Program-made: the position numbers and the translations under genes
Part shown: one piece after another, positions 1 to 37,268 of the stretch
How the letters are laid out: every line of letters begins with the position of its first letter
Numbering within the stretch: position 1 is the first letter of the stretch
Notes under the pieces: generated by a model
Told to the model about the DNA's origin: nothing
The model's input: only the letters and a program-made list of their open reading frames with translations
The model's database searches: none
Sequence record: NC_073051.1
Length of the DNA stretch: 37,268 nucleotides
Direction: 5' to 3' (one strand)
Origin: Escherichia phage PEC14

Positions 1-1042
1 TCATTGCTTCTCTTTCGATGCGGAAGGTGGTGAAGCCTCTAACCAGCGCAAAGAAGCATTGCAGATTAAATACGAGCACGACCTGGACAAGCTGCACATT
101 ATCGACCTGCAGTCTCGCGGCTGGGATATCACCAGCAAGTCCGGTTTGCGCGAAGTTATCAGCTTTATCAACCGCACCGCTAACGGCGAACCTGTTGGCC
201 TGGTGGCGTTCGACTCACTCAACCAGACTGTTGCGCTGCGGTCCGCCGATGCTAAACCGTTTGACGAGAACAACGCCAGCGATATGGGTGAAGTAGTCAA
301 AGCGCTGAAAGCCATTGCGGAAAACACGGGGGGCAGTGCGGGCGTCATCCACCACCCGGCGAAGGGTGCAAACGGCAGCAGAACCCCACGCGGATCCGGC
401 GCACTGCATGGCGCTGTCGATTCCGCTTTCTTCCTGGAACAGCCGGACGACAACCAACCAGGCCAATTGAACCTGTATCACGAAAAATCACGTAACGGTA
501 TCAAGCAAGCGCCGCGTGGCTTCGTCCTGCTCAAGTGCAAGGTGAAGGTGGATCTCCGCAAGTCAGAAGCGTTCGAGGCGCACCAGTCCACCAGCACCGG
601 TCCGGACTTCGGAGACGTAGTTGCCGGTTGGGACGTCAAACCAATTGCGTCCACCCCGCGCGACGAGACTTTATACCTCGTACCGGTCGCCCTGGCACCG
701 TTCGCTATAGAACAGGCGAAGGCCGCAGGAAAAGCCGCAGTTAAGGAAGAGAACACCGCCGGACCGCGCACCGAAAAAGAAAAGGTACTTTACGCGGCCC
801 TGGAAAAACTGATGGAAGATAACCCGGACCATACTGGTTTCAGTAAATCGGCAATTGTCCGCCAGGCTGGACTCGCGAAGGGTGGCACTTCGACGAAGGC
901 AATAGACGATATGGTCGAGCGCGGCGTGATTGGTTTCTATACAGACCCGCACACCGGGGCCATATATGGGTCATCGAATTTAGTCATTAAATCGGATATC
1001 CCCATTACACTTTCTGCGACCGATGACGACCTGAAAGATTAA
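1..1042 (+). CDS. replicative primase/helicase-type ATPase, C-terminal portion (gene begins upstream of window)
   Basis: Frame of track ORF 59..1042 stays open back to nt 2 with no stop; TTG at 59 is not a credible start. RecA-fold/AAA_25-like signature VIHHPAKGANGSRTPRGSGALHGAVD seen in translation. Confidence 0.5.
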   Translation, partial: HCFSFDAEGGEASNQRKEALQIKYEHDLDKLHIIDLQSRGWDITSKSGLREVISFINRTANGEPVGLVAFDSLNQTVALRSADAKPFDENNASDMGEVVKALKAIAENTGGSAGVIHHPAKGANGSRTPRGSGALHGAVDSAFFLEQPDDNQPGQLNLYHEKSRNGIKQAPRGFVLLKCKVKVDLRKSEAFEAHQSTSTGPDFGDVVAGWDVKPIASTPRDETLYLVPVALAPFAIEQAKAAGKAAVKEENTAGPRTEKEKVLYAALEKLMEDNPDHTGFSKSAIVRQAGLAKGGTSTKAIDDMVERGVIGFYTDPHTGAIYGSSNLVIKSDIPITLSATDDDLKD

Positions 1043-1052
1043 ATTTTGCGCG

Positions 1053-1116
1053 CATTGGTTGCCATTTTGAGTGTTTTTAGCCGGTCGCATTGGTTGCCGT
1101 GTAGTGTGAATATAAT
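1053..1116 (+). promoter_or_regulatory. two copies of CATTGGTTGCC (1053-1063, 1088-1098) followed by TATAAT at 1111-1116
   Basis: Motif read directly; belongs to the ATTGGTTGC family recurring in intergenic regions of this window. Confidence 0.35.
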
Positions 1117-1149
1117 GCATAGTTATGCAATAAAACTGCATAAAGTAAG

Positions 1150-1310
1150 CGGGACAAAAAGCGGGACAGACCAGGGGCGGGACAAAGCGGGACAGCACCC
1201 CTGTCCCGCCCCGGATGACGCGGCCTGGCGGGGAGCGGGACAGGCGGGACAAAGCCCAGTCTTTCAGACTAGACGGGGGTCATTGGCCCCCCTCGTCTGA
1301 GACTGAATAA
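1150..1310 (+). repeat. copy 1 of ~160-bp duplicated element: CGGGACA heptamer array (1150-1200), 35-bp divergent core, 75-bp conserved block (1236-1310) with long imperfect palindrome 1257-1305
   Basis: Direct comparison with 17710-17870: 51-bp block identical except one base, 75-bp block identical, spacing preserved. Confidence 0.85.
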
Positions 1311-1459
1311 AATCCGGGATTGCATAATACACGGCAGCACATTGGAAATCGCGGTCGTCGCTGAACTAGGCAACCAATGCGAGATGCAGAACGGGGTGTG
1401 AAAAATGCAGTTTGCAGTCACAGCAGATAGCGATCAACTTTTTCATGCGCATGATTAAT

Positions 1460-1493
1460 ATTGGTTGCATCCATGCCAGCACCCTGCTAGATT
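1460..1493 (+). promoter_or_regulatory. candidate promoter ATTGGTTGCAT-N17-TAGATT upstream of early gene block
   Basis: TTGCAT at 1465-1470, 17-bp spacer, TAGATT at 1488-1493; about 30 bp upstream of ATG 1522. Confidence 0.4.
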
Positions 1494-1521
1494 GGTCGCA
1501 CACCAACATGAGGACTGAACG

Positions 1522-1827
1522 ATGAAAGCATTAATCTGGAATTACACAACGGCGGTGGCGAAGCTGTACGAAGCGAAGCACACAAACGGCAACGCAGACG
1601 ACGCGCGCCAGGTTGTTATCCTTGCCCAGCAGGGAATAATGAACGCGTTCGACGATATGTTTGCCAGCCTGGACGAACTGGAACCGCTGCGCGTGGCGAT
1701 CTGCGACTACGCGATGGCATTTGCCCGTGAGCGCCTGGCGTATCGCTTCGGGATCGGTGAGACGGCAGTGACAAACGTCGCCAGGATTAAAGCCCAGCGC
1801 GAACTATTCGCCCAGCTTGCGAAATAA
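1522..1827 (+). CDS. hypothetical early protein (101 aa)
   Basis: ATG preceded by GAGGA at 8-nt spacing; no recognisable motif. Confidence 0.5.
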   Translation: MKALIWNYTTAVAKLYEAKHTNGNADDARQVVILAQQGIMNAFDDMFASLDELEPLRVAICDYAMAFARERLAYRFGIGETAVTNVARIKAQRELFAQLAK

Positions 1828-1836
1828 GGGGCCAAA

Positions 1837-2106
1837 ATGGACCGCAGACGAGCTAAACAGCTTTCGTGGCATATTCCGCTGCATTGCATACGAATATGGG
1901 CGCAGAATGCGGTTGAGGGCGATTCTGTGTTCTGGTGCTATCGCGACGATGTGAAGCCATTAACGCAGACTCGCTATCTGCACCAGTTCGCCAGGGAGCA
2001 TGGGCTTGCCATAAAAACGTCCTTGCAACCAATTGGCATCCGTATTACATTACGCCGGAAGCCCGCAGTCGAGCGGGTAGGCAAACACTGGAGACTGAGC
2101 AAATGA
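1837..2106 (+). CDS. hypothetical protein (89 aa)
   Basis: ATG with AAGGGG SD; stop overlaps next start as ATGA. Confidence 0.4.
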   Translation: MDRRRAKQLSWHIPLHCIRIWAQNAVEGDSVFWCYRDDVKPLTQTRYLHQFAREHGLAIKTSLQPIGIRITLRRKPAVERVGKHWRLSK

Positions 2107-2636
2107 AATTACTATTCCGCCGCAAATCCGACGGCAAAATTCTCAGGCCAATACAGACCCTGGCCGCACACGTGCGCCTACACCACGCCGCAAGCGATCG
2201 GGTCTGGTGGGAGTCAAAAGCTAAACTGCCGGAGAAATACGATATCGTCACGCATGATATCGAGCGCGGCGATGTGCTGCGTGATATTCGCGACGGTAGT
2301 ATGCGGATCGTCGAGTATGTCGGTCTTCATGGTCTGCGTATGCAGAACCGCAAGGATGGCGTCGCCGGTATGACTTACTTCGGCCTTGTCAACTACGAAC
2401 GAGTGGGCCGCAAATACAGCCTTAGGGACCGCCAGCAGAATGGGCGCGCCTACGCGACCTACGACTCCCACCAGGTGCAGGCGAAGATGGGCAACGCAGT
2501 ACGCCAAATCGTCAACCGCTTTGATGCCGTGACGAACGCACAGCGCCATGCGCAGGAATATGGCGTTGGATTCATCCAGGTGGAACGAGACGGCAGCATG
2601 AAAGCCATCGACCCGCGCTCGGTGATTCTGAAATGA
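2103..2636 (+). CDS. hypothetical protein (177 aa)
   Basis: Start moved to internal ATG (MKLLFRRK) that forms ATGA overlap with the upstream stop; the track GTG at 1935 would overlap the previous gene out of frame. Confidence 0.5.
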   Translation: MKLLFRRKSDGKILRPIQTLAAHVRLHHAASDRVWWESKAKLPEKYDIVTHDIERGDVLRDIRDGSMRIVEYVGLHGLRMQNRKDGVAGMTYFGLVNYERVGRKYSLRDRQQNGRAYATYDSHQVQAKMGNAVRQIVNRFDAVTNAQRHAQEYGVGFIQVERDGSMKAIDPRSVILK

Positions 2637-2757
2637 GTGCGACTATCCGTGATATGCTTCAGCATAACCGCTTTGAGATAGGCGGTAGGGTGTTTCGCAA
2701 TTACTTCGTGGCGCGTGCATGGGCGCGCCATATTGGCAAACCGGAAGGGGCAATTCG

Positions 2758-3045
2758 ATGTTACACGATGTGATTTATTGGTTTGGTTTGATCTGCGGGT
2801 TGTGCCTGCTTACCGCGGTGCTGTTGGGCGTTCTGATGTTCGTAGTATGGCCCGCTGTGGAAGCCGCCAGCATTACCCGCATGACGTTCGAGATCTACAA
2901 GCGCCGTGGAATAACGGAGCACCCGACCAGGTTGCGCATGTGGTGGCTGTGGTATCGGGATATGATAGGCGGTCGAACATTCGAAGCCGTCCGATCATCC
3001 GGGTGGGAGTGGAAAGGCGTCGGCAAGTGGTCCATTTTCGATTAA
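2758..3045 (+). CDS. small membrane protein (95 aa)
   Basis: Hydrophobic N-terminal segment WFGLICGLCLLTAVLLGVLMFVVW; start chosen at ATG 2758 with GGAAGGGG upstream. Confidence 0.45.
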   Translation: MLHDVIYWFGLICGLCLLTAVLLGVLMFVVWPAVEAASITRMTFEIYKRRGITEHPTRLRMWWLWYRDMIGGRTFEAVRSSGWEWKGVGKWSIFD

Positions 3046-3065
3046 TTATGCAAGCGTGATATAAT

Positions 3066-3097
3066 CCCAGTGAGATAAAACTTACTGGGACTTTTTT
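3066..3097 (+). terminator. rho-independent terminator (hairpin + T6) directly upstream of the holin start
   Basis: cccagtgagataaaacttactggg followed by tttttt. Confidence 0.6.
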
Positions 3098-3388
3098 ATG
3101 GATAAGCTAAACGAGTGGTTATTCGCCCTTGCGTGTCTGGCTGGCGGCTTCGTAGGCGCACGCATTCATGGCGAGGCTACGAAAGGGCCGCTAAACTTCG
3201 TTTTGTATGTTGTAGTTGGCTTCCTGTGTGCCATATTTGGCGCACCGGCTATCGCTGAGTGGGCTGGTTTGTCGGGTGAGCGCACTGTCGCCGGTTTAGG
3301 CTTCGTAACCGCGATCTTCTGGATGCCAATCGCCGACCGGATCAGGGAGACTATTGCGTCGTTCCTACTTCCGGGGGGTGCAAAATGA
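3098..3388 (+). CDS. putative holin (96 aa, three hydrophobic segments)
   Basis: Three predicted TM stretches; immediately upstream of lysozyme gene. Confidence 0.5.
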   Translation: MDKLNEWLFALACLAGGFVGARIHGEATKGPLNFVLYVVVGFLCAIFGAPAIAEWAGLSGERTVAGLGFVTAIFWMPIADRIRETIASFLLPGGAK

Positions 3389-3630
3389 TTATCTCCGTCC
3401 TGTTGTTTGTTATCATAGGGGCTTCGTCCCTGTTTAACGTATATGCGCCGTCCGTTCAGGATGGTATCTTAGGCCGGGTGCTGTATCTGTTAACGGCAAT
3501 GATCTGTCTTATCGGATTGTTGCAAACAGGAGACGTATCTGATACCACCTGGACCGCGTTAATCTGGCTGTTTGCATTGCGCACCCTGCGTAATGCTGTT
3601 TTGAATGGGGTAAAACATGCGATTCAGTGA
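3385..3630 (+). CDS. small membrane protein, holin/antiholin-like (81 aa)
   Basis: Two or three hydrophobic segments; overlaps neighbours on both sides within the lysis cassette. Confidence 0.45.
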   Translation: MIISVLLFVIIGASSLFNVYAPSVQDGILGRVLYLLTAMICLIGLLQTGDVSDTTWTALIWLFALRTLRNAVLNGVKHAIQ

Positions 3631-4108
3631 CAACGGTCTACGATTTACGGCAGCCTGGGAGGCTTTCAGCCCGGTGCCGTATTTCGCGACCAAGAAAGAG
3701 CAGGCCCGCGGCCTGTACACCTGGGGTTATGGTCATACCGGCACTAATCCGCCTCGAAGCATTACCCGCGAGGAAGCGCTGGCACTTCTCAAGCGCGATG
3801 TGGCGTATGCCGAGGATTGGGTGAACAAATACGCACATCCGAGCATTAACCAGGCGCAATTCGACGCGCTGGTGGACCTGGTAATCAATGCCGGTCCGGG
3901 GCCGATCGTACCGGATGACGTCGCGAATGATTTCGATGATGCGGTGCGACTGGGAGACTGGGCGAAGGTCCGTGCTACTCTGCCGCAGTTCCGCAAGCAA
4001 GGTGGGGAAGTGCTTAAGGGTCTGGTACGCCGTGCAATCGGCAGACAGGCGTTGTTTGATGGTAAGCAGTGGGACGTTGCCGAGAAAATCGGGCGTAACG
4101 CTGCATAA
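3617..4108 (+). CDS. endolysin, phage lysozyme family
   Basis: Lysozyme-like N-terminal signature GLRFTAAWEAFSPVPY...LYTWGYGHTG; 163 aa; follows the holin-like genes. Confidence 0.75.
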   Translation: MRFSDNGLRFTAAWEAFSPVPYFATKKEQARGLYTWGYGHTGTNPPRSITREEALALLKRDVAYAEDWVNKYAHPSINQAQFDALVDLVINAGPGPIVPDDVANDFDDAVRLGDWAKVRATLPQFRKQGGEVLKGLVRRAIGRQALFDGKQWDVAEKIGRNAA

Positions 4109-4124
4109 TACGAGGTAACACAGT

Positions 4125-4292
4125 ATGTTAAAAAGCATTCTTGATCATAACGCCGACGCGCTCGCCGCGCTGGCTAAAACCGAAGACCCCGGCGCCCGCG
4201 CTATCATCGCGGACACTATCAACCACGCTGGGGTCTTCGATGCGAAGCTGCCAAGCCCACCACCGCAGGATGCATCCGGCCACGCAGCGTAA
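4125..4292 (+). CDS. small hypothetical protein (55 aa), not in ORF track
   Basis: ATG with GAGGT SD 9 nt upstream, translated by eye; followed by a strong terminator. Confidence 0.3.
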   Translation: MLKSILDHNADALAALAKTEDPGARAIIADTINHAGVFDAKLPSPPPQDASGHAA

Positions 4293-4298
4293 ACAATT

Positions 4299-4326
4299 AA
4301 GCCCGGTTAATTCCGGGCTTTTTATT
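4299..4326 (+). terminator. rho-independent terminator
   Basis: aagcccggttaattccgggctt followed by ttttatt. Confidence 0.7.
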
Positions 4327-4387
4327 GCTTGACTCGCAACCAACATAGACGCCATACTGCGACCAATCAACGAGAGGAGTAATCAAG

Positions 4388-4468
4388 ATGGCACGTAAAG
4401 ATATTTGGGTATTAGCGATCTGGACCACCGCGGCTTTTATCGGCATGGTTATTTGCGAATTGATATAG
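4388..4468 (+). CDS. 26-aa hydrophobic peptide (MARKDIWVLAIWTTAAFIGMVICELI) with strong SD
   Basis: GAGGAG 8 nt upstream of ATG; single TM-like span. Confidence 0.3.
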   Translation: MARKDIWVLAIWTTAAFIGMVICELI

Positions 4469-4481
4469 CCCGCCGCCATAC

Positions 4482-4507
4482 GGACCGTGGTATATTGTCC
4501 ACGGTCC
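4482..4507. other. perfect 9-bp inverted repeat GGACCGTGG-N8-CCACGGTCC without T-tract
   Basis: Read directly; loop contains TGGTATATT. Confidence 0.6.
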
Positions 4508-4529
4508 ACTAATCAGGAATTAATTAAAT

Positions 4530-5672
4530 ATGCACCCGCAAACTAAAATTACCGATGAGCAATTGATCGCAGAAATTCAGGCAGGGACTACGGTTAAAGA
4601 GATTGCGAAGAAATACGGGATTGCCCTGCGCAATGTCTATATGCGCAAAGCCCGCCTGTCGAAAAAGGGAATTGGTCACGGCAATGATGCCGTGATCCGT
4701 AAGCGCGTTGCCGATGGTTTTGGGGTTAAGCGCGTATCGGCCCTGGTGCGCGGAAATGGCGAAGAGGTCATGTCGTGGGTCATCACTGAGCAGGACAAGG
4801 AGCGCCAACTCGAAGCTATGCGCGCTGTTGTCGAGGGTATGAACAGCGAAATCACACCGGCAGCGCCTGTAAACGCCCCGCCAGTACCGATCCAGGCGCT
4901 CGACTTGCTCAACCTGTACACCGTGTCAGACTTTCACCTGGGAATGCTGGCATGGGGTGAGGAGACTGGCGAAGACTGGGATATGGCGATCGCCGAAGAC
5001 TTGTTCTACCGCTGGTTTGTCGAAGCCTTCGCCCGCGCACCGGACGCAGGCACTGCCGTTATCAATATCCTCGGGGATATGGCCCACTTTGATAGCCTGG
5101 ATGCAGTCACCCCGGCAAGCGGTCACGTACTGGACGCCGACACCCGCTACCAGAAACTGGTCCGATACATGATTCGCATGGTGCGCAACGTCGTAGAACT
5201 TGCGCTGCAAAAACACCACAAAGTCAAACTGCTAATCGTCCAGGGTAATCATGACGAATCCGGTATGATTTGGCTTGCTGAGATGTTCAATACCTTGTAT
5301 GAGAACGAGCCGCGCGTCGATGTGGACACGTCCCCGGACGTCTACAAAATGGTGCAGCACGGTAAGACTACGCTATTTTTCCACCACGGGCACAAAGCGC
5401 GATTCGATGTTATCGAGCAGGTTATGATCGCTAAATTCAGACAGGCGTTCGGGTCGAGCGAATACAGCTACGCGCACGTAGGCCATTTGCACCACCAGAA
5501 GATTGTTGAATCCCGCAACATGATTGTTGAACAGCACCGGACGCTCGCAGCGAAAGACGCCTACGCCAGTCGTGGCGGTTGGATGTCTGGTCGCAGCGCC
5601 AACGTCATTACCTACAGCGCCAACTACGGCGAAGTAGCGCGCTTAACCATTAGCCCAGAAATGTTGAAGTAA
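4530..5672 (+). CDS. HTH domain fused to calcineurin-like metallophosphoesterase
   Basis: N-terminal helix-turn-helix-like segment (TVKEIAKKYGIALRNVYMRKARL); phosphoesterase motifs in order DFH, GDMAHFD, GNHDE, HHGH, GHLHH. Confidence 0.65.
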   Translation: MHPQTKITDEQLIAEIQAGTTVKEIAKKYGIALRNVYMRKARLSKKGIGHGNDAVIRKRVADGFGVKRVSALVRGNGEEVMSWVITEQDKERQLEAMRAVVEGMNSEITPAAPVNAPPVPIQALDLLNLYTVSDFHLGMLAWGEETGEDWDMAIAEDLFYRWFVEAFARAPDAGTAVINILGDMAHFDSLDAVTPASGHVLDADTRYQKLVRYMIRMVRNVVELALQKHHKVKLLIVQGNHDESGMIWLAEMFNTLYENEPRVDVDTSPDVYKMVQHGKTTLFFHHGHKARFDVIEQVMIAKFRQAFGSSEYSYAHVGHLHHQKIVESRNMIVEQHRTLAAKDAYASRGGWMSGRSANVITYSANYGEVARLTISPEMLK

Positions 5673-5692
5673 CGACAACCAGTAATCCTCCC

Positions 5693-5719
5693 AGCCTGCC
5701 GATTTGGTGGGCTTTTTTG
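5693..5719 (+). terminator. probable terminator (8-bp stem with two G-U pairs + T-run)
   Basis: agcctgcc gattt ggtgggct then ttttttg. Confidence 0.4.
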
Positions 5720-5732
5720 TGCCTGTTATAAT
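5704..5732 (+). promoter_or_regulatory. sigma70-like promoter with extended -10 (TTGGTG-N17-TGT-TATAAT) ahead of terminase genes
   Basis: Hexamers and spacing read directly; overlaps the preceding terminator. Confidence 0.4.
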
Positions 5733-5802
5733 CCCCATTAGATGGCAGGGCCGTCTCCTATGTTGCCGATGGTCGGCGCATATGAACAAAAGGGCTTATA
5801 TC

Positions 5803-6354
5803 ATGGCAGAAATCAAAGTTAAGGGCCGACGCGCCAAACTGGACGGACGAGTCGCAGTTACCCCGCGCCGTAAACCCGGCGAGCAAACCGAGCATACCAA
5901 TCTCGGACCTGAAATCGAGTACGGAAAGCGCCGTAAAGGCGGCAAATGTGGACGCCCTACTGACTACCGATCCGTTTACTGCGACCAGCTTCGCCGCTAT
6001 TTTGCCGACGCCGACGCCTGGCAGGTCAACTACTCCGATAAAGGCGCTGCGCAAGTAATACCCCGCAACAAAATGCCAACCTTCGGTCGATTTGCCGCGG
6101 AAATCGGCGTGGGCGTAGCTTGCCTGTATCGCTGGGCGCGTGCGCATGAGGAGTTCGCTGAGGCGATGGCGGACGCAATGGAGTTACAAAAAACCTTCCT
6201 GATGGAAGCTGGTGGCGTAACCATCGCGGCGGGCTTCGCTACATTCCTGCTTAAAGCAAACCACGGCGTCCGCGACGATGTGCCGCTGGATGACGACGAA
6301 GATGATAACGGCGACGTCGTTGTGGAGCCTACCGGCAAAGGCCAGGGTGAATAA
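5803..6354 (+). CDS. terminase small subunit
   Basis: Directly upstream of, and overlapping, the large terminase start; HTH-like segment; acidic C-terminus. Start chosen at internal ATG (MAEIKVKG). Confidence 0.55.
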   Translation: MAEIKVKGRRAKLDGRVAVTPRRKPGEQTEHTNLGPEIEYGKRRKGGKCGRPTDYRSVYCDQLRRYFADADAWQVNYSDKGAAQVIPRNKMPTFGRFAAEIGVGVACLYRWARAHEEFAEAMADAMELQKTFLMEAGGVTIAAGFATFLLKANHGVRDDVPLDDDEDDNGDVVVEPTGKGQGE

Positions 6355-7739
6355 TGCGTAACTATGCGGCAGAACACCGCGCCCTTGAACGAGCGATCGC
6401 AAAGCGAAACAGACCGCCGCGCCCGACACGCGTTGCGCAGGCCGTCCGCCTTTACCGGCCAGATTGCTTGCCGCACCAGGTTGAACTACTGCGCGACACG
6501 AAGACTAAAATCCTCGGCCTGTGTTCCGGCTTCGGCGGTGGAAAGTCGTGGGTCGCTGCGCGTAAGGTCATCCAGCTTTTAACCCTGAACCCCGGTCATG
6601 ACGGCATCGTTACAGAACCGACTATTCCCCTTCTGGTTAAAATCATGTACCCGGAATTGGAAAAGGCGTTTGATGAGGCTGGATTCCGGTGGAAGTTCAA
6701 TAAGCAGGACAAGATCTATAACGTGCTGGTGAAAGGGAAATGGACCCGCGTTATCTGTGAATCAATGGAAAACTATACCCGCCTGATCGGGGTCAACGCC
6801 GCGTGGATTGTTGCCGATGAATTCGACACTACGAAGCAAGACGTCGCGCTGGCGGCATATCACAAACTGCTCGGTCGTCTGCGTGCGGGCTTCGTCCGCC
6901 AGTTCGTCATCGTGTCAACGCCTGAAGGCTACCGGGCGATGTACCAAATTTTCGAGGTGGAGAAAGACAACCAGAAACGCTTGATCCGGGCGAAGACCAC
7001 GGACAACCACCATTTACCGGCAGACTTTATCGACACGCTGCGTAGTCAGTACCCAGCTAACCTGATCGACGCGTACTTGAACGGCCTGTTTGTTAACCTT
7101 ACGTCGGGCGCGGTATACAAGATGTTTAACCGTGAGGAGAACGCAAGCACCGAAGAAGTGCAGCCGGAAGACACGCTGATTATCGGTATGGACTTTAACG
7201 TCACGAAGATGGCGGCGGTTGTGTACGTCAGACGGCAGCGAGTCACCGAGAACAAGGAGTTCCGCGACGAGATTCACGCGGTGGGCGAATTTGTGGACCT
7301 ATTTGATACCCCGGCTATGATTGAGGCGATCGAGGAGCGCTACCCCGATCATTGTGCTGCCGGTCGTGTTGTCGTTTACCCGGATAGCAGCGGCAAATCA
7401 CGCAAGACGGTCAACGCGTCGTCGTCCGATATCGCGCAACTGGAAGACGCAGGCTTTGATGTGGAGTATGACAGCGTTAACCCGCCTGTTAAAGACCGAT
7501 TGATCGCGATGAATACGATGATGTGCAACTCGAAGGGCGTGCGCCAGTATTTTGTCAACCTGGATAAATGCCCTACACTAGCGAAATGTCTGGAACAGCA
7601 GGTGTACGACCTGAAGAAAGGCGAACCGGATAAAACTGCCGGTGTGGACCACATGAATGACGCGGCGGGCTACCCTATTGCGCACTTGTTCCCTGTGATT
7701 CGTCCGATCGCCGTTGTTCCAGCCGTAGAATTCTACTAA
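6354..7739 (+). CDS. terminase large subunit
   Basis: Walker A GLCSGFGGGKS near N-terminus; 461 aa; followed by portal-sized gene. Confidence 0.8.
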   Translation: MRNYAAEHRALERAIAKRNRPPRPTRVAQAVRLYRPDCLPHQVELLRDTKTKILGLCSGFGGGKSWVAARKVIQLLTLNPGHDGIVTEPTIPLLVKIMYPELEKAFDEAGFRWKFNKQDKIYNVLVKGKWTRVICESMENYTRLIGVNAAWIVADEFDTTKQDVALAAYHKLLGRLRAGFVRQFVIVSTPEGYRAMYQIFEVEKDNQKRLIRAKTTDNHHLPADFIDTLRSQYPANLIDAYLNGLFVNLTSGAVYKMFNREENASTEEVQPEDTLIIGMDFNVTKMAAVVYVRRQRVTENKEFRDEIHAVGEFVDLFDTPAMIEAIEERYPDHCAAGRVVVYPDSSGKSRKTVNASSSDIAQLEDAGFDVEYDSVNPPVKDRLIAMNTMMCNSKGVRQYFVNLDKCPTLAKCLEQQVYDLKKGEPDKTAGVDHMNDAAGYPIAHLFPVIRPIAVVPAVEFY

Positions 7740-7750
7740 GGAAACCGACC

Positions 7751-9271
7751 ATGACCGTTAACGTTGACAACCAGCACCCGCTCTATGCGCGCATCGCGCC
7801 AGAGTGGAAAATGATTCGCGATTGTGTAGCAGGGGAGCGCGCCGTGAAGGCGTGCGGACCATTGTACCTGCCACACCCAGCCAGCGGCGACACCACCGAC
7901 CCGAAATCGCGTGCGCGCTATAAGGCATATAAGCAACGCGCTGTCTTCCTGAATGCCACCGCCCGAACCCTTAACGCGCTGTTAGGCGTAGCCTTCGCCA
8001 AACCGGTGAGTATGGACCTTTCCGGGGCAATGGCGGACCTGATTGATGACGTAGACGGCAGCGGGATGCCCCTGGCGCAACTCCTGCGCGGCGCTATGTC
8101 GGAAGTGCTGCAATCGGGCCGTGCTGGCTTTATGGTGGACTACGACCGCCAGGCTAACTTTGATGAACTGGGTAACGTAGTGCCGCAGACAGCCGCTGAA
8201 ATGGCGACACACCGCCCGCTTATCCGCCTGTATACGGCAGAGCAGATCATCAACTGGCGGCAGACCCACGGTGTCGACACGCTAATCGTGCTGAAGGAAA
8301 CGGACGAAATCAGCACCGAAGACCCGGACGACTTCGCAAACCACGAGGTAACCATCTGGACCGAGCTTCGCATGATTGACGGCAAGGCACATGGTCGACG
8401 CTGGTTTTACAACGCGGACACGTCAGACGTGCAGATGGACTTGCCGCGCGGCTTCACCCGCACCGACTTAGTGCCGCTGGTGGATGCCTCCGGTAATGCG
8501 CTTACTCAACTGCCATTTTGCTGGTGTGGTGCTGTGGACAACAACGCGACGCCGGACGCCGCACCGCTGGCGGATATTGCATCCATCAACATTAAGCACT
8601 ACAACGCCGAAGCAGACGTCGCCGAGATTGCGCACATTGTGGGCCAACCTACACTCATTGCGACCGGTCTGACCCAATCATGGGCCGATAAAAACCTGAA
8701 GGGCGGCATCGCACTGGGCGCGACTAAGGGCGTTATCCTGGGGCAGAACATGGACGCTAAACTTCTTCAGGCGGAGGAGCGCAACTTGTCTGTTGCCCTG
8801 TGTGAGCGTCGAGAATTGCAAATGGCTAAACTGGGCGCTGCCCTGGTTGAGAAAGGGACTGCACCTAAGACGGCAACCGAAGCGGCCTACGATGCGCAGA
8901 CCGATAACAGTATCCTGTCGCTTATTGCCGGTAATGTCGAGAAGGCTTTCAACCGTGCGCTGCAAATTGTCCAGCTATTCACTGGCGACACCGCCGACCA
9001 GCGCGTAACGCTGAACAAGTTCTACACTGAAATCACGGTTGATGCGCAGCTTATGACCGCGATGATGGCAGGTGTGCAGACCGGTACTGTCCGACTGGCG
9101 GATTTCATCAAGTGGATGATGGCCCAGGGCGTTATCGATGACTCGCAAACCGTTGAGCAGGTGGAAGACGAATTGCGAAATCAGAATCCATTGCCTCAAA
9201 TGTCCCCGGATGCGGTAGAATCTGCCGAAGAAGACCCGGACAAGGTAGCGGACAATGGCGAAGACAATTAA
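7751..9271 (+). CDS. portal protein
   Basis: 506 aa gene between terminase and head morphogenesis gene; AAGGAAA SD; acidic C-terminus. Confidence 0.7.
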   Translation: MTVNVDNQHPLYARIAPEWKMIRDCVAGERAVKACGPLYLPHPASGDTTDPKSRARYKAYKQRAVFLNATARTLNALLGVAFAKPVSMDLSGAMADLIDDVDGSGMPLAQLLRGAMSEVLQSGRAGFMVDYDRQANFDELGNVVPQTAAEMATHRPLIRLYTAEQIINWRQTHGVDTLIVLKETDEISTEDPDDFANHEVTIWTELRMIDGKAHGRRWFYNADTSDVQMDLPRGFTRTDLVPLVDASGNALTQLPFCWCGAVDNNATPDAAPLADIASINIKHYNAEADVAEIAHIVGQPTLIATGLTQSWADKNLKGGIALGATKGVILGQNMDAKLLQAEERNLSVALCERRELQMAKLGAALVEKGTAPKTATEAAYDAQTDNSILSLIAGNVEKAFNRALQIVQLFTGDTADQRVTLNKFYTEITVDAQLMTAMMAGVQTGTVRLADFIKWMMAQGVIDDSQTVEQVEDELRNQNPLPQMSPDAVESAEEDPDKVADNGEDN

Positions 9272-10358
9272 TCAATATATGGCGGATCGAATGATTCGCC
9301 GACACATTTTCACCCAGCGCCTGAGTAATGACCAGGCGCGAAGGGTGCTGTCCATGTGGGAGAAGTTCCGGCCTACATTACTGGGGAAGCTGACCGAGTT
9401 GCTTGATGGCAAATCGTCAATGAATAACCGGGCACTTTCCACGCTGTTAACGCAACTCGACAAGACCGTTAAAGCAGAATTGCGCACCGAGTTTAAGGTG
9501 TTGGCTGAAAGCCTTCAGGAGTTTGCCGACACGGAGGCTGATTATCTCGCCGACACATTAACGGCAGCGATCCAGCCGGTGGTCGCCGTACCTGCGGTCG
9601 AGGTGGTTGGCGTAGTGACCGGTGCGCAGATCGCAGCGACGGCTATGAAAAACCCGTTCCAGGGAAATACCATGATGCAATGGCCTGATTCATTGTCTGA
9701 GTGGACCAGGACGCAGATCGGGAATCAGGTGCGCGCTGGATTCATCCAGGGCAAGCCAACTATGGAAATTATAGCGGACGTGAGGCGCGCGCTCGGCGGT
9801 CGTAGTGCGCAAGCCATCTCGAGCGTTGTTAAGTCCGCAGTCAACCACTATGCGGCGACAGCCCGCGAACTAATGGTAAAAGCAAATGACGATATTCTCG
9901 AAGGTCGCCAATGGTTATCTACATTGGACACGCATACTTCTCCCATGTGCCAGCTACGCGATCGCCTGTTTTATCCGGTTGATGTTACTCCCGACACCAA
10001 AGGAAAGCGCGGCGGGAAAGTGGTGGCTGGGTCACAATATGGCGCTGGTCCGGGCAAGTTGCATTATTGTTGCCGGTCGACGGAGACGTGGAAGGTTAAA
10101 GGCATGGAAGATTGGCCCAGTGGTAAGCGTCCGGCCCTGAAGGCTGATGCGGGTCGATTGCTGAGTGAGCAGGTCGACGCGCAGACTGATTTCTTCTCAT
10201 GGGTGCAGCGCCAGCCGCGCCATATCCTGGAAGAATTATACGGAGTGCAACGCGCCGACCAGATTATGCGCGGCGTGAAAGTGCCGAAGATGTTCACCGA
10301 TTCAGGCGAACTAATGACTATCGCACAGCTTAAAAACCGGGGGTTATGGCGTGATTAA
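9255..10358 (+). CDS. head morphogenesis protein (Mu F-like minor head protein)
   Basis: Position after portal; Mu F-like region with conserved Cys (LDTHTSPMCQLRDRLF). Confidence 0.65.
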   Translation: MAKTINQYMADRMIRRHIFTQRLSNDQARRVLSMWEKFRPTLLGKLTELLDGKSSMNNRALSTLLTQLDKTVKAELRTEFKVLAESLQEFADTEADYLADTLTAAIQPVVAVPAVEVVGVVTGAQIAATAMKNPFQGNTMMQWPDSLSEWTRTQIGNQVRAGFIQGKPTMEIIADVRRALGGRSAQAISSVVKSAVNHYAATARELMVKANDDILEGRQWLSTLDTHTSPMCQLRDRLFYPVDVTPDTKGKRGGKVVAGSQYGAGPGKLHYCCRSTETWKVKGMEDWPSGKRPALKADAGRLLSEQVDAQTDFFSWVQRQPRHILEELYGVQRADQIMRGVKVPKMFTDSGELMTIAQLKNRGLWRD

Positions 10359-10680
10359 ATATGCAGCGATTGGACTGATTATCGGTCTGGCGGTAGGATT
10401 CTGGCTAGGTGACTCCTATCGTGCTGGCGTAGTGGCGGAGGCGGCGCAAGAAGCGCAAGCCCAAGCCCAACGGCAGCAAACTAAAGTCGTTGAGCGCTCC
10501 GTGCAGGCCGAACAAGCCCGCGACGTAGAATACCGGACTATCACGAAAGAGGTTGTTAAATATGTTACGCGCCCTAACCGCCCTGATTGTAGTTTTGATG
10601 TTGAGCGCGTGCGGATCAAGCAACGTGCCGTTGATGCCGCTAACGGAGTCGGCACTGCGACCGCCGTGCAAGTTCGATAG
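10351..10680 (+). CDS. i-spanin (Rz-like)
   Basis: N-terminal TM helix then charged Q/A/E-rich coiled-coil-like region; contains the embedded lipoprotein gene in another frame. Confidence 0.55.
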   Translation: MIKYAAIGLIIGLAVGFWLGDSYRAGVVAEAAQEAQAQAQRQQTKVVERSVQAEQARDVEYRTITKEVVKYVTRPNRPDCSFDVERVRIKQRAVDAANGVGTATAVQVR

Positions 10681-10792
10681 CCCGTCCGCAGACCCCGACG
10701 AGGATTTGATGATTGACGTGAAAAATATGGAATGCGGGGCGAAGCTAAGGGCGCAGGTGCTGGAGTTGCAGCAAATAATTAAGGGGCCGTAA
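10562..10792 (+). CDS. o-spanin lipoprotein (Rz1-like), overlapping i-spanin
   Basis: Signal peptide with lipobox LMLSAC; starts inside the 3' part of the Rz-like gene and extends past it. Confidence 0.55.
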   Translation: MLRALTALIVVLMLSACGSSNVPLMPLTESALRPPCKFDSPSADPDEDLMIDVKNMECGAKLRAQVLELQQIIKGP

Positions 10793-10806
10793 TGGCCCCT
10801 TTTTCG
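10782..10806. terminator. bidirectional terminator between convergent genes
   Basis: aggggccgtaatggcccct followed by ttttt; minus-strand gene ends at 10807. Confidence 0.65.
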
Positions 10807-11571
10807 TTAGCGCGGAATGCCGCAAATCTCGTTGAGTGTTTTCACATCCAGCGCCACCGCCGTGGATTTTGGCTTGTCCGGGTATGGGATGAATTGCTCA
10901 ACTTCAGGCCATGCCTTAATCAGCTTCTTGTCAGTATTGTGCAGGTCCAGTACACCGGTAACGGTGAGTTTGAACGCATCATACTTCGCGCGCAACTCGC
11001 GACGGGCCTTGTCGTTGCGGTCCAGGCGCTTACAGAAATCATGATCCGCCGGGAAATCTGCACGGCAGCGTGGCTTATAGATCGGCAGCGCTTTCCCGTC
11101 CTCGTCCACTTCACACACTGAAGCCAGCATAACTTCTTCAAACCCCGGTACGATATCGCCGAGATCGGGAGATAGCTTATTCATGTATTTATATTCCCAG
11201 TATCCGCGATGTACGCGGTATTGGTGGCCGTCACCGCTCAAGGATAAGGTGCGAACATTTCCGCCTGCGTTGATTTCGAAAGTGGCGTCGTAAACGCTGC
11301 CGATACCTTTCGGGCGGTCGGTGTTATAACTATATGTCGCCTTGTTGGTGTAGACGCAGACGCCGTACATCTGCGACGGGTCATCGCTGATTGCCTCGAT
11401 ACGCTCGCGTAGCGCGGAGAATGTGCGAATGCCGTCCGGCATACAGTCCAGCGTGATTGCGTACGCCAGATCGCGTGAGTCCATCATGATTGTTTTGGCT
11501 TCGGTAGCGATTTCGTGGTCGCGCAGGATGTTAGCCAGGATCTGATTTTTAATATCTTTCGTCAGTCTCAT
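10807..11571 (-). CDS. hypothetical protein (254 aa), minus-strand insertion in head module
   Basis: ATG with GAGGA SD 8 nt upstream; no motif recognised. Confidence 0.6.
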   Translation of the reverse strand: MRLTKDIKNQILANILRDHEIATEAKTIMMDSRDLAYAITLDCMPDGIRTFSALRERIEAISDDPSQMYGVCVYTNKATYSYNTDRPKGIGSVYDATFEINAGGNVRTLSLSGDGHQYRVHRGYWEYKYMNKLSPDLGDIVPGFEEVMLASVCEVDEDGKALPIYKPRCRADFPADHDFCKRLDRNDKARRELRAKYDAFKLTVTGVLDLHNTDKKLIKAWPEVEQFIPYPDKPKSTAVALDVKTLNEICGIPR

Positions 11572-11609
11572 TTTTGTGTCCTCATGTTGGGGCTTTCGCC
11601 CCGTTTGGT

Positions 11610-11924
11610 TTAGTTAAATTTGATGTTGCCACCGGTGGAAGTTAAGCGGGCACATACAGCTTCAACGGCATCAACGCACATGAAATCGTTAAAGGCTTCG
11701 ACCAGGGCGTTTATGAAAGATGCCGGAACCAGGCCGCAAGCCGGATTATCGAATGCCGCGGAGTTGATCGCCGCTTTTGCCGCTTCAGAAGCATTCATGC
11801 TCTGGCACAGATTCAGCGCTTCCGCGTTACGCATTGCGTGAAAGGTAAAGGTATTCGCTACGGTAGCTTTATTGAAACGGGCCATTGCGGCGTCTACTGG
11901 AGTTGCTACGGTCATGTTAGTCAT
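11610..11924 (-). CDS. hypothetical Ala-rich protein (104 aa)
   Basis: Start chosen at ATG 11924 (MTNMTVAT) with AGGAAG SD; co-oriented with 10807..11571. Confidence 0.45.
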   Translation of the reverse strand: MTNMTVATPVDAAMARFNKATVANTFTFHAMRNAEALNLCQSMNASEAAKAAINSAAFDNPACGLVPASFINALVEAFNDFMCVDAVEAVCARLTSTGGNIKFN

Positions 11925-11953
11925 TTTGTCTTCCTTCATATCTCTGTTGGTGT

Positions 11954-11989
11954 GCAACCAATATACTGCAACCAACATTCACAATGCAA
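11954..11989 (-). promoter_or_regulatory. candidate promoter for minus-strand cassette: two ATTGGTTGC-type motifs plus TTGCAT-N18-TATATT
   Basis: Motifs read on minus strand, oriented toward the start at 11924. Confidence 0.4.
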
Positions 11990-12078
11990 GCGAATTTTGC
12001 GATTATTTTTATCGCTGATAATATTAAGGCGTGAAGTCAAGCGGGTGGCCCGCTTTGCCACAATCCCAGGGGGATAGC

Positions 12079-12783
12079 ATGAAACTTACTAAAGCAGAAT
12101 ATGACGCGTTGCCCGAGGGCATGAAGGCTTTATTTGTTGCCGATGGTGATGGGTATAAATCCACGTTCATGACCGCCGAAGAAGTACAGGCGGAGATCAA
12201 GGGTCTGAAAGACAACAACGCGAAGCTGGTTAGCGAGAAGAAAGCAGAAGCCGAACGTCGCGCCGAAGCCGAGCGCCTTGCGAAAGAGAAAGAGGAAGCC
12301 GCCGCGCGCAAAAATGGCGACCTCGAAGCGATCGATAAGTCCTGGAAAGATAAGTTCGCAAAACATGAAGCGGACACATCTGGGAAGATCGAAGCCTACC
12401 GCAAGCAGATCCACGACCTAACCATCGGCAGCGCTGCCAAAGATTTGGCCTCGAAGCTGTTCGGTAAGAATGCAGGCATCATGCAACGCCACGTTATGGA
12501 CCGCCTCACGCTGGAAGACGGCGAAGACGGCAGCCTGAAGGTGCGGGTGTTGAAGGACGGCAAACCATCCGCGCTGACTATGGAAGAACTGGAGAAAGAA
12601 TTCCGTAGTAACGCCGATTTTGCATCCGTCCTGGCTGGCACGCCAGCCGGTGGTGCGCCGAGCAAACCGACGCAGGTCGTAGAAGATGTGAAGTCGAAAA
12701 TCACTATGGGCCACAGCTTCGGTATCGCTGACTTGACGAAACAGGCAGGGGATATCATCGCTAAAATGGGCGACGACGAGTAA
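12079..12783 (+). CDS. scaffolding protein
   Basis: Highly charged, coiled-coil-like (AEAERRAEAERLAKEKEEAAARK); immediately upstream of the capsid gene; AGGGGGA SD. Confidence 0.6.
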   Translation: MKLTKAEYDALPEGMKALFVADGDGYKSTFMTAEEVQAEIKGLKDNNAKLVSEKKAEAERRAEAERLAKEKEEAAARKNGDLEAIDKSWKDKFAKHEADTSGKIEAYRKQIHDLTIGSAAKDLASKLFGKNAGIMQRHVMDRLTLEDGEDGSLKVRVLKDGKPSALTMEELEKEFRSNADFASVLAGTPAGGAPSKPTQVVEDVKSKITMGHSFGIADLTKQAGDIIAKMGDDE

Positions 12784-12787
12784 GCAG

Positions 12788-12815
12788 ATCGCCCGCGAAA
12801 GCGGGCGATTTTGCG
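12788..12815 (+). terminator. hairpin/attenuator between scaffold and capsid genes
   Basis: atcgcccgcgaaagcgggcgat followed by tttgcg. Confidence 0.45.
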
Positions 12816-12880
12816 AGCGCGTAAATCTAAGGTAACATTAACGACACTGAGCGAATGCTCATAACTCAAAGGATTCTAAT

Positions 12881-13981
12881 ATGTCTTTAACAGTGTTCCA
12901 GCGTAAACTCGTCACCGCGGTTACGCAAATGATTCCCGATAACCTGAACGTGTTCAACGCTGCCGCTAACGGCGCTGTTGTTCTCGGCACGGGTGAAGTG
13001 CTGAAGGACGTTGTAGAAAAAATGTCCGTAGGCTTGATCGCCAACCTCGTTACCGACCGTAACGCCTACGCCCCTGTCGGTACTCCGGCGACCGCAAAAG
13101 TGCTGGCGCGTATGCTGACCAACTCGGTTAACCTTTCCGCGAAAGTTGGTCCGGTAGCAATCACTAAGGCCATGATGGCTAAGATCGAAACCAACGTTAA
13201 CAGCGTTGCGGCTGAGATTGCGGCGCAGGCTACCCAAGCGATTATGCTGCACTACCTGAAAGCGGGTATCGGCGCAAGTAAAGCGGCTATTGAAAGCAAC
13301 GCAGCGGCAAAATACACCCAACCGGCGCGCGTTGACGGCGTGGGTGGTCGTACCTTCCCGACCCTGGCAGACTTTCCGCTGGCGGCTTCCAAGTTCGGCG
13401 ATCAGGCGTCTTTGATTAAATCCTGGTTTATGGACGGCGTTACCTGGGCGAATTTCATTGCATACCAGGCGCTCCCATCTGCCGAGCAGGTATTCGCGAT
13501 CGGCGATCTGCAGGTAATGGGCGATGGCCTGGGCCGCCGTTTCATTATCTCCGATGCCGCTGCCGATGCAATGGGCGCGGGTAAAATGCTGGGCCTGGTG
13601 CCTGGCGCGGTTGCAGTTACCACCAACGGCCTCGATATGCTGGCGCAAGAAAAAGGCGGTAACGAGAACATTGAACGCTGGTGGCAGGGCGAGTTCGACT
13701 TCAACGTGGCTGTTAAAGGCTATCGTCTGAAGGCGTCCGCTCGTACTCCGATCGAAGGTGTTCGCTCGTTCAAACTGGACGATATTACCACTTCCGCTAA
13801 CTGGGAACTGGATCAGGGCCAGGTAGACAACGCACCGGCAACCGTTCAGGATGTTGGCGCTGTTGGTGACGGCGATACTAAAGGCCGTCGTAAGACCCAG
13901 GCCGCACAGGCAGTGCCGACCCGTCACATCAAGGAAACGGCGGGCGTACTGGTTACGCTGACTGCGACCACAGCGTCCTAA
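12881..13981 (+). CDS. major capsid protein
   Basis: 366 aa; AAAGGA SD; directly after scaffold and followed by a strong terminator. Confidence 0.7.
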   Translation: MSLTVFQRKLVTAVTQMIPDNLNVFNAAANGAVVLGTGEVLKDVVEKMSVGLIANLVTDRNAYAPVGTPATAKVLARMLTNSVNLSAKVGPVAITKAMMAKIETNVNSVAAEIAAQATQAIMLHYLKAGIGASKAAIESNAAAKYTQPARVDGVGGRTFPTLADFPLAASKFGDQASLIKSWFMDGVTWANFIAYQALPSAEQVFAIGDLQVMGDGLGRRFIISDAAADAMGAGKMLGLVPGAVAVTTNGLDMLAQEKGGNENIERWWQGEFDFNVAVKGYRLKASARTPIEGVRSFKLDDITTSANWELDQGQVDNAPATVQDVGAVGDGDTKGRRKTQAAQAVPTRHIKETAGVLVTLTATTAS

Positions 13982-14000
13982 CAGGCGCACATCCCAAAGG

Positions 14001-14024
14001 GGCGGGCTTATGCCCGCCTTTTTT
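14001..14024 (+). terminator. rho-independent terminator after capsid gene
   Basis: ggcgggcttatgcccgcc followed by tttttt. Confidence 0.7.
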
Positions 14025-14039
14025 ACAGGAGTGAATAAA

Positions 14040-14540
14040 ATGTATGGCGACCCACAAACCTTTATTGATTATGCCGCCGCGCGAGGTGTTGAAGTCACGC
14101 TGATCGATGCAACGCGACACCTTACCGTCGTTAATGACTTCCTTAACGGCATCAACTGGATCGGAGAACCAGCGGACCAGACAGGCATCGACGCATGGCC
14201 CCGCATCAATTACCCATCTGACGGTAAGCCGGTGCAAAACACGCTTACTGAAGATTTGGCAGTAGTTCCAGCGGGGCAAATAGTAGACTTCGCATCAATC
14301 CCCGTTGCCGTTGAGCAAGCCGTTTACCGGTTGGCGATGTTGGTGGCGGACGAGGTCGATATTTCTCCGGTTGGCAGAGGTAAGGAGACTATCCGCGAAA
14401 CTGTTGGCCCGATCACGATGGAATATGACCCTGCGACGATTGGTAGCGGTGTTTCGTTCCCGTGGTGGGATGGCTTGCTGGGACACTGGATTGACACAGA
14501 CGGCAACGCAGCGGGTAATTTTGACGTATTCCGGGGGTGA
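14040..14540 (+). CDS. putative head-tail connector/head completion protein (166 aa)
   Basis: Position only; start moved to ATG 14040 because the track start lies inside the terminator hairpin. Confidence 0.45.
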   Translation: MYGDPQTFIDYAAARGVEVTLIDATRHLTVVNDFLNGINWIGEPADQTGIDAWPRINYPSDGKPVQNTLTEDLAVVPAGQIVDFASIPVAVEQAVYRLAMLVADEVDISPVGRGKETIRETVGPITMEYDPATIGSGVSFPWWDGLLGHWIDTDGNAAGNFDVFRG

Positions 14541-14541
14541 T

Positions 14542-14658
14542 ATGAATCCTGCATTACTGGCGGCTATTATCGCCGCAAATACTAAACGCCAACCAGAACC
14601 GGAACCAGCGCCAGAACCGGAACCACCGGTACAGGAGGATGATAATGGCGGGCTTTAA
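14542..14658 (+). CDS. possible 38-aa peptide with PEPEPAPEPEP low-complexity tract
   Basis: ATG overlapping upstream TGA; fills a 104-bp gap in an otherwise dense operon. Confidence 0.2.
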   Translation: MNPALLAAIIAANTKRQPEPEPAPEPEPPVQEDDNGGL

Positions 14659-14998
14659 TTACGCTGGCTTGAAGCGGAAAGTCAATCCGCTGATTAAAAA
14701 GTTCGGAATGACGGCTACGGTGACGCGTCCTGGTACAGTCGACCGCGTAGACGGCGACGAAGTTGTCATCCCTCCGACCTCGTTTGACGTCATCGGACTT
14801 CGCGAGGAATACAAGCCAAGCGAGATCGACGGGACGCGTATCGTTGCCGGGGATGTGAAGTTTTTGTGCCAGGCAGTAAAGCCGGTGCAGGTCGGGGATT
14901 TGGTTAGCCTGAACAATACAGACTACAGGGTCATCAATCCAAACCCACTGCAACCGGCTGGAACAACCATGCTGTTTCAACTACAGCTAAGGGGTTAA
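14645..14998 (+). CDS. putative head-tail joining protein (117 aa)
   Basis: GGAGGA SD 6 nt before ATG 14645; position between capsid and tail genes. Confidence 0.45.
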   Translation: MAGFNYAGLKRKVNPLIKKFGMTATVTRPGTVDRVDGDEVVIPPTSFDVIGLREEYKPSEIDGTRIVAGDVKFLCQAVKPVQVGDLVSLNNTDYRVINPNPLQPAGTTMLFQLQLRG

Positions 14999-14999
14999 C

Positions 15000-15593
15000 G
15001 TGGCTGAGGTCTACTCATTCGCCACCACTATTGCAACGTGGGTGGATAAGACGAAGGAGAACAACGACAAGGCGGTGCGTGCGTACGGTATGCAAATACT
15101 TGGACGCCTGATCGAGATCTCCCCGGTGGGCGACCCCCGCCGGTGGAAAATTAACAGGGCTTACGCGCTGGCCCGCCAGCACGCGAACAAGGTGAACGCC
15201 GCACAGCGTCGCAAGAATGGTGGCAAACTGAAGCGCGGGCAGAAGAAGCACGCCAGCGTGCTGGTATCATTCAAGACTAAAAACGGCAACGTCACGTTCC
15301 GCCAGCGTGGCTGGGCCGCGAAGAATTACACCGGCGGACGCTTCCGTGGAAACTGGCAGGTGACGTTCGACCGCCCGGCTGTCGGAGCTATTGATCGCGT
15401 GGATAAGGCAGGAACGGCAACATTAGCAGCGGGGCGTGAAGTGCTGGCGCACTACGATTCGAGTGAATACGGGTCTATCTGGTTTACTAACAACGTGCCG
15501 TACGCGCAGCGCCTGGAGTATGGCTGGAGTAAACAAGCGCCCGCTGGGATTGTTCGCGTAGTAGCGGCAGAAATTAATTCGAAGGTGAAATAA
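15000..15593 (+). CDS. putative neck/tail completion protein (197 aa)
   Basis: GTG start with AAGGGG SD; position in connector region. Confidence 0.45.
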   Translation: MAEVYSFATTIATWVDKTKENNDKAVRAYGMQILGRLIEISPVGDPRRWKINRAYALARQHANKVNAAQRRKNGGKLKRGQKKHASVLVSFKTKNGNVTFRQRGWAAKNYTGGRFRGNWQVTFDRPAVGAIDRVDKAGTATLAAGREVLAHYDSSEYGSIWFTNNVPYAQRLEYGWSKQAPAGIVRVVAAEINSKVK

Positions 15594-16015
15594 TGAGCAA
15601 TACTCTAATACGCAAGGCGCTTAACCGCGTGGTGGAAGATTTATCAGTAAGCCTGAGCACCATCCAGCGACCGATCCTTGTTAACTGGGAGAACGTGCAA
15701 GGGGACCACGCAAACGGTAGTGGTGTCTACCTAGAGCCGTACCTACTACCGGCACCGACCCAGTTTGTGGGCTTCCAGCAAAAGGGGCGAATCTATGCTG
15801 GCGTTTATCAGGTTGCCGTGGTGTTCCCCGCGGGTACGGGCACACAGTACGCGAGCGAACTGGCGGACGCCATCGCTACGTCGGATAAGTGGCTGGCGGT
15901 AAAGATTTCCGGCGCTGCATTCCAGCTTCAGGACGCGCCATACACCAGTTCAGTGGTTGAGGACGTTGACCGCGCCCGCATCGTGGTTACAGTCCCCTAC
16001 ACATGTTGCGCCTGA
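15593..16015 (+). CDS. putative tail terminator protein (140 aa)
   Basis: TAATG overlap with upstream gene; immediately precedes major tail gene. Confidence 0.45.
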   Translation: MSNTLIRKALNRVVEDLSVSLSTIQRPILVNWENVQGDHANGSGVYLEPYLLPAPTQFVGFQQKGRIYAGVYQVAVVFPAGTGTQYASELADAIATSDKWLAVKISGAAFQLQDAPYTSSVVEDVDRARIVVTVPYTCCA

Positions 16016-16076
16016 TTTGGCACTATTCTGCGCGTGCTGTATCATTGAACCGTATATCTAAACAGGAGCGTTCATT

Positions 16077-16802
16077 ATGGGTTATCAACTTCCTAACGGG
16101 TCTAGCGTCCAGATTGGGTCCGTACTGGGCAACGGTATCGCTGTTACGGCAGCTACCAACGCCGCCGCGTCGATCTCTGATCTTACGAAAGGGTGCATTA
16201 TCACCTGCGCGGCTTCTCATGGCTTGAGAGTTGGTGACGTGGTTATGTTCACTAAAACCCCATGGGTCCGTGCGCTGAACCGCGCGTTCATCGTTGGTAA
16301 AGTGGCGACTAACGACGTTACGCTGGCGCGCTTCGACACCTCGGACGTCACCAAATATCCTGCCGGTGCTTTTGGGGCGGGAACCCCAGGCGAAGTGGTG
16401 AAAGTGTCGAATTTTATCGACTTCCCGTATATCACTAACGTTGCCGTGTCGGGTGGCGACCAGCAGACCACCACCTTCCAGCCGTTGCAGGTGAATACCG
16501 CGATCAGTCTGAACACCACGAAAAACCCGTTGGTCCAGACCTACACTTTCACCCACGACGAAGAAGACCCGATCCGCCCGATTCTGGAAGACCTGGACGA
16601 CACACAGAAAACCACTGTGATTAAGTTCACCAACCCGGCAGCGGCAAGCGGCAAAGGTGAGATCCGCATTTACCCGGCTAAGGTGTCTTTCCAGAAGATT
16701 CCATCGGCTGAGGTAAACAACGTGGAGACGGTGGAGTCCACCCTCACTATGCAGTCCGATATGGTTATTTACCGTAAGGACCTGGTTGAAGCGCTGTCGT
16801 AA
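16077..16802 (+). CDS. major tail (tube) protein
   Basis: AGGAG SD; 241 aa; followed by strong terminator and then the chaperone gene. Confidence 0.65.
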   Translation: MGYQLPNGSSVQIGSVLGNGIAVTAATNAAASISDLTKGCIITCAASHGLRVGDVVMFTKTPWVRALNRAFIVGKVATNDVTLARFDTSDVTKYPAGAFGAGTPGEVVKVSNFIDFPYITNVAVSGGDQQTTTFQPLQVNTAISLNTTKNPLVQTYTFTHDEEDPIRPILEDLDDTQKTTVIKFTNPAAASGKGEIRIYPAKVSFQKIPSAEVNNVETVESTLTMQSDMVIYRKDLVEALS

Positions 16803-16832
16803 TTTGGTCGCTTAAATAGCGGGTGATAATAT

Positions 16833-16857
16833 GGGGCCAGTACGGCCCTTTTTTTTA
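16833..16857 (+). terminator. rho-independent terminator (hairpin + T8)
   Basis: ggggccagtacggccc followed by tttttttt. Confidence 0.7.
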
Positions 16858-16872
16858 TTGGAGAATACGACA

Positions 16873-17235
16873 ATGGCTAAAGCACCACTCTTTACACTCG
16901 ACCCTAAGCCGACCTTTAAGCTGCCGATTGAGATCCCGCGCCCTGGTGAGAACGAACCGGGCAAAATGACGTTTACCGTGCGCCACCGCCCTATCGACGA
17001 ATTTTCGCAGACCATGCAGGACACTGAGCGCAAATTGTCGGAGTATGACGACAATGACCCGGAAGGATTTAACGTTATGGTCGAGGCCATCATGCACGTC
17101 GCTGAAGGCTGGAATTTGCCGGACGAATTTAATGCCGCCAACGTCCGCCGCCTGGTGGTCAACTACCCGCGCGCGTTCGGCGTGTTCCATACGTCGTACT
17201 ACCTCGAATTGATGGGGTTGCGTGAAAAAAACTAA
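16873..17235 (+). CDS. tail assembly chaperone (lambda G-like)
   Basis: Acidic 120-aa protein between major tail and tape measure genes; ends on slippery heptamer A_AAA_AAC. Confidence 0.65.
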   Translation: MAKAPLFTLDPKPTFKLPIEIPRPGENEPGKMTFTVRHRPIDEFSQTMQDTERKLSEYDDNDPEGFNVMVEAIMHVAEGWNLPDEFNAANVRRLVVNYPRAFGVFHTSYYLELMGLREKN

Positions 17236-17549
17236 TTGAGGCGGCGCGGCGCTTTTATGGCCCGCCGCCACCCTCCGAAGATTTAGCCGCGAGTTTATGG
17301 GGCGCGACACCTGAAGACGTGTGTCCTCCCGTTGCGCTGTGGCCCGACAACGCGAAGGTAGTCGCAGTCTTCACAGATTGCTCCACGCAATGGCGTACCG
17401 GATTCGGGGGCGCATACGGCATCGACTACGGCGTACTGGAATGGCTATTTAAGATGCACGGCATCGAAAACGCGCAACGTGCGTTTAAAGATATCAAGCT
17501 AATGGAACGCGTTGCGCTGGATGAAATGGCGCGGCAGAACCCCGCATAA
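16873..17549 (+). CDS. predicted -1 frameshift fusion product of tail chaperone (G-T-like)
   Basis: -1 frame is open from the slip site 17226-17232 to stop at 17549 and contains track ORF 17319..17549. Confidence 0.5.
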
Positions 17550-17552
17550 CGA

Positions 17553-17870
17553 AGCGGGACAGGCGGGACGTCCCGTTTTGTCCCGCCACCATTAAACTGC
17601 ATATATACTCACTACCAGTGCATAAACTAAAAGCGGGACAGGGGTGCTGTCCCGATCTGTCCCGCCCCTTAAAAGTGAATAGCTAAGCGGTTTTTCTGCA
17701 TAAAACAAACGGGACAAAAAACGGGACAGACCAGGGGCGGGACAAAGCGGGACAGCACCCTGTCCCTGCCAGTGCTGCCGCGGGTTTTAGCCGATCGGGA
17801 CAGGCGGGACAAAGCCCAGTCTTTCAGACTAGACGGGGGTCATTGGCCCCCCTCGTCTGAGACTGAATAA
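17553..17870 (+). repeat. copy 2 of duplicated element plus extended CGGGACA heptamer array (direct and inverted copies) between chaperone and tape measure genes
   Basis: About 15 CGGGACA copies; 17710-17760 and 17796-17870 match 1150-1200 and 1236-1310. Confidence 0.85.
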
Positions 17871-17933
17871 GGTTTGTTTTAAATTCGCTGATACAATGAC
17901 CGACGGCAACTGCATAAAAAGGGGGACTGCATA

Positions 17934-20579
17934 ATGGCAGATCAGGCAGCGGGCATCACGCTCAAGGCGGACGTCGCGCAAATTAAAACGGCTAATACTG
18001 TGCTGGACACATTTGCGCAGAAATCCGAGAACACAGAACAGAAAGTAAAGAAATTAAACGACACCCTCGGCAAGTCGAAAAAGGTTACTGGCGACGCCGC
18101 TGGCGGAATGGAGAAGTTAGCGACTGAATCGCAGCGTGCCGCCGATGGCATGACGAAACAGGAGCGACTCGCCAGCCGATTAGGCATGTCTACCAAAAAC
18201 CTGGGATTCGCATCGCGGAACGCCGCATTCCAGTTGCAGGATATTGCGGTAACGCTTGAGATGGGTATGCCGGTCCACCGCGTTATGCTTCAGCAGCTAC
18301 CGCAGCTTACTGGGGCGTTTGGCGGACTTGGAAACACACTGCGATATGTTGCGGGCTTTCTCGGCCCAGTAGGGATCGGCCTTTCGGCATTAACGGCGAC
18401 GTTAGGCGTAGGGGTGGCAATTACGACCCGCGCAGAGAACCAGGTGGCGGCGCTTAATAAGACGCTGGCGCTATCCGGTAATATTTCAGGCCTCACAGCT
18501 AACCAGATCCTTGTGCTGTCCGAGAACGCCGAGCGCATGGGCGGGTCATTCCGCAAGACGCGTGACACAATCCAGGCGCTGGCGGCGGCGGGTGTGAAAG
18601 CGGGTGGTGACTTCGGCGCATTGGCTAAGGTAGTTAATGACTTTGCGAAGGTGTCCAGCCAGCCGATCGAGGATGTGGTAGCGGCGGTGGCGAAGCTGTC
18701 AACCGACCCCGTTGGCGGACTGCGTGCGCTGGCGGATAAGTATCACGTCGTAAACGAAGCGCAGATCCAGCAGGTACAGTCGCTCGTTGATACGGGTCGT
18801 GAGACAGACGCAGTTGCGTTGGCTAACAAAACAGCCGCGGCGTCGTTCACCAGCATGACCAATGAGATCAAGGCGAACATGGGTACGCTTGAGCGGTCGA
18901 TGAACGTCGTTACATCGGCAGCTAAGTCTATGTGGGATGCCATCCTGGATGTGGGCCGCGCGCAGTCCTCCAATGAGTCCGAGATGAAAGCGCGCGAATC
19001 ACTACAGCGCATGACCACGGCTTACTATGCCGAGATGAAAGCGGTAAACGCTGCCGGTGGAGTGATGACCGAAGCTCAGAAAGCGCGTATTAACATGCTT
19101 TATAGCGAACTGGTCGCCCAGGAGAAAGTAGTGGCGTCGCTCACCCTTCGTAACCGTGCGGAGCGAGACAACGCCCGCGCCGCAGACGAATCCGCAAAGG
19201 CGAACGAGGAGGCTAACCGCACCGCCCGCGACCGCGCTGCGTTCGAGAAGGAGTACGCAACTAACGCGAAGAAGCGCGCAGACGAGATAGCCCGCCTCAA
19301 TTTGCTGAATAAGCGCGGCGTTATTGACGAGAAAGAGCTTGCTGAGGCGGTTAAGCAGGTAAACGAGCGTTACAAAGACCCGGCCCCGAAGAAGGCCGCG
19401 GCTGTTCGCGTGGATGCCGGTATGAAAATGCTGGAAGTCGCACGGAGCGAACTGGCCCAGCTTCGAGAATCAGGCAAACAGATCGAAGCCAACGCATCGA
19501 CGCAGACCCGCACGCAACGCGCTCAAGCGGCCCTAAACAAGCTGATCGCCGACAATGAGCAGTTAATCGCTGCGAGCAAAGAAAGAGCGCTAACGGCAGC
19601 CGAAAAGCAGCAGATGGTGGAATTTGGACGCGTGAAGGAAGTGCGCGAGCAGATCGTCGAAGAAGCCAAATTGCTGGACGCGAAAGAGAAGCAGGTTAAG
19701 GCGCACGCGCAGATCGATGCCTTCGTTAAGAACCAGAACGCCGAACTAAAAGCCACCGCGGCGGGCTATGCGCTTTCCACTCGCGAAGCGGCAAACCTGC
19801 GCGAAGAATTGCAGCTAATCGACCGTCTGAAGAGGGTTGGCGCTAACGATACCGATATAGACAAGGCGGTGTCTAAGCTGCGGGAAGTGCAGGAGGCGCA
19901 GACCGGCGCTAACGCCTCGCTATGGGATGGATTCAGTCGCGGGCTTAAGGATAGCGTGGATGAGATGGGTAACGGATATACGCAGATGACGTCACTCACA
20001 AAATTCACGTTCAGCGCTATGCAGGACACGATGAACGAGTTTTTCGAGACGGGCAAGATTAACGCGAAGGATATGGTCAAATCCATCCTGAGCGAGTTAA
20101 TCAAGCTGGCTACCTCGCAGGCGTTCAAGTCGATTGTTAGCGCTTTCGGTGGTGACGGCGGCAAAAACGGATTGTTCGGCGCTATCTTCTCGGGCCTCAC
20201 TAAGAATGCGGACGGCGGAGCGTACGCAGGAGGCAATCTGGCGGCCTATTCGGGGAAAGTGGTAAGCCAGCCTACCTTTTTCAGTTATGGCGTCCAGGCG
20301 TTCGCTAAGGGCGCAGGATTGATGGGTGAGGCCGGTCCCGAGGCCATCATGCCTCTGAAGCGCGGGCCGGACGGGAAACTGGGCGTTGCCGCTTCGGGTG
20401 CTGGCGGCGGTGGTATGGTCGTGACGACTAACGTTTACACGGGGACTGGTAAAACGGATACCAGTGTCAGCGGGCCGGACCCCCGTACCGCGCAGGCGTT
20501 CGGCAAGCAAATCACCGAGGCGGTGAAGGCTGAGATCGTGAAAGCGACGAAACCGGGTGGTGTACTTTACAAACGATGA
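17934..20579 (+). CDS. tape measure protein
   Basis: 881 aa, Ala/Gln/Lys-rich helical repeats with Gly-rich C-terminal region; directly after chaperone/frameshift gene. Confidence 0.85.
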   Translation: MADQAAGITLKADVAQIKTANTVLDTFAQKSENTEQKVKKLNDTLGKSKKVTGDAAGGMEKLATESQRAADGMTKQERLASRLGMSTKNLGFASRNAAFQLQDIAVTLEMGMPVHRVMLQQLPQLTGAFGGLGNTLRYVAGFLGPVGIGLSALTATLGVGVAITTRAENQVAALNKTLALSGNISGLTANQILVLSENAERMGGSFRKTRDTIQALAAAGVKAGGDFGALAKVVNDFAKVSSQPIEDVVAAVAKLSTDPVGGLRALADKYHVVNEAQIQQVQSLVDTGRETDAVALANKTAAASFTSMTNEIKANMGTLERSMNVVTSAAKSMWDAILDVGRAQSSNESEMKARESLQRMTTAYYAEMKAVNAAGGVMTEAQKARINMLYSELVAQEKVVASLTLRNRAERDNARAADESAKANEEANRTARDRAAFEKEYATNAKKRADEIARLNLLNKRGVIDEKELAEAVKQVNERYKDPAPKKAAAVRVDAGMKMLEVARSELAQLRESGKQIEANASTQTRTQRAQAALNKLIADNEQLIAASKERALTAAEKQQMVEFGRVKEVREQIVEEAKLLDAKEKQVKAHAQIDAFVKNQNAELKATAAGYALSTREAANLREELQLIDRLKRVGANDTDIDKAVSKLREVQEAQTGANASLWDGFSRGLKDSVDEMGNGYTQMTSLTKFTFSAMQDTMNEFFETGKINAKDMVKSILSELIKLATSQAFKSIVSAFGGDGGKNGLFGAIFSGLTKNADGGAYAGGNLAAYSGKVVSQPTFFSYGVQAFAKGAGLMGEAGPEAIMPLKRGPDGKLGVAASGAGGGGMVVTTNVYTGTGKTDTSVSGPDPRTAQAFGKQITEAVKAEIVKATKPGGVLYKR

Positions 20580-20586
20580 TAAAATG

Positions 20587-20615
20587 GCCCTCACATCCAT
20601 CGTGGGGGCTTTTTT
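20587..20615 (+). terminator. hairpin + T-run abutting the next start codon
   Basis: gccctcacatccatcgtgggggc followed by tttttt then ATG. Confidence 0.45.
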
Positions 20616-21215
20616 ATGTCACAAGGTACGATCACATTAACTAAGGGTAGTAAGACCGTTACAGGCGCGGGGACGGCGTTCCTTAGCGAGATCGGGAAGG
20701 TACTCGTATTCGCCCGCATCGACGGCAACGACTACACCGGCAAAATTGCGGCGTTCAACTCGAACACGGTCATTACACTGAAAGATAACTGGGCCGGTCC
20801 AACGAAATCCGGTGCGGTATATGAGCTAATCGAAGCACACGACCCCCGATCAAACGAATGGCCCTATTACTGGCACATGCAATTGCAGGGCGGCGGCGAC
20901 GTGCAGTTAGCTTTCCGGTCGGAGGAATTGCAATTCGGTAACGGTTACGGTCAGAACATCGCGGACGGCCCGAACGCCGAAACGAAACAGTTCCCCGTGC
21001 AATTCATAGGACTGACTACCGACAAGTGGTGTAACCCTAAGCTGGTTTACAACTTCCTTCGCGGGCACTTTGTAAAACCGTTCATCGTCACCGCGCCGGA
21101 TGGCGAGACAGGTTTATTCGTGGTCGAGCGTTCGAGCTTGTCGTACACTGACAACGGGCACTACACGGCAACGGTATCCGCCACCCTTAAAACAGCTATT
21201 GGATTCGTAAGATGA
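20616..21215 (+). CDS. minor tail protein (lambda M position) with fibre-like N-terminal domain
   Basis: First gene after tape measure; N-terminal ~65 aa resemble the N-terminus of the fibre at 28091. Confidence 0.55.
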   Translation: MSQGTITLTKGSKTVTGAGTAFLSEIGKVLVFARIDGNDYTGKIAAFNSNTVITLKDNWAGPTKSGAVYELIEAHDPRSNEWPYYWHMQLQGGGDVQLAFRSEELQFGNGYGQNIADGPNAETKQFPVQFIGLTTDKWCNPKLVYNFLRGHFVKPFIVTAPDGETGLFVVERSSLSYTDNGHYTATVSATLKTAIGFVR

Positions 21216-22000
21216 ATAAACTCTATCGTGAAGCGACGCGCTTTGACCCATCGGGCCGCGTTCGCCTGATTCACATTGACGCGCAGGACGTGGAACCCGG
21301 CGACGGCGCGATCGGCGCGGGGCACCACTATTTTCACTACTGCTTTATTCCGCACACTGCCGAGGATATTGCTGCCGCTGGGGGTGACGAGGATAAGCTA
21401 AAACCTAAATCAATCTTCTTCGGCGGGCAGGAGTTCGAATTCTGGCCCTTCGATCTGTCGGGCCTTAACTTCTCCACATCAACGGCAGCAGAACCGCAGC
21501 TGACCATTGTCGATATTGGCGGAATTATCACCCGGCTGTCGCTGAATCACGACCAGCTACTGGGCGCGAAGGTTGAGATCATTGATACGTTCGCGAAGTT
21601 CCTGGACAACGGGACAGATCCAGACCCGACGCAGAAACGAGTTCAGGAGTATTACATCGACTCGCAGGTCGGGCGCAATCCGGGCAAGCAAATCACCTTC
21701 GCACTATCCTCACCTGCGGATATGGAAGGGCAGGTCGTACCACGTCGCCAAATCATGAATATGTGCGAATGGGCGCTCAACGGGAAGTACGCCAGCGGGG
21801 ACGGGTGCACCTGGAACCTTGCGAAGCCTGGTATCAAGTATTACGACGAGCGAGGTAATGAAGTCATCGCGATGAACATGGACCGATGCGGCGGCTGTTT
21901 GTCCGACTGTTATCTTCGATTCGGGCAAGGGCTTGCGGACCCTAAAGCGGCGGTGCTGGACTTCGGCGGCTTTCCGGGGTCCAGATTAATTAAGGGGTAG
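21212..22000 (+). CDS. minor tail protein L-like
   Basis: ATGA overlap with upstream gene; C-terminal cysteine cluster (CEW...C...CGGC...C) as in Fe-S binding gpL-type proteins. Confidence 0.7.
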   Translation: MNKLYREATRFDPSGRVRLIHIDAQDVEPGDGAIGAGHHYFHYCFIPHTAEDIAAAGGDEDKLKPKSIFFGGQEFEFWPFDLSGLNFSTSTAAEPQLTIVDIGGIITRLSLNHDQLLGAKVEIIDTFAKFLDNGTDPDPTQKRVQEYYIDSQVGRNPGKQITFALSSPADMEGQVVPRRQIMNMCEWALNGKYASGDGCTWNLAKPGIKYYDERGNEVIAMNMDRCGGCLSDCYLRFGQGLADPKAAVLDFGGFPGSRLIKG

Positions 22001-22002
22001 TT

Positions 22003-22743
22003 ATGTTAACGAAGAAGGTTAAAAGCGATATCGCCGCACACGTCGCGGCCTGTCTGCCGGAAGAAGCCTGTGGCCTGGTTGTCATGGTGGGTCGTAAGCA
22101 AGTGTTCGTCCCATGTCTGAACGTATTCGAAGACCCGACCGGCGTGCGCTCACGCAAAGACGCTTTTACGATTAGTGATATGGCCTGGATGGATGCCGAG
22201 GATATGGGCGACGTCGTGCGCGTAGTCCACTCGCATCCAGGCCAGAGAGAGCTTACCCCCTCACTGGGCGACGTTAACGGATGCAACGGCAGCGGCGTAG
22301 TCTGGACCATCACTAACGAATATGGCGATTTTATCGAGATCGACCCTGAAGACCCTCCGCTGGTGGGGCGTCGATTTGTTCTCGGAATTACGGATTGTTA
22401 CGGCCTCGTCATGGACTGGCACAAAAAGCAGGGCGTAAACCTGCCAGACTTCCGCGTGCCGTATAACTGGTGGGAGACAGGCGAAAATCTGTATATGGAT
22501 AATTGGTACGGTGCTGGCTTCAGGGAATGCGAGGAGAATACGCCGGGGGCAATGGTCATCATGCAGATTAGCGCGCCAGTGCCTAACCACGCTGGGATAT
22601 TCCTTCCGGGCAACCAACTACTACACCATATCTACGGCAGTCTGTCGAGCGTAGTCCCCTTCCGGGCAGGATTTTTCCGCGACAATGTGGTTAAATGGGT
22701 CCGTCATAAAGACCTACCGGGGAATATCACAGAATGGCAATGA
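22003..22743 (+). CDS. tail tip assembly protein K-like (JAMM/MPN + NlpC/P60)
   Basis: JAMM-like HSHPGQRELTPSLGD and NlpC/P60-like Cys in GITDCYGLVMDW. Confidence 0.75.
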   Translation: MLTKKVKSDIAAHVAACLPEEACGLVVMVGRKQVFVPCLNVFEDPTGVRSRKDAFTISDMAWMDAEDMGDVVRVVHSHPGQRELTPSLGDVNGCNGSGVVWTITNEYGDFIEIDPEDPPLVGRRFVLGITDCYGLVMDWHKKQGVNLPDFRVPYNWWETGENLYMDNWYGAGFRECEENTPGAMVIMQISAPVPNHAGIFLPGNQLLHHIYGSLSSVVPFRAGFFRDNVVKWVRHKDLPGNITEWQ

Positions 22744-23351
22744 CAACGTTTAAATTGTACGGCGTCTTGGGGCGTCGTTTTGGTAGAGTGCATAAGCTGG
22801 ACTGCTTCACACCGGGCGAAGGCATCACCGGCTTGTGTGTGAAGTTGCCAGGGTTACAAGACTTTTTAATGTCCGCCCACCTGGACAACATGATGTTCAA
22901 GGTGCGCAAAGGCAACCACACAATGACCGGTTATGATGAGCTTGGCGAGTTCCACGGCAACCGCGTCGTTACCATCGCGCCGGTTATGACTGGCGCAAAA
23001 AGAGGATTGGGCCAATTGCTGGCGGGTGTTGCGATCGTAGTGGCGTCGTTCTATACGGGCGGACTTGCTACTGCCGCTTTCGGGGCTTCGGCTGCAACCG
23101 CTGCCGCTATTGGTACAGCGACGTTTTCGTTCGGCATGTCGATGGCGCTGGGTGGCGTTATGCAATTGCTGTCGCCTCAACCGAAAGGATTGCAGACACG
23201 GCAGGACGTGGATAACAAGGCTTCGTATGCGTTCGGTGGCCCGGTAAACACGACCGCGCAAGGTACGGCGCTTGGTGTATTATGGGGCGAGCGTGAGATC
23301 GGCGGCGCTATTATTTCAGCAGGAATCGTAACCGAGGATTTGAACGAATGA
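22734..23351 (+). CDS. tail assembly protein I-like
   Basis: Position between K-like and J-like genes; hydrophobic Gly/Ala-rich C-terminal half. Confidence 0.65.
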   Translation: MAMTTFKLYGVLGRRFGRVHKLDCFTPGEGITGLCVKLPGLQDFLMSAHLDNMMFKVRKGNHTMTGYDELGEFHGNRVVTIAPVMTGAKRGLGQLLAGVAIVVASFYTGGLATAAFGASAATAAAIGTATFSFGMSMALGGVMQLLSPQPKGLQTRQDVDNKASYAFGGPVNTTAQGTALGVLWGEREIGGAIISAGIVTEDLNE

Positions 23352-26300
23352 CGATTATTTACGACGTCACGGGCCATAAAGGCGGCGGTGGCAAACAGCA
23401 CACCCCACAGGAGACACCCGATAGCCTGCATTCTCTGGCTAAAATCCGCATCTTGCTTGCGCTGGGAGAAGGTGAGTTCGAAGGTATTCCAGACCCTAAC
23501 GAATTACGGCGGCGCGTATATCTGGAAGGAACACCGATCCAGAATGCAGACCTGTCTGAAAACTTCCCTGGGGCGCGTGTGGAGTTCCGCCCCGGAACAC
23601 AGCACCAGGATGTGATCCACGGATTTTCAGCGGTGGAAAGTGAGCAATCTGTCGGCGTAAAACTGGAAAACGGCACGCCGTGGGTGCGCCAGGTTAACGA
23701 CACCAGTCTGGACGCCGTTCGCATTCGCATCGGCATTCCGGCCCTGTACACTAACGAAGATAACGGCGACCTGGTGGGCGGGCGCATCGACTATAAGATC
23801 GTTGTATATACGGATAACGCCGACCCGCGTGAGTTCAGATTCGCCGCCGTTGGTAAAACAATGTCGCTATATGAGCGCGACCACCGCATCGAATTACCGC
23901 CGAACGTGAATGCCGGCTGGCGAGTGGAGGTGCACCGCATAACGGCAGACTCCACATCGGCGAAAGTTGTTAATGATATCCGGGTGCAATCCATCACTGA
24001 GATTATCGACGCCCGCCTGCGTTACCCGCTAACCGCGCTGTTGTTTGTGGAGTTCGACGCTAAAGCGTTCCAGAACATCCCGCGCGTGTCCATTAAGTGC
24101 AAAGGTCGCAAAGTTCTAATACCGAACAACTACGACCCGATCAATCATACCTATTCCGGTGACTGGGACGGCACGTTTAAACGCGCATGGACGGATAACC
24201 CTGCGTGGCACTGGTACGATATTTGTATTACTGAGCGCTTCGGCCTCGGTCGGCGTATCAAACCGCAAATGCTAAACCGATACGCGCTCTACCAGATTGC
24301 GCAGCGCTGCGATCAGTTGGTCAGCGACGGCAACGGTGGTCGAGAAATCCGCTTTAAGAATGATATGTACATTCAGTCACAGACGGATGCCTGGACCGTG
24401 CTTAAGGATTTAGCCGCCATCTTCGCCGGAATGACCTGGTGGGGCAACCAGATGTTGAATATCGTCAGTGACCAACCGGTCGCAGCAGTGTCGCACACTA
24501 TCACCAACGCCTCGGTAATTGATGGTCGATTCGACTACGCATCTGGCAGCCAGAAAACTCGCTATTCCACATTTGCGGTCGCATACGGCAACCCGAAGAA
24601 CCACTATGAAGATGCCATCGCCACGGGGCAGCGCGTCGAACTGGTACGCCGCCATAAGATTAACCGTCTTGATATTACGGCGATCGGCTGTACGCGCGAA
24701 TCTGAAGCGCAACGCCGCGGGCATTGGGCGCTAATATCCAACCAGCTTGACCAGCAAGTTAGTTTTAAGGTAGGCATGGAAGGGTTATTCTTTATTCCTG
24801 GTAGCGTAGTCGCGATCGCGGATACAAACATTTCTGGCGGATTCGAGACTCGCGGCGGTCGCCTGTTGTCGGACCCCGGAACGCGTACCGTGCTGAACAC
24901 GGACAGCGAAATCACATTCCGCCCTGGCGACAAGTTCCTGGTGCGCACCGATAGCGGTAACGTGGAGACTCGCGAGATCGCCAGCGTCAACGGCAACAAG
25001 GTCACGCTAAAAACCGCACTGGATGCCGACCCGATTCCAGACCAACCGTTTTGCGTTGATGGCGATGATATCCAGTTGCAAAAATTCCGCATCACCGATC
25101 TGGAGTATGACGACTCTACGAGCACTTTCTCGGTGCGCGGGATTGAATACAACGATAGCAAGTATGATGCCGTTGATAATGGCGCTCGCCTTGATCCTGG
25201 TATCTTCACGCAAGTGCCAGACGGTGTAATGAAGGGGCCGGAATCCGTTACCATCACCCCGTCGCAGATCTCATCGCAAGGCCAGCTAATCACCAACGTG
25301 GATATTGTTTTCCCGCCGGTGAAGGATGCCGTTGTTTATGAAATCCAGTGGCGGCGTACAAGCCTGCAGAATATGGCGGTCCAGTGGGGTAACGACTGGG
25401 TGAATATCCCACGCACGGCGTCGAATGGCGCGCACATCCCTAACGTGTTCTCCGGCAACTACCAGGCGCGCGTCCGTGCGATCGGTATGGGCGAGATTTC
25501 ATCCCCGTGGGTGTCGTCCGCCATCACGCCGGTCGAAGGTCGCCTCGGTGGGCTTAACGCACCAATCATCACCAACGCGATTTCGGGTCTGCACCAGATT
25601 CTATGGAAGTGGAACCACAACAACGCCGCTACGGATATCTCATACACCGAGCTTGAAGTGCGCAAGACGGGTGAGACGGAATGGAAATTCCTGTCCAACG
25701 TCCCATACCCAGGGTCGGATTATGCGCAAACGTCGCTGGAGTTCGGGATTTACCAGCAGTTGCGCGCCCGTGTAGCGGATAAAATCGGCAACCTGTCGGA
25801 CTGGTCCGCCCCGTTCGAAGGCCAGGTTAGTGACAAAGTTGACGAGTACATGAAGGGGCTTGAAGACGAGTTCTTGACTTCCGAGGATGGTAAACACTTC
25901 CAAGAAGCCATTAATACGATTCCGCAAGGCATTTACGAATCAATGCTCACGGACGCCCAGCAGATGTTCAACGCCCGCGCCGAGTACAAAGGGATTTACG
26001 CAGAAATCAAGGTCGCATATAACGTGGCGGCAGACGCCAACAAGGCTGTCGCGCAACTGGAAACGTTGATCGGCACTCGCCTTGACGATGCGGAAGCGGC
26101 AATCCACACGTTGCAGACAGCGCAAAGCACGCACGAGCAAGCATTCGCCCAGTATCAGCAAACTGTTGCCGCTAAGTTCGGGGAACAGGACGCCGCCATC
26201 CAGCAGGTACAAACGGCAACGGCAGACGTAGCGGGCGTGCTGGCGGAGTACAAGACCCAGGTGGCGGCACAGTTCGGTAAGCAGTCTGCAGCTATCGAGC

Positions 26301-26794
26301 AGAAGATGACGTCTTCGTTTAATCATGCTGGGGGCAGCGCCACATATAGCCTTAAGGCTGGCGTGACGTATAACGGGGCTTACTACGATGCCGGTATGCA
26401 GCTTTCCGTCGTTGCGGAAGGCGGCGCGGTTAAATCACGCATCGCGTTCAAGGCGGACCAGTTCTACATCATGCACCCGTCGAATGGGTCGCTTTCGTCC
26501 GCGTTTATCGTTGACGGCGGACAGGTGTACATTGACACGGCGCGCATCAAGAATGCGTCCATCAACTTCGCACAGATCACGGACACGCTGCAATCCAATA
26601 ACTGGAATCCGGGTAGCAGCGGCTGGCGTATCGCGAAGGATGGCGGGGCGGAGTTCAACAACGTAACGGTCCGAGGCAACTTGTTCGCGACTACGGGTAA
26701 TTTCGGATTCTCCGGCGGGTCCGTTACGATCGACGCAACGGGCGTTAACGTGCCATTACCTGGCGGTGGTAGGGTGAAAGTGGGGACGTGGTAA
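23348..26794 (+). CDS. central tail fibre / host specificity protein J-like
   Basis: 1148 aa; GAGGA SD; last gene of the M-L-K-I-J series. Confidence 0.8.
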   Translation: MTIIYDVTGHKGGGGKQHTPQETPDSLHSLAKIRILLALGEGEFEGIPDPNELRRRVYLEGTPIQNADLSENFPGARVEFRPGTQHQDVIHGFSAVESEQSVGVKLENGTPWVRQVNDTSLDAVRIRIGIPALYTNEDNGDLVGGRIDYKIVVYTDNADPREFRFAAVGKTMSLYERDHRIELPPNVNAGWRVEVHRITADSTSAKVVNDIRVQSITEIIDARLRYPLTALLFVEFDAKAFQNIPRVSIKCKGRKVLIPNNYDPINHTYSGDWDGTFKRAWTDNPAWHWYDICITERFGLGRRIKPQMLNRYALYQIAQRCDQLVSDGNGGREIRFKNDMYIQSQTDAWTVLKDLAAIFAGMTWWGNQMLNIVSDQPVAAVSHTITNASVIDGRFDYASGSQKTRYSTFAVAYGNPKNHYEDAIATGQRVELVRRHKINRLDITAIGCTRESEAQRRGHWALISNQLDQQVSFKVGMEGLFFIPGSVVAIADTNISGGFETRGGRLLSDPGTRTVLNTDSEITFRPGDKFLVRTDSGNVETREIASVNGNKVTLKTALDADPIPDQPFCVDGDDIQLQKFRITDLEYDDSTSTFSVRGIEYNDSKYDAVDNGARLDPGIFTQVPDGVMKGPESVTITPSQISSQGQLITNVDIVFPPVKDAVVYEIQWRRTSLQNMAVQWGNDWVNIPRTASNGAHIPNVFSGNYQARVRAIGMGEISSPWVSSAITPVEGRLGGLNAPIITNAISGLHQILWKWNHNNAATDISYTELEVRKTGETEWKFLSNVPYPGSDYAQTSLEFGIYQQLRARVADKIGNLSDWSAPFEGQVSDKVDEYMKGLEDEFLTSEDGKHFQEAINTIPQGIYESMLTDAQQMFNARAEYKGIYAEIKVAYNVAADANKAVAQLETLIGTRLDDAEAAIHTLQTAQSTHEQAFAQYQQTVAAKFGEQDAAIQQVQTATADVAGVLAEYKTQVAAQFGKQSAAIEQKMTSSFNHAGGSATYSLKAGVTYNGAYYDAGMQLSVVAEGGAVKSRIAFKADQFYIMHPSNGSLSSAFIVDGGQVYIDTARIKNASINFAQITDTLQSNNWNPGSSGWRIAKDGGAEFNNVTVRGNLFATTGNFGFSGGSVTIDATGVNVPLPGGGRVKVGTW

Positions 26795-26800
26795 ATGCGA

Positions 26801-26820
26801 AGGGGCCATCTGGCCCCTTT
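26801..26820. terminator. bidirectional terminator between J-like gene and convergent minus-strand gene
   Basis: aggggccatctggcccct flanked by T/A runs. Confidence 0.6.
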
Positions 26821-27786
26821 CTAATACATGTTAGGGATGACTAGTAACGGTGTGGGTACGGTTACATTACGATTAGGAATCTGGAATTGCTGCCGTGAGT
26901 AGTTACCGATCACGCGATTTCGTGCCGCGCTAACCACGTTTCCCGCCATGCGTATCCCGTTCATTCGCACGTGGTTATATCCGCTGTTGTTCTCAATGAG
27001 CGCGCCGGTATATGAAAGCTGTACTAGGCTGTTGCCGATATTCTGACCGCCAGTGCCGATATTAATTACGGAATTGAGGACGAACGGCTTGTTAACGGTA
27101 GAGAACGTGACCTGTCCCTGGTTGTTAGTCATGGTGATCCCGGCCCCCGGCGTGGGTGGTGTATTGTTGAATATTACCAGGTCCATGTCCACCGAAGCCG
27201 CCACATCGTCGATACCACCATAGGACGCGTTGCGGACGATAATACTGCCACCATCGAAGCCTACTGATACGTTGCCGTCATCCCAGCGGGCGAACGGGAC
27301 ACCGCTAACTGGCAAGGCCATACTCCCGTTGACGCGCACGCGCTTCGCGTATCGGCAGGTCATCAGCTTTGCCACGTTGGATATTGCGGTGAAGTCCGTT
27401 GAGTTAGCTACGAGCAGGCCCGCGTTGCGCGAACCAACCGGCAGCACTTCCATTATGACGCCCGCCCATTGTGGTAAACCAGAGTACGCGCCATACGCAT
27501 CATCACCGCGCAGGGTGATTCCGCTATTACCGTTGCGAGTAACAGACGTGACGTAAAACGGATCGGGTATTACCAGGGTCTGGTCGAACACTTCAATCAC
27601 CTCTACCGGGCGAGTGAGCGCGACGATGACCTGCGACCCCGCCGTAAGAGGGGTGTTAATGGTTAGCGTCTTGTTGGATTGCGCCCGCTGGTTAAAGCTG
27701 GTGCAGTATGACGGCGCGCGGAGTCCCGCGGTTATCTCCATGACAGGTCTACCGTCGTTGTAGTCTATTAATATTCCAGCGCCCAT
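26821..27786 (-). CDS. beta-rich protein, candidate receptor-binding protein (321 aa)
   Basis: N/G/S/T/V-rich; ATG 27786 with GGGAG SD right after the lipoprotein stop; transcribed opposite to tail genes. Confidence 0.5.
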   Translation of the reverse strand: MGAGILIDYNDGRPVMEITAGLRAPSYCTSFNQRAQSNKTLTINTPLTAGSQVIVALTRPVEVIEVFDQTLVIPDPFYVTSVTRNGNSGITLRGDDAYGAYSGLPQWAGVIMEVLPVGSRNAGLLVANSTDFTAISNVAKLMTCRYAKRVRVNGSMALPVSGVPFARWDDGNVSVGFDGGSIIVRNASYGGIDDVAASVDMDLVIFNNTPPTPGAGITMTNNQGQVTFSTVNKPFVLNSVINIGTGGQNIGNSLVQLSYTGALIENNSGYNHVRMNGIRMAGNVVSAARNRVIGNYSRQQFQIPNRNVTVPTPLLVIPNMY

Positions 27787-27788
27787 TA

Positions 27789-28010
27789 TTACCACTCCCG
27801 TGATTTAACTGAAACAGTGCCGGAAAAATTGCCGTCACTGTCGGCAGACAGACCAGTGAAGCGCATGTCCACATCCCCGGACGGGATTTTTCGCCCGTCA
27901 ACGTAACGCAACATGCAGCTGCCGTACGCAACCGTAATGCAATCGCCGTTGTTGCGTTCTACGGCACAACCGGACAAAAGAACCGCACAAATCATAATTA
28001 AAGTTTTCAT
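27789..28010 (-). CDS. small lipoprotein (73 aa), candidate superinfection-exclusion protein
   Basis: Signal peptide MKTLIMICAVLLSGC with lipobox; AGGTGA SD; track TTG start replaced by ATG 28010. Confidence 0.6.
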   Translation of the reverse strand: MKTLIMICAVLLSGCAVERNNGDCITVAYGSCMLRYVDGRKIPSGDVDMRFTGLSADSDGNFSGTVSVKSREW

Positions 28011-28040
28011 GGTATCATCACCTATATTTGGTCGAGTTTT

Positions 28041-28074
28041 AGTATTACACCGCTCGATCAAGAATGCAACCAAT
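28041..28074 (-). promoter_or_regulatory. candidate promoter ATTGGTTGCAT-N17-AATACT driving lipoprotein operon
   Basis: Motif on minus strand in the divergent region between lipoprotein and fibre genes. Confidence 0.35.
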
Positions 28075-28090
28075 TTACGAGGATTTAGCT

Positions 28091-29923
28091 ATGGCAGCGG
28101 GTACACTATCCGTAACGAATAACAGCAAGGCGGTTGTCGGGGTAGGCACGACGTTTACCGCGGTTAAAGCCGGAGACTTCTTATCGCTGGTAGTGGGGCA
28201 AGTACCCTACACTGTTGCGATCGCGTCCGTAGAAAGCGACACCGCGATTACGCTTGTGCTGCCGTTCGACGGACCCACGGCAACTGGCCTCGCGTGGGAT
28301 GGCGTTAAGCGCGATACCATGTCGCTGGCAACGATGGGCGTAACAGTACAGGCGCAGAAAGCGTTGCGCTTGATGATCGCGGACGAAAACAACTGGCGCG
28401 CAATCTTCGGAGACGAGGAAGAAATCGCGGTAACGCTGCCGAACGGGCAAGTTATGCAGGGTATGTCGTGGGGCTATCTGTCGCAATTGCTGAAGGAAGT
28501 TGACCCCGTTGAAATGCGCAACCTGCAACAACAAGCCGCGGCATCTGAAGCAGCAGCGCTGGTATCGCGTAATGAGGCCGAAGGCTTCAAGAACGATACC
28601 AATACCATCAAGACGCAGACCAACCAGATTAAGGCAGATACGCAGGCTATCCGCGACGCCACCAATACCATCAAGACGCAGACCAACAAGATTAAGGCAG
28701 ATACGCAGGCCATCAAAGACCAGACGAACCAGATCAAGACTGACACCGGCGTTATGAGGGACCAGGCCAACGCTGCGAAGACTGACGCGCAAGCTGCCAG
28801 CGCAGCCGCGCAGGGATTCCGCGATCAGGCCGAGGAGTGGGCGCAAAGCGTTAACGCGGATAACCTGCTAACAAAATCCGGCAACCTGGCAGGGCTTGCG
28901 GATAAATCGGCGTCGTGGAAGAACCTTATGCCTGCGGGGCCGCTGCGAATTGGGGCGCACCCCGTTGCGGACCTGGATGCCGCGACCCGGAAATGGACGC
29001 TGGAGCGTTTTACCAAAGGCGTGGCGGAGTCGTCGTGGACTGTCAGGAAAACCGTCACCACCACACCACAGAACGGCACTGTCGTCCGTGGCGGTGAGGT
29101 GGAATCGAGATATTCCAACCCAACATCTACGCAGTTCGCCCGTCTGTACTCAAGCTCTGTATTTGGTTCTTCTAACGCGGCTGTTGTTGAGGCAGAGGGT
29201 TCTTCCAGGCACGCTTATAAATTCTATGAGGATGGCACAGTTGACTTCCGACAGTCAGGGAAGACCAACCCATTCCGCATGTATACAAATATTGGAACAT
29301 GGAATGGCATAACGGACGCCACGGCATCCAACTTGACAACTAACGGAATGGACAGGGTGGCCATTTCGAGCGGCTCAGATACTCTGGTGCACGGATATTC
29401 TATCGGCGGCACCAAACCTAATGGATATCCAACAAAGGTTGGATATCACATGTATATTCCAGGCAATAATGCATTTGGTATTGCTTGCATGGTAATCGGT
29501 GGGGATAACGGAAAATTTTGCCGTTACTTTTTTGACATTGATGGTCTAATATATGGTTCGACCGATTACGGGAACTTCAGTTATATGAAAAATGGCACTT
29601 CTGACTTACGTGTAAAACACGGCATCGCCCATGTTGGAGTTGACAAATCATACTCTAATATTAAAGGGCTGGAATTTGTAGAGTTCATTTATGATAATGA
29701 CGAACAAAATCGAGTTCGGCATGGCGTGATTGCACAGCAAGCAGAGGTTGTTGAGCCTTTATATGTCAAGACGCGCAAATATGTTGGCAATAATCCAGGA
29801 GAGATTGTGGAGCAGAAGGAACTGGACACTACGCCGATGCTTCTGGATACCATGCATGTTGTGCAGACGTTGATGCAGAAGATCGAGGCTATGGAGGCCG
29901 AGATCGCGGCGCTGAAGAAATGA
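28091..29923 (+). CDS. side tail fibre with C-terminal intramolecular chaperone (peptidase S74-like) domain
   Basis: Start at ATG 28091 with GAGGA SD; heptad-like repeat shaft; C-terminal SDLRVKHGI...coiled-coil ending typical of self-cleaving chaperone domains. Confidence 0.75.
   Translation: MAAGTLSVTNNSKAVVGVGTTFTAVKAGDFLSLVVGQVPYTVAIASVESDTAITLVLPFDGPTATGLAWDGVKRDTMSLATMGVTVQAQKALRLMIADENNWRAIFGDEEEIAVTLPNGQVMQGMSWGYLSQLLKEVDPVEMRNLQQQAAASEAAALVSRNEAEGFKNDTNTIKTQTNQIKADTQAIRDATNTIKTQTNKIKADTQAIKDQTNQIKTDTGVMRDQANAAKTDAQAASAAAQGFRDQAEEWAQSVNADNLLTKSGNLAGLADKSASWKNLMPAGPLRIGAHPVADLDAATRKWTLERFTKGVAESSWTVRKTVTTTPQNGTVVRGGEVESRYSNPTSTQFARLYSSSVFGSSNAAVVEAEGSSRHAYKFYEDGTVDFRQSGKTNPFRMYTNIGTWNGITDATASNLTTNGMDRVAISSGSDTLVHGYSIGGTKPNGYPTKVGYHMYIPGNNAFGIACMVIGGDNGKFCRYFFDIDGLIYGSTDYGNFSYMKNGTSDLRVKHGIAHVGVDKSYSNIKGLEFVEFIYDNDEQNRVRHGVIAQQAEVVEPLYVKTRKYVGNNPGEIVEQKELDTTPMLLDTMHVVQTLMQKIEAMEAEIAALKK
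28598..28723 (+). repeat. in-frame 63-bp tandem duplication in fibre shaft
   Basis: Two adjacent near-identical 63-bp units encoding TNTIKTQTN(Q/K)IKADTQAI... Confidence 0.7.
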
Positions 29924-29927
29924 ATCA

Positions 29928-29952
29928 GAGGGGCCATTCGGCCCCTCTTTTT
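29928..29952. terminator. bidirectional terminator between fibre gene and convergent minus-strand block
   Basis: agaggggccattcggcccctct followed by ttttt. Confidence 0.65.
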
Positions 29953-30526
29953 AGTTTGAGTTTTCCCAGTCCATTTTGCGCCGCACAAGCGGGCTTTCGT
30001 AATATTCCTTACCTTCCACTTCCACTAAAGGCCAATCGTTCACGATCACGTATGGCTCTGCTATGTCCTCAATCACACCGTGCGCGCTATGCTGCCCGAA
30101 CGACACACCGACCAGAATAACCCCGGCAACTCGACGTGAAAGATACTCGCGAGCGCAACGGGCCTCAACCAGACCGCGACGGATGCCGCTGGTGGCTTTG
30201 ACCTCATATGTCCAGACGGCATCAATCATATGCTCTTTGTAGTCGGGACCGGATTTTACCTTGCGCTTGCCAACCATGATAATATCGCCGCGGTCGATAG
30301 TGTTAGCGCTAAACAGGCCGGTACGCATTAGCAAACCTTGCGGGATACAGCTACGCCCGCCCGCCTGCCCTTCGAGGTACATGCCCGCAAACATCTCGCC
30401 AAGCACACCGACAAGACGGCTTTGCTTGCACGCGTCAGACTTGTATCGCCACTGGTCAAACTCGATGCTTGCTATCATTGCCGCCAGGTGGAATTGTTTA
30501 CCGGTTATTTCATATTCGCCGTACAT
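29951..30526 (-). CDS. hypothetical protein (191 aa), possible PD-(D/E)xK-type nuclease
   Basis: GAGGGG SD; segment IDAVWTYEVK loosely fits a D...ExK pattern. Confidence 0.45.
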   Translation of the reverse strand: MYGEYEITGKQFHLAAMIASIEFDQWRYKSDACKQSRLVGVLGEMFAGMYLEGQAGGRSCIPQGLLMRTGLFSANTIDRGDIIMVGKRKVKSGPDYKEHMIDAVWTYEVKATSGIRRGLVEARCAREYLSRRVAGVILVGVSFGQHSAHGVIEDIAEPYVIVNDWPLVEVEGKEYYESPLVRRKMDWENSN

Positions 30527-30568
30527 TGTGAACCCCTCATTGATGCGGGCCGAAGCCCGCTATTAGAA

Positions 30569-31090
30569 TTATTTAAGTGCGCCAGTCACCAGTGTTTTTT
30601 CCATGTTACGGAAATCTTCCTGCGTCATGCAGATTTTCGATCCGTCTTCGCCCGTGAGCACGACCATAGGCTGGACGTCCTGGGCTACAACTCCAAAATT
30701 GGCGGCGTTAACCGTCTTGCCAACAGATGAAGAAGGATGCCACGTCCCCGCGACGTCGATGGGCCAACCTTTGAGGCTATCGTATTGCGCTGCCGTTGTA
30801 TCGATCTGAATCTCGTCATGCACGGTCATGTAAGACTCGCCCAGCAGGGCGGCATACGCCACCAGATCCACGATGTTATCTTCCTGGTGTTTACGGTGCT
30901 GGCGCACCAGCTTCAGGCAGATCAGGAAGGTCCAGGCTTCTTGCTCGGACAGGTCGCGCCCGGTAAGCGCGTTAAACACGGCAGCGATTTGTTTAGCGCT
31001 GCGTTCTTCTTTCGCGTTGTCATAGCCGTTTTCTTTCCCGCGCTGTTCCATAGTGGTGGCGGCGTTTTTGCAGTATTCGTATGCTTTCAC
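30569..31090 (-). CDS. hypothetical protein (173 aa)
   Basis: GTG start with AAGGG SD; no motif recognised. Confidence 0.45.
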   Translation of the reverse strand: MKAYEYCKNAATTMEQRGKENGYDNAKEERSAKQIAAVFNALTGRDLSEQEAWTFLICLKLVRQHRKHQEDNIVDLVAYAALLGESYMTVHDEIQIDTTAAQYDSLKGWPIDVAGTWHPSSSVGKTVNAANFGVVAQDVQPMVVLTGEDGSKICMTQEDFRNMEKTLVTGALK

Positions 31091-31137
31091 AGTATTACCC
31101 TTTTTAGTGAGGGGGCTGTATTGCCCCCGACACGTTT

Positions 31138-31167
31138 ACTATAGTGCAACCAATCTATTGGTTGCAA
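31138..31167 (-). promoter_or_regulatory. perfect palindrome TGCAACCAAT-CT-ATTGGTTGCA with TTGCAA-N18-TATAGT
   Basis: Read directly at 31145-31166; overlaps the 3' end of the HAD gene and lies upstream of the gene starting at 31090. Confidence 0.45.
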
Positions 31168-31625
31168 GTGAATTTTGCAACGTTTATCGCGTAAATTTTC
31201 GGGACCAAATCACCACACGCCCGACGAATTGCTGCGATGTTCTTCGGGCAGTCTTCAATGATGACCAGTTCCGACACGTCCGCATAACAGACCATTTTGA
31301 ACACGGCGCACGCCTTAAACTCTGGCGGCGGGGTGTCGTCCAGCATGTGGCGCATAAACAACCTGCCTACCGGGAAGACCTCCAATTGCTCGGCGGTGGT
31401 TTCCCAGCATTCTCGCTGCCGGTTGGTCAGATACGCGATCTCGAAGCCTTGCTCTTTATACATGCGCAGTAGCGGCAGCATATCCATGTTCAGGTCTTCG
31501 CGGACGTGCGCCTTGTGCCACTTCGCCCAAAAGGTGGATTTAGTTTTTACACCCGGCACCAGGTCGGCACGCGCATCGCTTGAACCGTTAATAACGCCAT
31601 CCAAATCGCAAATCAGTAATTTCAT
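31155..31625 (-). CDS. HAD-superfamily phosphatase (possible nucleotidase)
   Basis: N-terminal HAD motif I LLICDLDGVI. Confidence 0.55.
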   Translation of the reverse strand: MKLLICDLDGVINGSSDARADLVPGVKTKSTFWAKWHKAHVREDLNMDMLPLLRMYKEQGFEIAYLTNRQRECWETTAEQLEVFPVGRLFMRHMLDDTPPPEFKACAVFKMVCYADVSELVIIEDCPKNIAAIRRACGDLVPKIYAINVAKFTCNQ

Positions 31626-31826
31626 TTTAAGCTCTCAATAAGGGTGTATCGGGCGCTGCGCGCGGTGAAGGAGTTACACACGAAATGGCAACGCGTGGTT
31701 ATGACAAGCCAGCCGGTAAGATCTAGGCCCAGAATATATTCAGGCCGCGACACGCGACGCACACGATCGCGGCGGGGGTCGATGCAGAAGTCTTTTTGCA
31801 TTTGGTCTACTACCGCAGGGTCGCGG

Positions 31827-32312
31827 TCAACGATTAAGATATTCAAGGAGTTCTCCTTCGCTCATTATTTCAATTTGTGCGCTGCCGGTGGGCGGCGCTT
31901 CGTCAAAGATTATCAATTGCTGGCACTTGTTATTGCTCGGACCGACTTCACCGGTTACAGCATGTATGAATCGGATCCGCCAGTCCAGAAGAATTATCAG
32001 GTTTGCAGTCTTCCGGGCCAGCTTTGCCCACTTCGTCGACGTGTCCTGATTCAGCAGCATGACGGTCCGGCGTCCGTGCGCTGCACACTCGACCCACGGC
32101 AGCGGATCGGAATACGGCGGGTTGCACCACTTCCACCCTTTCAACTCTGACCAGTCCGCCTCAAGCGCGCTGTGCTCTGCCGTGAAGTAACGCGGTAGCA
32201 GGTGGTTGGCATCGCTCGCCGCCATGTCATAACGGAATCGGTACTTCCGGCGCAGCGGTTTAAATAAAGCTGGCGGCGTGCGCCAGCTATCTTTTTGCTC
32301 ACTCTTCTGCAT
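31827..32312 (-). CDS. dam: DNA N6-adenine methyltransferase (phage Dam family)
   Basis: WRTPPALF motif and catalytic NPPYS motif present. Confidence 0.75.
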   Translation of the reverse strand: MQKSEQKDSWRTPPALFKPLRRKYRFRYDMAASDANHLLPRYFTAEHSALEADWSELKGWKWCNPPYSDPLPWVECAAHGRRTVMLLNQDTSTKWAKLARKTANLIILLDWRIRFIHAVTGEVGPSNNKCQQLIIFDEAPPTGSAQIEIMSEGELLEYLNR

Positions 32313-32763
32313 GGTCGGTGTCTATCGCATACAGGGCGATTTTATCGCCGGTTTTGAGAATGCGTTGCACGCGCTTTGTCCCCTCGACACTAAGCGGACG
32401 CGCGTCCGGGTAGAAGCTGCCATTTGTAGGGTTGCGCCACGCCATAAGCACCAAATCTTTACGGTCAACCTTAGACTGGCGACCCTTCGGTCGCACGTAC
32501 TCCTCGGCCCGTTTACAGTGCTCCCGCAACGCCTCAGCCGTGATGCGGTTTAGTGCAACGCTGGTGGTGTATCCGGTGCGCTGCATAATCCCCATCAATT
32601 CGAATAGCAGTCCGAAGCGCTCCGCTAGATCCTGGCGCACTTTCTTCTCTCCTTCATATAGCGCCTGGTTGGTGTCCGCCAACGCGTTCGCACGTTCGGC
32701 CTGTTCGCGGGCTTTAAGGCATTGCGCAGCCCAGTAATCCTTTTCTTCTTGTAAAATTTTCAT
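32299..32763 (-). CDS. hypothetical protein (154 aa)
   Basis: ATG abuts the upstream stop; overlaps dam start. Confidence 0.45.
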   Translation of the reverse strand: MKILQEEKDYWAAQCLKAREQAERANALADTNQALYEGEKKVRQDLAERFGLLFELMGIMQRTGYTTSVALNRITAEALREHCKRAEEYVRPKGRQSKVDRKDLVLMAWRNPTNGSFYPDARPLSVEGTKRVQRILKTGDKIALYAIDTDHAEE

Positions 32764-33006
32764 CTATTTAAACTCCGTTGTGCGGATTTCCTTGCGTGGT
32801 ATAAATTTGCCGTCTTTCTCGACCCAGCAAGTGCCACCGCGCCACTGGGTGTTACGACCTGTTAGTTCTGCGTAGACAATCCGGCATTCATATTTATCGA
32901 GGTTATACGTGCAGGAAATCGGCAGCAGGAGACAAAAGAATAAGAACAGCACCATACACACCCAAAAACGTAAATCCCCGTCGTCGTCAAAAAAGAATCG
33001 TTTCAT
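32764..33006 (-). CDS. small membrane protein (80 aa)
   Basis: Start at ATG 33006 with GAGGA SD; hydrophobic segment FWVCMVLFLFFCLLLPI. Confidence 0.4.
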   Translation of the reverse strand: MKRFFFDDDGDLRFWVCMVLFLFFCLLLPISCTYNLDKYECRIVYAELTGRNTQWRGGTCWVEKDGKFIPRKEIRTTEFK

Positions 33007-33051
33007 GGTTAAATCCTCATATAAAAAAGGGCATCCAAACCGGACACCCTC

Positions 33052-33085
33052 AATATAATGCAACCAATATGATTATGCAACCAAT
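33052..33085 (-). promoter_or_regulatory. candidate promoter: two ATTGGTTGCAT copies with TTGCAT-N17-TATATT
   Basis: Read on minus strand at 33060-33068 and 33077-33085; -10 at 33052-33057. Confidence 0.45.
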
Positions 33086-33409
33086 TTACGCATAAAAGTT
33101 AGGGTCGCGTGCAACGTCTACCAAATACAGATTGCTGATTCGGTTGCCGTAGTGGCCTGGCGTGCGCTGACGGCACACTACGGCATAGCCTGGAGGTATT
33201 GTATTGCCAGTCTCAATGATCCACGCCACGCGTGCGCCAGACAGCGTCTTGCCGTTGTACTCGATACGAGTACCGCCATCGGCAGTGTTAAGGTTGCCAA
33301 TCTTGCTACCGGTAGACTTCAGGCGGATGACGCCCGTTTTACTGTCGTAGGTGAATAGCTGATTGGTCATTGCTACCGAAAAATCGATGGCTTCGAATGT
33401 GGTATTCAT
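33086..33409 (-). CDS. HNH_3/homing-endonuclease-like DNA-binding protein, probably catalytically degenerate
   Basis: Pattern GARVAWIIETGNTIPPGYAVVCRQRTPGHYGNRISNLYLV resembles HNH_3 domains but lacks the His in the catalytic position. Confidence 0.4.
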   Translation of the reverse strand: MNTTFEAIDFSVAMTNQLFTYDSKTGVIRLKSTGSKIGNLNTADGGTRIEYNGKTLSGARVAWIIETGNTIPPGYAVVCRQRTPGHYGNRISNLYLVDVARDPNFYA

Positions 33410-34116
33410 TCTAAATTTTCCTCGTTAACTGCGATTGCGAAGCCGCGCGGGGTGCGCGACCTGATTAGTTTGGTGCGGGCCGATTTGCCTCCGAGGCGAC
33501 TATACTGCTTCGAGTACCCTTTTTCAACGAAAACAGGTTTCTTCTCTGGCATACGGAAGCCGTTGCCGGTCCATAAGCAGGTCAGCTTCGGATATGAATC
33601 GCGGGCGTTGATGTATTCAGGGAATAACGGGTGTACGTCATCCTCTGGCAAATAGCCTCCATACTCCCACGGGTCAAACGAGTGGTCCGGCTTACGCCAT
33701 TGAGTGGAGAGCACGCTGCGCGGATTCTCAATCATATACGGCACTTCGAAGAAATCACCCAGGTAAGCGGCGATCTTCGCGGTGCGCACCGCCTTAAGCT
33801 GGAAGGCAGGGTCGCGGGCGCGTTTGCGCGGGAACGCTGGCGCACCACTAACCGCCAGATCCGTACACGGCGGGAATGCATAGATGATATCCGGCGTGCC
33901 GAAATCACCATTCATCGCGCGGTCCACGAAGTCCAGATCGATAAACTCATTACGATATCGGATACCGCGCCCATAAATCCGGTAGTCCAGGTACGACCCG
34001 TGATCGGCTTCGGAGTAGTTGAAGCAATAACACTTATGCCCCATCTCGGCAGCACGCTCAATCATCAAGCCGCTGCCGTCGAATAATGACCAGATTGTCA
34101 TTTTAGCAATAGTCAT
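33406..34116 (-). CDS. short C5-cytosine-methyltransferase-like protein (236 aa)
   Basis: Motif I-like SLFDGSG, motif IV-like FPPCTDLAVSG with Cys, motif VI-like ENP; no room for a full target-recognition domain. Confidence 0.5.
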   Translation of the reverse strand: MTIAKMTIWSLFDGSGLMIERAAEMGHKCYCFNYSEADHGSYLDYRIYGRGIRYRNEFIDLDFVDRAMNGDFGTPDIIYAFPPCTDLAVSGAPAFPRKRARDPAFQLKAVRTAKIAAYLGDFFEVPYMIENPRSVLSTQWRKPDHSFDPWEYGGYLPEDDVHPLFPEYINARDSYPKLTCLWTGNGFRMPEKKPVFVEKGYSKQYSRLGGKSARTKLIRSRTPRGFAIAVNEENLE

Positions 34117-35537
34117 TTGCGCGCCTTTTTAGCTTTCATATATTCCATCAGGTCGTCCTGAATATCTCGCTTACTGTCTCGACGCTCTGCGACTAGTTCA
34201 TCCAGTGTGCCGCGCGCCTGGATAATGTAGACGAATACCGGACGAGGGTGTCCGGCTTGCATCTGGCGAACTGGCCCGATACGCTCCACGATCTGCGCAA
34301 AGTGCTCATAGTTCCAGGTATCTGAGAAGATAGCAAGGTGGTGCCCGCCATCCTGCAAGTTAAGGCCGTGACCCGCCGATGCCGGGTGCGCGAACATGAT
34401 GGGGATCTCGCCCCTGTTCCACGCTTCCATATCCTTATTGCCTTGCTTACCCTTACCCATCGCTACGCCGTGAGGGAATTTCTTCTTAAGACGTGCCAAG
34501 TCATGCTTGTACTGGTATGCTACGAGCAACGGTGCGCCGTTCAACTCTTCCACGATACTTTCCAGCGCGTCCAGTTTAGCGTCGTGAATTTTCACCCATT
34601 CGTCGGTGCGCTCGCCGTCTTCGTCGACCTTATACACGGCCCCGGAAGCAAGCTGAAGGCACTTAATGGTCTTCGAAGCAGCGTTCGCCGCCTCCACCGT
34701 TCCGCTTTCCAGTTCGGCAAATAGCTCCGCTTCGAACTGGTCATAAATCTTGCGGGCTTTCTTCGGCAGGTCCACAACAACCGGCGTATAGATTGGCTTG
34801 TCACATCCGAAGTATTCAGCCGCGTCAACGGTAAGGGATACGTCAGACAGGCGTTGTTGGATCTCCTTCTCGGAGTTCTTTAGCGGGGCGTGCTGCATAG
34901 TGAAGCTGCCAGGCTTAACAGGCTTGCTAATAAACCAGCGATCCGTAAATGCCTTATAGCTACTGCCGAGGCGTTCGCCACCATCGACAAACCATGTCTG
35001 CCCCCATAGGTCTTTCAGCCCGTTCGGTGCGGGTGTGCCGGTCAGGTTAATCCAGCGCTTGACGTGCTTATGTGCGATCGCTGCCAGCGCACGGGCGCGC
35101 TTGCTCCCCTGCTTGCTACGATAGCCTTTCAGCTTAGTCGATTCATCGGCAACAACGACCGTAAAGGGCCACGCATCGCCGTAATAGTCGACCAGCCACT
35201 CAACCACATCGTAGTTAACACAAACCACGTTAGCGTCGCTCTCAAGCGCCGCAATACGGTCCTTCTCCGGCCCGGTGCCGTCTACGACCAGCAGGGATGA
35301 GAATCGCCATTTCTCCTGTTCCGGGGGCCAGGTGCCGGACGCAACGCGCAGCGGGGCCAGCACCAGTACGCGGTCCTCCTGGCTGGACAGGATACCAGTC
35401 TGGAACATTTTATTCAGCGCCCACATAGTCGCGCCGGTTTTACCCGACCCCATTGTCGCCCATATATTGCATCGCTTATGTTTTAGGATGAACGCGGTTA
35501 TCAACTTCTGATATTCGCGACGTCGGAATCGTGCCAT
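34113..35537 (-). CDS. SNF2/DEAD-like superfamily 2 helicase
   Basis: Walker A MGSGKTGAT, DEx-box VVVADESTK; start chosen at ATG 35537 (MARFRRREYQ). Confidence 0.75.
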   Translation of the reverse strand: MARFRRREYQKLITAFILKHKRCNIWATMGSGKTGATMWALNKMFQTGILSSQEDRVLVLAPLRVASGTWPPEQEKWRFSSLLVVDGTGPEKDRIAALESDANVVCVNYDVVEWLVDYYGDAWPFTVVVADESTKLKGYRSKQGSKRARALAAIAHKHVKRWINLTGTPAPNGLKDLWGQTWFVDGGERLGSSYKAFTDRWFISKPVKPGSFTMQHAPLKNSEKEIQQRLSDVSLTVDAAEYFGCDKPIYTPVVVDLPKKARKIYDQFEAELFAELESGTVEAANAASKTIKCLQLASGAVYKVDEDGERTDEWVKIHDAKLDALESIVEELNGAPLLVAYQYKHDLARLKKKFPHGVAMGKGKQGNKDMEAWNRGEIPIMFAHPASAGHGLNLQDGGHHLAIFSDTWNYEHFAQIVERIGPVRQMQAGHPRPVFVYIIQARGTLDELVAERRDSKRDIQDDLMEYMKAKKARK

Positions 35538-35541
35538 ATCT

Positions 35542-35760
35542 TTATTCCGCCTTTTTCCAGACTTCGGTTTCACTGTTCCAATTCCTCTTAGTGGCGTAAT
35601 AGTATGGGTCGTGCTCAAGGTGCACACCGGTAGCGCGGAAGCTCTGGAACTTTTGCCAGCACACGGTCAGCGGCAGCGGTTTAGCCATTCCTGAAGTAAA
35701 CCATACGCGATCGCCCGGTTTACATTCGCCCAGCTTGGTGAGTCGGTAATGTTCTTTCAT
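35542..35760 (-). CDS. hypothetical protein (73 aa)
   Basis: ATG with GGAG SD; 4 nt upstream of helicase start. Confidence 0.35.
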   Translation of the reverse strand: MKEHYRLTKLGECKPGDRVWFTSGMAKPLPLTVCWQKFQSFRATGVHLEHDPYYYATKRNWNSETEVWKKAE

Positions 35761-35803
35761 CGTCATATCTCCCAAAAATGGCGGGACAAGCCCGCCATAT
35801 TGA

Positions 35804-35977
35804 TTATTCTTGTTCTGCACGATAGCGGCGCTGCCGTTCGCGCTCTTTCTTATTGCGGCAAGACTTGCACTCGGCCCGATGACCGTCTGGACTTCGCGCA
35901 GTCTTGCCGGTGTACTTGTGGAACTGGGATAGCGGCTTGATGCATCCGCAATTACTACAACGTTTTTCTTCAATCAT
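35804..35977 (-). CDS. small zinc-ribbon protein (57 aa)
   Basis: CSNCGC...ECKSCRNK double CxxC; GAGGA SD 8 nt upstream of ATG 35977. Confidence 0.4.
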   Translation of the reverse strand: MIEEKRCSNCGCIKPLSQFHKYTGKTARSPDGHRAECKSCRNKKERERQRRYRAEQE

Positions 35978-36008
35978 TTCTAAAATCCTCGATAGTGCCA
36001 ACCTGCAC

Positions 36009-36042
36009 ACTATACCGCTACGCGACCAATTCAGCAACCAAT
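36009..36042 (-). promoter_or_regulatory. candidate promoter ATTGGTTGCTG-N17-TATAGT inside 3' end of VRR-NUC gene
   Basis: Motif copies at 36022-36030 and 36034-36042; -10 at 36009-36014. Confidence 0.35.
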
Positions 36043-36296
36043 AAATCGCAGTCGGATATGTTGTCGATAACGCGAACGTCAGCACCGCGGCGGGCCATTC
36101 GCTCATGTTCACGTACCTGGTGCGGCTTCGGTTTTCCTCCGGGGCGCTTCACTTCGACGAACACTATTTTGCCGTTGATGATAATAATCAGGTCGGGCGC
36201 ACCTGCGCGCCCCTCCCATGCCAGTTTTCGGCAGAATCCGCCAACATCTTTCACCCGTCTCATCAGGTGACTTTGTATCTTGCCCTCTGGTGTCAT
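36018..36296 (-). CDS. VRR-NUC domain nuclease
   Basis: Segment PDLIIIINGKIVFVEVKRPGGKPKPHQ fits the VRR-NUC D...E.K core; TAATG overlap with polymerase stop. Confidence 0.55.
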   Translation of the reverse strand: MTPEGKIQSHLMRRVKDVGGFCRKLAWEGRAGAPDLIIIINGKIVFVEVKRPGGKPKPHQVREHERMARRGADVRVIDNISDCDLLVAELVA

Positions 36297-37268
36297 TATT
36301 TCCTGTACCTGTACATAATGTCGCCTTCCGCGGCAAGCGGGAAGCCTTTCGCCCAAACAGGCAGGTCGCACATCAGCGCGCACAACTCCTCGGTTGTGTA
36401 GTCGTCAGTATCCGGCACTTCGGTTATCAGTTCATCGTGTACGGACAGTACGATCTCATATCCCGCAGCTTCAACGCCAGGCATGGACCATGCGAGGATA
36501 TCGCGACACAGCGCCTGCACGATGTTTTCCGTGAGTTTGCCGCCGTAGGTGTACTGGAAGCCCCACTGGCGGGTCGTCTGATTCTCGCCCTGATATTTAA
36601 TGCGGGTGCTGGTGCGTTTCTTGCCAGTATCTTCGTCGATCTCGGTCGTCACTGACAGCGCAATGCCTGGATAACTCATGATGCGCCCCGACGGCAACTC
36701 AATTTTCAACCACCACCCCGCGGCGTTCGGATCGTCGCGCTCCTCGTCGAAGGTAGGGTCGTGCTTCGCCTTCGTGCGGACTATCTTGAGCGCTTTCTTA
36801 CCATCCGGGCGAACGTTCGCGCCAGCCCAGTACGCTTTGCCCGGATTGCGGATTGCGCAAAGCACCGCGTCTTCTAGTTCGGCCCAAAATGCCACCGTCT
36901 TCGGGTGCGACTCGCGCCACATACGTTTGATCGCATCACACGTCAGCCATACGTTTTTAGGCAGTATGTAAGTTGGGCGCTCGTCCTTCTTGCCAGGCTT
37001 CGGCGGGCGCTTCGCTTCGTTGATCCGGGCGTACTCATAACCCCGTTTCGCCGCCGCCCAAATGTGACCGGGGAATGTTCCCTTCATCACTTCAGCCATC
37101 GCGTAAAGGTCGAGGCCCAGGTTTTTAGCGAACTGCAAGAACGCAGCCACGCCGCCGCCATAGCCAAGGCCCAATTCGCACGCCTTACCGATCTGGCGTA
37201 AGTCTTTGCGGTTGGCTTTAATGTATTCCGGGTCAAGGCCGAACATCTTACCGGCAGTCTCACAATAA
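36296..37268 (-). CDS. family A DNA polymerase, C-terminal portion (gene continues past window end)
   Basis: Pol A motif B-like RQIGKACELGLGYGGG and motif C VLSVHDELI; frame open to nt 37267. Confidence 0.75.
   Translation of the reverse strand, partial: YCETAGKMFGLDPEYIKANRKDLRQIGKACELGLGYGGGVAAFLQFAKNLGLDLYAMAEVMKGTFPGHIWAAAKRGYEYARINEAKRPPKPGKKDERPTYILPKNVWLTCDAIKRMWRESHPKTVAFWAELEDAVLCAIRNPGKAYWAGANVRPDGKKALKIVRTKAKHDPTFDEERDDPNAAGWWLKIELPSGRIMSYPGIALSVTTEIDEDTGKKRTSTRIKYQGENQTTRQWGFQYTYGGKLTENIVQALCRDILAWSMPGVEAAGYEIVLSVHDELITEVPDTDDYTTEELCALMCDLPVWAKGFPLAAEGDIMYRYRK

Follow-up and report, generated by a model that had tools for sequence, protein, structure and literature searches.

The window, i.e. 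the whole stretch of 37,268 bases analysed here, is cut within a gene at both ends and comprises the following features.

2-1042, plus: helicase-primase, C-terminal 346 aa, cut by the left edge (PEC9_56)
1043-1521: non-coding region, 479 bp
1150-1251, plus: CGGGACA array 1, six direct copies and one inverted copy, candidate iterons
1256-1304, plus: imperfect hairpin of 49 nt closing array 1, with an identical copy at 17816-17864
1522-4292, plus: small genes of unknown function and lysis cassette
3098-3388 and 3385-3630, plus: holins
3617-4108, plus: endolysin
4530-5672, plus: metallophosphoesterase/exonuclease
5782-6354, plus: TerS
6354-7739, plus: TerL, Terminase_6N/6C type
7751-9271, plus: portal
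9255-10358, plus: head morphogenesis protein
10351-10680, plus: i-spanin, overlapping the o-spanin
10562-10792, plus: o-spanin, lipobox LSAC, overlapping the i-spanin
10781-10801: hairpin 1, AAGGGGCC-GTAAT-GGCCCCTT then TTTCGTT, predicted intrinsic terminator in a 14-bp convergent gap
10807-11939, minus: minus island 1, two genes
10807-11571, minus: Nmad5-domain protein (island 1)
11610-11939, minus: protein of unknown function (island 1)
12079-17549, plus: scaffold, major capsid, connector, major tail and chaperone block
12881-13981, plus: major capsid protein
16077-16802, plus: major tail protein
16831-17235, plus: tail chaperone G
17226-17232, plus: -1 frameshift site A_AAA_AAC yielding tail chaperone G-T
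17555-17864, plus: CGGGACA array 2, 11 copies in both orientations (17555-17811) and terminal hairpin, upstream of the tape-measure gene
17934-26794, plus: tape measure protein, minor tail proteins and J-like fibre block
23348-26794, plus: J-like central fibre
26800-26819: hairpin 2, AAGGGGCC-ATCT-GGCCCCTT, in a 26-bp convergent gap
26821-28010, minus: minus island 2, 'RBP locus'
26821-27786, minus: DUF6453 protein (island 2)
27789-28010, minus: Phage_lipoprotein PF24052 (island 2)
28064-29923, plus: lateral tail fibre
29927-29948: hairpin 3, AGAGGGGCC-ATTC-GGCCCCTCT then TTTTAGTTTG, in a 27-bp convergent gap
29951-36296, minus: minus arm, with unknowns, HAD phosphatase/PNK-like protein, Dam methylase, second methylase and HNH endonuclease
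34113-35537, minus: SNF2-type helicase (minus arm)
36018-36296, minus: VRR-NUC nuclease (minus arm)
36296-37268, minus: family A DNA polymerase, C-terminal 323 aa, cut by the right edge (PEC9_46, 'DNA polymerase I')

The spanin genes lie 6 kb away from the holin and endolysin genes, and the lateral tail fibre gene carries 63-nt tandem repeats at 28593-28760.

Compared with Escherichia phage PEC9 (ON548431.1; 44,379 bp; Dhillonvirus), the window shows 4 differences in its 37,268 bases, and gene set, gene order and strands are identical. It begins at PEC9 position 42960, runs through the end and start of that record and stops at 35848, thus covering 84% of the phage genome in a rotated form. Several product names in the PEC9 record are incorrect or absent: the portal is entered as 'minor tail protein', and neither the spanins nor the G-T frameshift are annotated. 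Judged by nucleotide identity well over the genus threshold genome-wide together with shared synteny, the window belongs to Dhillonvirus, with 99.99% identity to PEC9 over its whole length and 88-95% to many members; 157 related phage records were found. The most basal member of the genus, vB_EcoS_WFI (MK373791.1; Korf et al. 2019, PMC6563267), has the same layout at ~88-90% identity, but its minus island 1 consists of one gene instead of two. With a probability of about 0.93, we consider the window to be a rotated 37.3-kb part of a ~44.4-kb virulent Dhillonvirus genome (HK578/SO-1-like siphovirus of E. coli), essentially that of PEC9.

The first-pass annotation had placed replication genes at both edges, in agreement with the profile matches and motifs reported here. 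At the left edge, an open frame runs from base 2 to a stop at 1040-1042, and its product matches phrog_3228 'replicative helicase-primase' (E 1.3e-151, profile positions 413-765 of 766) as well as Pfam AAA_25. This fragment consists of the RecA-like AAA_25 core from Walker B on and a C-terminal helix-helix-helix-wing region of ~90 aa. The full-length protein (PEC9_56, PEC9 41737-44001) contains the RecA/DnaB-like NTPase core (AAA_25, E 2.2e-19); its best fold matches are RecA-superfamily ATPases, but these are non-significant. A search of its N-terminal 350 aa for a primase domain (Toprim/DnaG-type or prim-pol) returned no Pfam family and no PDB sequence match; the 'primase' half of the name, which refers to a part of the protein outside the window, derives from the PHROG label only. 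The polymerase fragment at the right edge shows two of the family A motifs, B (RQIGKACELGLGYGGG) and C (SVHDE), and the region of motif A in the full-length PEC9 polymerase aligns to Taq, Bst and Klenow, whose structures are also matched by the full-length protein. Pfam DNA_pol_A is recognized in the full-length protein with E 2.7e-16, whereas the fragment alone scores 18 bits, under the cutoff.

Only 7.1 kb (PEC9 35849-42959) are located outside the window, and the two edges face each other across this gap. The PEC9 annotation fills it exclusively with phage genes: besides the remainder of PolA and the N-terminal half of the helicase-primase, these are an Enc34-type SSB, a DUF2800/PD-(D/E)XK nuclease, a 109-aa HTH protein and small ORFs. 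The flanking sequence thus bears out the earlier expectation that the replication module continues past both sides.

The 479-bp region following the helicase-primase gene contains a TTGGTTGC pair (1055, 1090), TATAAT at 1111-1116, an AT-rich palindrome at 1117-1130, CGGGACA array 1 with its long hairpin, and a second TTGGTYGC pair (1461, 1492). CGGGACA occurs 21 times in the window versus 5.5 expected, with 18 of the 21 copies lying within two non-coding stretches, and positions 17696-17870 are 89% identical to 1136-1310. The second array is present in 147 of the 157 records and is unique to Dhillonviruses. Among 60 loci of helicase-primase homologues, picked by protein similarity alone, 52 possess a repeat array starting at the stop codon of the homologue, whatever genes come next (some 7-mer present at least four times between -50 and +350 relative to the stop; 2 of 60 coding controls). 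The repeat motifs vary by subfamily, a 50%-identical relative showing GGGGAGA arrays in the architecture seen here, and arrays in other phages flank AT-rich palindromes.

Because distant helicase-primase homologues carry comparable arrays just past the stop codon, these data suggest a replication origin. We give roughly even odds to the reading that the CGGGACA arrays are iterons bound by the helicase-primase and that 1111-1304 is the replication origin or a helicase-loading site, as part of a wider module. A 'gene, then iterons at the stop codon' arrangement may be common to a large, diverse AAA_25 helicase-primase family of uncultured phages, in which the candidate iteron sequence may co-vary with the protein. 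Recognition would probably take place via the variable, winged-helix-like C-terminal region, for which the structural model is moderate (pLDDT 57-76, no significant fold match). Primase-helicase initiators are known from satellite phage P4 (alpha protein with ori and crr) and from SaPIs (Pri-Rep with ori); in both, the gene of a multi-domain initiator is followed by short iterons, and in P4 a further iteron cluster, crr, lies kilobases away. Array 2 parallels crr and may, by analogy, be a second cis element. In contrast to P4 and SaPIs, the helicase belongs to a different class with its RecA-like AAA_25 core, and the iteron sequence is unrelated. No description of a helicase-primase/iteron module was found in the searchable literature.

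Alternatively, the arrays might serve late-transcription control or packaging, which we regard as somewhat unlikely. Array 1 separates the early-type helicase-primase gene from the late genes, array 2 precedes the tape-measure gene, a strong hairpin ends each of them, and array 2 is followed by an extended -10 (TGaTACAAT, 17889-17897). The PEC9 and WFI records are linearised at the identical base (1420|1421 of the window), 170 bp from array 1, and the GC-skew minimum at ~41 kb is away from the array. However, the arrays of the homologues begin at the stop codon irrespective of the next genes and, in other phages, flank AT-rich palindromes, which favours origin iterons. Furthermore, TerL (Terminase_6N/6C) and TerS (weakly P22 gp3/Sf6-like) are of the headful type, and pac sites normally reside in or near terS. 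Headful packaging was predicted for Opt-212 (PMC9022532), although reports on genome ends within the genus conflict, since a 5' cos end was given for EE09.

The genome is organized in two arms, which diverge from an intergenic stretch that the window does not cover (PEC9 41175-41397). One of them, the minus arm, leads through nuclease, SSB, PolA, SNF2 helicase, methylases and related genes to hairpin 3. The plus arm starts with the HTH protein and the helicase-primase, followed by the 479-bp non-coding region and then by the lysis, packaging, head, tail and fibre genes, and also ends at hairpin 3. Within the plus arm lie two short cassettes of reverse orientation, the Nmad5 island and the receptor-binding-protein/lipoprotein locus. 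At its 3' end each cassette is bounded by a GC-rich hairpin, which it has in common with the plus-strand genes running towards it, and upstream each has its own TTGGTTGC motif (a pair at 11954 and 11968 for island 1, 28066 for island 2). Further TTGGTYGC sites are found within the minus arm (31146/31158, 33060/33077, 36022/36034), and TTGGTYGC is a candidate genus-wide promoter or operator motif.

The previously proposed equation of strand with early and late transcription is partly supported and would hold only roughly. It agrees with the replication and nucleotide-metabolism genes in the long minus arm and with a plus arm mostly devoted to lysis, packaging and virion, but not with a plus arm that opens with an early-type HTH protein and the helicase-primase, nor with minus island 26821-28010, which encodes a virion receptor-binding protein and a superinfection-exclusion-type lipoprotein. 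A strict reading, in which all minus-strand blocks are early and all plus-strand blocks late, appears unlikely to us. It would fit the TTGGTYGC motif that precedes every minus-strand unit including both islands, as well as the HTH/helicase-primase operon, and is missing ahead of the terminase, head and tail genes; plus-orientation copies before gene 1522 and at 16804 within the tail operon speak against it. The RBP locus is situated downstream of gpJ (PMC8594841), and loci of Drexlerviridae (T1-like) and T5-like phages likewise carry a reverse-oriented receptor-binding protein and lipoprotein downstream of a J-like gene, with RBP alleles varying between phages (PMC8594841). In the relative Pubbukkers, however, J is directly followed by plus-strand genes and the exclusion gene alone is reversed, which also argues against the strict reading.

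Five strand switches were found, three convergent and two divergent. The convergent stop-codon gaps of 14, 26 and 27 bp are each occupied by a perfect GC-rich hairpin, within 1 base of the positions first proposed (10782-10806, 26801-26820 and 29928-29952); the o-spanin stop codon falls within the loop of hairpin 1, and hairpin 3 is the meeting point of the late plus arm and the minus replication arm. The divergent switches (gaps 11940-12078 and 28011-28063) are devoid of hairpins, as expected. Using a stem of at least 8 bp with at least 6 GC pairs, the window contains 9 distinct perfect hairpins (12 raw overlapping calls, versus 1.1 +/- 0.8 raw calls in 30 dinucleotide shuffles). The hairpins are kept in ~30 related loci, with compensatory stem changes (an A-T pair replaced by G-C in hairpin 1 and the reverse change in hairpin 3), and in the WFI record all three homologous convergent junctions carry annotated terminators (10418-10436, 26076-26091 and 29415-29430).

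The term 'bidirectional terminators' used in the first-pass annotation fits these hairpins only in part. Hairpins 1 and 3 display a GC-rich stem, a short loop and a T-run on the plus strand, marginally on the minus strand, and a terminator scan called both (10781 and 29927) on both strands. Hairpin 2 (26800) was not called by the scan; its stem is perfect but its T-run is degraded in this window (TTTCTAAT), whereas relatives have an intact TTTTT and WFI a full T-run. We infer transcription termination at the hairpins, whose features are canonical with respect to plus-strand transcripts but weaker on the minus strand, and we also infer temporal expression classes; because the minus-side tails are poor, bidirectionality is uncertain. 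It is improbable that the hairpins are module-boundary recombination sites or RNA-stability elements rather than terminators. In favour of such roles, a GGGGCC-N4-5-GGCCCC core is common to all three, they border the most exchangeable loci (RBP and lateral-fibre alleles), and hairpin 2 has no T-run here. In contrast, the plus-side T-run is conserved beside all three genus-wide, also where the coding sequence around them is unrelated, and the compensatory substitutions in the stems go beyond conservation of sequence alone.

When essentially all called ORFs (~50) were scanned with Pfam and/or PHROGs, no integrase, excisionase or CI/Cro-type repressor was detected, and the remaining PEC9 genes contain no integrase or transposase, CI-type repressor or excisionase. 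Megablast of the window against 5,426 complete E. coli genomes gave no match, and no relative of the capsid protein turned up among 185,579 species-representative genomes. SO-1-like phages (Dhillonvirus) have been described as a virulent cluster (PMC9022532). Both the reported lack of integrase, repressor and recombination-directionality genes and the conclusion of a virulent phage rather than a prophage are in line with these results. An origin from a prophage or temperate phage with its lysogeny module in the unseen flanks is highly implausible. In its favour are a match of the 109-aa HTH protein just beyond the window to a 'transposase' PHROG, a weak match of the same protein to a 'transcriptional repressor' PHROG, and a sub-threshold Cro match of gene 1522-1827 (E 0.042). 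The HTH protein, however, lacks a catalytic domain, and the complete PEC9 genome, the bacterial genomes and the literature all point the other way.

The genome organisation, terminators and virulent lifestyle of Dhillonvirus are already known from public records and papers, and the practical value of the main observation is that of a sanity check, in that a tool-free reader got edge genes, terminators and lifestyle right. In the searched literature, no replication or transcription study of Dhillonvirus, a genus widely used in phage therapy and included in the BASEL collection, was found. If confirmed, the findings would provide candidate origin iterons linked to a widespread helicase-primase family, plus a second array in the tail operon, and the TTGGTYGC motif and the arrays would be of modest value as testable handles on replication initiation and gene timing.

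The DNA studied here represents a rotated 84% of a genome that had already been sequenced. When 50,697 phage records were searched with the window by megablast, 157-176 related ones were obtained, nearly all of them Escherichia and Shigella phages of the genus Dhillonvirus, with Escherichia phage PEC9 (ON548431.1, 44,379 bp) as the best match. In a direct alignment, positions 1421-37268 correspond to PEC9 1-35848 with 3 mismatches and positions 1-1420 to PEC9 42960-44379 with 1 mismatch. As the genome of a virulent Dhillonvirus that was known before, it is of low interest as such; possible novelty is confined to the TTGGTYGC motif and the repeat arrays described below. The tRNA and Rfam scans of the window gave no matches. 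Records carrying the names Acinetobacter phage NJ01 and Campylobacter phage A144 show 88-91% identity to this coliphage, which makes their host labels doubtful. The records concerned are OQ221563.1, MG065648.1 and PQ843332.1, including P-GXEC-L2P5, which at 88.6 kb and with duplicated matches is possibly an assembly of double length.

Both edges cut replication genes, as the first-pass annotation had proposed. The left-edge frame, open from base 2 to a stop at 1042 on the plus strand, encodes the C-terminal 346 aa of PEC9_56 and matches positions 413-765 of the 766 of phrog_3228, 'replicative helicase-primase' (E 1.3e-151), as well as Pfam AAA_25. A Pfam scan of the N-terminal 350 aa, the 'primase' part outside the window, revealed no family, and a PDB sequence search with the helicase-primase gave no match. 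At the right edge, 36296-37267 (minus strand) encodes the last 323 aa of PEC9_46, including the family A polymerase motif B RQIGKACELGLGYGGG and motif C SVHDE. This fragment alone scored 18 bits for DNA_pol_A, under the Pfam cutoff; full-length PEC9_46 reached E 2.7e-16 and can be aligned to Taq, Bst and Klenow. The only part of PEC9 absent from the window, 7.1 kb at PEC9 35849-42959, carries the rest of PolA, an Enc34-type SSB, a DUF2800/PD-(D/E)XK nuclease, small ORFs, a 109-aa HTH protein and the 5' half of the helicase-primase gene. From this gene content it follows that the replication module extends beyond either edge and that its two sides meet. In phage Pubbukkers, the PolA gene (L003 29983-33171) is annotated as intein-containing and spans 3.2 kb, versus 2.3 kb in the phage studied here.

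PHROGs and Pfam scans of approximately 50 ORFs resulted in the following map.

Gene map of the window (PHROGs/Pfam)
2-10792, plus: helicase-primase; 479-bp gap; small genes; two holins, endolysin; metallophosphoesterase/exonuclease; TerS; TerL (Terminase_6N/6C); portal; head morphogenesis protein; i-/o-spanins
10807-11939, minus: Nmad5-domain protein and protein of unknown function
12079-26794, plus: scaffold, capsid, connectors, major tail protein, chaperones G and G-T, tape measure, minor tail proteins, J
26821-28010, minus: DUF6453 protein and Phage_lipoprotein
28064-29923, plus: lateral tail fibre
29951-end, minus: unknowns, HAD phosphatase, two methylases, HNH endonuclease, SNF2-type helicase, VRR-NUC nuclease, PolA

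Two ORFs were discarded. The minus-strand ORF 4297-4509 (PEC9_8), which would add two strand switches, has no PHROG match, is unannotated in the related phage vB_EcoS_WFI (WFI), and its region is reduced to 95 bp in Pubbukkers; ORF 1046-1300, spanning the first repeat array, lacks a family match and was taken as non-coding. Several features of the map deserve mention. At 10351-10792, 3' of the head morphogenesis gene and at a distance of 6 kb from the holins and endolysin, the i-spanin gene overlaps that of the o-spanin (lipobox LSAC); in the PEC9 record, the o-spanin is unannotated and the i-spanin ORF is a mere 'hypothetical protein'. The Nmad5 ('nucleotide modification associated domain 5') protein at 10807-11571 (minus strand, E 9e-59) is encoded in reverse within the head module and has no other DNA-modification genes as neighbours. 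Tail chaperones G (16831-17235) and T (to 17549), which are separate genes in the PEC9 annotation, are linked by a canonical -1 frameshift site, A_AAA_AAC at 17226-17232. The lateral tail fibre gene contains three tandem copies of a 63-nt unit at 28593-28760, the other two being 89% and 63% identical to the first.

Gene orientation changes five times, and the three convergent switches leave gaps of 14, 26 and 27 bp, each filled by a perfect GC-rich hairpin. All three lie within one base of the sites at which the first-pass annotation had placed bidirectional terminators.

Hairpins in the convergent gaps
Hairpin 1, 10781-10801: AAGGGGCC-GTAAT-GGCCCCTT then TTTCGTT
Hairpin 2, 26800-26819: AAGGGGCC-ATCT-GGCCCCTT then TCTAAT
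Hairpin 3, 29927-29948: AGAGGGGCC-ATTC-GGCCCCTCT then TTTTAG

A generic terminator scan was close to chance overall (30 sites vs 23 ± 5, and 30 vs 20 ± 5). Perfect hairpins, defined by a stem of at least 8 bp with at least 6 GC pairs, were far above chance, with 9 distinct hairpins (12 raw overlapping calls) vs 1.1 ± 0.8 raw calls in shuffles, and all except two (32268, 35778) are intergenic or in non-coding DNA. The three hairpins are kept in about 30 related loci, with compensatory changes in hairpin 1 (AGGGGCC/GGCCCCT to GGGGGCC/GGCCCCC) and hairpin 3 (GGGGCC to AGGGCC with the matching change), and terminators are annotated at all three homologous places in WFI, the most basal member. Their plus-side T-run is conserved in relatives even with an unrelated upstream fibre gene, but the minus-side tails (AATTATTT, CGCATTTA, GATTCATT) are weak, and hairpin 2 has lost its T-run in the window and was not called by the terminator scan. 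A function as bidirectional terminators is therefore plausible, yet only partly supported. The o-spanin stop codon lies within the loop of hairpin 1. Further strong terminator-like hairpins, missed in the first pass, are present in the plus arm at 4299, 12788, 14000, 16833 and 20586. On the minus strand, a hairpin with an 11-bp stem and a T-run (33027-33051) separates the start of gene 32764-33006 from a TTGGTTGC pair (33060/33077), an attenuator-like arrangement in a 5' leader.

The assignment of the two strands to early and late transcription was also only partly borne out. While the long minus arm encodes replication and nucleotide metabolism, the plus arm opens with early-type genes, and the second of its short reverse cassettes (26821-28010) encodes a virion protein. 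The latter corresponds to what has been termed the 'bona fide RBP locus' in small siphoviruses (PMC8594841), here with the DUF6453 protein and Phage_lipoprotein (PF24052) on the minus strand; in Pubbukkers (L003 20713-21926), which carries another RBP allele, the genes directly 3' of J have plus orientation, the exclusion gene alone being reversed. The earlier interpretation was largely right, but over-simple with respect to 'bidirectional' and to strand as a proxy of timing. Besides the gene content of the minus arm, the motif TTGGTYGC speaks for an early/late division by strand; PEC9 has 23 copies of it compared with approximately 2.7 expected by chance (about 8-fold over-represented). In the window, 13 of 20 copies fall within the 6.4% of non-coding DNA (P about 1e-11); sites are located at 1055, 1090, 1370, 1461, 1492, 4336, 4359, 11954, 11968, 16804, 28066, 31146/31158, 33060, 33077, 36022 and 36034. 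The motif is found 5' of every minus-strand unit and of the HTH/helicase-primase operon, and does not precede the terminase, head and tail genes. Copies are often paired 12-35 bp apart and oriented toward the next gene, a perfect palindrome occurs at 31145-31166, the pair 4336/4359 faces no gene, and WFI has the motif at conserved positions. Since the sequence at many sites is TAnATTGGTYGC, or has TTGC 17-18 nt 5' of a -10-like hexamer, the motif is probably promoter-associated. TTGGTYGC is probably a promoter or operator class of the non-structural units.

With regard to lifestyle, no integrase, excisionase or CI/Cro repressor was detected in the window or in the rest of PEC9. The only near-candidates were the 109-aa HTH protein outside the window (HTH_23/sigma-70 region 4-like; L001 41397-41726) and 1522-1827, a sub-threshold Cro match (E 0.042). 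Labels of the HTH protein in records and PHROGs vary between 'recombination nuclease inhibitor', 'resolvase' and 'transposase', the last being its PHROG label; it is probably a small DNA-binding regulator heading the plus arm. A megablast search of 5,426 complete E. coli genomes with the whole window gave no match, no capsid protein relative was found among 185,579 species-representative genomes, and SO-1-like phages are described as a virulent cluster (PMC9022532), all in agreement with the proposal of a virulent phage rather than a prophage.

TerL and TerS are of the headful type, and headful packaging was predicted by PhageTerm for Opt-212 (PMC9022532). A 5' cos end has been reported for EE09; its cos sequence ATCTTAAGGG is missing from both the window and PEC9. 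The GenBank records of PEC9 and WFI are both linearised exactly at window 1420|1421 (CAGCAGATAGCG...), a hint of either a physical genome end or a pile-up of reads related to pac; Korf et al. cut their assemblies where reads stopped abruptly (PMC6563267).

The second possibly new element consists of two repeat arrays. The 176-bp stretch 1136-1310 and the stretch 17696-17870 share 89% identity, and both are dense in CGGGACA, which occurs 21 times in the window vs 5.5 expected, with 7 copies at 1150-1251 (array 1) and 11 at 17555-17811 (array 2). Both arrays end in an identical 49-nt hairpin. Array 1 starts 108 bp 3' of the helicase-primase stop and adjoins an AT-rich palindrome. Of 157 Dhillonvirus records, 147 have array 2, which separates the chaperone from the tape-measure gene, and two records carry an unexplained 'repeat_region' there. 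For the viral collection, only multi-copy arrays were counted, since bare CGGGACA-N2-5-CGGGACA proved too loose (many single chance matches). This motif-only scan revealed unrelated contigs with CGGGACA arrays starting -170 to +60 bp of the stop of a helicase-primase homologue, and one at +286. These distant homologues share about 21-31% identity (tblastn or alignment), and several of the arrays flank AT-rich palindromes. The array was near the homologue stop in 13 of 27 array-bearing loci, most others being cut at the locus edge.

A set selected by protein similarity only comprised 80 loci, 60 of them with downstream DNA; a nine-sequence helicase alignment was too diverged for locus finding. 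In 52/60 loci vs 2/60 coding controls, some 7-mer occurred at least 4 times between -50 and +350 relative to the stop, and the 7-mer varied with the subfamily (CGGGACA, CGTGACA, GGGAACA, ATGGACA, GTCCGAA, GGTCAAA and others). A phage-like relative on a Salmonella assembly contig (GCA_018916215.1, JACYAZ010000038), of which 11 kb showed no bacterial genes, has a 50% identical helicase-primase, the same gene order and the same array architecture, but built of GGGGAGA (8 copies vs 0.9 expected, 7 at 1230-1381), with arrays, AT-rich core and hairpin directly 3' of the gene (L238 1224-1585). The C-terminal ~90 aa of the helicase-primase align as helix-helix-helix-wing with a variable third helix. 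An eight-sequence structure model was poor overall (pLDDT 45.9) and moderate only at residues about 241-312 (57-76 in the C-terminal region), and Foldseek against the PDB returned nothing at E ≤ 0.001. For the C-terminal 124 aa, an AlphaFold model from a single sequence (pLDDT 44.6) was unusable except for the order of secondary structure, and a literature search on the iteron sequence gave primer lists only.

The GC-skew minimum lies in the divergent region near PEC9 41 kb, which does not support the array as origin and counts against this reading, although the skew merely tracks gene orientation. Given the short-repeat arrays at the stop codons of distant helicase-primase homologues, the CGGGACA arrays are nevertheless candidate iterons, with an origin or helicase-loading site as the most likely reading of array 1, in a logic that resembles P4 alpha (ori and crr) or SaPI Rep (ori).

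Follow-up and report, generated by a model that had tools for sequence, protein, structure and literature searches.

Why does one nine-base word, ATTGGTTGC, recur between the genes of a lytic phage, and what might read it? The window, by which we mean the whole stretch of 37,268 nucleotides analyzed from Escherichia phage PEC14 (NC_073051.1), belongs to a lytic siphovirus (genus Dhillonvirus) that carries no lysogeny module. Dhillonviruses are common coliphages, represented in the BASEL collection, among phage therapy candidates and in studies of defense systems. In the searchable literature, we found neither a paper on Dhillonvirus transcription nor transcript-end data. The original prediction took the word, found in the sequence, for the mark of a class of early or middle promoters, and possibly for an activator box. 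We consider it about an even bet that the copies, with the consensus ATTGGTYGC, are operators of a phage-made DNA-binding regulator that acts mainly as a repressor, with the protein PEC9_55 as the leading candidate; the binding, the binder and the sign of the regulation are all inferred. Such a control circuit is apparently undescribed, albeit of a familiar kind.

The abundance of the word is not in doubt. The window contains 12 exact copies against 0.52 expected, an approximately 25-fold enrichment matched by none of 100 shuffles, and 25 matches against 10.7 expected when one mismatch is allowed. The meaningful one-off copies are ATTGGTCGC (1491, 4359 and 36022) and GTTGGTTGC (4336 and 11968), bringing the set in the window to 17. 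Of the positions listed earlier, three need correcting, as these copies start at 1054, 1089 and 4336 rather than at 1053, 1088 and 4338, and three others, at 1491 (plus strand), 4359 and 2025 (both minus strand), had been missed. The claim that copies are intergenic or located at gene ends holds for the full PEC9 genome, where 10 of the 13 exact copies fall in the 7.1% of the genome that is non-coding (binomial P = 7.6e-10) and two more occupy the last codons of genes; the equal density within coding sequence that would speak against a promoter role was not seen. The sole copy deep inside a coding sequence (2025..2033, minus strand) is antisense to a gp51-like ORF (1837-2106) and sits where relatives change from conserved to diverged sequence; its function is doubtful.

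Comparison of alignment columns across 7 Dhillonvirus genomes showed that 89% of the 9-mer columns are invariant, compared with 58% of those in neighboring non-coding DNA (P = 2.5e-11). The spacers between copies vary freely across the same genomes, the promoter hexamers stand out as conserved islands, and in farther relatives, contigs with only ~72% nucleotide identity, the 9-mer is kept at equivalent places. The information content is limited to the nine asymmetric bases, the flanks farther upstream carrying none. These sequence comparisons support the view that the 9-mer is a conserved, functional, promoter-associated element.

As sigma-70 promoters, we accepted a -10 hexamer whose second base is A and whose sixth is T, provided that TTGxxx lay 16-18 bp upstream and a gene downstream. 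This predicted seven units with the 9-mer in the window, two on the plus strand (-35 to -10 hexamers at 1465-1493 and 4329-4358) and five on the minus strand (11989-11960, 28069-28041, 31167-31138, 33080-33052 and 36037-36009); at least two others are found elsewhere in the genome. Of the 17 copies in the window, 14 fall within the span from about -40 to +10 relative to a predicted promoter. In five promoters, a perfect copy ends exactly 19 nt before the -10 and only TTG of the -35 consensus is present. The conserved extension ATTGG is located at about -40 to -36. The A/T-rich tract between -40 and -60 that characterizes an UP element is absent from the 9-mer promoters.

In four units, a distal copy in forward orientation supplies the -35. 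The copy at 1460..1468 (plus strand; perfect in 7/7 genomes) provides TTGCAT (1465-1470), 17 bp from the -10 TAGATT (1488-1493), for the promoter of the early plus-strand genes, and the copy at 28066..28074 (minus strand) provides TTGCAT for the promoter of the lipoprotein operon, whose -10 is AATACT (28046-28041). Read on the plus strand, the latter copy directly follows a -10-like hexamer, AAGAAT, upstream of the tail-fiber gene, and phage LM40P1 has a second copy 17 bp downstream of the equivalent site. The copies at 33077..33085 (minus strand; perfect in 7/7 genomes) and 36034..36042 (minus strand) supply TTGCAT and TTGCTG, respectively, the latter with a 17-bp spacer to TATAGT. In a fifth unit, the -35 comes from an inverted copy (31157..31165, plus strand), the palindromic core of which, TTGCAA (31167-31162, minus strand), serves the minus-strand promoter with the -10 TATAGT (31143-31138); LM40P1 has a direct copy here, and the location of the -35 is unchanged. 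In a sixth, the -35 of the minus-strand cassette promoter, TTGCAT (11989-11984), lies outside any perfect copy, within a degenerate one. Thus, six promoters, rather than the seven originally counted, have a TTGC-type -35 spaced 17-18 bp from a -10, and copy 1089 does not fit the pattern, ending 13 nt before TATAAT (1111-1116).

Overlap with the -35 accounts for just one of the three or four placements that recur, the copies occupying at least four positions in both orientations. Three minus-strand copies in spacers end 2 nt before the -10, namely 33060..33068 (before TATATT, 33057-33052, and 17 bp downstream of the distal copy at 33077), 31146..31154 (before TATAGT) and the GTTGGTTGC copy at 11968..11976; a fourth, the ATTGGTCGC copy at 36022..36030, ends 7 nt upstream of TATAGT (36014-36009), falls within the final codons of the gene for the VRR-NUC protein and reads ATTGGTCGC in 7/7 genomes as well as in L129 and L131. 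Two copies start inside the -10 and span +1, each followed by ACACCAAC, an inverted half-site: the ATTGGTCGC copy at 1491..1499 (plus strand), which begins at position 4 of the -10 and is ATTGGTTGC in the other six genomes, and 11954..11962 (minus strand), which overlaps the -10 TATATT (11965-11960) of the cassette promoter and is perfect in 7/7 genomes. Finally, promoters with a good -35 of their own, TTGACT or TTGACC, carry inverted copies within the spacer or immediately 3' of the -10, at 4329-4367 and at two promoters outside the window. The former, a plus-strand promoter with TTGACT (4329-4334), an 18-bp spacer and CATACT (4353-4358), has a GTTGGTTGC copy in the spacer (4336..4344, minus strand) and a ATTGGTCGC copy directly 3' of CATACT that spans +1 (4359..4367, minus strand). 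The motif had been described as oriented toward the downstream gene everywhere except at 1370, which holds only in part: 4336, 4359, 2025 and 31157 also run counter to the gene at their locus, and three more inverted copies are found outside the window.

These placements bear on whether any dedicated factor is required at all. The 9-mer could be a mere flavor of sigma-70 promoter that multiplied as promoter cassettes were duplicated and was retained for the TTGC in the -35, given that TTGCAx is a correctly spaced -35 in five or six units and that several units (33077/33060, 31146 and the LM40P1 version of 28066) resemble paralogs. We regard this as very improbable. The ATTGG upstream of TTGC is as invariant as TTGC itself, although it is not read by sigma-70 and is not A/T-rich as an UP element would be; inverted copies and those off the -35 are conserved equally; and no -10 is found at the right distance from the copies at 1054, 1089 and 1370.

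The transcription units that carry the word are those of the non-structural genes. The 9-mer is absent from the terminase, capsid and tail genes, as originally noted, and the late units carry instead a motif-free extended -10, TGaTAnnAT, at 3057, 5724, 12016, 16824, 17889 and 20577. The sequence thus supports the 9-mer as the mark of an early/middle promoter class, from which the late units are excluded. In this respect, the original prediction stands, the class marker being both real and conserved, but the element is not simply a gene-oriented -35 with an upstream extension.

How would such an element act? Copies in the spacer, over the -10 and +1, or inverted within promoters that have a good -35 occupy positions of occlusion, and together with those over the -35 they make up the layout of operators. 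Placements of this kind are what one usually sees where an operator obstructs RNA polymerase, and they speak against the activator box suggested at first, although for the -35-overlapping copy alone the role could still be an activating one. We propose that a sequence-specific phage protein binds ATTGGTYGC within the core elements of almost every early/middle sigma-70 promoter, with one copy over the -35 and, in most units, one or two more, often one base off. The -35-overlapping copies are perfect in 35/35 cases (5 promoters in 7 genomes), compared with about 30/55 for the other copies. As a global repressor, the accumulating protein would occupy the strong copy before the weaker ones, and this occupancy would shut down the early and middle units while the late genes run from their motif-free extended -10 promoters.

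The main competitor, an activator box or extended -35, is unlikely in our judgment. Here, an early phage protein bound at the -35 copy would recruit, or replace part of, the host polymerase to turn middle promoters on, the extra copies providing later negative feedback, comparable to T4 MotA, Mu Mor and lambda CII. In favor of this reading are the five perfect copies exactly 19 nt before a -10, at promoters that match the -35 consensus only at TTG, and the fact that the -35-overlapping copies are the best conserved of all. The -35 hexamers of the motif promoters are also weak (TTGCAT, 3/6), and a copy overlapping the -35 can activate, as with lambda CII, both of which count against the repressor. 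However, an activator box leaves unexplained at least ten copies in spacers, over the -10 and +1 or inverted in TTGACT/TTGACC promoters; several motif promoters (1460, 28066) combine a TG extended -10 with 17-bp spacing and should work unaided; and no MotA or AsiA domain was found by Pfam among the 30 proteins scanned, a subset of the ORFs.

Three copies next to the helicase-primase gene raise the possibility of a role in replication. The first two, of the CGCATTGGTTGCC type, are direct copies 35 bp apart on the plus strand downstream of the helicase-primase gene, 1054..1062 (invariant in 6/7 genomes) and 1089..1097. The latter matches none of the promoter placements, which is a difficulty for the repressor reading; it faces a cluster of GCGGGACA repeats and forms a perfect 14-nt inverted repeat with 1369-1382, within which lies its inverted partner (1370..1378, minus strand), the pair bracketing the cluster and a hairpin. 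The copies might then primarily be sites of a replication initiator or origin organizer, present at promoters only secondarily. In favor of this, the three copies share an extended flank, CGC...C, in forming the inverted repeat; the cluster it brackets is directly 3' of the helicase-primase gene, and the gene of the candidate protein directly precedes that gene; and the SO-1 record annotates the stretch as a repeat region. Nevertheless, we give this origin-centered reading little credence, because 14 of the 17 copies are elsewhere, at fixed distances from conserved -10s in seven dispersed transcription units, and a second repeat region (17554-17812) contains no copy in PEC9. Under the preferred repressor reading, the bracketing copies would mean that the regulator may also act at a replication origin.

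The form of the site says something of its reader. Unlike a dyad-symmetric operator for a dimer, the 9-mer is asymmetric, and the flanks of the copies contain no fixed partner half-site. Inverted partners exist for only some copies and at differing distances, as in ATTGGT-N5-ACCAAC at 1491 and 11954 and ACCAAT-N2-ATTGGT at 31146/31157, and pairs are spaced by 11 (inverted), 12, 14, 17, 23, 31 or 35 bp. The lack of a fixed partner and the varied spacing suggest, at the level of sequence, a small single DNA-reading domain.

The candidate reader is PEC9_55, a 109-aa homolog of SO-1 gp47 encoded outside the window directly upstream of the helicase-primase gene. In a Pfam scan of 30 small or hypothetical PEC9 proteins, it was the only one with a DNA-binding domain (HTH_23, Sigma70_r4_2 and HTH_28), and its AlphaFold2 model (mean pLDDT 88) consists of a long helix and a helix-turn-helix (HTH). 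The N-terminus is hypervariable, and the last 60 aa at the C-terminus hardly change in any of the lineages in which the 9-mer is retained. Proteins of this type and the 9-mer are both found throughout Dhillonvirus and are both absent from the related phage Bas75. The promoter of the candidate gene carries an exact inverted copy at about +10 in the distant relatives L129 and L131 and, in four PEC9-type phages, a near-cognate palindrome, GTTGGTCATTARCCAAY, that matches at only 7/9 positions; HK578 and CHD5UKE2 have no copy. In view of the co-occurrence in one genus, the gene position and these autoregulatory-looking copies, PEC9_55 is the most likely candidate for the binder. Any of the small phage proteins that lack a recognizable domain, roughly half of them, could bind instead; in HK578, the putative recognition helix carries four substitutions while the 9-mer is unchanged.

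The candidate also provides arguments for activation. Its own promoter has a perfect TTGACA -35 and no perfect copy, as expected of an immediate-early gene at the head of an activator cascade, which this promoter fits as well as it fits a repressor, and its HTH resembles sigma region 4, the reader of the -35. A bolder version, to which we assign a low probability, is that PEC9_55 is a free-standing -35 reader akin to sigma region 4 that docks on the polymerase and redirects it to ATTGGTTGC promoters. If so, this would be a minimal, one-protein sigma appropriation in which region 4 of sigma-70 is displaced, the hypervariable N-terminus would be a contact surface for polymerase or host in an arms race, and the spacer and +1 copies would titrate or stall the protein, timing the switch.

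A host reader, that is, an E. coli transcription factor exploited by the phage, is the reading to which we attach the least probability. No E. coli regulator is known to have this consensus; resemblance to the CytR octamer GTTGCATT is limited to the 3' half of the 9-mer, and that to the ExuR/UxuR half-site ATTGGT to the 5' half. Furthermore, the 9-mer occurs in a single phage genus, as does an HTH protein specific to that genus.

The result is a testable wiring diagram, in which some ten early/middle promoters share one regulator word, the late promoters form a motif-free extended -10 class and a single gene is the candidate for the regulator. It can guide re-annotation, since the record appears to contain one mistaken gene and several mistaken start codons, as well as the choice of payload insertion sites and timed promoters in phage engineering and the reading of infection RNA-seq.

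As a kind of system, this is unsurprising, and parts of it recur in well-known phage and host circuits. The T4 MotA box is likewise a word peculiar to the phage that takes the place of the -35, or overlaps it, in promoters of one temporal class, its distance from a good -10 being constant, but MotA boxes occupy a single position (about -30) and require AsiA, whereas the 9-mer is found at four or more positions in both orientations. Lambda CII (TTGC-N6-TTGC at PRE, PI and PaQ) shares TTGC direct repeats on a weak -35 and, given the candidate PEC9_55, a small HTH regulator, and shows that a -35-overlapping site need not repress; CII, however, needs the fixed N6 around the -35, whereas the direct spacings here are 12, 14, 17, 23, 31 and 35 bp, none of them the CII type, and copies can be inverted or lie over the -10 and +1. 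LexA boxes and the lambdoid CI/Cro operators OR1-3 offer a similar picture of a word shared by many promoters over the -35, spacer, -10 and +1, with strong and weak copies suggestive of graded occupancy and, for the candidate regulator in L129 and L131, a copy at its own promoter, but those sites are dyad-symmetric, read by dimers and fixed in geometry, and the present ones are asymmetric, with no constant spacing or helical phase. Phage phi29 p4, to which we found no relation in sequence or fold, is, like the proposed regulator, a small regulator of a lytic phage with several sites on or near core promoter elements (A2b, A2c and A3), governing an early-to-late switch by repressing where it overlaps a promoter and activating at the flank of a -35; its sites are inverted repeats in a single control region, where it works with the histone-like p6, whereas here an asymmetric 9-mer is distributed over at least nine promoters.

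Dhillonviruses are lytic siphoviruses with genomes of about 44 kb. By megablast, the window is 99.8–100% identical to Escherichia phage PEC9 (ON548431.1; window coordinates equal PEC9 coordinates plus 1420) and matches about 150 further Dhillonvirus genomes at 87–95%; it lacks a genome segment of about 7 kb, which stretches from the DNA polymerase gene up to where the helicase-primase gene starts. A literature search found no publication on the 9-mer ATTGGTYGC (hereafter, the word), nor on promoters or transcription in Dhillonvirus or HK578; the HK578 record annotates three consensus promoters only, and the transcription signals annotated in the WFI record are all terminators.

Counting against shuffled controls confirmed the enrichment claimed in the original prediction: ATTGGTTGC occurs in 12 exact copies in the window versus 0.52 expected, a number reached in none of 100 shuffles, and a blind k-mer survey ranked the word with the most enriched k-mers. 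One-mismatch copies adjoin exact ones, namely, ATTGGTCGC at 1491, 4359 and 36022, and GTTGGTTGC at 4336 and 11968. Rather than being equally dense in coding regions, 10 of the 13 exact copies in the complete genome fall within the 7.1% of the DNA that is non-coding (P = 7.6e-10), and two more are in the last codons of genes. The only exact copy deep within a gene, at 2025-2033 (-), is flanked by sequence that is conserved in relatives on one side and replaced on the other, and may mark a mosaic recombination joint, not a regulatory site. The copy list first drawn up from the sequence was essentially right, with three coordinates 1-2 bases off and the copies at 1491, 4359 and 2025 missed. A scan of viral contigs for pairs of copies no more than 30 bp apart provided no evidence of the element outside the genus, where multi-copy matches were tandem repeats in coding sequences of unrelated viruses; an Rfam scan of the window yielded no match.

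To PEC9 we added six Dhillonvirus genomes (WFI, SO-1, LM40P1, Oekolampad, HK578 and CHD5UKE2) and aligned every motif-bearing non-coding stretch. In the alignments, the 9-mers and -10 hexamers are invariant blocks between freely varying spacers, and 89% of 9-mer columns are invariant across the seven genomes versus 58% of other non-coding columns. The same word is also kept at equivalent intergenic places in two metagenomic contigs (L129 and L131) with only about 72% nucleotide identity to PEC9. Taken together, these comparisons show the word to be under strong purifying selection.

The information is limited to the nine bases, with weak preferences for TA 2-3 bases upstream and A downstream, and no partner half-site was found at a constant distance. 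Relative to the conserved -10 hexamers, the copies take a few recurrent positions. In the distal placement (1460, 28066, 33077 and 36034), the copy ends 19 nt before the -10 and its TTGC begins the -35; copy 31157 is distal but inverted around a palindromic TTGCAA, and its LM40P1 counterpart has the direct orientation with the -35 position unchanged. Spacer copies end 2 nt (33060, 31146 and 11968) or 7 nt (36022) before the -10. At 1491 and 11954, the copy lies over the -10/+1 region as TA(T/G)ATTGGTYGCACACCAAC, ending in ACCAAC, an inverted half-site; the conserved ATTGGTYGCACACCAAC at these two 5' ends could be read at the RNA level, but its hairpin is weak (-3 kcal/mol, z = -0.2), and we therefore read it as inverted DNA half-sites. 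Finally, inverted copies occur in promoters with good -35 hexamers: TTGACT-18-CATACT at 4329-4358, whose spacer contains one copy and whose -10 is immediately followed by another, and two outside the window, TTGACC-17-TAGATT before the gene that precedes the single-strand-binding protein gene, and TTGACT-17-TAATAT before the gp46 homologue. Pairs are spaced by 11 (inverted), 12, 14, 17, 23, 31 and 35 bp, so no constant helical phase is maintained. Distal copies are perfect in 35 of 35 cases (five promoters, each compared across seven genomes) and the others in roughly 30 of 55, which suggests that strong and weak sites exist. A generic promoter scan returned no more sites than in shuffled sequence; since such a scan misses TTGCAT-type -35 hexamers, our promoter calls rest on conservation instead.

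The annotated minus-strand gene PEC9_8, 4297-4479 (-), spans the 4329 promoter, a terminator and two 9-mer copies and is therefore probably spurious. A 26-aa hydrophobic ORF missing from the annotation, MARKDIWVLAIWTTAAFIGMVICELI, lies at 4388-4468 (+); its strong ribosome-binding site and ATG are kept in six of seven genomes (not LM40P1). Two start codons in the PEC9 record look too far upstream on account of their overlap with 9-mer copies: that of the tail-fibre gene at 28064, for which ATG 28091 with a GAGGA ribosome-binding site agrees with the WFI annotation, and that of the minus-strand cassette gene at 11978, for which ATG 11924 is preceded by GAAGGAAG. The second gene of the cassette under copies 11968/11954, at 10807-11571 (-), matches Nmad5, a nucleotide-modification-associated domain (E = 9e-59), and the phage also codes for Dam-like and Dcm-like methyltransferases.

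Six plus-strand intergenic extended -10 elements, TGaTAnnAT, at 3057, 5724, 12016, 16824, 17889 and 20577, all lack the 9-mer and immediately precede the holin, terminase, scaffold/capsid, tail-chaperone, tape-measure and minor-tail genes, probably forming a late promoter class. They support the distinction of promoter classes made in the original prediction, and from their position before structural and lysis genes we infer that the word marks non-structural units and that late genes use another promoter type. The unit at 4329, which might be taken for a late one, in fact precedes a small peptide and a phosphoesterase and stops at a terminator ahead of the terminase promoter. Four places, 3057-3096, 16824-16860, 20577-20615 and 33057-33022(-), have a strong terminator hairpin whose 5' arm directly adjoins a -10 hexamer (the hairpin at 33051-33027, for example, has -15 kcal/mol). 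This looks like a repeated terminator-promoter reset design: transcripts coming from upstream would be terminated there, and those initiated at the promoter would have their 5' ends within the stem and so avoid termination.

A Pfam scan of 30 small or hypothetical PEC9 proteins detected a DNA-binding domain in PEC9_55 only (HTH_23, Sigma70_r4_2 and HTH_28, residues 65-105). This 109-aa homologue of SO-1 gp47 is encoded just before the helicase-primase gene, outside the window (41397-41726 of L001, a sequence reaching beyond it). By tblastn it is limited to Dhillonvirus, and a search of 5.8 billion proteins yielded only 24 clusters. The C-terminal 60 aa are almost invariant and the N-terminal 45 aa hypervariable or replaced outright (alignments A1 and A2), as in HK578 and CHD5UKE2, with a different, longer N-terminus; this suggests that a conserved module for reading DNA is coupled to an interaction module that evolves fast. 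An AlphaFold2 model (mean pLDDT 88) has a short helix and a single 58-residue one besides the helix-turn-helix. Fold, sequence and profile searches matched only the generic three-helix DNA-binding unit of resolvase/Hin, IS21 transposases, LuxR/GerE and sigma region 4, with E values around 1 throughout and none significant, so we assign no family; the record labels 'transposase', 'resolvase' and 'nuclease inhibitor gamma' are unsupported beyond the helix-turn-helix.

The promoter of PEC9_55 is a consensus TTGACA-17-TAGTTT, followed in PEC9-type phages by a near-cognate palindrome, GTTGGTCATTARCCAAY, and, for the homologues in L129 and L131, bearing an exact inverted word copy at about +10, an arrangement that may reflect autoregulation. 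The related phage Bas75, with a similar replication module, has neither a PEC9_55 homologue nor a comparably enriched word. The word never varies: it is also the same in HK578, whose homologue differs at four positions of the putative recognition helix. The case for PEC9_55 as the binder is circumstantial. The stretch between the divergent gp46/gp47 promoters (outside the window, at L001 41230-41300) contains a strong terminator on the minus strand, AGCGCCGTCGCATTTTGCTTCGGCGCT then a T-run, closely following a promoter that the HK578 record annotates; a small RNA roughly 60 nt long could result.

Copies in the spacer, over the -10/+1 region and inverted within promoters with a good -35 occupy classic occlusion positions, and on this ground we take the set as operators of a mainly repressing phage regulator. 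That the word copies are repressor operators with gp47 as the predicted binder is, in our judgement, an evenly balanced proposition. Graded filling, with perfect copies occupied before imperfect ones, would turn down the early/middle units, and the motif-free late promoters would keep running. At the -35-overlapping copy, either repression or activation would fit: lambda CII offers a precedent for a site in this position that activates, and an activator cascade would fit the weak TTGCAT -35 hexamers of the motif promoters together with the regulator's own consensus promoter. We regard an activator or dual role, close to the activator box first proposed, as the less likely reading.

The blind survey also exposed a second, unrelated repeat, GCGGGACA(A/G), with 15 exact occurrences clustered in two non-coding regions, 1149-1252 after the helicase-primase gene and 17554-17812 before the tape-measure gene, which the SO-1 record annotates as repeat regions B and A, respectively. 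Common to both is an approximately 100-bp module with a long GC-rich hairpin at its end; the two regions may be origin-like elements, recalling P4 ori/crr or SPP1 oriL/oriR. Copies 1054, 1089 and 1370 of the word, which share an extended flank CGC...C and include a perfect 14-nt inverted repeat, bracket seven GCGGGACA repeats and the long hairpin directly after the helicase-primase gene. The regulator may thus also act at an origin, although most copies are at promoters. An origin function for the word shares the remaining weight with a factor-free promoter flavour and a host factor; against the last, overlap with the word is limited to one half of it, both for the CytR octamer and for the ExuR/UxuR half-site.

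Compared with known systems, the one described here falls outside phi29 p4, regulon-type repressors, lambda CII and T4 MotA by their defining features. The word lacks the dyad symmetry of regulon-type operators, its copies do not keep the fixed N6 spacing of lambda CII, and they occupy several positions, unlike the single box position of T4 MotA; no MotA or AsiA domain was found in the Pfam scan of the 30 PEC9 proteins. Its proposed mode of working recalls phi29 p4 and regulon-type repressors and, as far as the distal copy is concerned, lambda CII or T4 MotA.

What the first reader, a model, noticed from the sequence alone, without database searches (positions are those of the whole stretch)
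1150..1310. Second copy of the same ~160-bp element 16.6 kb away, with a conserved frame and a divergent core
1150-1200 matches 17710-17760 (one mismatch) and 1236-1310 is identical to 17796-17870, while the 35 bp between them differ in sequence but not in length. The conserved 75-bp block carries two CGGGACA units and a long imperfect palindrome (1257-1305 / 17817-17865: CAGTCT-tt-CAGAC-ta-GA-c-GGGGG-tcattgg-CCCCC-c-TC-GTCTG-AGACTG) with no T-tract, so it is not a simple terminator. Two copies of a structured element with conserved flanks and a variable centre resemble paired cis-acting sites, for example antitermination-type RNA elements or paired protein-binding sites. A third isolated unit GCGGGACAAGCCCGC occurs at 35781-35796.
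Basis: seen in the sequence. Interest (0 to 1): 0.7.

Follow-up and report, generated by a model that had tools for sequence, protein, structure and literature searches.

The report
Paired iteron-type phage replication origin regions
The duplicated ~195-bp element is the shared core of two clusters of CGGGACA repeats in a Dhillonvirus coliphage; they most likely are DNA sites bound by the phage's replication helicase-primase (origin-type regions), not an RNA antitermination signal, so this is an uncharacterised example of a known kind of element.

Summary
1150-1200 matches 17710-17760 with one mismatch, 1236-1310 equals 17796-17870, and the 35-bp centres differ.

The window is a Dhillonvirus, 100% identical to phage PEC9 over the element. 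Copy 1 lies just after the helicase-primase gene. Copy 2 lies between the tail chaperone and tape-measure genes. Both are present in all ten Dhillonvirus genomes examined.

The repeat unit is RRGCGGGACAR. There are 21 GGGAC-core sites in both orientations, and 18 of the window's 21 exact CGGGACA heptamers fall in these two intergenic regions.

In two samples of viral contigs, dense mixed-orientation CGGGACA arrays sit at the 3' end of primase/helicase genes of several unrelated types. This matches the architecture described for SaPI origins. Two initiator-binding regions per genome are known from SPP1 (oriL/oriR).

My best reading is paired origin-type initiator-binding regions (confidence about 0.55). 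Binding and initiation are inferred, not shown.

The RNA antitermination reading has no support. The palindrome arms never vary, so covariation cannot be tested. Rfam gives nothing, and the repeats occur on both strands.

The "third unit" at 35781 is a chance heptamer inside an unrelated hairpin. The Sodalis phage SO-1 record already annotates both repeat regions.

The parts
59..1042 (+). 3' part (326 codons) of the replicative helicase-primase gene. It has a RepA-like AAA_25 ATPase core and a C-terminal ~90-aa domain predicted as a winged helix. This protein is the candidate iteron binder.
Evidence: It corresponds to PEC9_56 in the PEC9 annotation. Pfam gives AAA_25 and PHROGs gives phrog_3228, replicative helicase-primase. 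Foldseek top hits are all winged-helix proteins, but E >= 0.14.
1043..1521 (.). IGR1, the 479-bp intergenic region that holds copy 1. It is equivalent to 'region B' in the Sodalis phage SO-1 annotation.
1106..1148 (.). AT-rich stretch (77% AT over 30 nt) with TGCATA(A/G) motifs, immediately upstream of the iterons. It is a candidate DNA unwinding element.
   Evidence: conserved in the alignment of 19 copies
1150..1194 (+). Four direct iterons with consensus RRGCGGGACAR, starting at 1150, 1162, 1178 and 1188.
1187..1209 (.). Head-to-head iteron pair, GCGGGACAG-CACCC-CTGTCCCGC. An inverted GTCCC follows the fourth iteron in 17 of the 19 copies aligned. The spacer ranges from 0 to 7 nt, and the motif is degenerate in two copy-2 sequences.
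   Evidence: (I1)
1201..1235 (.). Locus-specific 'core', type 1. It is conserved among the orthologous copy-1 sites of other Dhillonviruses.
1236..1251 (+). Two direct iterons, at 1236 and 1245.
1257..1305 (.). A 49-nt imperfect palindrome. The arms CAGTCTTTCAGACTAGAC and CGTCTGAGACTG are invariant. Only the G-run, loop and C-run vary.
17550..17933 (.). IGR2, the 384-bp intergenic region between the tail chaperone gene (DUF1799) and the tape-measure gene. It holds copy 2 and is equivalent to SO-1 'region A'.
17552..17587 (.). Iteron cluster with orientation ++-- around the palindrome CGGGACGTCCCG, followed by TTTT. The equivalent site is annotated as a rho-independent terminator in HK578.
   Evidence: (D13)
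17631..17666 (.). Iteron cluster with orientation +--. Together with 17733-17760 it forms a 28-nt inverted repeat (93% complementary) around a 63-nt segment that holds an AT-rich stretch and iterons 1-2.
   Evidence: (D13, I4)
17669..17709 (.). AT-rich stretch with a TGCATAA motif, flanked by iterons that point in opposite directions.
17710..17754 (+). Four direct iterons, the copy-2 counterpart of 1150-1194.
17761..17795 (.). Locus-specific 'core', type 2. Orthologous copy-2 sites differ by a mean distance of only 0.11.
17796..17811 (+). Two direct iterons.
17817..17865 (.). The same 49-nt imperfect palindrome, identical to 1257-1305.
35778..35798 (.). Not part of the system. This is a small GC hairpin (ATGGCGGGACAAGCCCGCCAT) between two minus-strand genes that happens to contain one CGGGACA.

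Best explanation
The element acts as double-stranded DNA. It is the conserved core of two iteron-type, origin-like regions of a Dhillonvirus genome. The heptamer CGGGACA (extended consensus RRGCGGGACAR) is an iteron. There are 7 copies next to the 3' end of the helicase-primase gene (IGR1) and 14 in a second region inside the tail-gene cluster (IGR2). The iterons are direct and inverted, 9-16 bp apart, and adjoin AT-rich stretches.

The proposed mechanism is as follows. The phage's RepA-like helicase-primase recognises the iterons through its C-terminal winged-helix-like domain. It assembles on the array, melts the neighbouring AT-rich DNA, and loads itself to start replication. The invariant 49-nt palindrome and the locus-specific cores would be auxiliary sites, for example extruded-hairpin or priming sites, or binding sites for a second factor.

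The two regions could be two origins. Alternatively they could be one origin plus a second initiator-binding site that cooperates with it or traps forks, as proposed for SPP1 oriL/oriR and P4 ori/crr.

Shown here: the anatomy of the element, its conservation, the concerted evolution of its flanks, and the cross-phage linkage of such arrays to primase/helicase genes. Inferred: who binds the iterons, that replication starts there, and what the second copy does.
For: (1) 18 of 21 CGGGACA heptamers lie in 865 bp of the 37-kb window, in both orientations.

(2) Copy 1 starts 108 bp after the stop codon of the helicase-primase gene.

(3) In the first IMG/VR scan, the helicase-primase was the only PEC9 protein that repeatedly matched the non-Dhillonvirus contigs carrying CGGGACA arrays: 12 loci, against at most two for any other protein. 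In those loci the array lies at or overlapping the gene's 3' end.

(4) Arrays also adjoin replication genes of other architectures. They lie at the 3' end of Toprim+D5_N+DUF5906, Zn-ribbon primase+Toprim, AEP+PriCT_2+AAA and DUF927 genes. They lie on the 5' side of a DUF5906 helicase gene in L048/L069.

(5) The association was replicated in a second sample. 29 of 101 loci hit by CGGGACANNCGGGACA carry mixed-orientation arrays of at least 6 copies. At least 20 of those 29 have a primase-helicase homologue with the array at its 3' end. Composition-matched control heptamers gave 2/120 and 4/120 such arrays.

(6) In Rhizobium phage 16-3, an array of CGTGACA (one base different) begins at the stop codon of the RepA-like p101 gene.

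(7) This is the architecture described for SaPI origins: 6-12 short iterons immediately downstream of rep, an AT-rich centre, iterons facing both ways, and a Rep C-terminal winged helix that binds them (PMC9371898).

(8) SPP1 has two similar initiator-binding origins, one in the initiator gene and one in an intergenic region that interrupts the late genes (PMC6316719).

The best fold matches are all winged-helix DNA binders.

(10) Relatives with a diverged recognition helix (Hafnia phage TS33, 44% identity) have different repeats and no GGGACA after the gene.

(11) Both copies are kept in all ten Dhillonvirus genomes. The flanks evolve in concert while the cores stay locus-specific.
Against: There is no experimental evidence for binding or initiation. 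The winged-helix assignment rests on low-confidence models (mean pLDDT 46-59) and non-significant fold matches (E >= 0.14).

The Dhillonvirus C-terminal domain shows no detectable homology to the C-terminal domain shared by most other CGGGACA-linked AAA_25 initiators (hmmsearch; hhalign probability 0.3%). A common binder therefore cannot be argued from sequence.

A small HTH protein encoded just upstream of the helicase gene is an alternative binder. In IGR1 the AT-rich stretch is not flanked by opposed iterons as it is in SaPIs. GC skew follows transcription and does not locate an origin. The array-bearing contigs were retrieved with a pattern built from the motif itself, and the controls were only two heptamers. 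Both copies lie on the coding strand of long operons, so a transcript-level role is not excluded.
Confidence: 0.55

Rival explanations
1. It is an RNA element in the long rightward transcripts. The two hairpins of each copy would act on RNA polymerase or on the transcript, through put-like processive antitermination, RNA processing or stabilisation, or attenuation.
For: Both copies lie in the same orientation as the flanking genes. Each folds into two stable hairpins: -79.7 kcal/mol (z = -2.85) and -79.3 kcal/mol (z = -4.62). Copy 2 follows terminator-like hairpins at 17552-17587. The palindrome is strictly conserved.
Against: There is no Rfam match at any threshold apart from spurious microRNA-type hairpin hits. 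No compensatory substitution exists, because the stems are invariant, so structure-specific selection is not demonstrated. Bulges and the C-C mismatch are conserved too, which points to sequence recognition rather than structure. The repeat unit occurs on both strands and in symmetric arrays. In other phages the arrays track primase/helicase genes, including on the 5' side of one. The palindrome has no T-tract.
Confidence: 0.12
2. The arrays are operator or activator sites for a phage transcription factor that switches on the late operons. The small HTH protein encoded before the helicase gene is one candidate. Under this reading the arrays are unrelated to replication.
For: IGR1 is the boundary between the replication genes and the lysis/structural genes. 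Promoter-like sequences lie just downstream of each copy: ATTGGTTGCAT-N17-TAGATT at about 1460-1495 and TGATACAAT at 17889-17897 (seen in the sequence). An HTH protein is encoded nearby.
Against: The HTH protein is not found in the other array-bearing contigs, whereas a primase/helicase is. Arrays at gene 3' ends in many unrelated phages are hard to explain as promoter control. A different motif, ATTGGTTGC, marks promoter-like regions across this genome. The sigma-70 scan finds nothing in the element itself.
Confidence: 0.15
3. It is a packaging signal (pac/cos) recognised by the terminase.
For: Several GenBank records begin or end at these regions. The PEC9 record ends 100 bp after copy 1. 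The Maverick and Kente records break inside copy 2.
Against: The break points differ between records. They are what assemblers produce at a 195-bp repeat; Maverick even carries an overlapping terminal duplication. The terminase genes lie 4.5 kb away. Two cut sites 16.6 kb apart would fragment the genome. The cross-phage linkage is to helicases, not terminases.
Confidence: 0.03
4. It is a selfish or recombination-only repeat (MITE-like, or a gene-conversion hotspot) with no function for the phage.
For: The flanks of the two copies evolve in concert. Phage SM_S22 has a type-2 core copied into locus 1 as a partial tandem duplication.
Against: Both copies sit at fixed positions in all ten genomes, and both cores are conserved. 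No terminal inverted repeats or target duplications were seen, and there are no extra copies elsewhere.
Confidence: 0.05

Closest known systems
SaPI (staphylococcal pathogenicity island) ori with Rep / Pri-Rep self-loading helicases
   Same: Both have short iterons (5-7 nt) in 6 or more copies, immediately downstream of the initiator-helicase ORF, pointing in both directions around AT-rich DNA. The initiator is a helicase, sometimes fused to a primase, with a C-terminal winged helix (PMC9371898).
   Different: SaPI Reps are pre-sensor-II-insert AAA+ or SF3-type helicases, not AAA_25/RepA-like. The iteron sequences differ. SaPIs have a single ori. In IGR1 here the AT-rich stretch lies on one side of the array, and a 49-nt palindrome and a GC-rich core are added. 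Binding is unproven here.
Bacillus phage SPP1 oriL / oriR with origin-binding protein gp38
   Same: SPP1 is a roughly 44-kb lytic siphovirus with two similar regions of direct repeats plus AT-rich DNA. One is at the initiator gene. The other is in an intergenic segment that interrupts the late structural genes. Both are bound by the initiator. The second is proposed to stall forks and trigger the theta-to-sigma switch (PMC6316719; abstract of PMC3485210, listed).
   Different: In SPP1 the initiator (gp38), loader (gp39) and DnaB-type helicase (gp40) are separate proteins. oriL lies inside gene 38 rather than after it. The repeats are unrelated in sequence. No fork-trap evidence exists here.
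Satellite phage P4 ori / crr with the alpha primase-helicase (from my own knowledge: Flensburg & Calendar 1987; Ziegelin et al. 1993; not checked in the library)
   Same: P4 has one multifunctional primase-helicase with a C-terminal winged-helix origin-binding domain. It binds a short octamer (TGTTCACC) repeated in direct and inverted orientation at two separate cis-acting regions several kb apart, and both are needed.
   Different: Alpha is a Toprim plus SF3 (D5-type) protein, not RepA-like. One array-bearing contig here (L042) does have that architecture. The iteron sequence differs. Whether both Dhillonvirus regions are required is unknown.
'Region A' and 'region B' repeat_region features in the Sodalis phage SO-1 RefSeq record (NC_013600.1)
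   Same: These are the orthologous loci (11214-11597 and 40178-40657). They are described there as direct, inverted and palindromic repeats with mutual similarity.
   Different: This is an annotation only. None of the 40 Dhillonvirus records listed annotates the element.
Rhizobium phage 16-3, array downstream of gene p101 (uncharacterised as far as I could find)
   Same: A RepA-like AAA_25 primase-helicase gene is followed, from its stop codon, by about 18 copies of CGTGACA in both orientations with AT-rich spacers and a terminal GC hairpin.
   Different: The iteron differs at one base. The p101 C-terminal domain belongs to the K-x-F-x-R-A family, which is not detectably related to the Dhillonvirus C-terminal domain. 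Only one region was examined.
HK022 put / lambda nut antitermination RNA sites
   Same: There are two copies per genome, each with stem-loops, in the transcribed orientation.
   Different: No sequence or structural homology was detected, there is no covariation, the repeats are on both strands, and the linkage is to replication genes rather than to early promoters.

Membership tests
Iteron-type origin adjacent to a self-loading initiator-helicase (SaPI-like / P4-like) | Six or more short repeats clustered within a few hundred bp, in direct and inverted orientation | tested here: met
   There are 7 sites in IGR1 (++++-++) and 14 in IGR2, with spacing of mostly 9-16 bp.
Iteron-type origin adjacent to a self-loading initiator-helicase (SaPI-like / P4-like) | Location immediately downstream of (or within the 3' end of) the initiator/helicase gene | tested here: met
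   The first iteron of copy 1 is 108 bp after the helicase-primase stop codon. The same arrangement is seen in at least 20 of 29 plus about 12 further array-bearing viral loci. Copy 2 is distal, like SPP1 oriR or P4 ori.
Iteron-type origin adjacent to a self-loading initiator-helicase (SaPI-like / P4-like) | AT-rich unwinding region flanked by iterons pointing in opposite directions | tested here: inconclusive
   IGR2 meets this: iterons at 17648/17658 (-) and 17710-17748 (+) flank the AT-rich 17669-17709 (I4, 71). In IGR1 the AT-rich stretch 1106-1148 has iterons on one side only.
Iteron-type origin adjacent to a self-loading initiator-helicase (SaPI-like / P4-like) | Initiator carries a sequence-specific DNA-binding (winged-helix) domain | tested here: inconclusive
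   The C-terminal domain is predicted as H-H-H(-b-b) with pLDDT 64-79. All top Foldseek hits are winged-helix proteins, but E >= 0.14. There is no Pfam or PDB sequence match.
Iteron-type origin adjacent to a self-loading initiator-helicase (SaPI-like / P4-like) | Initiator binds the iterons, and replication initiates there | not testable with these tools
   This needs EMSA or footprinting, an ori-plasmid assay, or marker-frequency sequencing.
Processive antitermination RNA (HK022 put type) or nut-type site | Conserved RNA secondary structure supported by compensatory changes | tested here: inconclusive
   37 instances gave 13 variants. The outer stems are invariant, and variation is confined to the G/C-run lengths and the loop. 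This is neither support nor refutation.
Processive antitermination RNA (HK022 put type) or nut-type site | Similarity to a described RNA family | tested here: not met
   Rfam 15 gathering scan of the window gave 0 hits. Permissive scans of both IGRs gave only sub-threshold microRNA or scaRNA hairpin matches.
Processive antitermination RNA (HK022 put type) or nut-type site | Strand-specific element just downstream of a promoter, allowing readthrough of downstream terminators | not testable with these tools
   No transcript maps are available. The repeat unit itself is not strand-specific.
Intrinsic (rho-independent) terminator | GC-rich hairpin directly followed by a T-tract | tested here: not met
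   The 49-nt palindrome is followed by AATAAAATCC in copy 1 and AATAAGGTTTG in copy 2, and the scan does not call it. The separate palindrome at 17564-17575 followed by TTTT does look like a terminator, and HK578 annotates it as one.
Two-site initiator-binding arrangement (SPP1 oriL/oriR, P4 ori/crr) | Two separate regions with the same repeats, kept together across relatives | tested here: met
   Both copies are present in 10 of 10 Dhillonvirus genomes, from SO-1 to LM40P1. In the search every matching record had at least two matching places.
Two-site initiator-binding arrangement (SPP1 oriL/oriR, P4 ori/crr) | Both regions bound by the same initiator, with functional interplay between them | not testable with these tools
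   This is inferred only from the shared iterons.

The most novel reading that the evidence does not exclude
CG(G/T)GACA arrays may define a widespread, so far undescribed class of phage replication origin. It would be used by at least five unrelated primase/helicase architectures: AAA_25/RepA-like, Toprim+D5/SF3, DUF927, AEP+PriCT_2+AAA, and Zn-ribbon+Toprim. That would imply either an exchangeable origin-binding module or a conserved host factor that reads the motif. Within Dhillonviruses, the second copy inside the tail operon, with its own conserved core, would be a dedicated second site (fork trap or looping partner) that controls the switch in replication mode.
Probability: 0.2. Interest if true: 0.65.

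Novelty: new member of a known kind. Interest (0 to 1): 0.42.

Why it matters
Dhillonviruses are common coliphages. They are in the BASEL collection and appear in many therapy-oriented isolates, yet their replication control is unstudied.

Locating the probable origin regions gives concrete targets. These include engineering (what must be kept in cis), interpreting defence systems that sense replication, and explaining why assemblies of these phages break at two places.

The wider pattern offers a simple rule for predicting origins in uncultivated phage genomes: short heptamer arrays at the 3' end of primase/helicase genes of several unrelated types, far more often for CGGGACA than for control heptamers. 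It also raises the question of why the same motif recurs.

Tried and rejected
- **Rfam.** I scanned the whole window at gathering threshold and both IGRs at permissive E-values. Nothing meaningful came back.
- **Covariation.** The test of the palindrome is impossible because both arms are invariant in 37 instances.
- **Promoter and terminator scans.** Neither scan calls anything inside the 195-nt element.
- **GC skew.** It follows gene orientation and does not mark an origin.
- **The search for homologous proteins.** The C-terminal domain gave one fragment and the 326-aa fragment gave seven hits. This was too shallow for a confident structure.
- **Shared C-terminal domain.** I looked for a domain common to Dhillonvirus and the other CGGGACA-linked initiators with hmmsearch and hhalign. 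No relation was found, so a common binder cannot be claimed.
- **Kagunavirus.** The relative with a 35%-identical helicase has no obvious repeat array after the gene.
- **Depletion of GGGAC elsewhere in the window.** The effect is mild (32 observed against 42 expected) and not convincing.
- **Literature.** Searches for Dhillonvirus promoters, repeats or origins, for the SO-1 genome paper, and for P4 crr found no description of these regions. A raw search for the heptamer was uninformative.
- **SO-1 note.** The full text of the SO-1 annotation note could not be retrieved.

Full report
**1. Observation**

All coordinate claims hold.
- 1150-1200 vs 17710-17760 differ at one base (1161).
- 1236-1310 and 17796-17870 are identical over 75 nt.
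- The intervening segments are both 35 nt and differ at 18 positions.

The repeat finder extends the repeat to 195 nt (1116-1310 / 17676-17870, 84% identity).

CGGGACA occurs 21 times in the window against 5.45 expected, and no shuffle reaches 21. Eighteen of the 21 lie in two intergenic regions, IGR1 (1043-1521) and IGR2 (17550-17933). Counting the GGGAC core on both strands gives 7 sites in IGR1 and 14 in IGR2. The consensus is RRGCGGGACAR and the spacing is mostly 9-16 bp.

The isolated unit at 35781 sits in the stem of a small hairpin between two minus-strand genes. With the heptamers at 21610 and 27295, it matches chance expectation.

**2. Genomic context**

The element is 100% identical to Escherichia phage PEC9, and 157 phage records carry it, nearly all Dhillonvirus.
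- The PEC9 annotation shows that 59-1042 is the 3' part of the replicative helicase-primase gene.
- IGR1 separates that gene from small genes, the lysis genes and the terminase genes.
- IGR2 lies between the tail assembly chaperone genes (Phage_TAC_4, DUF1799) and the tape-measure gene. A 384-bp gap is unusual at that position.
- The RefSeq record of Sodalis phage SO-1 already annotates both loci as repeat regions A and B with mutual similarity.
- HK578 annotates only the first palindrome of IGR2, as a terminator.
- I found no paper describing these regions.

**3. Conservation within Dhillonvirus**

All ten genomes fetched, including the divergent LM40P1 and SO-1, carry both copies. The alignment of 19 copies shows four things.
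- The iterons are conserved.
- An inverted GTCCC follows the fourth iteron in 17 of the 19 copies. Its spacing varies from a perfect CGGGACGTCCCG palindrome to a 7-nt spacer, and the motif is degenerate in two copy-2 sequences.
- The 'divergent centre' is really two locus-specific sequences, each conserved among orthologues. Mean ortholog distances are 0.27 (type 1) and 0.11 (type 2), against 0.38 between the two copies of one genome.
- The flanking blocks evolve in concert. The intragenomic copy-1 vs copy-2 distance is 0.06 (left) and 0.08 (right), against 0.11 and 0.12 between copies of different genomes.

In phage SM_S22 locus 1 has acquired a type-2 core as a partial tandem duplication. 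The Maverick and Kente records break inside copy 2, as expected for assemblies meeting a 195-bp repeat.

The 49-nt palindrome was found 37 times in 13 variants. Both arms, including the bulges and the C-C mismatch, never vary. Only the G-run, the loop and the C-run change. Covariation therefore cannot be tested, and the pattern suggests sequence-specific constraint rather than structure alone.

**4. Evidence from elsewhere**

*First scan.* A scan of IMG/VR with a motif-derived pattern returned many non-Dhillonvirus contigs with dense arrays: 8-14 copies in about 200 bp, direct on one side and inverted on the other. The arrays are often centred on an AT-rich palindrome or an alternating purine-pyrimidine tract.

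The helicase-primase was the only PEC9 protein that repeatedly matched those contigs. It matched 12 loci, against at most two for any other protein. In each of these loci the array lies at or overlapping the 3' end of that gene.

*Other architectures.* Pfam shows most of these proteins are AAA_25 (RepA-like), as in PEC9. Arrays also follow genes with Toprim_3+D5_N+DUF5906 (P4-alpha-like), Zn-ribbon primase+Toprim, AEP+PriCT_2+AAA and DUF927 architectures. In L048/L069 the array lies on the 5' side of a DUF5906 helicase gene.

*Second scan and controls.* The pattern CGGGACANNCGGGACA hit 101 new loci, of which 29 had mixed-orientation arrays of at least 6 copies. At least 20 of those 29 had a primase-helicase homologue ending at the array. 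Two composition-matched control heptamers gave 2/120 and 4/120 such arrays.

*A cultured relative.* Rhizobium phage 16-3 has an array of CGTGACA, one base different. It starts at the stop codon of the RepA-like gene p101 and ends in a GC hairpin.

*A closer relative with different repeats.* Hafnia phage TS33 (44% identity) has a diverged putative recognition helix. It carries other repeats (TGTTGGCTG) and no GGGACA after the gene.

**5. The candidate binder**

The last ~90 residues of the helicase-primase have the sequence pattern of a winged helix. Overall confidence is low (mean pLDDT 46 and 59).

Foldseek against the PDB gave no significant hit (best E 0.14-0.19). The top ranks are nevertheless uniformly winged-helix DNA binders: MarR, IclR, LexA and ORC2 WHD.

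The C-terminal domain shared by most other CGGGACA-linked AAA_25 proteins (motif K-x-F-x-R-A) is not detectably related to the Dhillonvirus one.

A 109-aa HTH protein encoded immediately upstream of the helicase gene, outside the window, is an alternative binder.

**6. Interpretation**

The anatomy and the linkage match iteron-type origins served by self-loading initiator-helicases. For SaPIs the literature describes 6-12 penta- or hexanucleotide iterons immediately downstream of rep, an AT-rich centre, iterons facing both ways, and a Rep C-terminal winged helix that binds them (PMC9371898).

Two similar initiator-binding regions in one ~44-kb siphovirus are known from SPP1. One is at the initiator gene and one is in an intergenic segment inside the late genes. 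The second site there is proposed to stall forks and trigger the switch to concatemer synthesis (PMC6316719; abstract of PMC3485210, listed). P4 ori/crr is a further two-site precedent, cited from my own knowledge.

I therefore read the element as the conserved core of two origin-type regions. The iterons would be read by the helicase-primase. The AT-rich stretches (1106-1148; 17589-17633 and 17669-17709) are candidate unwinding elements. The palindrome and the locus-specific cores would be auxiliary sites. Binding, initiation and the role of the second copy are inferences.

**7. Rivals**

- **RNA element.** Its support is the co-orientation with genes and stable folds (z = -2.85 and -4.62). 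Against it, the repeat is on both strands, there is no Rfam hit, covariation is untestable, and the arrays link to helicase genes elsewhere.
- **Transcription-factor operators.** This remains possible, because promoter-like sequences lie just downstream of each copy. But a different motif, ATTGGTTGC, marks promoter-like regions in this genome, and the HTH protein is not shared with other array-bearing contigs.
- **Packaging signal and selfish repeat.** Both readings are weak, for the reasons given under the rival explanations.

**8. Verdict**

The finding is real and conserved. It is best filed as an uncharacterised member of a known kind, iteron-type phage origin regions present in two copies. 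The repeat regions themselves had already been noticed in one annotation. The wider recurrence of CG(G/T)GACA arrays next to unrelated primase/helicase genes is the most novel thread, and it deserves a proper survey.

Noticed in passing
window 1054, 1089, 1370(-), 1460, 2025(-), 11954(-), 28066(-), 31146(-), 31157, 33060(-), 33077(-), 36034(-): A second motif, ATTGGTTGC, occurs 12 times where about 0.3 are expected. Four copies flank copy 1 in IGR1. Most of the others sit next to -10-like hexamers upstream of minus-strand (early) genes, for example ATTGGTTGCACTATAGT and ATTGGTTGCATTATATT. It is probably an early-promoter or operator motif. Hafnia phage TS33 has an analogous TGTTGGCTG motif.
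   Followed up: partly
window 1123(-), 1137, 1321, 17598, 17619, 17697, 17911, 17928: TGCATA(A/T) is enriched in the two intergenic regions, which hold 8 of the 17 copies in the window. It lies in the AT-rich stretches and is conserved in the alignment of 19 copies. It is a 7/9 match to a DnaA box when read as TTATGCA(A/G)T. Its function is unknown.
   Followed up: no
L110 (phage SM_S22) 39444-39769: Locus 1 of SM_S22 carries the type-2 core normally found only at locus 2, as a partial tandem duplication. This is direct evidence of recombination between the two copies.
   Followed up: partly
L104 (Maverick) 42461-42624 + 1-137; L105 (Kente) 44309-44373; L002 (PEC9) record end = window 1420: Several deposited Dhillonvirus genomes start or end inside or next to the repeats. 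Maverick has an overlapping terminal duplication of copy 2. These are probably assembly break points at the 195-bp repeat rather than physical ends.
   Followed up: no
L455 (Rhizobium phage 16-3) 3585-3955: About 18 copies of CGTGACA, in both orientations, start at the stop codon of the RepA-like gene p101 and end with a GC hairpin plus TTTT. This is an apparently unannotated origin-like array in a classical temperate phage.
   Followed up: partly
IMG/VR loci L042, L028/L089, L058/L076, L065: In these loci the arrays consist of 3x TGTCCCGCA and 3x GCGGGACAT flanking a long alternating purine-pyrimidine (CG/CA)n tract with Z-DNA-like composition. They lie next to primase/helicase genes of three different architectures; no recognisable primase/helicase gene was found next to the L065 array.
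   Followed up: no
L002 41397-41726 (just upstream of the window start): A 109-aa protein annotated variously as 'transposase' or 'nuclease inhibitor' has a C-terminal HTH (HTH_23 / sigma-70 region 4-like). It is encoded immediately before the helicase-primase gene. It is a candidate regulator or origin-binding partner.
   Followed up: partly
window 28593-28760: Two and a half tandem copies of a 63-nt unit (89% identical) lie inside the 619-aa gene 28064-29923, whose homologues are annotated as tail fiber protein in HK578 and SO-1. It is an in-frame coding repeat.
   Followed up: no
window 17889-17897 and 1460-1495: Promoter-like sequences lie just downstream of each copy. An extended -10 (TGATACAAT) lies 37 nt before the tape-measure start codon. 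TTGCAT-N17-TAGATT lies before the first gene after IGR1. The consensus scan did not call either.
   Followed up: no

What the first reader, a model, noticed from the sequence alone, without database searches (positions are those of the whole stretch)
4530..5672. DNA-binding HTH fused to a calcineurin-like phosphoesterase immediately upstream of the terminase genes
All five ordered metallophosphoesterase motifs are present (DFH, GDxxD, GNHD, H, GHLHH) behind an N-terminal helix-turn-helix. Candidate roles are a nuclease acting on host or phage DNA (Mre11/SbcD-like chemistry), a protein phosphatase regulator, or a packaging-associated factor. The HTH also makes it a candidate reader of the ATTGGTTGC or CGGGACA motifs.
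Basis: partly seen in the sequence, partly recalled or inferred. Interest (0 to 1): 0.45.

Follow-up and report, generated by a model that had tools for sequence, protein, structure and literature searches.

The report
Phage HTH-fused Mre11-like phosphoesterase (T1 gp16 family)
This is a real but already catalogued phage gene, the counterpart of coliphage T1 gp16: a DNA-binding head joined to an Mre11-like metal-dependent phosphodiesterase that is most likely a DNA nuclease, forms its own transcription unit and is not part of the DNA-packaging machinery.

Summary
The ORF at 4530-5672 (+, 380 aa) is real. It is 100% identical to PEC9_9 of Escherichia phage PEC9 (Dhillonvirus), deposited as 'calcineurin-like phosphoesterase superfamily domain protein'.

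- **Family:** it matches PHROG 704 'DNA repair exonuclease' over its full length and is 45% identical to T1 gp16. Homologues occur in 2,060 of 50,697 phage records and in proteobacterial prophages.
- **Structure:** a confident AlphaFold model shows a basic three-helix HTH, a beta-hairpin plus helix, and a metallophosphoesterase core.
- **Motifs:** all metal-ligand motifs are invariant across the family.
- **Structural neighbours:** the closest are DNA nucleases (PolD DP1, Mre11, SbcD). Protein phosphatases score far lower.
- **Not Mre11/SbcD proper:** there is no room for a capping domain, and a closely related, fully annotated genome encodes no Rad50/SbcC.
- **Terminase adjacency is incidental:** a terminator and a separate promoter-like element lie between the genes, and the neighbours differ in other lineages.

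Best reading: a stand-alone HTH-tethered DNA nuclease. Its target may be host DNA, as for T5 A1 and mycobacteriophage Gp48, or phage replication intermediates. No member has been tested. This is an ordinary finding of modest interest.

The parts
4299..4320 (+). Terminator-like hairpin plus T-run that ends the lysis gene cluster and insulates the unit upstream
   Evidence: 8-bp stem, 6 GC pairs, TTTATTGCTT tail. The hairpin plus T-run is present in all six Dhillonviruses compared, with small sequence differences.
4329..4358 (+). Sigma-70-like promoter candidate (TTGACT-18-CATACT) that would drive a 26-codon ORF. It carries one-mismatch copies of the GCAACCAAT motif at 4336-4344 and 4359-4367. 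The cassette is missing in some Dhillonviruses.
   Evidence: Present in PEC9, HK1 and mckay; absent in Zumzum and UAE_MI-01; a variant is present in ZCEC11.
4388..4468 (+). Small ORF, 26 aa, hydrophobic (MARKDIWVLAIWTTAAFIGMVICELI), with a GAGAGGAG ribosome-binding site. It is an optional companion of the unit.
   Evidence: The reading frame is kept in phage mckay with conservative changes. The deposited record instead annotates a minus-strand ORF over the same DNA (PEC9_8).
4482..4507 (+). Perfect 9-bp inverted repeat GGACCGTGG-N8-CCACGGTCC that encloses the extended -10-like element TGGTATATT (4488-4496). This is the putative proximal promoter of the phosphoesterase gene.
   Evidence: The core GTGnTATATTG is invariant in six Dhillonviruses whose flanks diverge or are replaced. 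The inverted repeat itself is not conserved.
4530..5672 (+). CDS of 380 aa: HTH-metallophosphoesterase, PHROG 704, orthologue of T1 gp16
4554..4664 (+). N-terminal three-helix HTH (residues 9-45), basic, of the LuxR/GerE / sigma-70 region 4 type
4719..4847 (+). Beta-hairpin (residues 64-88, with invariant W83) plus helix (90-106), the connector module between HTH and catalytic domain
4905..5669 (+). Metallophosphoesterase catalytic domain (residues 126-380). Motif positions: I 4929-4937, II 5073-5093, III 5244-5255, IV 5382-5393, V 5481-5495.
5693..5719 (+). Terminator-like hairpin plus T-run immediately after the stop codon
   Evidence: The T1 orthologue has an annotated terminator in the same place, and so does phage Motto.
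5724..5732 (+). Extended -10-like element TGTTATAAT ahead of terS. The terminase genes would have their own start signal.
   Evidence: Read directly from the sequence. Inference only, not tested.

Best explanation
The gene encodes a stand-alone, metal-dependent DNA phosphodiesterase (nuclease).

**Shown here**
- The catalytic domain is of the Mre11/SbcD/PolD-DP1 type.
- A basic N-terminal helix-turn-helix is joined to it through a beta-hairpin/helix connector.
- The two-metal site is complete: D134, H136, D183, N240, H286, H319 and H321, plus the catalytic H241 and the Mre11-like H186.
- The gene is bracketed by terminator-like hairpins.
- An extended -10-like element conserved among Dhillonviruses lies just upstream of it.
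- It is the Dhillonvirus orthologue of T1 gp16, which the literature reports as a persistent gene of Drexlerviridae.

**Inferred**
- The HTH holds the enzyme on DNA.
- The enzyme hydrolyses DNA phosphodiester bonds from ends or nicks, without a Rad50/SbcC ATPase.
- The conserved promoter-like element and the flanking hairpins make the gene a monocistronic unit read by the host RNA polymerase.
- The most likely in-vivo target is the host chromosome, giving shut-off and nucleotide salvage. This follows the two phage metallophosphoesterases that have been tested, T5 A1 and mycobacteriophage A10ZJ24 Gp48.

**Confidence**
About 0.55 that it is a nuclease acting on DNA. About 0.25-0.3 that the host chromosome is the target.
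For: **Motifs and fold**
- Motifs are invariant across 45 homologues down to 33% identity.
- The AF2 model has pLDDT 91.4.
- Foldseek top hits are Mre11 and DP1 at about 1e-7.
- The catalytic-domain profile's best PDB hit is T. maritima Mre11. It aligns 'tDfHlGmlaW' with 'SDWHLGVTSW' and 'GDflH' with 'GDLLH' (E=0.07, marginal).

**HTH**
- Supported at family level, and basic with pI 10.35.

**Family**
- Full-length match to PHROG 704 at 3e-161.
- T1 gp16 is 45% identical over 377 aa.

**Transcription unit**
- Terminator-like hairpins lie on both sides.
- The extended -10-like core is invariant in six Dhillonviruses.

**Literature**
- T5 A1, a predicted metallophosphatase resembling DSB-repair and proofreading nucleases, is necessary and sufficient for host DNA degradation (bioRxiv 10.64898/2026.04.02.716235).
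- A10ZJ24 Gp48 degrades DNA in vivo and in vitro, and this needs its motif residues (PMC12287305).
- T1 and TLS degrade host DNA, and the responsible genes are unidentified (PMC11447400).
- In 508 of 522 Drexlerviridae the 'DNA repair exonuclease' is a persistent gene beside the lysis cassette. It is often followed by polynucleotide kinase or dNMP kinase (PMC13164509).
Against: - No biochemical or genetic data exist for any member of this family.
- The sequence-level link to Mre11 is marginal (E=0.07).
- There is no detectable sequence relationship to T5 A1 (hhalign probability 17%, limited to the NHD region; A1 is a separate PHROG). The same holds for the Bxb1 gp47 / Gp48 type (probability 8%). 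The functional analogy therefore rests on the shared superfamily only.
- Homologues sit in integrated prophages inside large bacterial chromosomes such as Dyella, Bordetella, Phenylobacterium and Herbaspirillum. That fits poorly with wholesale host-genome destruction as the family-wide role.
- A sequence-reading type of HTH is not obviously needed by a non-specific DNase.
- T1 also encodes other candidate nucleases: RecE-like, a gp21 whose positional counterparts in related Drexlerviridae are annotated VRR-NUC, and three HNH proteins.
Confidence: 0.55

Rival explanations
1. Same nuclease chemistry, but the target is the phage's own DNA. The enzyme would trim or open ends, hairpins or branched replication/recombination intermediates, an Mre11-like job done without Rad50. 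This would allow concatemers to be replicated, recombined and made ready for packaging.
For: - The gene lies at the end of the replication/recombination module in Drexlerviridae: helicase, VRR-NUC or Holliday-junction resolvase, (Dam), small ORFs, then this gene.
- In a Bordetella prophage it lies 1.4 kb downstream of a Holliday-junction resolvase gene, with two ORFs between, and just upstream of terS-terL-portal. In a Dyella prophage it lies 0.5 kb downstream of a Q-like gene, with one small ORF between.
- It occurs in temperate and virulent phages alike.
- The nearest structures are repair and proofreading nucleases.
Against: - No capping domain and no Rad50/SbcC partner.
- The neighbourhood varies. 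It is often the lysis genes or a tail-module island rather than recombination genes.
- No genetic data.
Confidence: 0.22
2. It is a phosphodiesterase or phosphatase acting on something other than DNA polymers. Candidates are 2',3'-cyclic or 3'-phosphate RNA/DNA ends (end-healing together with polynucleotide kinase) and cyclic or linear nucleotide immune signals (anti-defence).
For: - In some Drexlerviridae a polynucleotide kinase gene directly follows (PMC13164509).
- The gene behaves like an autonomous accessory unit, with its own promoter-like element and terminator-like hairpins and a variable location.
Against: - A conserved basic HTH argues for a nucleic-acid polymer partner.
- The top structural neighbours and motif II (GDxxH) point to Mre11-type nucleases.
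- No match to any PADLOC defence or anti-defence model.
Confidence: 0.1
3. The protein is mainly a transcription regulator. Its HTH would read the over-represented GCAACCAAT (ATTGGTTGC) or CGGGACA sites, and the phosphoesterase domain would be auxiliary.
For: - ATTGGTTGC occurs 12 times against 0.5 expected, and CGGGACA 21 times against 5.5.
- Copies often sit in pairs directly after -10-like hexamers, and one forms a palindrome.
- Two one-mismatch copies lie in the region upstream of the gene.
- The HTH is of the LuxR / sigma-70 region 4 type.
Against: - Every catalytic residue is invariant across the family, so the enzyme function is under selection.
- The partial genome stretches of the Jerseyvirus MA12 (11 kb, 76% identical protein) and of vB_StyS-sam (7 kb) contain no copy.
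- The superficially similar T1 motif ACCAATCAGGAG is a ribosome-binding leader.
- Other DNA-binding proteins are encoded in the genome.
Confidence: 0.06
4. It is a packaging accessory factor that works with the terminase, as HNH endonucleases do in HK97-like phages.
For: - It lies directly upstream of terS/terL in Dhillonviruses.
- It lies within 0.6-3 kb upstream of the terminase genes in three prophages.
Against: - A terminator-like hairpin and a separate promoter-like element separate it from terS.
- In T1 it is about 32 kb from terS/terL.
- Its neighbours in Drexlerviridae, Jerseyvirus, RcLkye and Vibrio phages are not packaging genes.
Confidence: 0.04
5. It is a Ser/Thr protein phosphatase like lambda NinI.
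For: - It belongs to the same superfamily.
- In one prophage it occupies a nin-like position, 0.5 kb downstream of a Q-like gene.
Against: - The PPP signature (GDxHG, GDxVDRG, GNHE) is absent. The family has (S/T)DxHLG, GDxxHxD and GNHD.
Confidence: 0.03

Closest known systems
Coliphage T1 gp16 / PHROG 704 ('DNA repair exonuclease', 'putative phosphoesterase')
   Same: It is a full-length orthologue: 45% identity over 377 aa including the HTH, with a PHROG 704 HMM match at 3e-161. Both genes are followed directly by a terminator.
   Different: The genomic position differs. T1 and other Drexlerviridae place it before holin-endolysin-spanin, while PEC9 places it after the lysis genes and before terS. 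No member has been characterised experimentally, so the family name is only an annotation.
Mre11 / SbcD nuclease subunit of the Mre11-Rad50 (SbcCD) complex
   Different: There is no room for a capping domain or a Rad50-binding C-terminus, because the protein ends with the catalytic core. No Rad50/SbcC gene is annotated in the closely related HK1 genome. It has an N-terminal HTH plus hairpin module instead. Sequence similarity is marginal (E=0.07).
PolD small subunit DP1 (3'-5' proofreading exonuclease)
   Different: No PolD large subunit is present, and identity is only about 15%. Whether DP1's OB-fold and N-terminal domains have counterparts was not examined. The phage's own polymerase is annotated simply as 'DNA polymerase'.
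Phage T5 A1 (pre-early host-DNA degradation protein, PHROG 1745)
   Same: It is a phage-encoded predicted metallophosphatase described as resembling DSB-repair and proofreading nucleases. It works without Rad50 and is paired with an HTH function, the separate A2 protein.
   Different: No detectable sequence homology beyond the NHD..S.WL stretch (hhalign probability 17%). The PHROGs differ. A1 has 555 aa, with the domain in its C-terminal half. In T5 the HTH is a separate protein that is dispensable for DNA degradation.
Cluster A mycobacteriophage metallophosphoesterase (A10ZJ24 Gp48; Bxb1 gp47)
   Same: It is a stand-alone phage metallophosphoesterase with five motifs. Experiments showed phosphodiesterase and DNase activity and damage to the host genome (PMC12287305).
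   Different: The Bxb1 gp47 type has about 255 aa and no HTH or hairpin module. Only motifs IV-V align (hhalign probability 8%).
Lambda NinI / PPP-family Ser/Thr phosphatases
   Same: Same superfamily, and phage-encoded.

Membership tests
Calcineurin-like metallophosphoesterase superfamily | Five ordered motifs that supply the two-metal ligands: DxH, GD, GNH[D/E], H, GHxH | tested here: met
   D134/H136, D183, N240/H241, H286 and H319/H321 are present and invariant or at least 90% conserved in 45 homologues.
Calcineurin-like metallophosphoesterase superfamily | The beta-alpha-beta-alpha-beta sandwich fold | tested here: met
Calcineurin-like metallophosphoesterase superfamily | Score above the Pfam gathering threshold for Metallophos or Metallophos_2 | tested here: inconclusive
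   22.5 vs 27 and 20.3 vs 21.5 bits for the window protein. 12 of 45 members hit PF00149 at E<0.01. This is a divergent family, and the threshold is a curation aid rather than a defining property.
PHROG 704 / T1 gp16 family | Full-length profile match and orthology to T1 gp16 | tested here: met
   E=2.9e-161 over residues 5-380 against profile positions 2-390. BLASTP to T1 gp16 gives 1e-109.
Mre11/SbcD nucleases | Nuclease-domain motifs, including DxHLG and the motif II histidine (GDxxH) | tested here: met
   (aligned to T. maritima Mre11).
Mre11/SbcD nucleases | Capping domain and Rad50-binding region C-terminal to the nuclease domain | tested here: not met
Mre11/SbcD nucleases | A cognate Rad50/SbcC ATPase encoded alongside | tested here: not met
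   No such gene is annotated in the complete Dhillonvirus HK1 genome or in T1.
Mre11/SbcD nucleases | Homodimer through a helical bundle; Mn2+-dependent exo- and endonuclease activity | not testable with these tools
   Needs biochemistry or a multimer model.
PPP Ser/Thr protein phosphatases (lambda NinI type) | Signature GDxHG / GDxVDRG / GNHE | tested here: not met
T5 A1 family (PHROG 1745) | Sequence homology to A1 | tested here: not met
   hhalign probability 16.6% over 20 columns. A1 hits only phrog_1745.
Helix-turn-helix DNA-binding domains (LuxR/GerE / sigma-70 region 4-like) | A tri-helical HTH recognisable by profile and structure | tested here: met
   Three helices modelled with mean pLDDT 92-95 over residues 11-40. 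Family members hit Sigma70_r4_2 at 1.5e-9, GerE at 2.4e-8 and HTH_1 at 4.3e-6. DNA binding itself was not tested.
Terminase-associated accessory nucleases | Conserved linkage or co-transcription with terS/terL across lineages | tested here: not met

The most novel reading that the evidence does not exclude
This family (T1 gp16 / PHROG 704) could be the unidentified host-chromosome-degrading nuclease of T1-like, Dhillon-like and Jersey-like siphophages. It would be a single-chain equivalent of the T5 A1 nuclease with a built-in DNA-binding module. That would explain the old T1 observations of host DNA breakdown and its link to transduction frequency.
Probability: 0.25. Interest if true: 0.55.

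Novelty: new member of a known kind. Interest (0 to 1): 0.3.

Why it matters
The gene is one of the most widespread uncharacterised enzymes of enterobacterial siphophages. It occurs in about 4% of all deposited phage genomes and is reported as a persistent gene in 508 of 522 Drexlerviridae. These phages include many that are used or proposed for therapy.

If it is the host-DNA-degrading nuclease, three things would follow:
- It would close a gap stated explicitly in the T1/TLS literature.
- It would bear on generalised transduction by these headful packagers.
- It would bear on which bacterial sensors of genome degradation they trigger.

As it stands, the finding adds no new kind of system. 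It refines an existing annotation and removes the suggested link to packaging.

Tried and rejected
- **PDB by sequence, single protein:** only spurious repeat-protein hits.
- **NCBIfam and PADLOC:** nothing meaningful.
- **Related-locus searches with the broad alignments A1 and A2:** A narrower alignment (A4) worked.
- **Encoding contigs for two distant representatives:** only contigs of 2.2-3.5 kb with no recognisable context, apart from a MazG-family gene directly upstream in one.
- **Homology to T5 A1, T5 A2 and Bxb1 gp47 by hhalign:** not supported.
- **BFVD fold search:** uncharacterised phage relatives only, with no named T5 A1 among the top 50.
- **Literature on Dhillonvirus, T1-like phages, defence escapers and Metis / PUA-Cal-HAD:** no experimental data on this family.
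- **A shared AACCAAT-like motif in T1 as a common HTH target:** rejected. The T1 motif ACCAATCAGGAG is a ribosome-binding leader.
- **The 9-bp hairpin before the gene as an RNA element:** not supported. The region's fold is not unusual (z = -0.45) and the stem is not conserved. Only the -10-like core within it is conserved.
- **The T1 genome paper:** could not be read. The old genetic mapping of the T1 host-degradation mutants therefore could not be checked against gp16.

Full report
**1. Observation**

The window is 100% identical, over the 1.6 kb compared, to Escherichia phage PEC9 (Dhillonvirus, ON548431.1). Window position equals record position plus 1420. The ORF at 4530..5672 (+) exists exactly as described: ATG start, 380 aa. 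It is deposited as PEC9_9, 'calcineurin-like phosphoesterase superfamily domain protein'.

The translation carries these motifs:
- D134-F-H136
- G182-D183-M-A-H186-F-D188
- G239-N-H-D242
- H285-H-G-H288
- G318-H-L-H-H322

Motif II is GDxxH(xD).

**2. The motifs are not chance**

- A whole-library HMMER search found 4,657 clusters (50% identity) at E<=1e-3, mostly 370-420 aa and matched over nearly their full length.
- In an alignment of 45 members down to 33% identity, the metal-ligand residues are invariant or at least 90% conserved.
- Also invariant are W83 in the connector and T194 in a conserved insert after motif II.
- Pfam Metallophos scores for the window protein fall just below the gathering thresholds. 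This is a divergent family, recognised by PHROG 704 'DNA repair exonuclease' at 3e-161 over its full length.

**3. Structure**

AlphaFold2 with this alignment gives pLDDT 91.4 and pTM 0.79. The model has three parts:
- a three-helix HTH (residues 9-45);
- a long beta-hairpin (64-88) plus a helix (90-106);
- a metallophosphoesterase core (126-380) that runs to the C-terminus.

Residues 1-60 have pI 10.35, while the rest of the protein is acidic. The window protein's HTH hits are weak. Other members hit Sigma70_r4_2 (1.5e-9), GerE (2.4e-8), HTH_1, HTH_28 and HTH_8, and the family profile's best PDB hits for this region are LuxR/FixJ-type domains.

**4. Which kind of phosphoesterase**

Foldseek agrees, with Mre11 and DP1 on top. 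A catalytic-domain-only profile finds T. maritima Mre11 as its best PDB sequence match. The E-value of 0.07 is marginal, but the match aligns DxHLG...W, GDxxH and GHxH. The PPP protein-phosphatase signature is absent.

So the chemistry is most like the DNA-end nucleases. The margin over small-substrate phosphodiesterases is modest.

It is not a true Mre11/SbcD:
- there is no room for a capping or Rad50-binding domain;
- no Rad50/SbcC gene is annotated in a complete Dhillonvirus genome or in T1.

**5. Distribution and context**

tblastn finds the family in 2,060 of 50,697 phage records. These include Dhillonvirus, Jerseyvirus/Kagunavirus, Drexlerviridae, Vibrio phages, a Rhodobacter phage, and partial matches in N4-like roseophages. 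T1 gp16 is a 45%-identical full-length orthologue. An annotated terminator follows its stop codon, and another lies about 800 bp upstream, beyond two small ORFs.

The neighbours differ between lineages:

| Lineage | Context |
|---|---|
| Drexlerviridae | helicase, VRR-NUC or resolvase, (Dam), small ORFs, this gene, terminator, (HNH, PNK or SH3), holin-endolysin-spanin |
| Jerseyvirus | island inside the tail module, between a superinfection-immunity gene and an Ant-like gene |
| RcLkye, pYD21-A, Vibrio 91E33-1 | next to lysis genes |
| Phenylobacterium, Herbaspirillum prophages | directly after endolysin or spanin |
| Bordetella, Dyella, Frateuria prophages | 0.6-3 kb upstream of the terminase genes; an HJ-resolvase gene lies 1.4 kb upstream (Bordetella) and a Q-like gene 0.5 kb upstream (Dyella) |

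The common theme is a position at a module boundary. Linkage to terminase is not the common theme.

**6. Local anatomy in the window**

- A terminator-like hairpin (4299-4320) ends the lysis cluster.
- A promoter-like site (4329-4358) and a 26-codon hydrophobic ORF (4388-4468) follow. This cassette is present in PEC9, HK1 and mckay but missing in Zumzum and UAE_MI-01.
- The core GTGnTATATTG is invariant in all six Dhillonviruses compared. It contains an extended -10-like element (TGGTATATT, 4488-4496) about 34 nt before the ATG.
- The perfect 9-bp inverted repeat around this element in PEC9 is not conserved.
- After the stop codon come a terminator-like hairpin with a T-run (5693-5719) and then TGTTATAAT (5724-5732) ahead of terS.

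The gene therefore looks like an insulated monocistronic unit read by host RNA polymerase. Timing of expression was not determined.

**7. What it probably does**

Two phage metallophosphoesterases without Rad50 partners have now been tied experimentally to destruction of host DNA:
- T5 A1 is necessary and sufficient in vivo (bioRxiv 10.64898/2026.04.02.716235).
- Mycobacteriophage A10ZJ24 Gp48 acts in vivo and in vitro, and this depends on its motif residues (PMC12287305).

T1 and TLS degrade host DNA, and the genes responsible are explicitly unidentified (PMC11447400). This makes the T1 gp16 family a reasonable candidate.

The link is only by analogy:
- hhalign finds no specific relationship to A1 (probability 17%) or to the Bxb1 gp47 / Gp48 type (probability 8%);
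- the family is also carried by integrated prophages.

The same nuclease chemistry acting on phage replication or recombination intermediates is a serious rival. Small-molecule or end-healing phosphodiesterase roles remain possible.

**8. The repeated motifs**

ATTGGTTGC occurs 12 times against 0.5 expected, and CGGGACA 21 times against 5.5. GCAACCAAT copies often sit in pairs right after -10-like hexamers, and one pair is palindromic. They therefore look like operators. Two one-mismatch copies lie upstream of this gene.

Nothing ties them to this HTH. A superficially similar T1 motif turned out to be a ribosome-binding leader.

**9. Verdict**

This is a real, correctly delimited gene of a known, widely annotated but experimentally untouched family. 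The nuclease reading is favoured. The protein-phosphatase and packaging readings are not supported. The motif-reader idea is untested. Interest is modest. It rests mainly on the possibility that this is the missing host-DNA-degrading enzyme of T1-like and related phages.

Noticed in passing
window 1136-1310 and 17696-17870: A 176-bp segment is duplicated at 89% identity. It is packed with direct and inverted GCGGGACA repeats and ends in a GC-rich hairpin. The second copy lies in a gap of about 700 nt without any long ORF, inside the tail gene cluster just before the tape-measure gene (17934). More GCGGGACA arrays lie at 17552-17666. Their function is unknown; they could be regulator-binding arrays or part of an origin.
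   Followed up: partly
window 1054-1468, 2025, 11954-11976, 28066, 31146-31165, 33060-33085, 36022-36042: GCAACCAAT / ATTGGTTGC occurs 12 times against 0.5 expected. Copies are mostly in pairs and often directly follow -10-like hexamers (TATAAT-GCAACCAAT at about 33051; TATAGT-GCAACCAATctATTGGTTGC palindrome at 31146-31165). They look like operators of an unidentified phage regulator.
   Followed up: partly
window 4388-4468 (+) versus 4297-4479 (-): A 26-aa hydrophobic ORF (MARKDIWVLAIWTTAAFIGMVICELI) has a strong ribosome-binding site, and its frame is kept with conservative changes in phage mckay. The deposited PEC9 record instead annotates a 60-aa ORF on the opposite strand (PEC9_8). The whole promoter-plus-small-ORF cassette is absent from some Dhillonviruses, so it behaves as an indel.
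   Followed up: partly
window 5724-5732: A near-consensus extended -10 element (TGTTATAAT) lies right after the terminator-like hairpin and ahead of terS. This suggests the terminase/late operon has its own host-type promoter.
   Followed up: no
family alignment A1, between the HTH and the beta-hairpin (PEC9 residues about 47-88): Most family members share a linker motif, G[YFH]AP[ED]H[DG][ML]xHxVPxG[FY]x[VI]KGxSTLY...QWVKT. It is degenerate in PEC9 and its meaning is unknown.
   Followed up: no
L010 (phage T1), e.g. 1513, 4928, 18853, 31497, 47049: T1 has a recurrent leader, ACCAATCAGGAG, placed 6-10 nt before start codons. It is among the most frequent 9-mers in the genome. PEC9 has a related ACCAATCAACGAGAGGAG leader before its 26-codon ORF.
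   Followed up: partly
L004, L006, L007, L012, L013, L015, L044, L055 and window 3098-4292: In many unrelated lineages the phosphoesterase gene sits immediately next to the lysis cassette, either upstream (Drexlerviridae) or downstream (Dhillonvirus, RcLkye, Vibrio phages, alpha- and betaproteobacterial prophages). This may only reflect a module boundary, but it recurs strikingly often.
   Followed up: partly
L014 4159-4659; L015 4010-4519; L010 42028-42510: HNH homing-endonuclease genes are inserted directly downstream of the phosphoesterase gene in several phages (vB_StyS-sam, Vibrio 91E33-1, T1).
   Followed up: no

Follow-up and report, generated by a model that had tools for sequence, protein, structure and literature searches.

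What are two minus-strand genes doing inside the plus-strand head module of Escherichia phage PEC14, and do they belong together? We analysed the window, i.e., the whole 37,268-nucleotide stretch of the sequence record NC_073051.1, which comes from a Dhillonvirus and is 100% identical to Escherichia phage PEC9. The first-pass annotation of this DNA had proposed a self-contained cassette of two genes, bounded by a terminator and placed like a moron within a late operon. A backward cassette of this kind is already known and its nature largely explained: the larger gene, nmad5, has been published, and the gene that fills this slot in Sodalis phage SO-1 is annotated in its genome record (as a "possible moron gene product").

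Layout of the locus

Both open reading frames were found, co-oriented on the minus strand within the head-gene block, and their described position between the spanin genes and the scaffold gene was confirmed (Rz and Rz1 on one side, the scaffold gene on the other). The features of the region are the following:

9255-10358, plus strand, head morphogenesis gene, 5' of the cassette
10351-10680, plus strand, Rz
end at 10792, plus strand, Rz1
10781-10806, GC-rich hairpin (AAGGGGCC-loop-GGCCCCTT), in the gap between the stops of Rz1 and nmad5
10807-11571, minus strand, nmad5 (254 aa; Pfam PF18757, phrog_1965), orthologue of the Tmn-escape gene of SM_A8 and SM_S22
11588-11603, minus strand, GGGGCGAAAGCCCC hairpin between nmad5 and the 104-aa gene
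11591-11944, minus strand, 354-bp indel forming the cargo slot, in the nmad5 5'UTR
11610-11924, minus strand, alanine-rich 104-aa ORF (phrog_24635, no Pfam hit)
11932-11937, minus strand, ribosome-binding site GAAGGA, 7 nt 5' of the ATG at 11924
11954-11989, minus strand, promoter region with two TTGGTTGC boxes
11978-12006, plus strand, divergent sigma-70-like site
12079-12783, plus strand, scaffold gene (phrog_206), beyond the cassette on its downstream side

The second ORF had been called mechanically at 11610-11978 on the minus strand (122 aa). The start at ATG 11924, giving 104 aa, is better supported, because it is preceded by the GAAGGA ribosome-binding site and because the homologues are 102-109 aa long with the same start.

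Terminator and promoter signals

The hairpin at 10781-10801 occupies the 14-nt gap that separates the convergent stop codons of Rz1 and nmad5, and it folds with -18.6 kcal/mol on the plus strand (z -2.65) and -17.1 kcal/mol on the minus strand (z -2.81). A bidirectional terminator had been placed at 10782-10806; the hairpin is present and has a good U-run on the plus strand, but on the minus strand there is only UUAAUUAUUU. It is predicted to be a strong intrinsic terminator for the plus strand and a weaker one for the minus strand. The case for a terminator lies in the placement of the hairpin and not in the scan, because the 5-kb region is no richer in terminator-like sites than its shuffles (5 observed, 5.0 expected). 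The Rfam search of positions 10000-13000 returned no RNA family.

On the other side of the cassette, a minus-strand promoter can be read as TTGCAT (-35, 11989-11984), an 18-nt spacer and TATATT (-10, 11965-11960), which agrees with the consensus at 8 of 12 positions and falls below the call of the promoter scan. Two TTGGTTGC boxes (11975-11968 and 11961-11954) overlap its spacer, its -10 element and the start region. In the promoter proposed at 11954-11989 the repeat box is real and the sigma-70 match is weak. TTGGTTGC occurs 15 times in the window (1.75 expected), a count reached in none of 100 shuffles, and 12 of the 20 TTGGTYGC sites lie in non-coding DNA, which makes up about 10% of the window. 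The arrangement of a box followed by TATAnT was found again at 31153 and 33067, and the ORF at 1522 is preceded by a matching -10 element and 5'UTR (TAnATTGGTYGCACACCAACA..GAGGA). In phages without cargo, the same promoter lies 31-46 nt 5' of the nmad5 ATG. We assign the promoter to nmad5, into whose 5'UTR the 104-aa gene has been inserted.

Abutting the TTGGTTGC boxes is a divergent plus-strand site (TTCACA, 17 nt, TG-GATTAT; 9 of 12 matches, with a TG extension), which would drive the scaffold and capsid genes. The TTGGTTGCA boxes also decorate promoters of the minus-strand replication/early region, and they precede plus-strand ORFs near the genome end. A candidate protein for binding them is PEC9_55, which is HTH/sigma-70-region-4-like. 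Sharing of these promoter boxes is the one argument for early expression of the cassette, and the plus-strand ORFs that carry them count against it.

Nmad5 is a full-length member of PF18757

The first-pass annotation had recognised no structural-protein or enzyme signature in either protein. For the 254-aa protein this was overturned by a full-length match to the Pfam family PF18757, Nmad5 (E 8.6e-59; 199.5 bits, gathering cutoff 27), in which residues 1-253 cover all 206 model positions; hhalign against 80 diverse PF18757 representatives gave a probability of 100% (E 1.4e-48). Features shared with the family are the MRLT N-terminus, the GG beta-hairpin, ADHxL, TTVxKLxxxWPE and, at the C-terminus, LNxxCGxP. 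The lysine of TTVxKL, conserved throughout the family, is K216, which all 36 of the 36 representatives of the genus retain. Within the genus the termini are invariant, and residues 51-90 and 111-120 are variable. LNxxCGxP was considered as a beta-clamp-binding motif, in view of its resemblance to the C-terminal QLVLGL of Pol IV and of the clamp-like gene in the cargo slot, and was dropped because its spacing departs from the known consensus.

The gene is present in about 148 of the 157 Dhillonvirus records and is absent from SO-1. It is near-core in the genus, and with a GC3 of 0.64 it is native in codon composition. It is mostly 80-90% identical in nucleotides across the records, whereas the capsid gene is 90-95% identical, so that nmad5 is the faster evolving of the two. 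Neither a recognisable catalytic fold or active-site motif nor a DNA-binding or ATPase fold was detected in Nmad5, PDB sequence-profile searches with both proteins gave nothing credible, and NCBIfam and PADLOC had no match. About a fifth of the AF2 model of Nmad5 (47 of 254 residues) is below pLDDT 50, and for this reason the variable middle region might hold a small catalytic site.

PF18757 comprises at least 839 clusters at 50% identity, and its genomic context is described here from six inspected loci and a tblastn breakdown by host and organism (a closer-alignment search for related loci gave mostly Dhillonviruses). Relatives of Nmad5 lie in early replication/recombination regions, e.g., between a helicase and a resolvase, 5' of replication protein O, or (locus L004) directly before DUF2800, followed by SSB, PolA and SNF2. 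In mEp235 and Stx phages a further member lies in the lambdoid pL operon, behind N and ahead of kil/erf/ssb; early genes that modulate the host are known from this region (ral/sieB/kil). Those copies are lambdoid, whereas the present one is in the head module of a virulent siphovirus.

Published phenotypes in the Tmn system

Experiments on an nmad5 gene located "near the capsid gene" of Dhillonvirus phages have been published (Yamashita et al. 2025, Commun Biol, PMC11846954), and from that work come the escape, dispensability and toxicity on which we draw: the Nmad5 substitution K216E/K296E leads to escape from Tmn immunity and its reversion restores sensitivity, a phage with nmad5 deleted is viable and still Tmn-sensitive, and cloning of nmad5 failed, apparently because of toxicity. 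In SM_A8 the gene occupies the same locus (Rz1 to scaffold) in the same layout with the 104-aa gene and is 89% identical to ours without gaps. In SM_S22 it is 90.6% identical with K216 conserved, and the 104-aa gene is absent. The phenotypes were measured in these other phages of the genus. The Nmad5 of SM_S22 is recorded as 80 aa longer, but this length reflects an annotation error, in which the CDS runs on over the promoter into the divergent scaffold gene; K296 in SM_S22 numbering is therefore K216.

These data bear on the suggestion that the cassette has an anti-defence, exclusion or host-takeover role. In its favour, nmad5 is dispensable and mutations in it alter the outcome of Tmn immunity (PMC11846954); as an anti-Tmn function it fails, because SM_A8, which carries both the 104-aa gene and nmad5, is inhibited by Tmn. 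The published anti-Tmn is another gene, ORF35 of SM_S22.

A second phage protein linked to Tmn is RIIB of T2, an early protein that triggers Tmn by direct binding, with binding separable from activation (PMC13001434). In RIIB as in Nmad5, single-residue changes in the phage protein decide Tmn immunity. RIIB is early and non-structural; for Nmad5 we infer early expression. The two proteins have no sequence or fold relationship, and they differ genetically: loss of RIIB function through nonsense mutation allows escape from Tmn, but loss of nmad5 by deletion leaves the phage sensitive.

Enzyme, replisome accessory or virion component?

Nmad5 was read as a DNA-modification enzyme by the authors of the Tmn study (PMC11846954), and its Pfam name, which has its basis in a genomic association with nucleotide-modification enzymes, presumes the same. 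As (part of) a base-modification pathway, it would produce modified DNA that Tmn senses, and K216E would alter the modification. Such a role has a precedent in the Pseudomonas phages of the YuA, M6 and SN1 types, in which the Nmad5 gene is found among thymidine-hypermodification genes (kinase, aGPT-Pplase, dUMP hydroxymethylase). The PF18757 proteins of these clusters (YuA gp15, M6/SN1) share full-length homology and motifs with ours, although the Dhillonvirus Nmad5 differs from the YuA type in an extra insert of about 25 aa (about 115-141) and in the variable region 51-90. The present phage also encodes a Dam-type methyltransferase, about 20 kb from nmad5. In contrast to the YuA, M6 and SN1 clusters, however, dUMP hydroxymethylase, 5-hmdU kinase and aGPT-Pplase are missing from Dhillonvirus: Pfam scans of 20 other proteins of this phage found no dUMP hydroxymethylase, kinase or aGPT-Pplase, and the same scans did match DUF2800/PD-(D/E)XK, an Enc34-type SSB, SNF2 and the Dam methyltransferase. 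Most other Nmad5 contexts, too, are without hypermodification partners. The lack of a catalytic fold in Nmad5 also speaks against an enzyme, as does the deletion phage, which stays Tmn-sensitive and in which the loss of a putative modification would thus leave sensing unchanged. In BASEL phenotyping, restriction resistance set the 7-deazaguanine-modified Queuovirinae apart from other small siphoviruses, for which Dhillonvirus and Drexlerviridae are named (PMC8594841). The known trigger of Tmn is a protein. We regard a modification pathway as improbable.

A second alternative builds on the genomic neighbourhoods of the family. Nmad5 could be a replication or recombination accessory of the phage replisome, e.g., an organiser or loader of the DUF2800-SSB-PolA-SNF2 module, with an indirect link to Tmn via replication intermediates. 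Its relatives recur inside replication or recombination modules, and this phage carries the module found at L004, a locus in which nmad5 stands directly before DUF2800. Among the genes that can fill the cargo slot is a truncated beta-clamp-like one, and the apparent toxicity of cloned nmad5 would fit a replication role. On the other hand, the gene is dispensable and SO-1 does without it, the family is also found in lambdoid phages with replication of the O/P type, neither of the folds expected for DNA binding or ATP hydrolysis was found, and nmad5 outpaces the capsid gene in divergence. A replisome accessory is a possibility that we nevertheless hold to be doubtful.

By position alone, flanked by head morphogenesis and spanin genes on one side and by scaffold and capsid genes on the other, both products might be taken for head-assembly or virion components. 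They are encoded on the opposite strand with a putative promoter of their own, have no structural family among their Pfam or PHROGs matches, and can be missing: the nmad5 deletion is viable, SO-1 lacks nmad5, and the 104-aa gene is absent in most relatives. A structural role seems to us extremely improbable.

The 104-aa gene occupies a variable slot

The 354 bp that hold the 104-aa gene are present or absent in comparison with SM_S22-type Dhillonviruses, with precise junctions, and the indel is flanked by the microhomology CCAACA. Five states of this slot were found in Dhillonviruses: the 104-aa gene, a 53-aa gene, a 135-aa gene, a beta-clamp-like 170-aa gene, or nothing. The GGGGCGAAAGCCCC hairpin (-11.5 kcal/mol, z -2.95; no U-run on the minus strand) forms the conserved 3' boundary of the slot and is common to the 104-aa, 135-aa and 170-aa inserts. 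The 104-aa gene has a GC3 of 0.53 (0.61-0.67 in its neighbours) and is, taken alone, without a promoter or terminator of its own.

Its product is 22% alanine and has an invariant core of H29, DNPACGLVP (59-67) and C91; the structure prediction reached pLDDT 53 and pTM 0.32, too low for the model to be of use. A four-ligand Zn site (H29, C63, C83, C91) was rejected as not conserved, because C83 is replaced by valine in the Pantoea and Ackermannviridae homologues. The gene was found across several phage lineages, each time in an early or DNA-metabolism region, and homologues without Nmad5 occur in a Dibbivirus, in Ackermannviridae and in metagenomic phages, unrelated enterobacterial phages being among the carriers.

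This distribution bears on whether the two proteins form a functional pair, such as neutraliser and toxin or adaptor and effector, in a fixed two-gene cassette. The genes are adjacent, co-oriented and served by one promoter, and Nmad5 appears to be toxic when cloned alone. Against a pair, nmad5 is present and the 104-aa gene absent in about 60% of the Dhillonvirus records, the apparently toxic nmad5 was that of SM_S22, a phage in which the 104-aa gene is naturally missing, and the 104-aa protein occurs without Nmad5 in the phages just named. We consider a fixed pair highly improbable. Of the proposed self-contained cassette, then, the backward orientation and the promoter region of its own hold, and the fixed two-gene unit does not (nmad5 is near-core, the 104-aa gene variable).

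The same division applies to the moron idea, which fits the 104-aa gene (presence/absence of the 354 bp, slot states, homologues in unrelated phages and, less clearly, the lower GC3) and does not fit the near-core nmad5. As in morons and in SO-1 gp07, the "possible moron gene product", we find a reversed gene between late genes, presence/absence and a flanking hairpin; unlike in classical morons, the cargo lacks its own promoter and terminator, and nmad5 is near-core with native codons. By these features the 104-aa gene behaves like a moron. We take it to be an early gene in its own right that moves horizontally, and its product is probably a factor for host takeover or counter-defence.

A proposed accessory unit acting on the host

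Our preferred reading, with a probability of roughly 0.55, is that the cassette is an accessory unit acting on the host and is neither structural nor enzymatic. A weak sigma-70-type promoter with the two phage-specific TTGGTTGCA boxes would drive nmad5, transcription of which would end at the hairpin shared with the spanin operon, and a recombination-prone slot between promoter and nmad5 would hold one of several unrelated small genes, or none. Nmad5 would be mostly helical and non-catalytic and would contact proteins of replication-stage or membrane-proximal machinery with two of its parts, the invariant N-terminal helix and the C-terminal TTVxKL-WPE...LNxxCGxP module. Such a mode of action would explain its toxicity to E. 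coli despite its dispensability for plaques. In this scheme we infer when the unit is expressed, how Nmad5 binds and what the 104-aa protein does, while the anatomy, the family membership, the cargo polymorphism and the absence of an enzyme fold and of hypermodification genes were observed.

More tentatively, and by analogy with RIIB, Dhillonviruses may present Tmn with two or more ligands, wild-type Nmad5 among them, and the K216E protein may bind without activating and thereby block triggering. Such a decoy would explain why the point mutant escapes and the deletion does not. Rather unlikely, in our judgement, is the full extension of this thought, in which the Nmad5 family is misnamed, its members being widespread early proteins that bind other proteins and the Dhillonvirus one a Tmn ligand with a K216 switch, next to a slot that shuffles counter-defence or host-takeover genes. 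The slot would then be a recombination hot spot for exchange among enterobacterial phages, and its genes would include a truncated mimic of the beta clamp as well as the 104-aa protein with its DNPACGLVP core. K216, in the TTVxKL-WPE motif, would be the activation switch for Tmn, which is a KAP/YobI-type NTPase, and the K216E protein would be a dominant decoy in place of a trigger.

Implications

The slot naturally takes inserts of 0 to about 0.6 kb and is therefore an obvious landing site for engineered payloads, and the nmad5 K216E change already serves in the engineering of therapeutic Dhillonviruses. Anti-defence screens could include the 104-aa protein and the other cargo genes at little cost. 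For the family as a whole, Nmad5 is a large group of phage proteins labelled, and now cited, as a DNA-modification enzyme, and on the loci compared here that label derives only from gene neighbourhood in one phage group. With no partner enzymes, no detectable enzyme fold and relatives in early replication contexts, the question of how one K-to-E substitution defeats Tmn moves from DNA chemistry to a protein-protein mechanism.

Anatomy of the cassette

Escherichia phage PEC9 (ON548431.1, genus Dhillonvirus; window coordinates are PEC9 coordinates plus 1420) matches the window segment 10300-12500 at 100% identity. In all, 157 phage records match this segment, 132 of them with at least 80% query coverage. 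Both minus-strand ORFs reported by the first-pass annotation are present, and the plus-strand genes on either side are as it described: head morphogenesis, Rz and Rz1 upstream, scaffold and capsid downstream.

10781-10801, both strands: hairpin filling the gap between convergent stop codons (-18.6 and -17.1 kcal/mol)
10807-11571, minus: 254-aa ORF (nmad5)
start 11924, minus: 104-aa ORF, placed by ribosome-binding site and homologue starts
11954-11989, minus: cassette promoter region with hexamers TTGCAT, 18 nt, TATATT (8/12 consensus positions)
11978-12006, plus: sigma-70-like site TTCACA, 17 nt, TG-GATTAT

The smaller ORF was mechanically called from an ATG at 11978, which gives the 122 aa of the GenBank annotation. 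The shorter, 104-aa form is the supported one, because a GAAGGA ribosome-binding site lies 7 nt upstream of its start, its homologues (102-109 aa) begin at the same residues, and the 122-aa form would start within the promoter. Two annotation problems were noted among PEC9_12 and PEC9_16 of the PEC9 record: the portal protein appears there as 'minor tail protein', and the 104-aa gene is given as 122 aa, starting within its own promoter. Rz/Rz1 (10351-10792) close the portal/head-morphogenesis operon, whereas holin and lysozyme are encoded about 6 kb away (3098-4108), so the lysis cassette is split.

Nmad5 and its published phenotypes

The first-pass annotation recognised no structural-protein or enzyme signature in the 254-aa protein; over its full length it in fact matches the "nucleotide modification associated domain 5" family, Pfam PF18757 (E 8.6e-59), and it belongs to phrog_1965. 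Sequence-profile comparison with PDB, NCBIfam and PADLOC gave no match, and the AF2 model (pLDDT 73.5, pTM 0.71; mostly helical with a small hairpin) matched only other Nmad5 proteins in BFVD. The PF18757 profile retrieved 839 representatives at 50% identity, typically of 170-240 aa, which share an N-terminal MtRLTxxIR..NAL helix, an nfGG..L.fnG hairpin, ADHxL and a long helix, followed by TTVxKLxEaWPEAxELLP and a C-terminal T..AL...LN.l(C/I)GLP.

The non-essentiality and toxicity of nmad5 and its link to the bacterial defence system Tmn are taken from published work. In phages SM_A8 and SM_S22, mutants that escape Tmn carry nmad5 K216E and K296E; reversion of the change restores sensitivity and its introduction confers escape, a phage deleted for nmad5 is viable and remains Tmn-sensitive, and cloning of the gene failed, apparently because of toxicity (PMC11846954). 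SM_A8 has exactly the layout of the window (104-aa gene, then 254-aa nmad5), and the two Nmad5 proteins are 89% identical in a gapless alignment, K216 included. The SM_S22 gene (PP627283.1 CDS0006) is annotated from 240 nt (80 aa) upstream of the conserved ribosome-binding site and ATG, so that its K296 is K216; the annotated CDS crosses the promoter and overlaps the divergent scaffold gene. This overannotation is the source of the K296/K216 mismatch in the literature.

K216 is the conserved Lys of TTVxKL and is invariant in all 36 Dhillonvirus cluster representatives, among which the Nmad5 termini are nearly invariant and residues 51-90 and 111-120 variable (the same stretches in which confidence of the AF2 model is low). 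Across the genus, the nucleotide sequence of nmad5 diverges faster than that of the capsid gene (12881-13981): most records fall in the 80-90% identity band for nmad5 and in the 90-95% band for capsid, the former band holding 78 of 137 records for nmad5 vs 4 of 157 for capsid.

The label of DNA-modification enzyme is, we argue, unsupported. In YuA, M6 and SN1, Nmad5 is accompanied by a hydroxymethylase, a kinase and an aGPT-Pplase, whereas none of the three genes was found in PEC9, which encodes a replication set (DUF2800/PD-(D/E)XK, Enc34-SSB, PolA, SNF2, helicase-primase) and a Dam methyltransferase. In other phages the family is found in early regions for replication or recombination that lack modification genes: in mEp235, for example, it follows N in the pL operon, in Bas97 it is flanked by helicase and resolvase, in Vibrio phage Athena1 it precedes replication protein O, and in a metagenomic phage it stands immediately ahead of DUF2800-SSB-PolA-SNF2. 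That Tmn senses a modification made by Nmad5 is disfavoured, since the deletion phage is still Tmn-sensitive.

The cargo slot and the 104-aa protein

Relative to SM_S22, the window carries a 354-bp insertion (~11591-11944) with CCAACA at both ends, which holds exactly the 104-aa ORF, its ribosome-binding site and a GGGGCGAAAGCCCC hairpin. Insertion-free phages have the same two-box promoter 31-46 nt upstream of the nmad5 ATG; the promoter thus belongs to nmad5, and the 104-aa gene rides in its 5'UTR. Comparison of gene content at this position among relatives, which the first-pass annotation had proposed, revealed a slot with at least five states.

States of the cargo slot (Dhillonvirus records, of 157)
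Empty: SM_S22 and four IMG/VR genomes
104-aa gene: ~59
53-aa gene (EK99P-1, Dru_SM5): ~4
135-aa gene (HK578, Zar3M, SM_W22): ~7
170-aa beta-clamp-like gene (EP23, 101114BS4): ~16

The 170-aa gene insert keeps the hairpin and the six terminal codons of the 104-aa gene, and Sodalis phage SO-1 has the clamp-like gene only, without nmad5 (its record carries the remark "possible moron gene product"). The 170-aa protein (EP23 5407-5919; SO-1 5082-5600) resembles a truncated beta-sliding clamp (DVRYYLNGVFF..SDGHRL), with a below-threshold match to Pfam DNA_pol3_beta_2 (E 7e-4) and one to phrog_947, processivity factor (9e-9); its best PHROG, phrog_3007, carries the name 'RusA-like Holliday junction resolvase', apparently in error. 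Members of the family are present in 287 phage records.

For the 104-aa protein, Pfam, PDB and defence-database searches gave no match, and the structure model was unusable. Its invariant core is H29, DNPACGLVP and C91, and its gene has a GC3 of 0.53 (neighbours 0.61-0.67; nmad5 0.64, i.e. native). Homologues without Nmad5 (52-74% identity) occur in Pantoea phage AAM37, in Ackermannviridae, in a phage with a PurZ-like adenylosuccinate synthetase and, adjoining primase, in another metagenomic phage, in every case amid small early or DNA-metabolism genes. One 74%-identical homologue lies in a 47-kb phage contig (L002, 1344-6309) that also encodes PurZ-like adenylosuccinate synthetase, HD phosphohydrolase, Dam methyltransferase and DNA ligase; this phage may have a 2-aminoadenine genome. 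An anti-Tmn role was rejected, at least for the tested Tmn, as SM_A8 carries the gene yet is blocked. In the metagenomic protein P0055 (8.8-kb contig), residues 1-48 of the 104-aa protein are joined in frame to ~40 C-terminal Nmad5 residues. Most of either gene has been lost in this natural deletion, which is independent evidence for the dispensability of both in nature.

Regulatory sequences

The bidirectional terminator of the first-pass annotation stands in part: the hairpin is stable on both strands, but a convincing U-tract is found on the plus strand only. Terminator-like sites in the region are as numerous as in shuffled sequence, so placement is the real argument for a terminator. Likewise, the ATTGGTTGC box claimed for the cassette promoter is real, but its hexamers were not called by the promoter scan. 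The plus-strand site, from which scaffold and capsid would be transcribed, scores better and stands back-to-back with it. Two TTGGTTGC boxes immediately precede the plus-strand site, so a single regulator could switch between the minus and plus directions there.

TTGGTTGC occurs 15 times (1.75 expected), and 12 of 20 TTGGTYGC sites fall in the non-coding ~10% of the window, chiefly within the minus-strand replication region and at the genome end; at three places the box is directly 5' of a TATAnT hexamer. Such boxes are probably the mark of a class of promoters or operators specific to the phage. They occur at many intergenic regions (window 1055-2032, 4343-4366, 16804, 28073, 31153-31158, 33067-33084, 36029-36041; PEC9 41397-41726), some paired as direct repeats 14-17 bp apart and one as a palindrome (31146-31165). 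A candidate binder is PEC9_55, encoded outside the window, which has an HTH/sigma-70 region-4-like domain (Pfam E 3e-7 to 7e-7) and the GenBank label 'recombination nuclease inhibitor'.

Interpretation of the cassette

We favour, somewhat above even odds (about 0.55), an accessory, non-structural and non-enzymatic unit that acts on the host. RIIB, an early protein of T2, activates Tmn by direct binding, and one residue uncouples its binding from activation (2026 preprint, PMC13001434). Nmad5 might similarly contact Tmn or its true trigger; sensing would be redundant, the deletion phage still being sensed; and K216E, which would lie on the most conserved surface, might bind unproductively and block activation. 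This three-part decoy is the simplest model that reconciles escape of the point mutant with non-escape of the deletion, and we regard it as doubtful in its specifics. The cassette is in substance already known; the first-pass observation of it was confirmed and its interpretation was partly right. What the analysis adds is the cargo-slot architecture, two annotation corrections, the location of K216 within the family signature and the argument that the label "DNA modification enzyme" is unsupported.

What the first reader, a model, noticed from the sequence alone, without database searches (positions are those of the whole stretch)
14542..14658. Possible short PEPEP-repeat peptide in a gap of the connector operon
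A 38-codon ORF (MNPALLAAIIAANTKRQPEPEPAPEPEPPVQEDDNGGL) starts at an ATG overlapping the upstream stop and ends inside the next gene start. It is in the +1 frame relative to the upstream gene, so it could be an independent small gene or, speculatively, a C-terminal extension reached by frameshifting. The Pro-Glu tract is encoded by a short nucleotide repeat and may vary in length.
Basis: seen in the sequence. Interest (0 to 1): 0.2.

Follow-up and report, generated by a model that had tools for sequence, protein, structure and literature searches.

The report
Conserved micro-gene in phage neck operon
The 38-codon reading frame between the head-tail adaptor and stopper genes of this Dhillonvirus phage is a real, separately translated small gene, already annotated as "hypothetical protein" in relatives; it is not a frameshift extension, and it may encode a small neck-associated peptide with a variable Pro-Glu spacer.

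Summary
The ORF exists at 14542..14658 (+). One detail of the finding is wrong: the ATG lies 1 nt after the upstream stop (TGA-T-ATG) and does not overlap it.

The window is a Dhillonvirus, 99.9% identical to Escherichia phage PEC9. The ORF sits between the adaptor Ad1 and the stopper Hc1.

- **Already known:** the exact peptide is in NCBI as EP23p12, and it matches phrog_11158 (unknown function).
- **Coding:** the frame is open in all 42 Dhillonvirus loci examined. The other five frames are closed in at least 36 of 41. All indels are multiples of 3. pN/pS at the N-terminus is about 0.37, against 1.8 and 3.7 in the shifted frames.
- **Translation start:** the ATG and a strong Shine-Dalgarno sequence (-9.9 kcal/mol) are conserved.
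- **Frameshift rejected:** the spacer after the Ad1 stop is 1 nt in most lineages but 2 nt in one Dhillonvirus lineage and in Edwardsiella phage eiAU, so the frame relative to Ad1 is not conserved.
- **Variable tract confirmed:** the Pro-Glu tract varies, giving 34-56 aa proteins.
- **Ig-domain alleles:** two relatives carry an Ig domain inserted in the tract (122 and 147 aa, dN/dS about 0.13). This suggests a virion-exposed neck accessory held by the conserved N-terminal hydrophobic helix.

The function is inferred, not shown. Interest is low to moderate.

The parts
14000..14025 (+). Intrinsic terminator between the major capsid gene (12881..13981) and the neck genes. Context only: it sets lower expression of the downstream neck operon.
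   Evidence: Terminator-like hairpin GGGCGGGCTTATGCCC followed by a T-run. The same site is annotated as a terminator in phage WF5505.
14040..14540 (+). Head-tail adaptor Ad1 (166 aa), the upstream gene. It ends ...CGG GGG TGA.
   Evidence: phrog_477 'head-tail adaptor Ad1', E 4.9e-36. Pfam PF20557 DnaT_2, E 7.6e-14.
14533..14541 (+). Shine-Dalgarno-like GGGGGTGAT, formed by the last Ad1 codons and its stop. It serves the small ORF's ATG (stop-restart coupling, TGA-T-ATG).
   Evidence: Duplex with the 16S rRNA 3' end is -9.9 kcal/mol. Only 2.3% of background positions in the window reach -8 or below. A purine-rich equivalent is present in all relatives.
14542..14658 (+). The small gene (38 aa), a member of phrog_11158. 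It is identical to EP23p12 and to the Gluttony_ev152 hypothetical protein.
   Evidence: The frame is conserved in 42/42 Dhillonvirus loci.
14542..14586 (+). Codons 1-15, MNPALLAAIIAANTK: the only strongly conserved part, a hydrophobic Ala/Leu/Ile helix.
   Evidence: In codons 2-13, 11 of 12 third positions vary, against 6 first and 4 second positions. pN/pS is 0.36-0.37, against 1.8 and 3.7 in the shifted frames. AlphaFold2 predicts a helix at residues 3-14, with mean pLDDT 86 for residues 1-10.
14593..14628 (+). Pro-Glu tract PEPEPAPEPEPP, encoded by two 18-nt tandem units. Its length is polymorphic among relatives.
   Evidence: Relatives have one to three 18-nt units or up to about 15 PE dipeptides.
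14633..14639 (+). Shine-Dalgarno AGGAGGA of Hc1, embedded in the small ORF's codons CAG GAG GAT. It constrains the acidic C-terminal residues.
   Evidence: -10.3 kcal/mol for the ATG at 14645. Equivalent GGAG or GGAGG motifs occur in all relatives.
14645..14658 (+). 14-nt overlap of the small ORF's end (..AAT GGC GGG CTT TAA) with the Hc1 start (ATG GCG GGC TTT AAT).
   Evidence: The same overlap is present in all standalone Dhillonvirus alleles examined that lack the Ig domain. Columns 59-61 of the alignment are nearly invariant.
14645..14998 (+). Head closure / stopper protein Hc1 (117 aa), the downstream gene.
   Evidence: phrog_161 'head closure Hc1', E 6.8e-30. Near-identical to PDB 10lj chain A 'Stopper protein gp12', E 7.8e-72.

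Best explanation
The ORF is an independent, translationally coupled micro-gene of the Dhillonvirus neck operon.

How it is expressed (inferred from sequence signals): ribosomes finishing Ad1 at TGA, or ribosomes recruited by the GGGGGTGAT Shine-Dalgarno sequence, start at the ATG 1 nt downstream. They make a 4-kDa peptide and stop 14 nt inside Hc1. The peptide's own codons carry the Hc1 Shine-Dalgarno sequence, so Ad1, the peptide and Hc1 are expressed as one coupled chain.

What the peptide looks like (shown by comparison): it has three zones.
1. A conserved 15-residue hydrophobic N-terminal helix, which is the functional core.
2. A Pro-Glu/Pro-X low-complexity acidic spacer. It evolves by repeat slippage and tolerates large length changes and even a domain insertion.
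3. A short acidic tail whose sequence is largely dictated by the overlapping Hc1 ribosome-binding site and start.

What it does (inferred, about 0.4): it is a neck-associated accessory or decoration. The helix docks on the adaptor/stopper rings and the spacer is solvent-exposed. In two relatives the spacer displays an Ig-like domain.
For: Identity and context:
- The window is a Dhillonvirus, 99.9% identical to PEC9.
- Gene order is capsid, terminator, Ad1, small ORF, Hc1, Ne1, Tc1.

Coding:
- The frame is open in 42/42 Dhillonvirus loci. 41 are standalone ORFs of 35-56 aa.
- The two alternative forward frames hold stops in 41/41 and 39/41 loci. The reverse frames hold stops in at least 36/41.
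- Every indel is a multiple of 3.
- N-terminal pN/pS is 0.36-0.37, against 1.8 and 3.7 in the shifted frames. The flanking Ad1 and Hc1 give 0.18 and 0.15.
- A 51-aa counterpart with the same architecture occupies the same gap in Edwardsiella phage eiAU, whose Ad1 is only 40% identical by tblastn.

Translation signals:
- The ATG is conserved. The Shine-Dalgarno duplex is -9.9 kcal/mol, comparable to Hc1 at -10.3.
- The Hc1-to-Ne1 junction has the same design: AGG GGT TAA C GTG.

Family:
- phrog_11158, E 1.9e-26.
- 39 clusters of 34-51 aa, all standalone.
- The exact sequence is annotated in EP23 and Gluttony_ev152.

Exposure and virion link:
- Contig L050 encodes, in the same slot, a 122-aa allele. 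It has the same N-terminal helix, a Pfam Ig_3 domain (33.2 bits, cutoff 30) and a PE tail.
- Isolate SM_A2 has a 147-aa allele that is 67% identical.
- dN/dS between the two is about 0.125.
- The Ig domain's nearest relatives lie in major tail, Hoc-like and fibritin/whisker proteins. Phage Ig-like domains are described as features of virion structural proteins (PMC7563437, citing Fraser et al. 2006).

Structure: AlphaFold2 predicts a helix at residues 3-14 and no regular structure for the rest.
Against: - There is no direct evidence that the peptide is made or is in the virion. Lysate proteomics of phage EE09 listed Ad1 (1 peptide) but not the 35-aa product CDS26 (PMC10673088). That peptide yields at most one good tryptic fragment, so this is weak evidence.
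- No chain resembling the peptide is in the PDB copy, even though near-identical Dhillonvirus portal, capsid, stopper and terminator chains are. Ad1 and Ne1 are missing too, so the relevant part of the neck may simply not be represented.
- The gene is absent from Serratia, Pectobacterium, Enterobacter and Cronobacter relatives, where the Ad1 stop directly abuts the Hc1 ATG. It is therefore not required for this type of neck.
- Constraint on the spacer and tail is weak (pN/pS 0.66).
- In phage Ioannina two 1-nt insertions replace the acidic tail by a basic one fused to Hc1.
- Ig-bearing alleles are rare: 2 found.
Confidence: 0.75

Rival explanations
1. Frameshift product: the frame is a C-terminal extension of Ad1, reached by a programmed +1 shift at ...CGG GGG TGA. 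It would give a minor long form of the adaptor.
For: The +1 frame is open upstream to 14305. A G5 run followed by a stop lies at the junction.
Against: The frame relation to Ad1 is not conserved. It is +1 (1-nt spacer) in 38 loci, but -1 (2-nt spacer) in L018, L024, L032, L046 and in eiAU. The putative slip codons vary (GGG TGA, GGG TAA, GGT TAA, GGC TAA). An ATG with a strong Shine-Dalgarno sequence is conserved at the first codon in every relative. No Ad1-length fusion appears among homologues in 5.8 billion proteins.
Confidence: 0.03
2. Coupling spacer: translation of the ORF matters only to pass ribosomes from Ad1 to Hc1 and so set stoichiometry. The peptide itself has no function.
For: The gene is absent where Ad1 and Hc1 abut directly. 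The tail is dictated by the Hc1 Shine-Dalgarno sequence and the overlap. The spacer is weakly constrained and varies in length. The Ioannina variant has an altered tail.
Against: The N-terminal residues are conserved through abundant synonymous change, with up to four codons per invariant Ala, and pN/pS is 0.37. The helix-plus-spacer architecture is kept in eiAU despite only 32-34% peptide identity to the Dhillonvirus forms. Ig-bearing alleles are under strong purifying selection.
Confidence: 0.12
3. Non-virion assembly factor: the peptide acts only in the cell and is not incorporated. For example, it could transiently cap Ad1 or Hc1 monomers to prevent premature ring formation or head-tail joining.
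For: It is positioned between, and coupled to, Ad1 and Hc1. It was not detected in EE09 lysate proteomics. No matching chain is in PDB entries of Dhillonvirus virion parts.
Against: Insertion of an Ig-like domain is, as far as described, a hallmark of virion-exposed structural proteins. Both negative data sets are weak, because the peptide is poorly suited to tryptic MS and Ad1 is also missing from the PDB copy.
Confidence: 0.2
4. Non-coding element: the gap is an intergenic repeat or RNA element, and the ORF is incidental.
For: The region contains a short tandem repeat. An ORF of 38 codons is unremarkable by chance.
Against: Substitutions follow a codon-position pattern, and only this one frame of six is open in every relative. 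No Rfam match lies in 14540-14660. The only terminator-like hit there is on the minus strand, among 6 hits in the scanned region against 4.1 expected by chance.
Confidence: 0.02

Closest known systems
phrog_11158 / pVOG VOG10345: Dhillonvirus 'hypothetical protein' between Ad1 and Hc1 (EP23p12, HK578 gp10, SSL-2009a gp12, EE09_26; eiAUOrf28 in Edwardsiella phage eiAU)
   Same: Full-length profile match (E 1.9e-26). The sequence is identical to EP23p12 and to the Gluttony_ev152 protein. It has the same syntenic slot and the same overlap with Hc1.
   Different: Nothing differs. This is the family the ORF belongs to, and no function has been assigned to it. It is left unannotated in roughly half of the records inspected, including PEC9, SO-1, JLBYU27, bov16_1, BMA1, SM_A2 and the eiAU RefSeq record.
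Ig-like-domain virion decoration proteins (T4 Hoc, fibritin/whisker proteins, C-terminal Ig domain of lambdoid major tail proteins)
   Same: Two alleles of this gene (L050 122 aa; SM_A2 147 aa) carry an Ig_3 domain. Its nearest relatives are in exactly these protein classes. The architecture is a small anchor module plus a flexible linker plus a displayed domain.
   Different: The window's allele has no Ig domain, only a helix and a Pro-Glu spacer. The anchor is a 15-residue helix, not a folded capsid-binding domain. Virion location is not shown.
Programmed-frameshift extensions in phage structural genes (the G/GT tail assembly chaperone, also present in this window at 17226-17232; T7 gene 10A/10B)
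   Same: A short downstream frame follows the end of a structural gene out of frame.
   Different: There is no conserved slippery site, the frame relation varies among relatives, and the ORF has its own ATG and Shine-Dalgarno sequence. By contrast, the window's genuine -1 site A_AAA_AAC at the chaperone gene is canonical.
Pro-Glu / Glu-Pro rigid spacers such as the (EP)n-(KP)n segment of TonB
   Same: It has a dipeptide Pro-Glu repeat composition. Long alleles give sub-threshold compositional hits to TonB, ClfB and DnaX linker regions.
   Different: The scores are far below the family cut-offs (18.9 against 315 bits for TonB). The resemblance is in composition and likely extended conformation only, not homology.

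Membership tests
phrog_11158 (Dhillonvirus/Eiauvirus small ORF between Ad1 and Hc1) | Full-length match to the family profile | tested here: met
   E 1.9e-26, residues 1-38 on profile positions 1-38 of 38. The exact sequence is present in NCBI as EP23p12 and the Gluttony_ev152 protein.
phrog_11158 (Dhillonvirus/Eiauvirus small ORF between Ad1 and Hc1) | Syntenic position: starts 1-2 nt after the Ad1 stop and ends inside the Hc1 start | tested here: met
   Window. The 40 other standalone loci lacking the Ig domain show the same arrangement, and so does eiAU.
Programmed ribosomal frameshift extension of a structural gene | Conserved slippery sequence at the end of the upstream gene | tested here: not met
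   The terminal codons vary: CGG GGG TGA, AGG GGG TAA, AGA GGT TAA/TGA, AGG GGC TAA. No X_XXY_YYZ heptamer is present.
Programmed ribosomal frameshift extension of a structural gene | The same frame offset between the upstream gene and the extension in all relatives | tested here: not met
   The offset is +1 in 38 loci, but -1 in 4 Dhillonvirus loci and in eiAU.
Programmed ribosomal frameshift extension of a structural gene | The extension lacks its own initiation signals | tested here: not met
   The ATG is invariant and the Shine-Dalgarno duplex is -9.9 kcal/mol.
Ig-like-domain phage virion decoration proteins | Presence of an Ig-like (I-set/Ig_3, Big_2 or FN3) domain | tested here: not met
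   The window peptide has no Pfam hit. The feature is met only in the alleles of L050 (Ig_3, 33.2 bits) and SM_A2.
Ig-like-domain phage virion decoration proteins | Physical presence on the virion surface | not testable with these tools
   EE09 lysate proteomics did not list the peptide. No matching PDB chain was found. Both negatives are weak.
TonB-type Pro-Glu spacer | Score above the family cut-off (homology) | tested here: not met
   NCBIfam TonB gave 18.9 bits against a cut-off of 315, and only for the 56-aa allele. The window allele gave no TonB hit.
Rz1-type o-spanin (small proline-rich phage lipoprotein) | Lipobox with an invariant Cys after a signal sequence | tested here: not met
   The peptide contains no Cys. 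It lies in the neck operon, not the lysis cassette.

The most novel reading that the evidence does not exclude
The peptide is the minimal form of an unrecognised neck-decoration scaffold. A 15-residue hydrophobic helix would plug into the adaptor/stopper rings of the virion. It would present, probably in 6-12 copies, a rapidly evolving acidic polyproline-like whisker. In some Dhillonviruses this whisker has been turned into an Ig-domain display site, making it one of the smallest known virion components. A less likely variant (about 0.03) is a +1 shift at the terminal CUU_UAA of the small ORF, which would fuse it to Hc1 as the Ioannina genome does genetically.
Probability: 0.35. Interest if true: 0.45.

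Novelty: already known. Interest (0 to 1): 0.25.

Why it matters
The practical value lies mainly in annotation. About half of the Dhillonvirus records inspected omit this gene. Some replace it with a spurious upstream extension of Hc1 (ZCEC10) or a reverse-strand ORF (SM_A2).

Biologically, it is a clean example of a lineage-specific micro-gene inserted exactly at a stop-start junction of a coupled operon. The peptide's C-terminus is shaped by the next gene's ribosome-binding site, and its middle is a slippage-prone spacer that can accept a whole Ig domain.

If the peptide is a neck component, it would add a new minimal class of virion decoration. It would also offer a natural display site on a well-used group of E. 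coli phages, which includes BASEL and SECphi phages used in defence-system studies.

Tried and rejected
1. Frameshift extension of Ad1: rejected on the variable frame offset and variable terminal codons.
2. A +1 shift at CUU_UAA from the small ORF into Hc1: the site is explained by Hc1 codons (GGC TTT AAT). It is not kept in eiAU, WF5505 or L042, and the Shine-Dalgarno spacing does not fit the RF2 type. No evidence supports it.
3. RNA element: no Rfam match in the ORF.
4. Ksap1, the small Dhillonvirus protein sensed by KpAvs2: this is a different 74-aa gene located between methyltransferase and phosphatase genes (PMC11564622).
5. Rz1-like lipoprotein: the peptide has no Cys.
6. Natural fusions to Ad1 or Hc1 as a Rosetta-stone clue: none among 39 clusters or 7 exhaustive-search hits. 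The only one is the Ioannina fusion, which may be a sequencing error.
7. Searches for intermediate relatives: a metagenome scan gave only 11 further Dhillonviruses, and the first alignment was too divergent to use.
9. Published virion proteomics:
   - EE09: the peptide was not listed.
   - SECphi4: only a 150-kDa gel band was analysed, so it is uninformative.
10. No paper describing PDB entries 9zys, 10ec, 10lj or 11cq was found.
11. The AlphaFold2 model of Hc1 from a single sequence was poor (pLDDT 56). It only confirmed a stopper-like fold, with the T1 stopper as best hit.
12. A second protein search for more Ig-bearing alleles returned only the query, and an IMG/VR scan returned none.

Full report
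**Observation.** The ORF exists as described at 14542..14658 on the + strand and encodes MNPALLAAIIAANTKRQPEPEPAPEPEPPVQEDDNGGL.
- Two details of the finding are right. The ORF is in the +1 frame relative to 14040..14540. It ends (TAA 14656-14658) 14 nt inside the next gene (ATG 14645).
- One detail is wrong. The ATG does not overlap the upstream stop; the sequence is TGA (14538-14540), T, ATG (14542-14544).
- The Pro-Glu tract is encoded by two 18-nt tandem units, 14593-14610 and 14611-14628, which are 17/18 identical. Tandem Repeats Finder sees period 6, 5.8 copies.
- A 38-codon ORF is not remarkable by itself. Sixty ORFs of at least 30 aa occur in all frames of a 5.5-kb stretch.

**Context.** The window is a Dhillonvirus siphophage, 99.9% identical to Escherichia phage PEC9 over this region. 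153 phage records match it.
- Gene order is: major capsid 12881..13981, intrinsic terminator 14000-14025, adaptor Ad1 14040..14540, the small ORF, stopper Hc1 14645..14998, Ne1 15000..15593, terminator protein Tc1 15593..16015.
- The small ORF is annotated as "hypothetical protein" in HK578 (gp10), Gluttony_ev152, bob (VOG10345), EE09, bov25_1D, WF5505 and 22664B1.
- It is left out in PEC9, SO-1, JLBYU27, bov16_1, BMA1 and the eiAU RefSeq record.
- It matches phrog_11158, function unknown, over its full length (E 1.9e-26).
- The exact 38-aa sequence is in NCBI as EP23p12 and as a Gluttony_ev152 protein.

**Is it coding?** I examined 42 Dhillonvirus loci, including the window. They came from GenBank phages, IMG/VR and metagenomes.
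- The frame is open in all 42. 41 are standalone ORFs of 35-56 aa and one is fused to Hc1.
- The two alternative forward frames contain stops in 41/41 and 39/41 loci. The three reverse frames contain stops in at least 36/41.
- All length differences are multiples of 3. Part of this is expected from a 6-nt repeat, but -9, +3 and +15 also occur.
- In codons 2-13, 11 of 12 third positions vary, against 6 first and 4 second positions. The invariant Ala residues are written with two to four different codons.
- Pairwise pN/pS for this block is 0.36-0.37, against 1.8 and 3.7 when the same bases are read in the other two frames. The flanking Ad1 and Hc1 give 0.18 and 0.15.
- The seven codons before the overlap are only weakly constrained (0.66).

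**Frameshift hypothesis.** It is not supported, for four reasons.
- The spacer between the Ad1 stop and the ATG is 1 nt in 38 loci (+1 frame). It is 2 nt (-1 frame) in L018, L024, L032 and L046, and in Edwardsiella phage eiAU.
- The codons preceding the stop differ among lineages: CGG GGG TGA, AGG GGG TAA, AGA GGT TAA/TGA, AGG GGC TAA.
- What is conserved is an ATG and a purine-rich Shine-Dalgarno sequence. In the window, GGGGGTGAT pairs with the 16S rRNA 3' end at -9.9 kcal/mol. That is as good as Hc1 (-10.3) and is reached by about 2% of background positions.
- The Hc1-to-Ne1 junction has the same design, AGG GGT TAA C GTG.

This is therefore a chain of stop-restart couplings, not recoding.

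**Anatomy.** The peptide has three zones.
1. Residues 1-15 form a hydrophobic Ala/Leu/Ile helix. AlphaFold2 predicts a helix at residues 3-14, with pLDDT about 86. This zone is conserved as MNPA[LIV][LI][AV]A[IML][IL]AA... in Dhillonviruses. It is recognisable as MISIPVTAALIAV in eiAU.
2. The middle zone is a Pro-Glu/Pro-X acidic spacer whose length is polymorphic.
   - One to three 18-nt units occur.
   - Up to about 15 PE dipeptides are found in bov16_1.
   - PVPVPVP occurs in ZCEC10.
   - KEKEKEEE occurs in WF5505.
3. The tail (Q-E-D/E-D/E-x-G-G-L) overlaps the Hc1 Shine-Dalgarno AGGAGGA (14633-14639) and the Hc1 start codons. Its conservation is largely imposed by Hc1.

Long alleles give only compositional, sub-threshold hits to TonB, ClfB and DnaX linkers.

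**Distribution and origin.**
- A profile search of 5.8 billion proteins found 39 clusters, all 34-51 aa. They come from Dhillonviruses, Salmonella phage Kenya-K19 and Edwardsiella phages.
- An exhaustive HMM search of 1.84 billion representatives added nothing except one longer relative, described below, and compositional hits.
- In Serratia, Pectobacterium, Enterobacter and Cronobacter phages with homologous Ad1 (32-38% identity) and Hc1, the Ad1 stop is followed within 2-4 nt by the Hc1 ATG.
- The micro-gene is therefore an insertion of about 100 nt at an ancestral stop-start junction. In the window the insert is flanked by TGATA (14538-14542 and 14640-14644). Deleting between these repeats recreates such a junction. 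This is an inference.

**The informative relatives.**
- Representative P0041 (122 aa) is encoded on a Dhillonvirus contig in exactly this slot. It starts 1 nt after the Ad1 stop and has the same 14-nt overlap with Hc1. It reads: MNPALLVAIIAANTK-RPPEPVP, then an Ig domain, then VVEPEPEEDENGGL. The domain is Pfam Ig_3 (33.2 bits, cutoff 30).
- The cultured phage SM_A2 has a 147-aa allele that is 67% identical, with about 20 PE repeats after the Ig domain. It is unannotated in the record.
- Between the two alleles, pS is saturated (about 0.7) while pN is 0.21, giving dN/dS of about 0.125. The Ig-bearing form has therefore been maintained by selection.
- By tblastn, the Ig domain's nearest relatives are in lambdoid major tail proteins, Hoc-like decoration proteins and T4-type fibritin/whisker proteins.
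- Phage Ig-like domains are described as belonging to virion structural proteins such as Hoc, fibritin, major tail and baseplate proteins (PMC7563437, citing Fraser et al. 2006).
- The spacer thus tolerates a folded, normally surface-displayed domain. Only the N-terminal helix is common to all alleles; SM_A2 even lacks the DGGL tail.

**Direct evidence is lacking.**
- Lysate proteomics of Dhillonvirus EE09 detected 24 phage proteins, including Ad1 with a single peptide. It did not detect the 35-aa CDS26 (PMC10673088). With one usable tryptic peptide, this is a weak negative.
- The PDB sequence copy contains near-identical Dhillonvirus virion proteins: 9zys capsid gp09; 10ec and 11cq portal; 10lj stopper gp12 and terminator gp14.
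- That gene numbering implies gp10 = Ad1 and gp11 = this ORF. Yet no chain matches the peptide, Ad1 or Ne1. No paper on these entries was found.

**Mechanism and rivals.**
- I consider it about 0.9 likely that this is an independently initiated, translationally coupled protein-coding micro-gene whose functional core is the N-terminal helix.
- About 0.4: the peptide is a neck-associated accessory or decoration, with the helix docked on the adaptor/stopper rings and the spacer exposed.
- About 0.2: it is a transient assembly factor that is not incorporated.
- About 0.12: it is a pure coupling spacer.
- About 0.03: it is a frameshift extension.
- About 0.02: it is a non-coding element.

**Novelty and verdict.**
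- The ORF is already catalogued, in NCBI records since EP23, in PHROGs and in pVOGs, with unknown function. Hence "already known".
- This analysis adds four things:
  - a clear rejection of the frameshift idea;
  - confirmation of tract-length polymorphism;
  - the three-zone constraint map;
  - the Ig-insertion alleles that point to virion exposure.
- Interest is low to moderate (0.25).

Noticed in passing
L049 (Escherichia phage Ioannina OQ589852.1) 8421-8882; equivalent to window 14542-14998: Two 1-nt insertions (G at 8498, A at 8522) fuse the first 26 codons of the small ORF in frame to Hc1, through AGTTRRRRKR. The result is annotated as a 153-aa 'head tail attachment' protein. Against the 99.4%-identical LM40P1, these are two of only three indels in the first 22,981 nt. 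Whether this is a real variant or a sequencing error is unresolved.
   Followed up: partly
L051 (Escherichia phage SM_A2 PP920552.1) about 1201-1800: The Ig-bearing allele (147 aa) is unannotated; a reverse-strand 'hypothetical protein' is annotated over it instead. The record also shows a tandem duplication of the end of the PE tract plus the first 27 nt of Hc1. This could be an assembly artefact at the (GAGCCA)n repeat or a real duplication.
   Followed up: partly
window 17226-17232 (genes 16873..17235 and the -1 frame to 17549): A canonical -1 slippery heptamer, A_AAA_AAC, lies at the end of the tail assembly chaperone gene. The -1 frame is open for a further 105 codons (KKLIEAARRFYGPPPPSEDL...). 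This is the usual G/GT-type frameshift upstream of the tape measure gene (17934..20579).
   Followed up: partly
window 14000-14025: A strong intrinsic terminator hairpin (GGGCGGGCTTATGCCC plus a T-run) sits between the major capsid gene and the neck genes. It gave only sub-threshold Rfam sRNA hits. The same site is annotated as a terminator in phage WF5505. It probably attenuates expression of the neck genes relative to the capsid gene.
   Followed up: no
window 7751-9271, 12881-13981, 14645-14998, 15593-16015: Near-identical proteins have solved structures in the PDB sequence copy: portal 10ec/11cq, capsid 9zys, stopper and terminator 10lj. Adaptor Ad1 and Ne1 have none. The deposited gene numbers (gp09, gp12, gp14) imply the small ORF is gp11 of that phage. 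The 10lj stopper chain starts 2 residues upstream of MAGFNY, as if the 14639-type ATG had been used.
   Followed up: partly
window 14538-14542 and 14640-14644: A TGATA direct repeat flanks the small-ORF insert. Removing the sequence between the copies gives GGGGGTGATAATGGCG. That is an Ad1-stop/Hc1-ATG junction like the one in Serratia, Pectobacterium, Enterobacter and Cronobacter relatives, which lack the ORF.
   Followed up: no
window 14990-15002: The Hc1-to-Ne1 junction (AGG GGT TAA C GTG) has the same '...Arg-Gly-stop, 1 nt, start' design as the Ad1-to-small-ORF junction. Ne1 starts with GTG, and several GenBank records instead annotate a later internal ATG, about 90 nt downstream.
   Followed up: no
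L034 (ZCEC10 NC_073075.1) 810-1274; L022 (phage bob) 696-734: In ZCEC10 the small ORF is intact (43 aa) but unannotated, and Hc1 is annotated with a spurious 37-codon upstream extension in its own frame. Phage bob has an in-frame +18 nt insertion within Ad1, annotated as a repeat_region.
   Followed up: no
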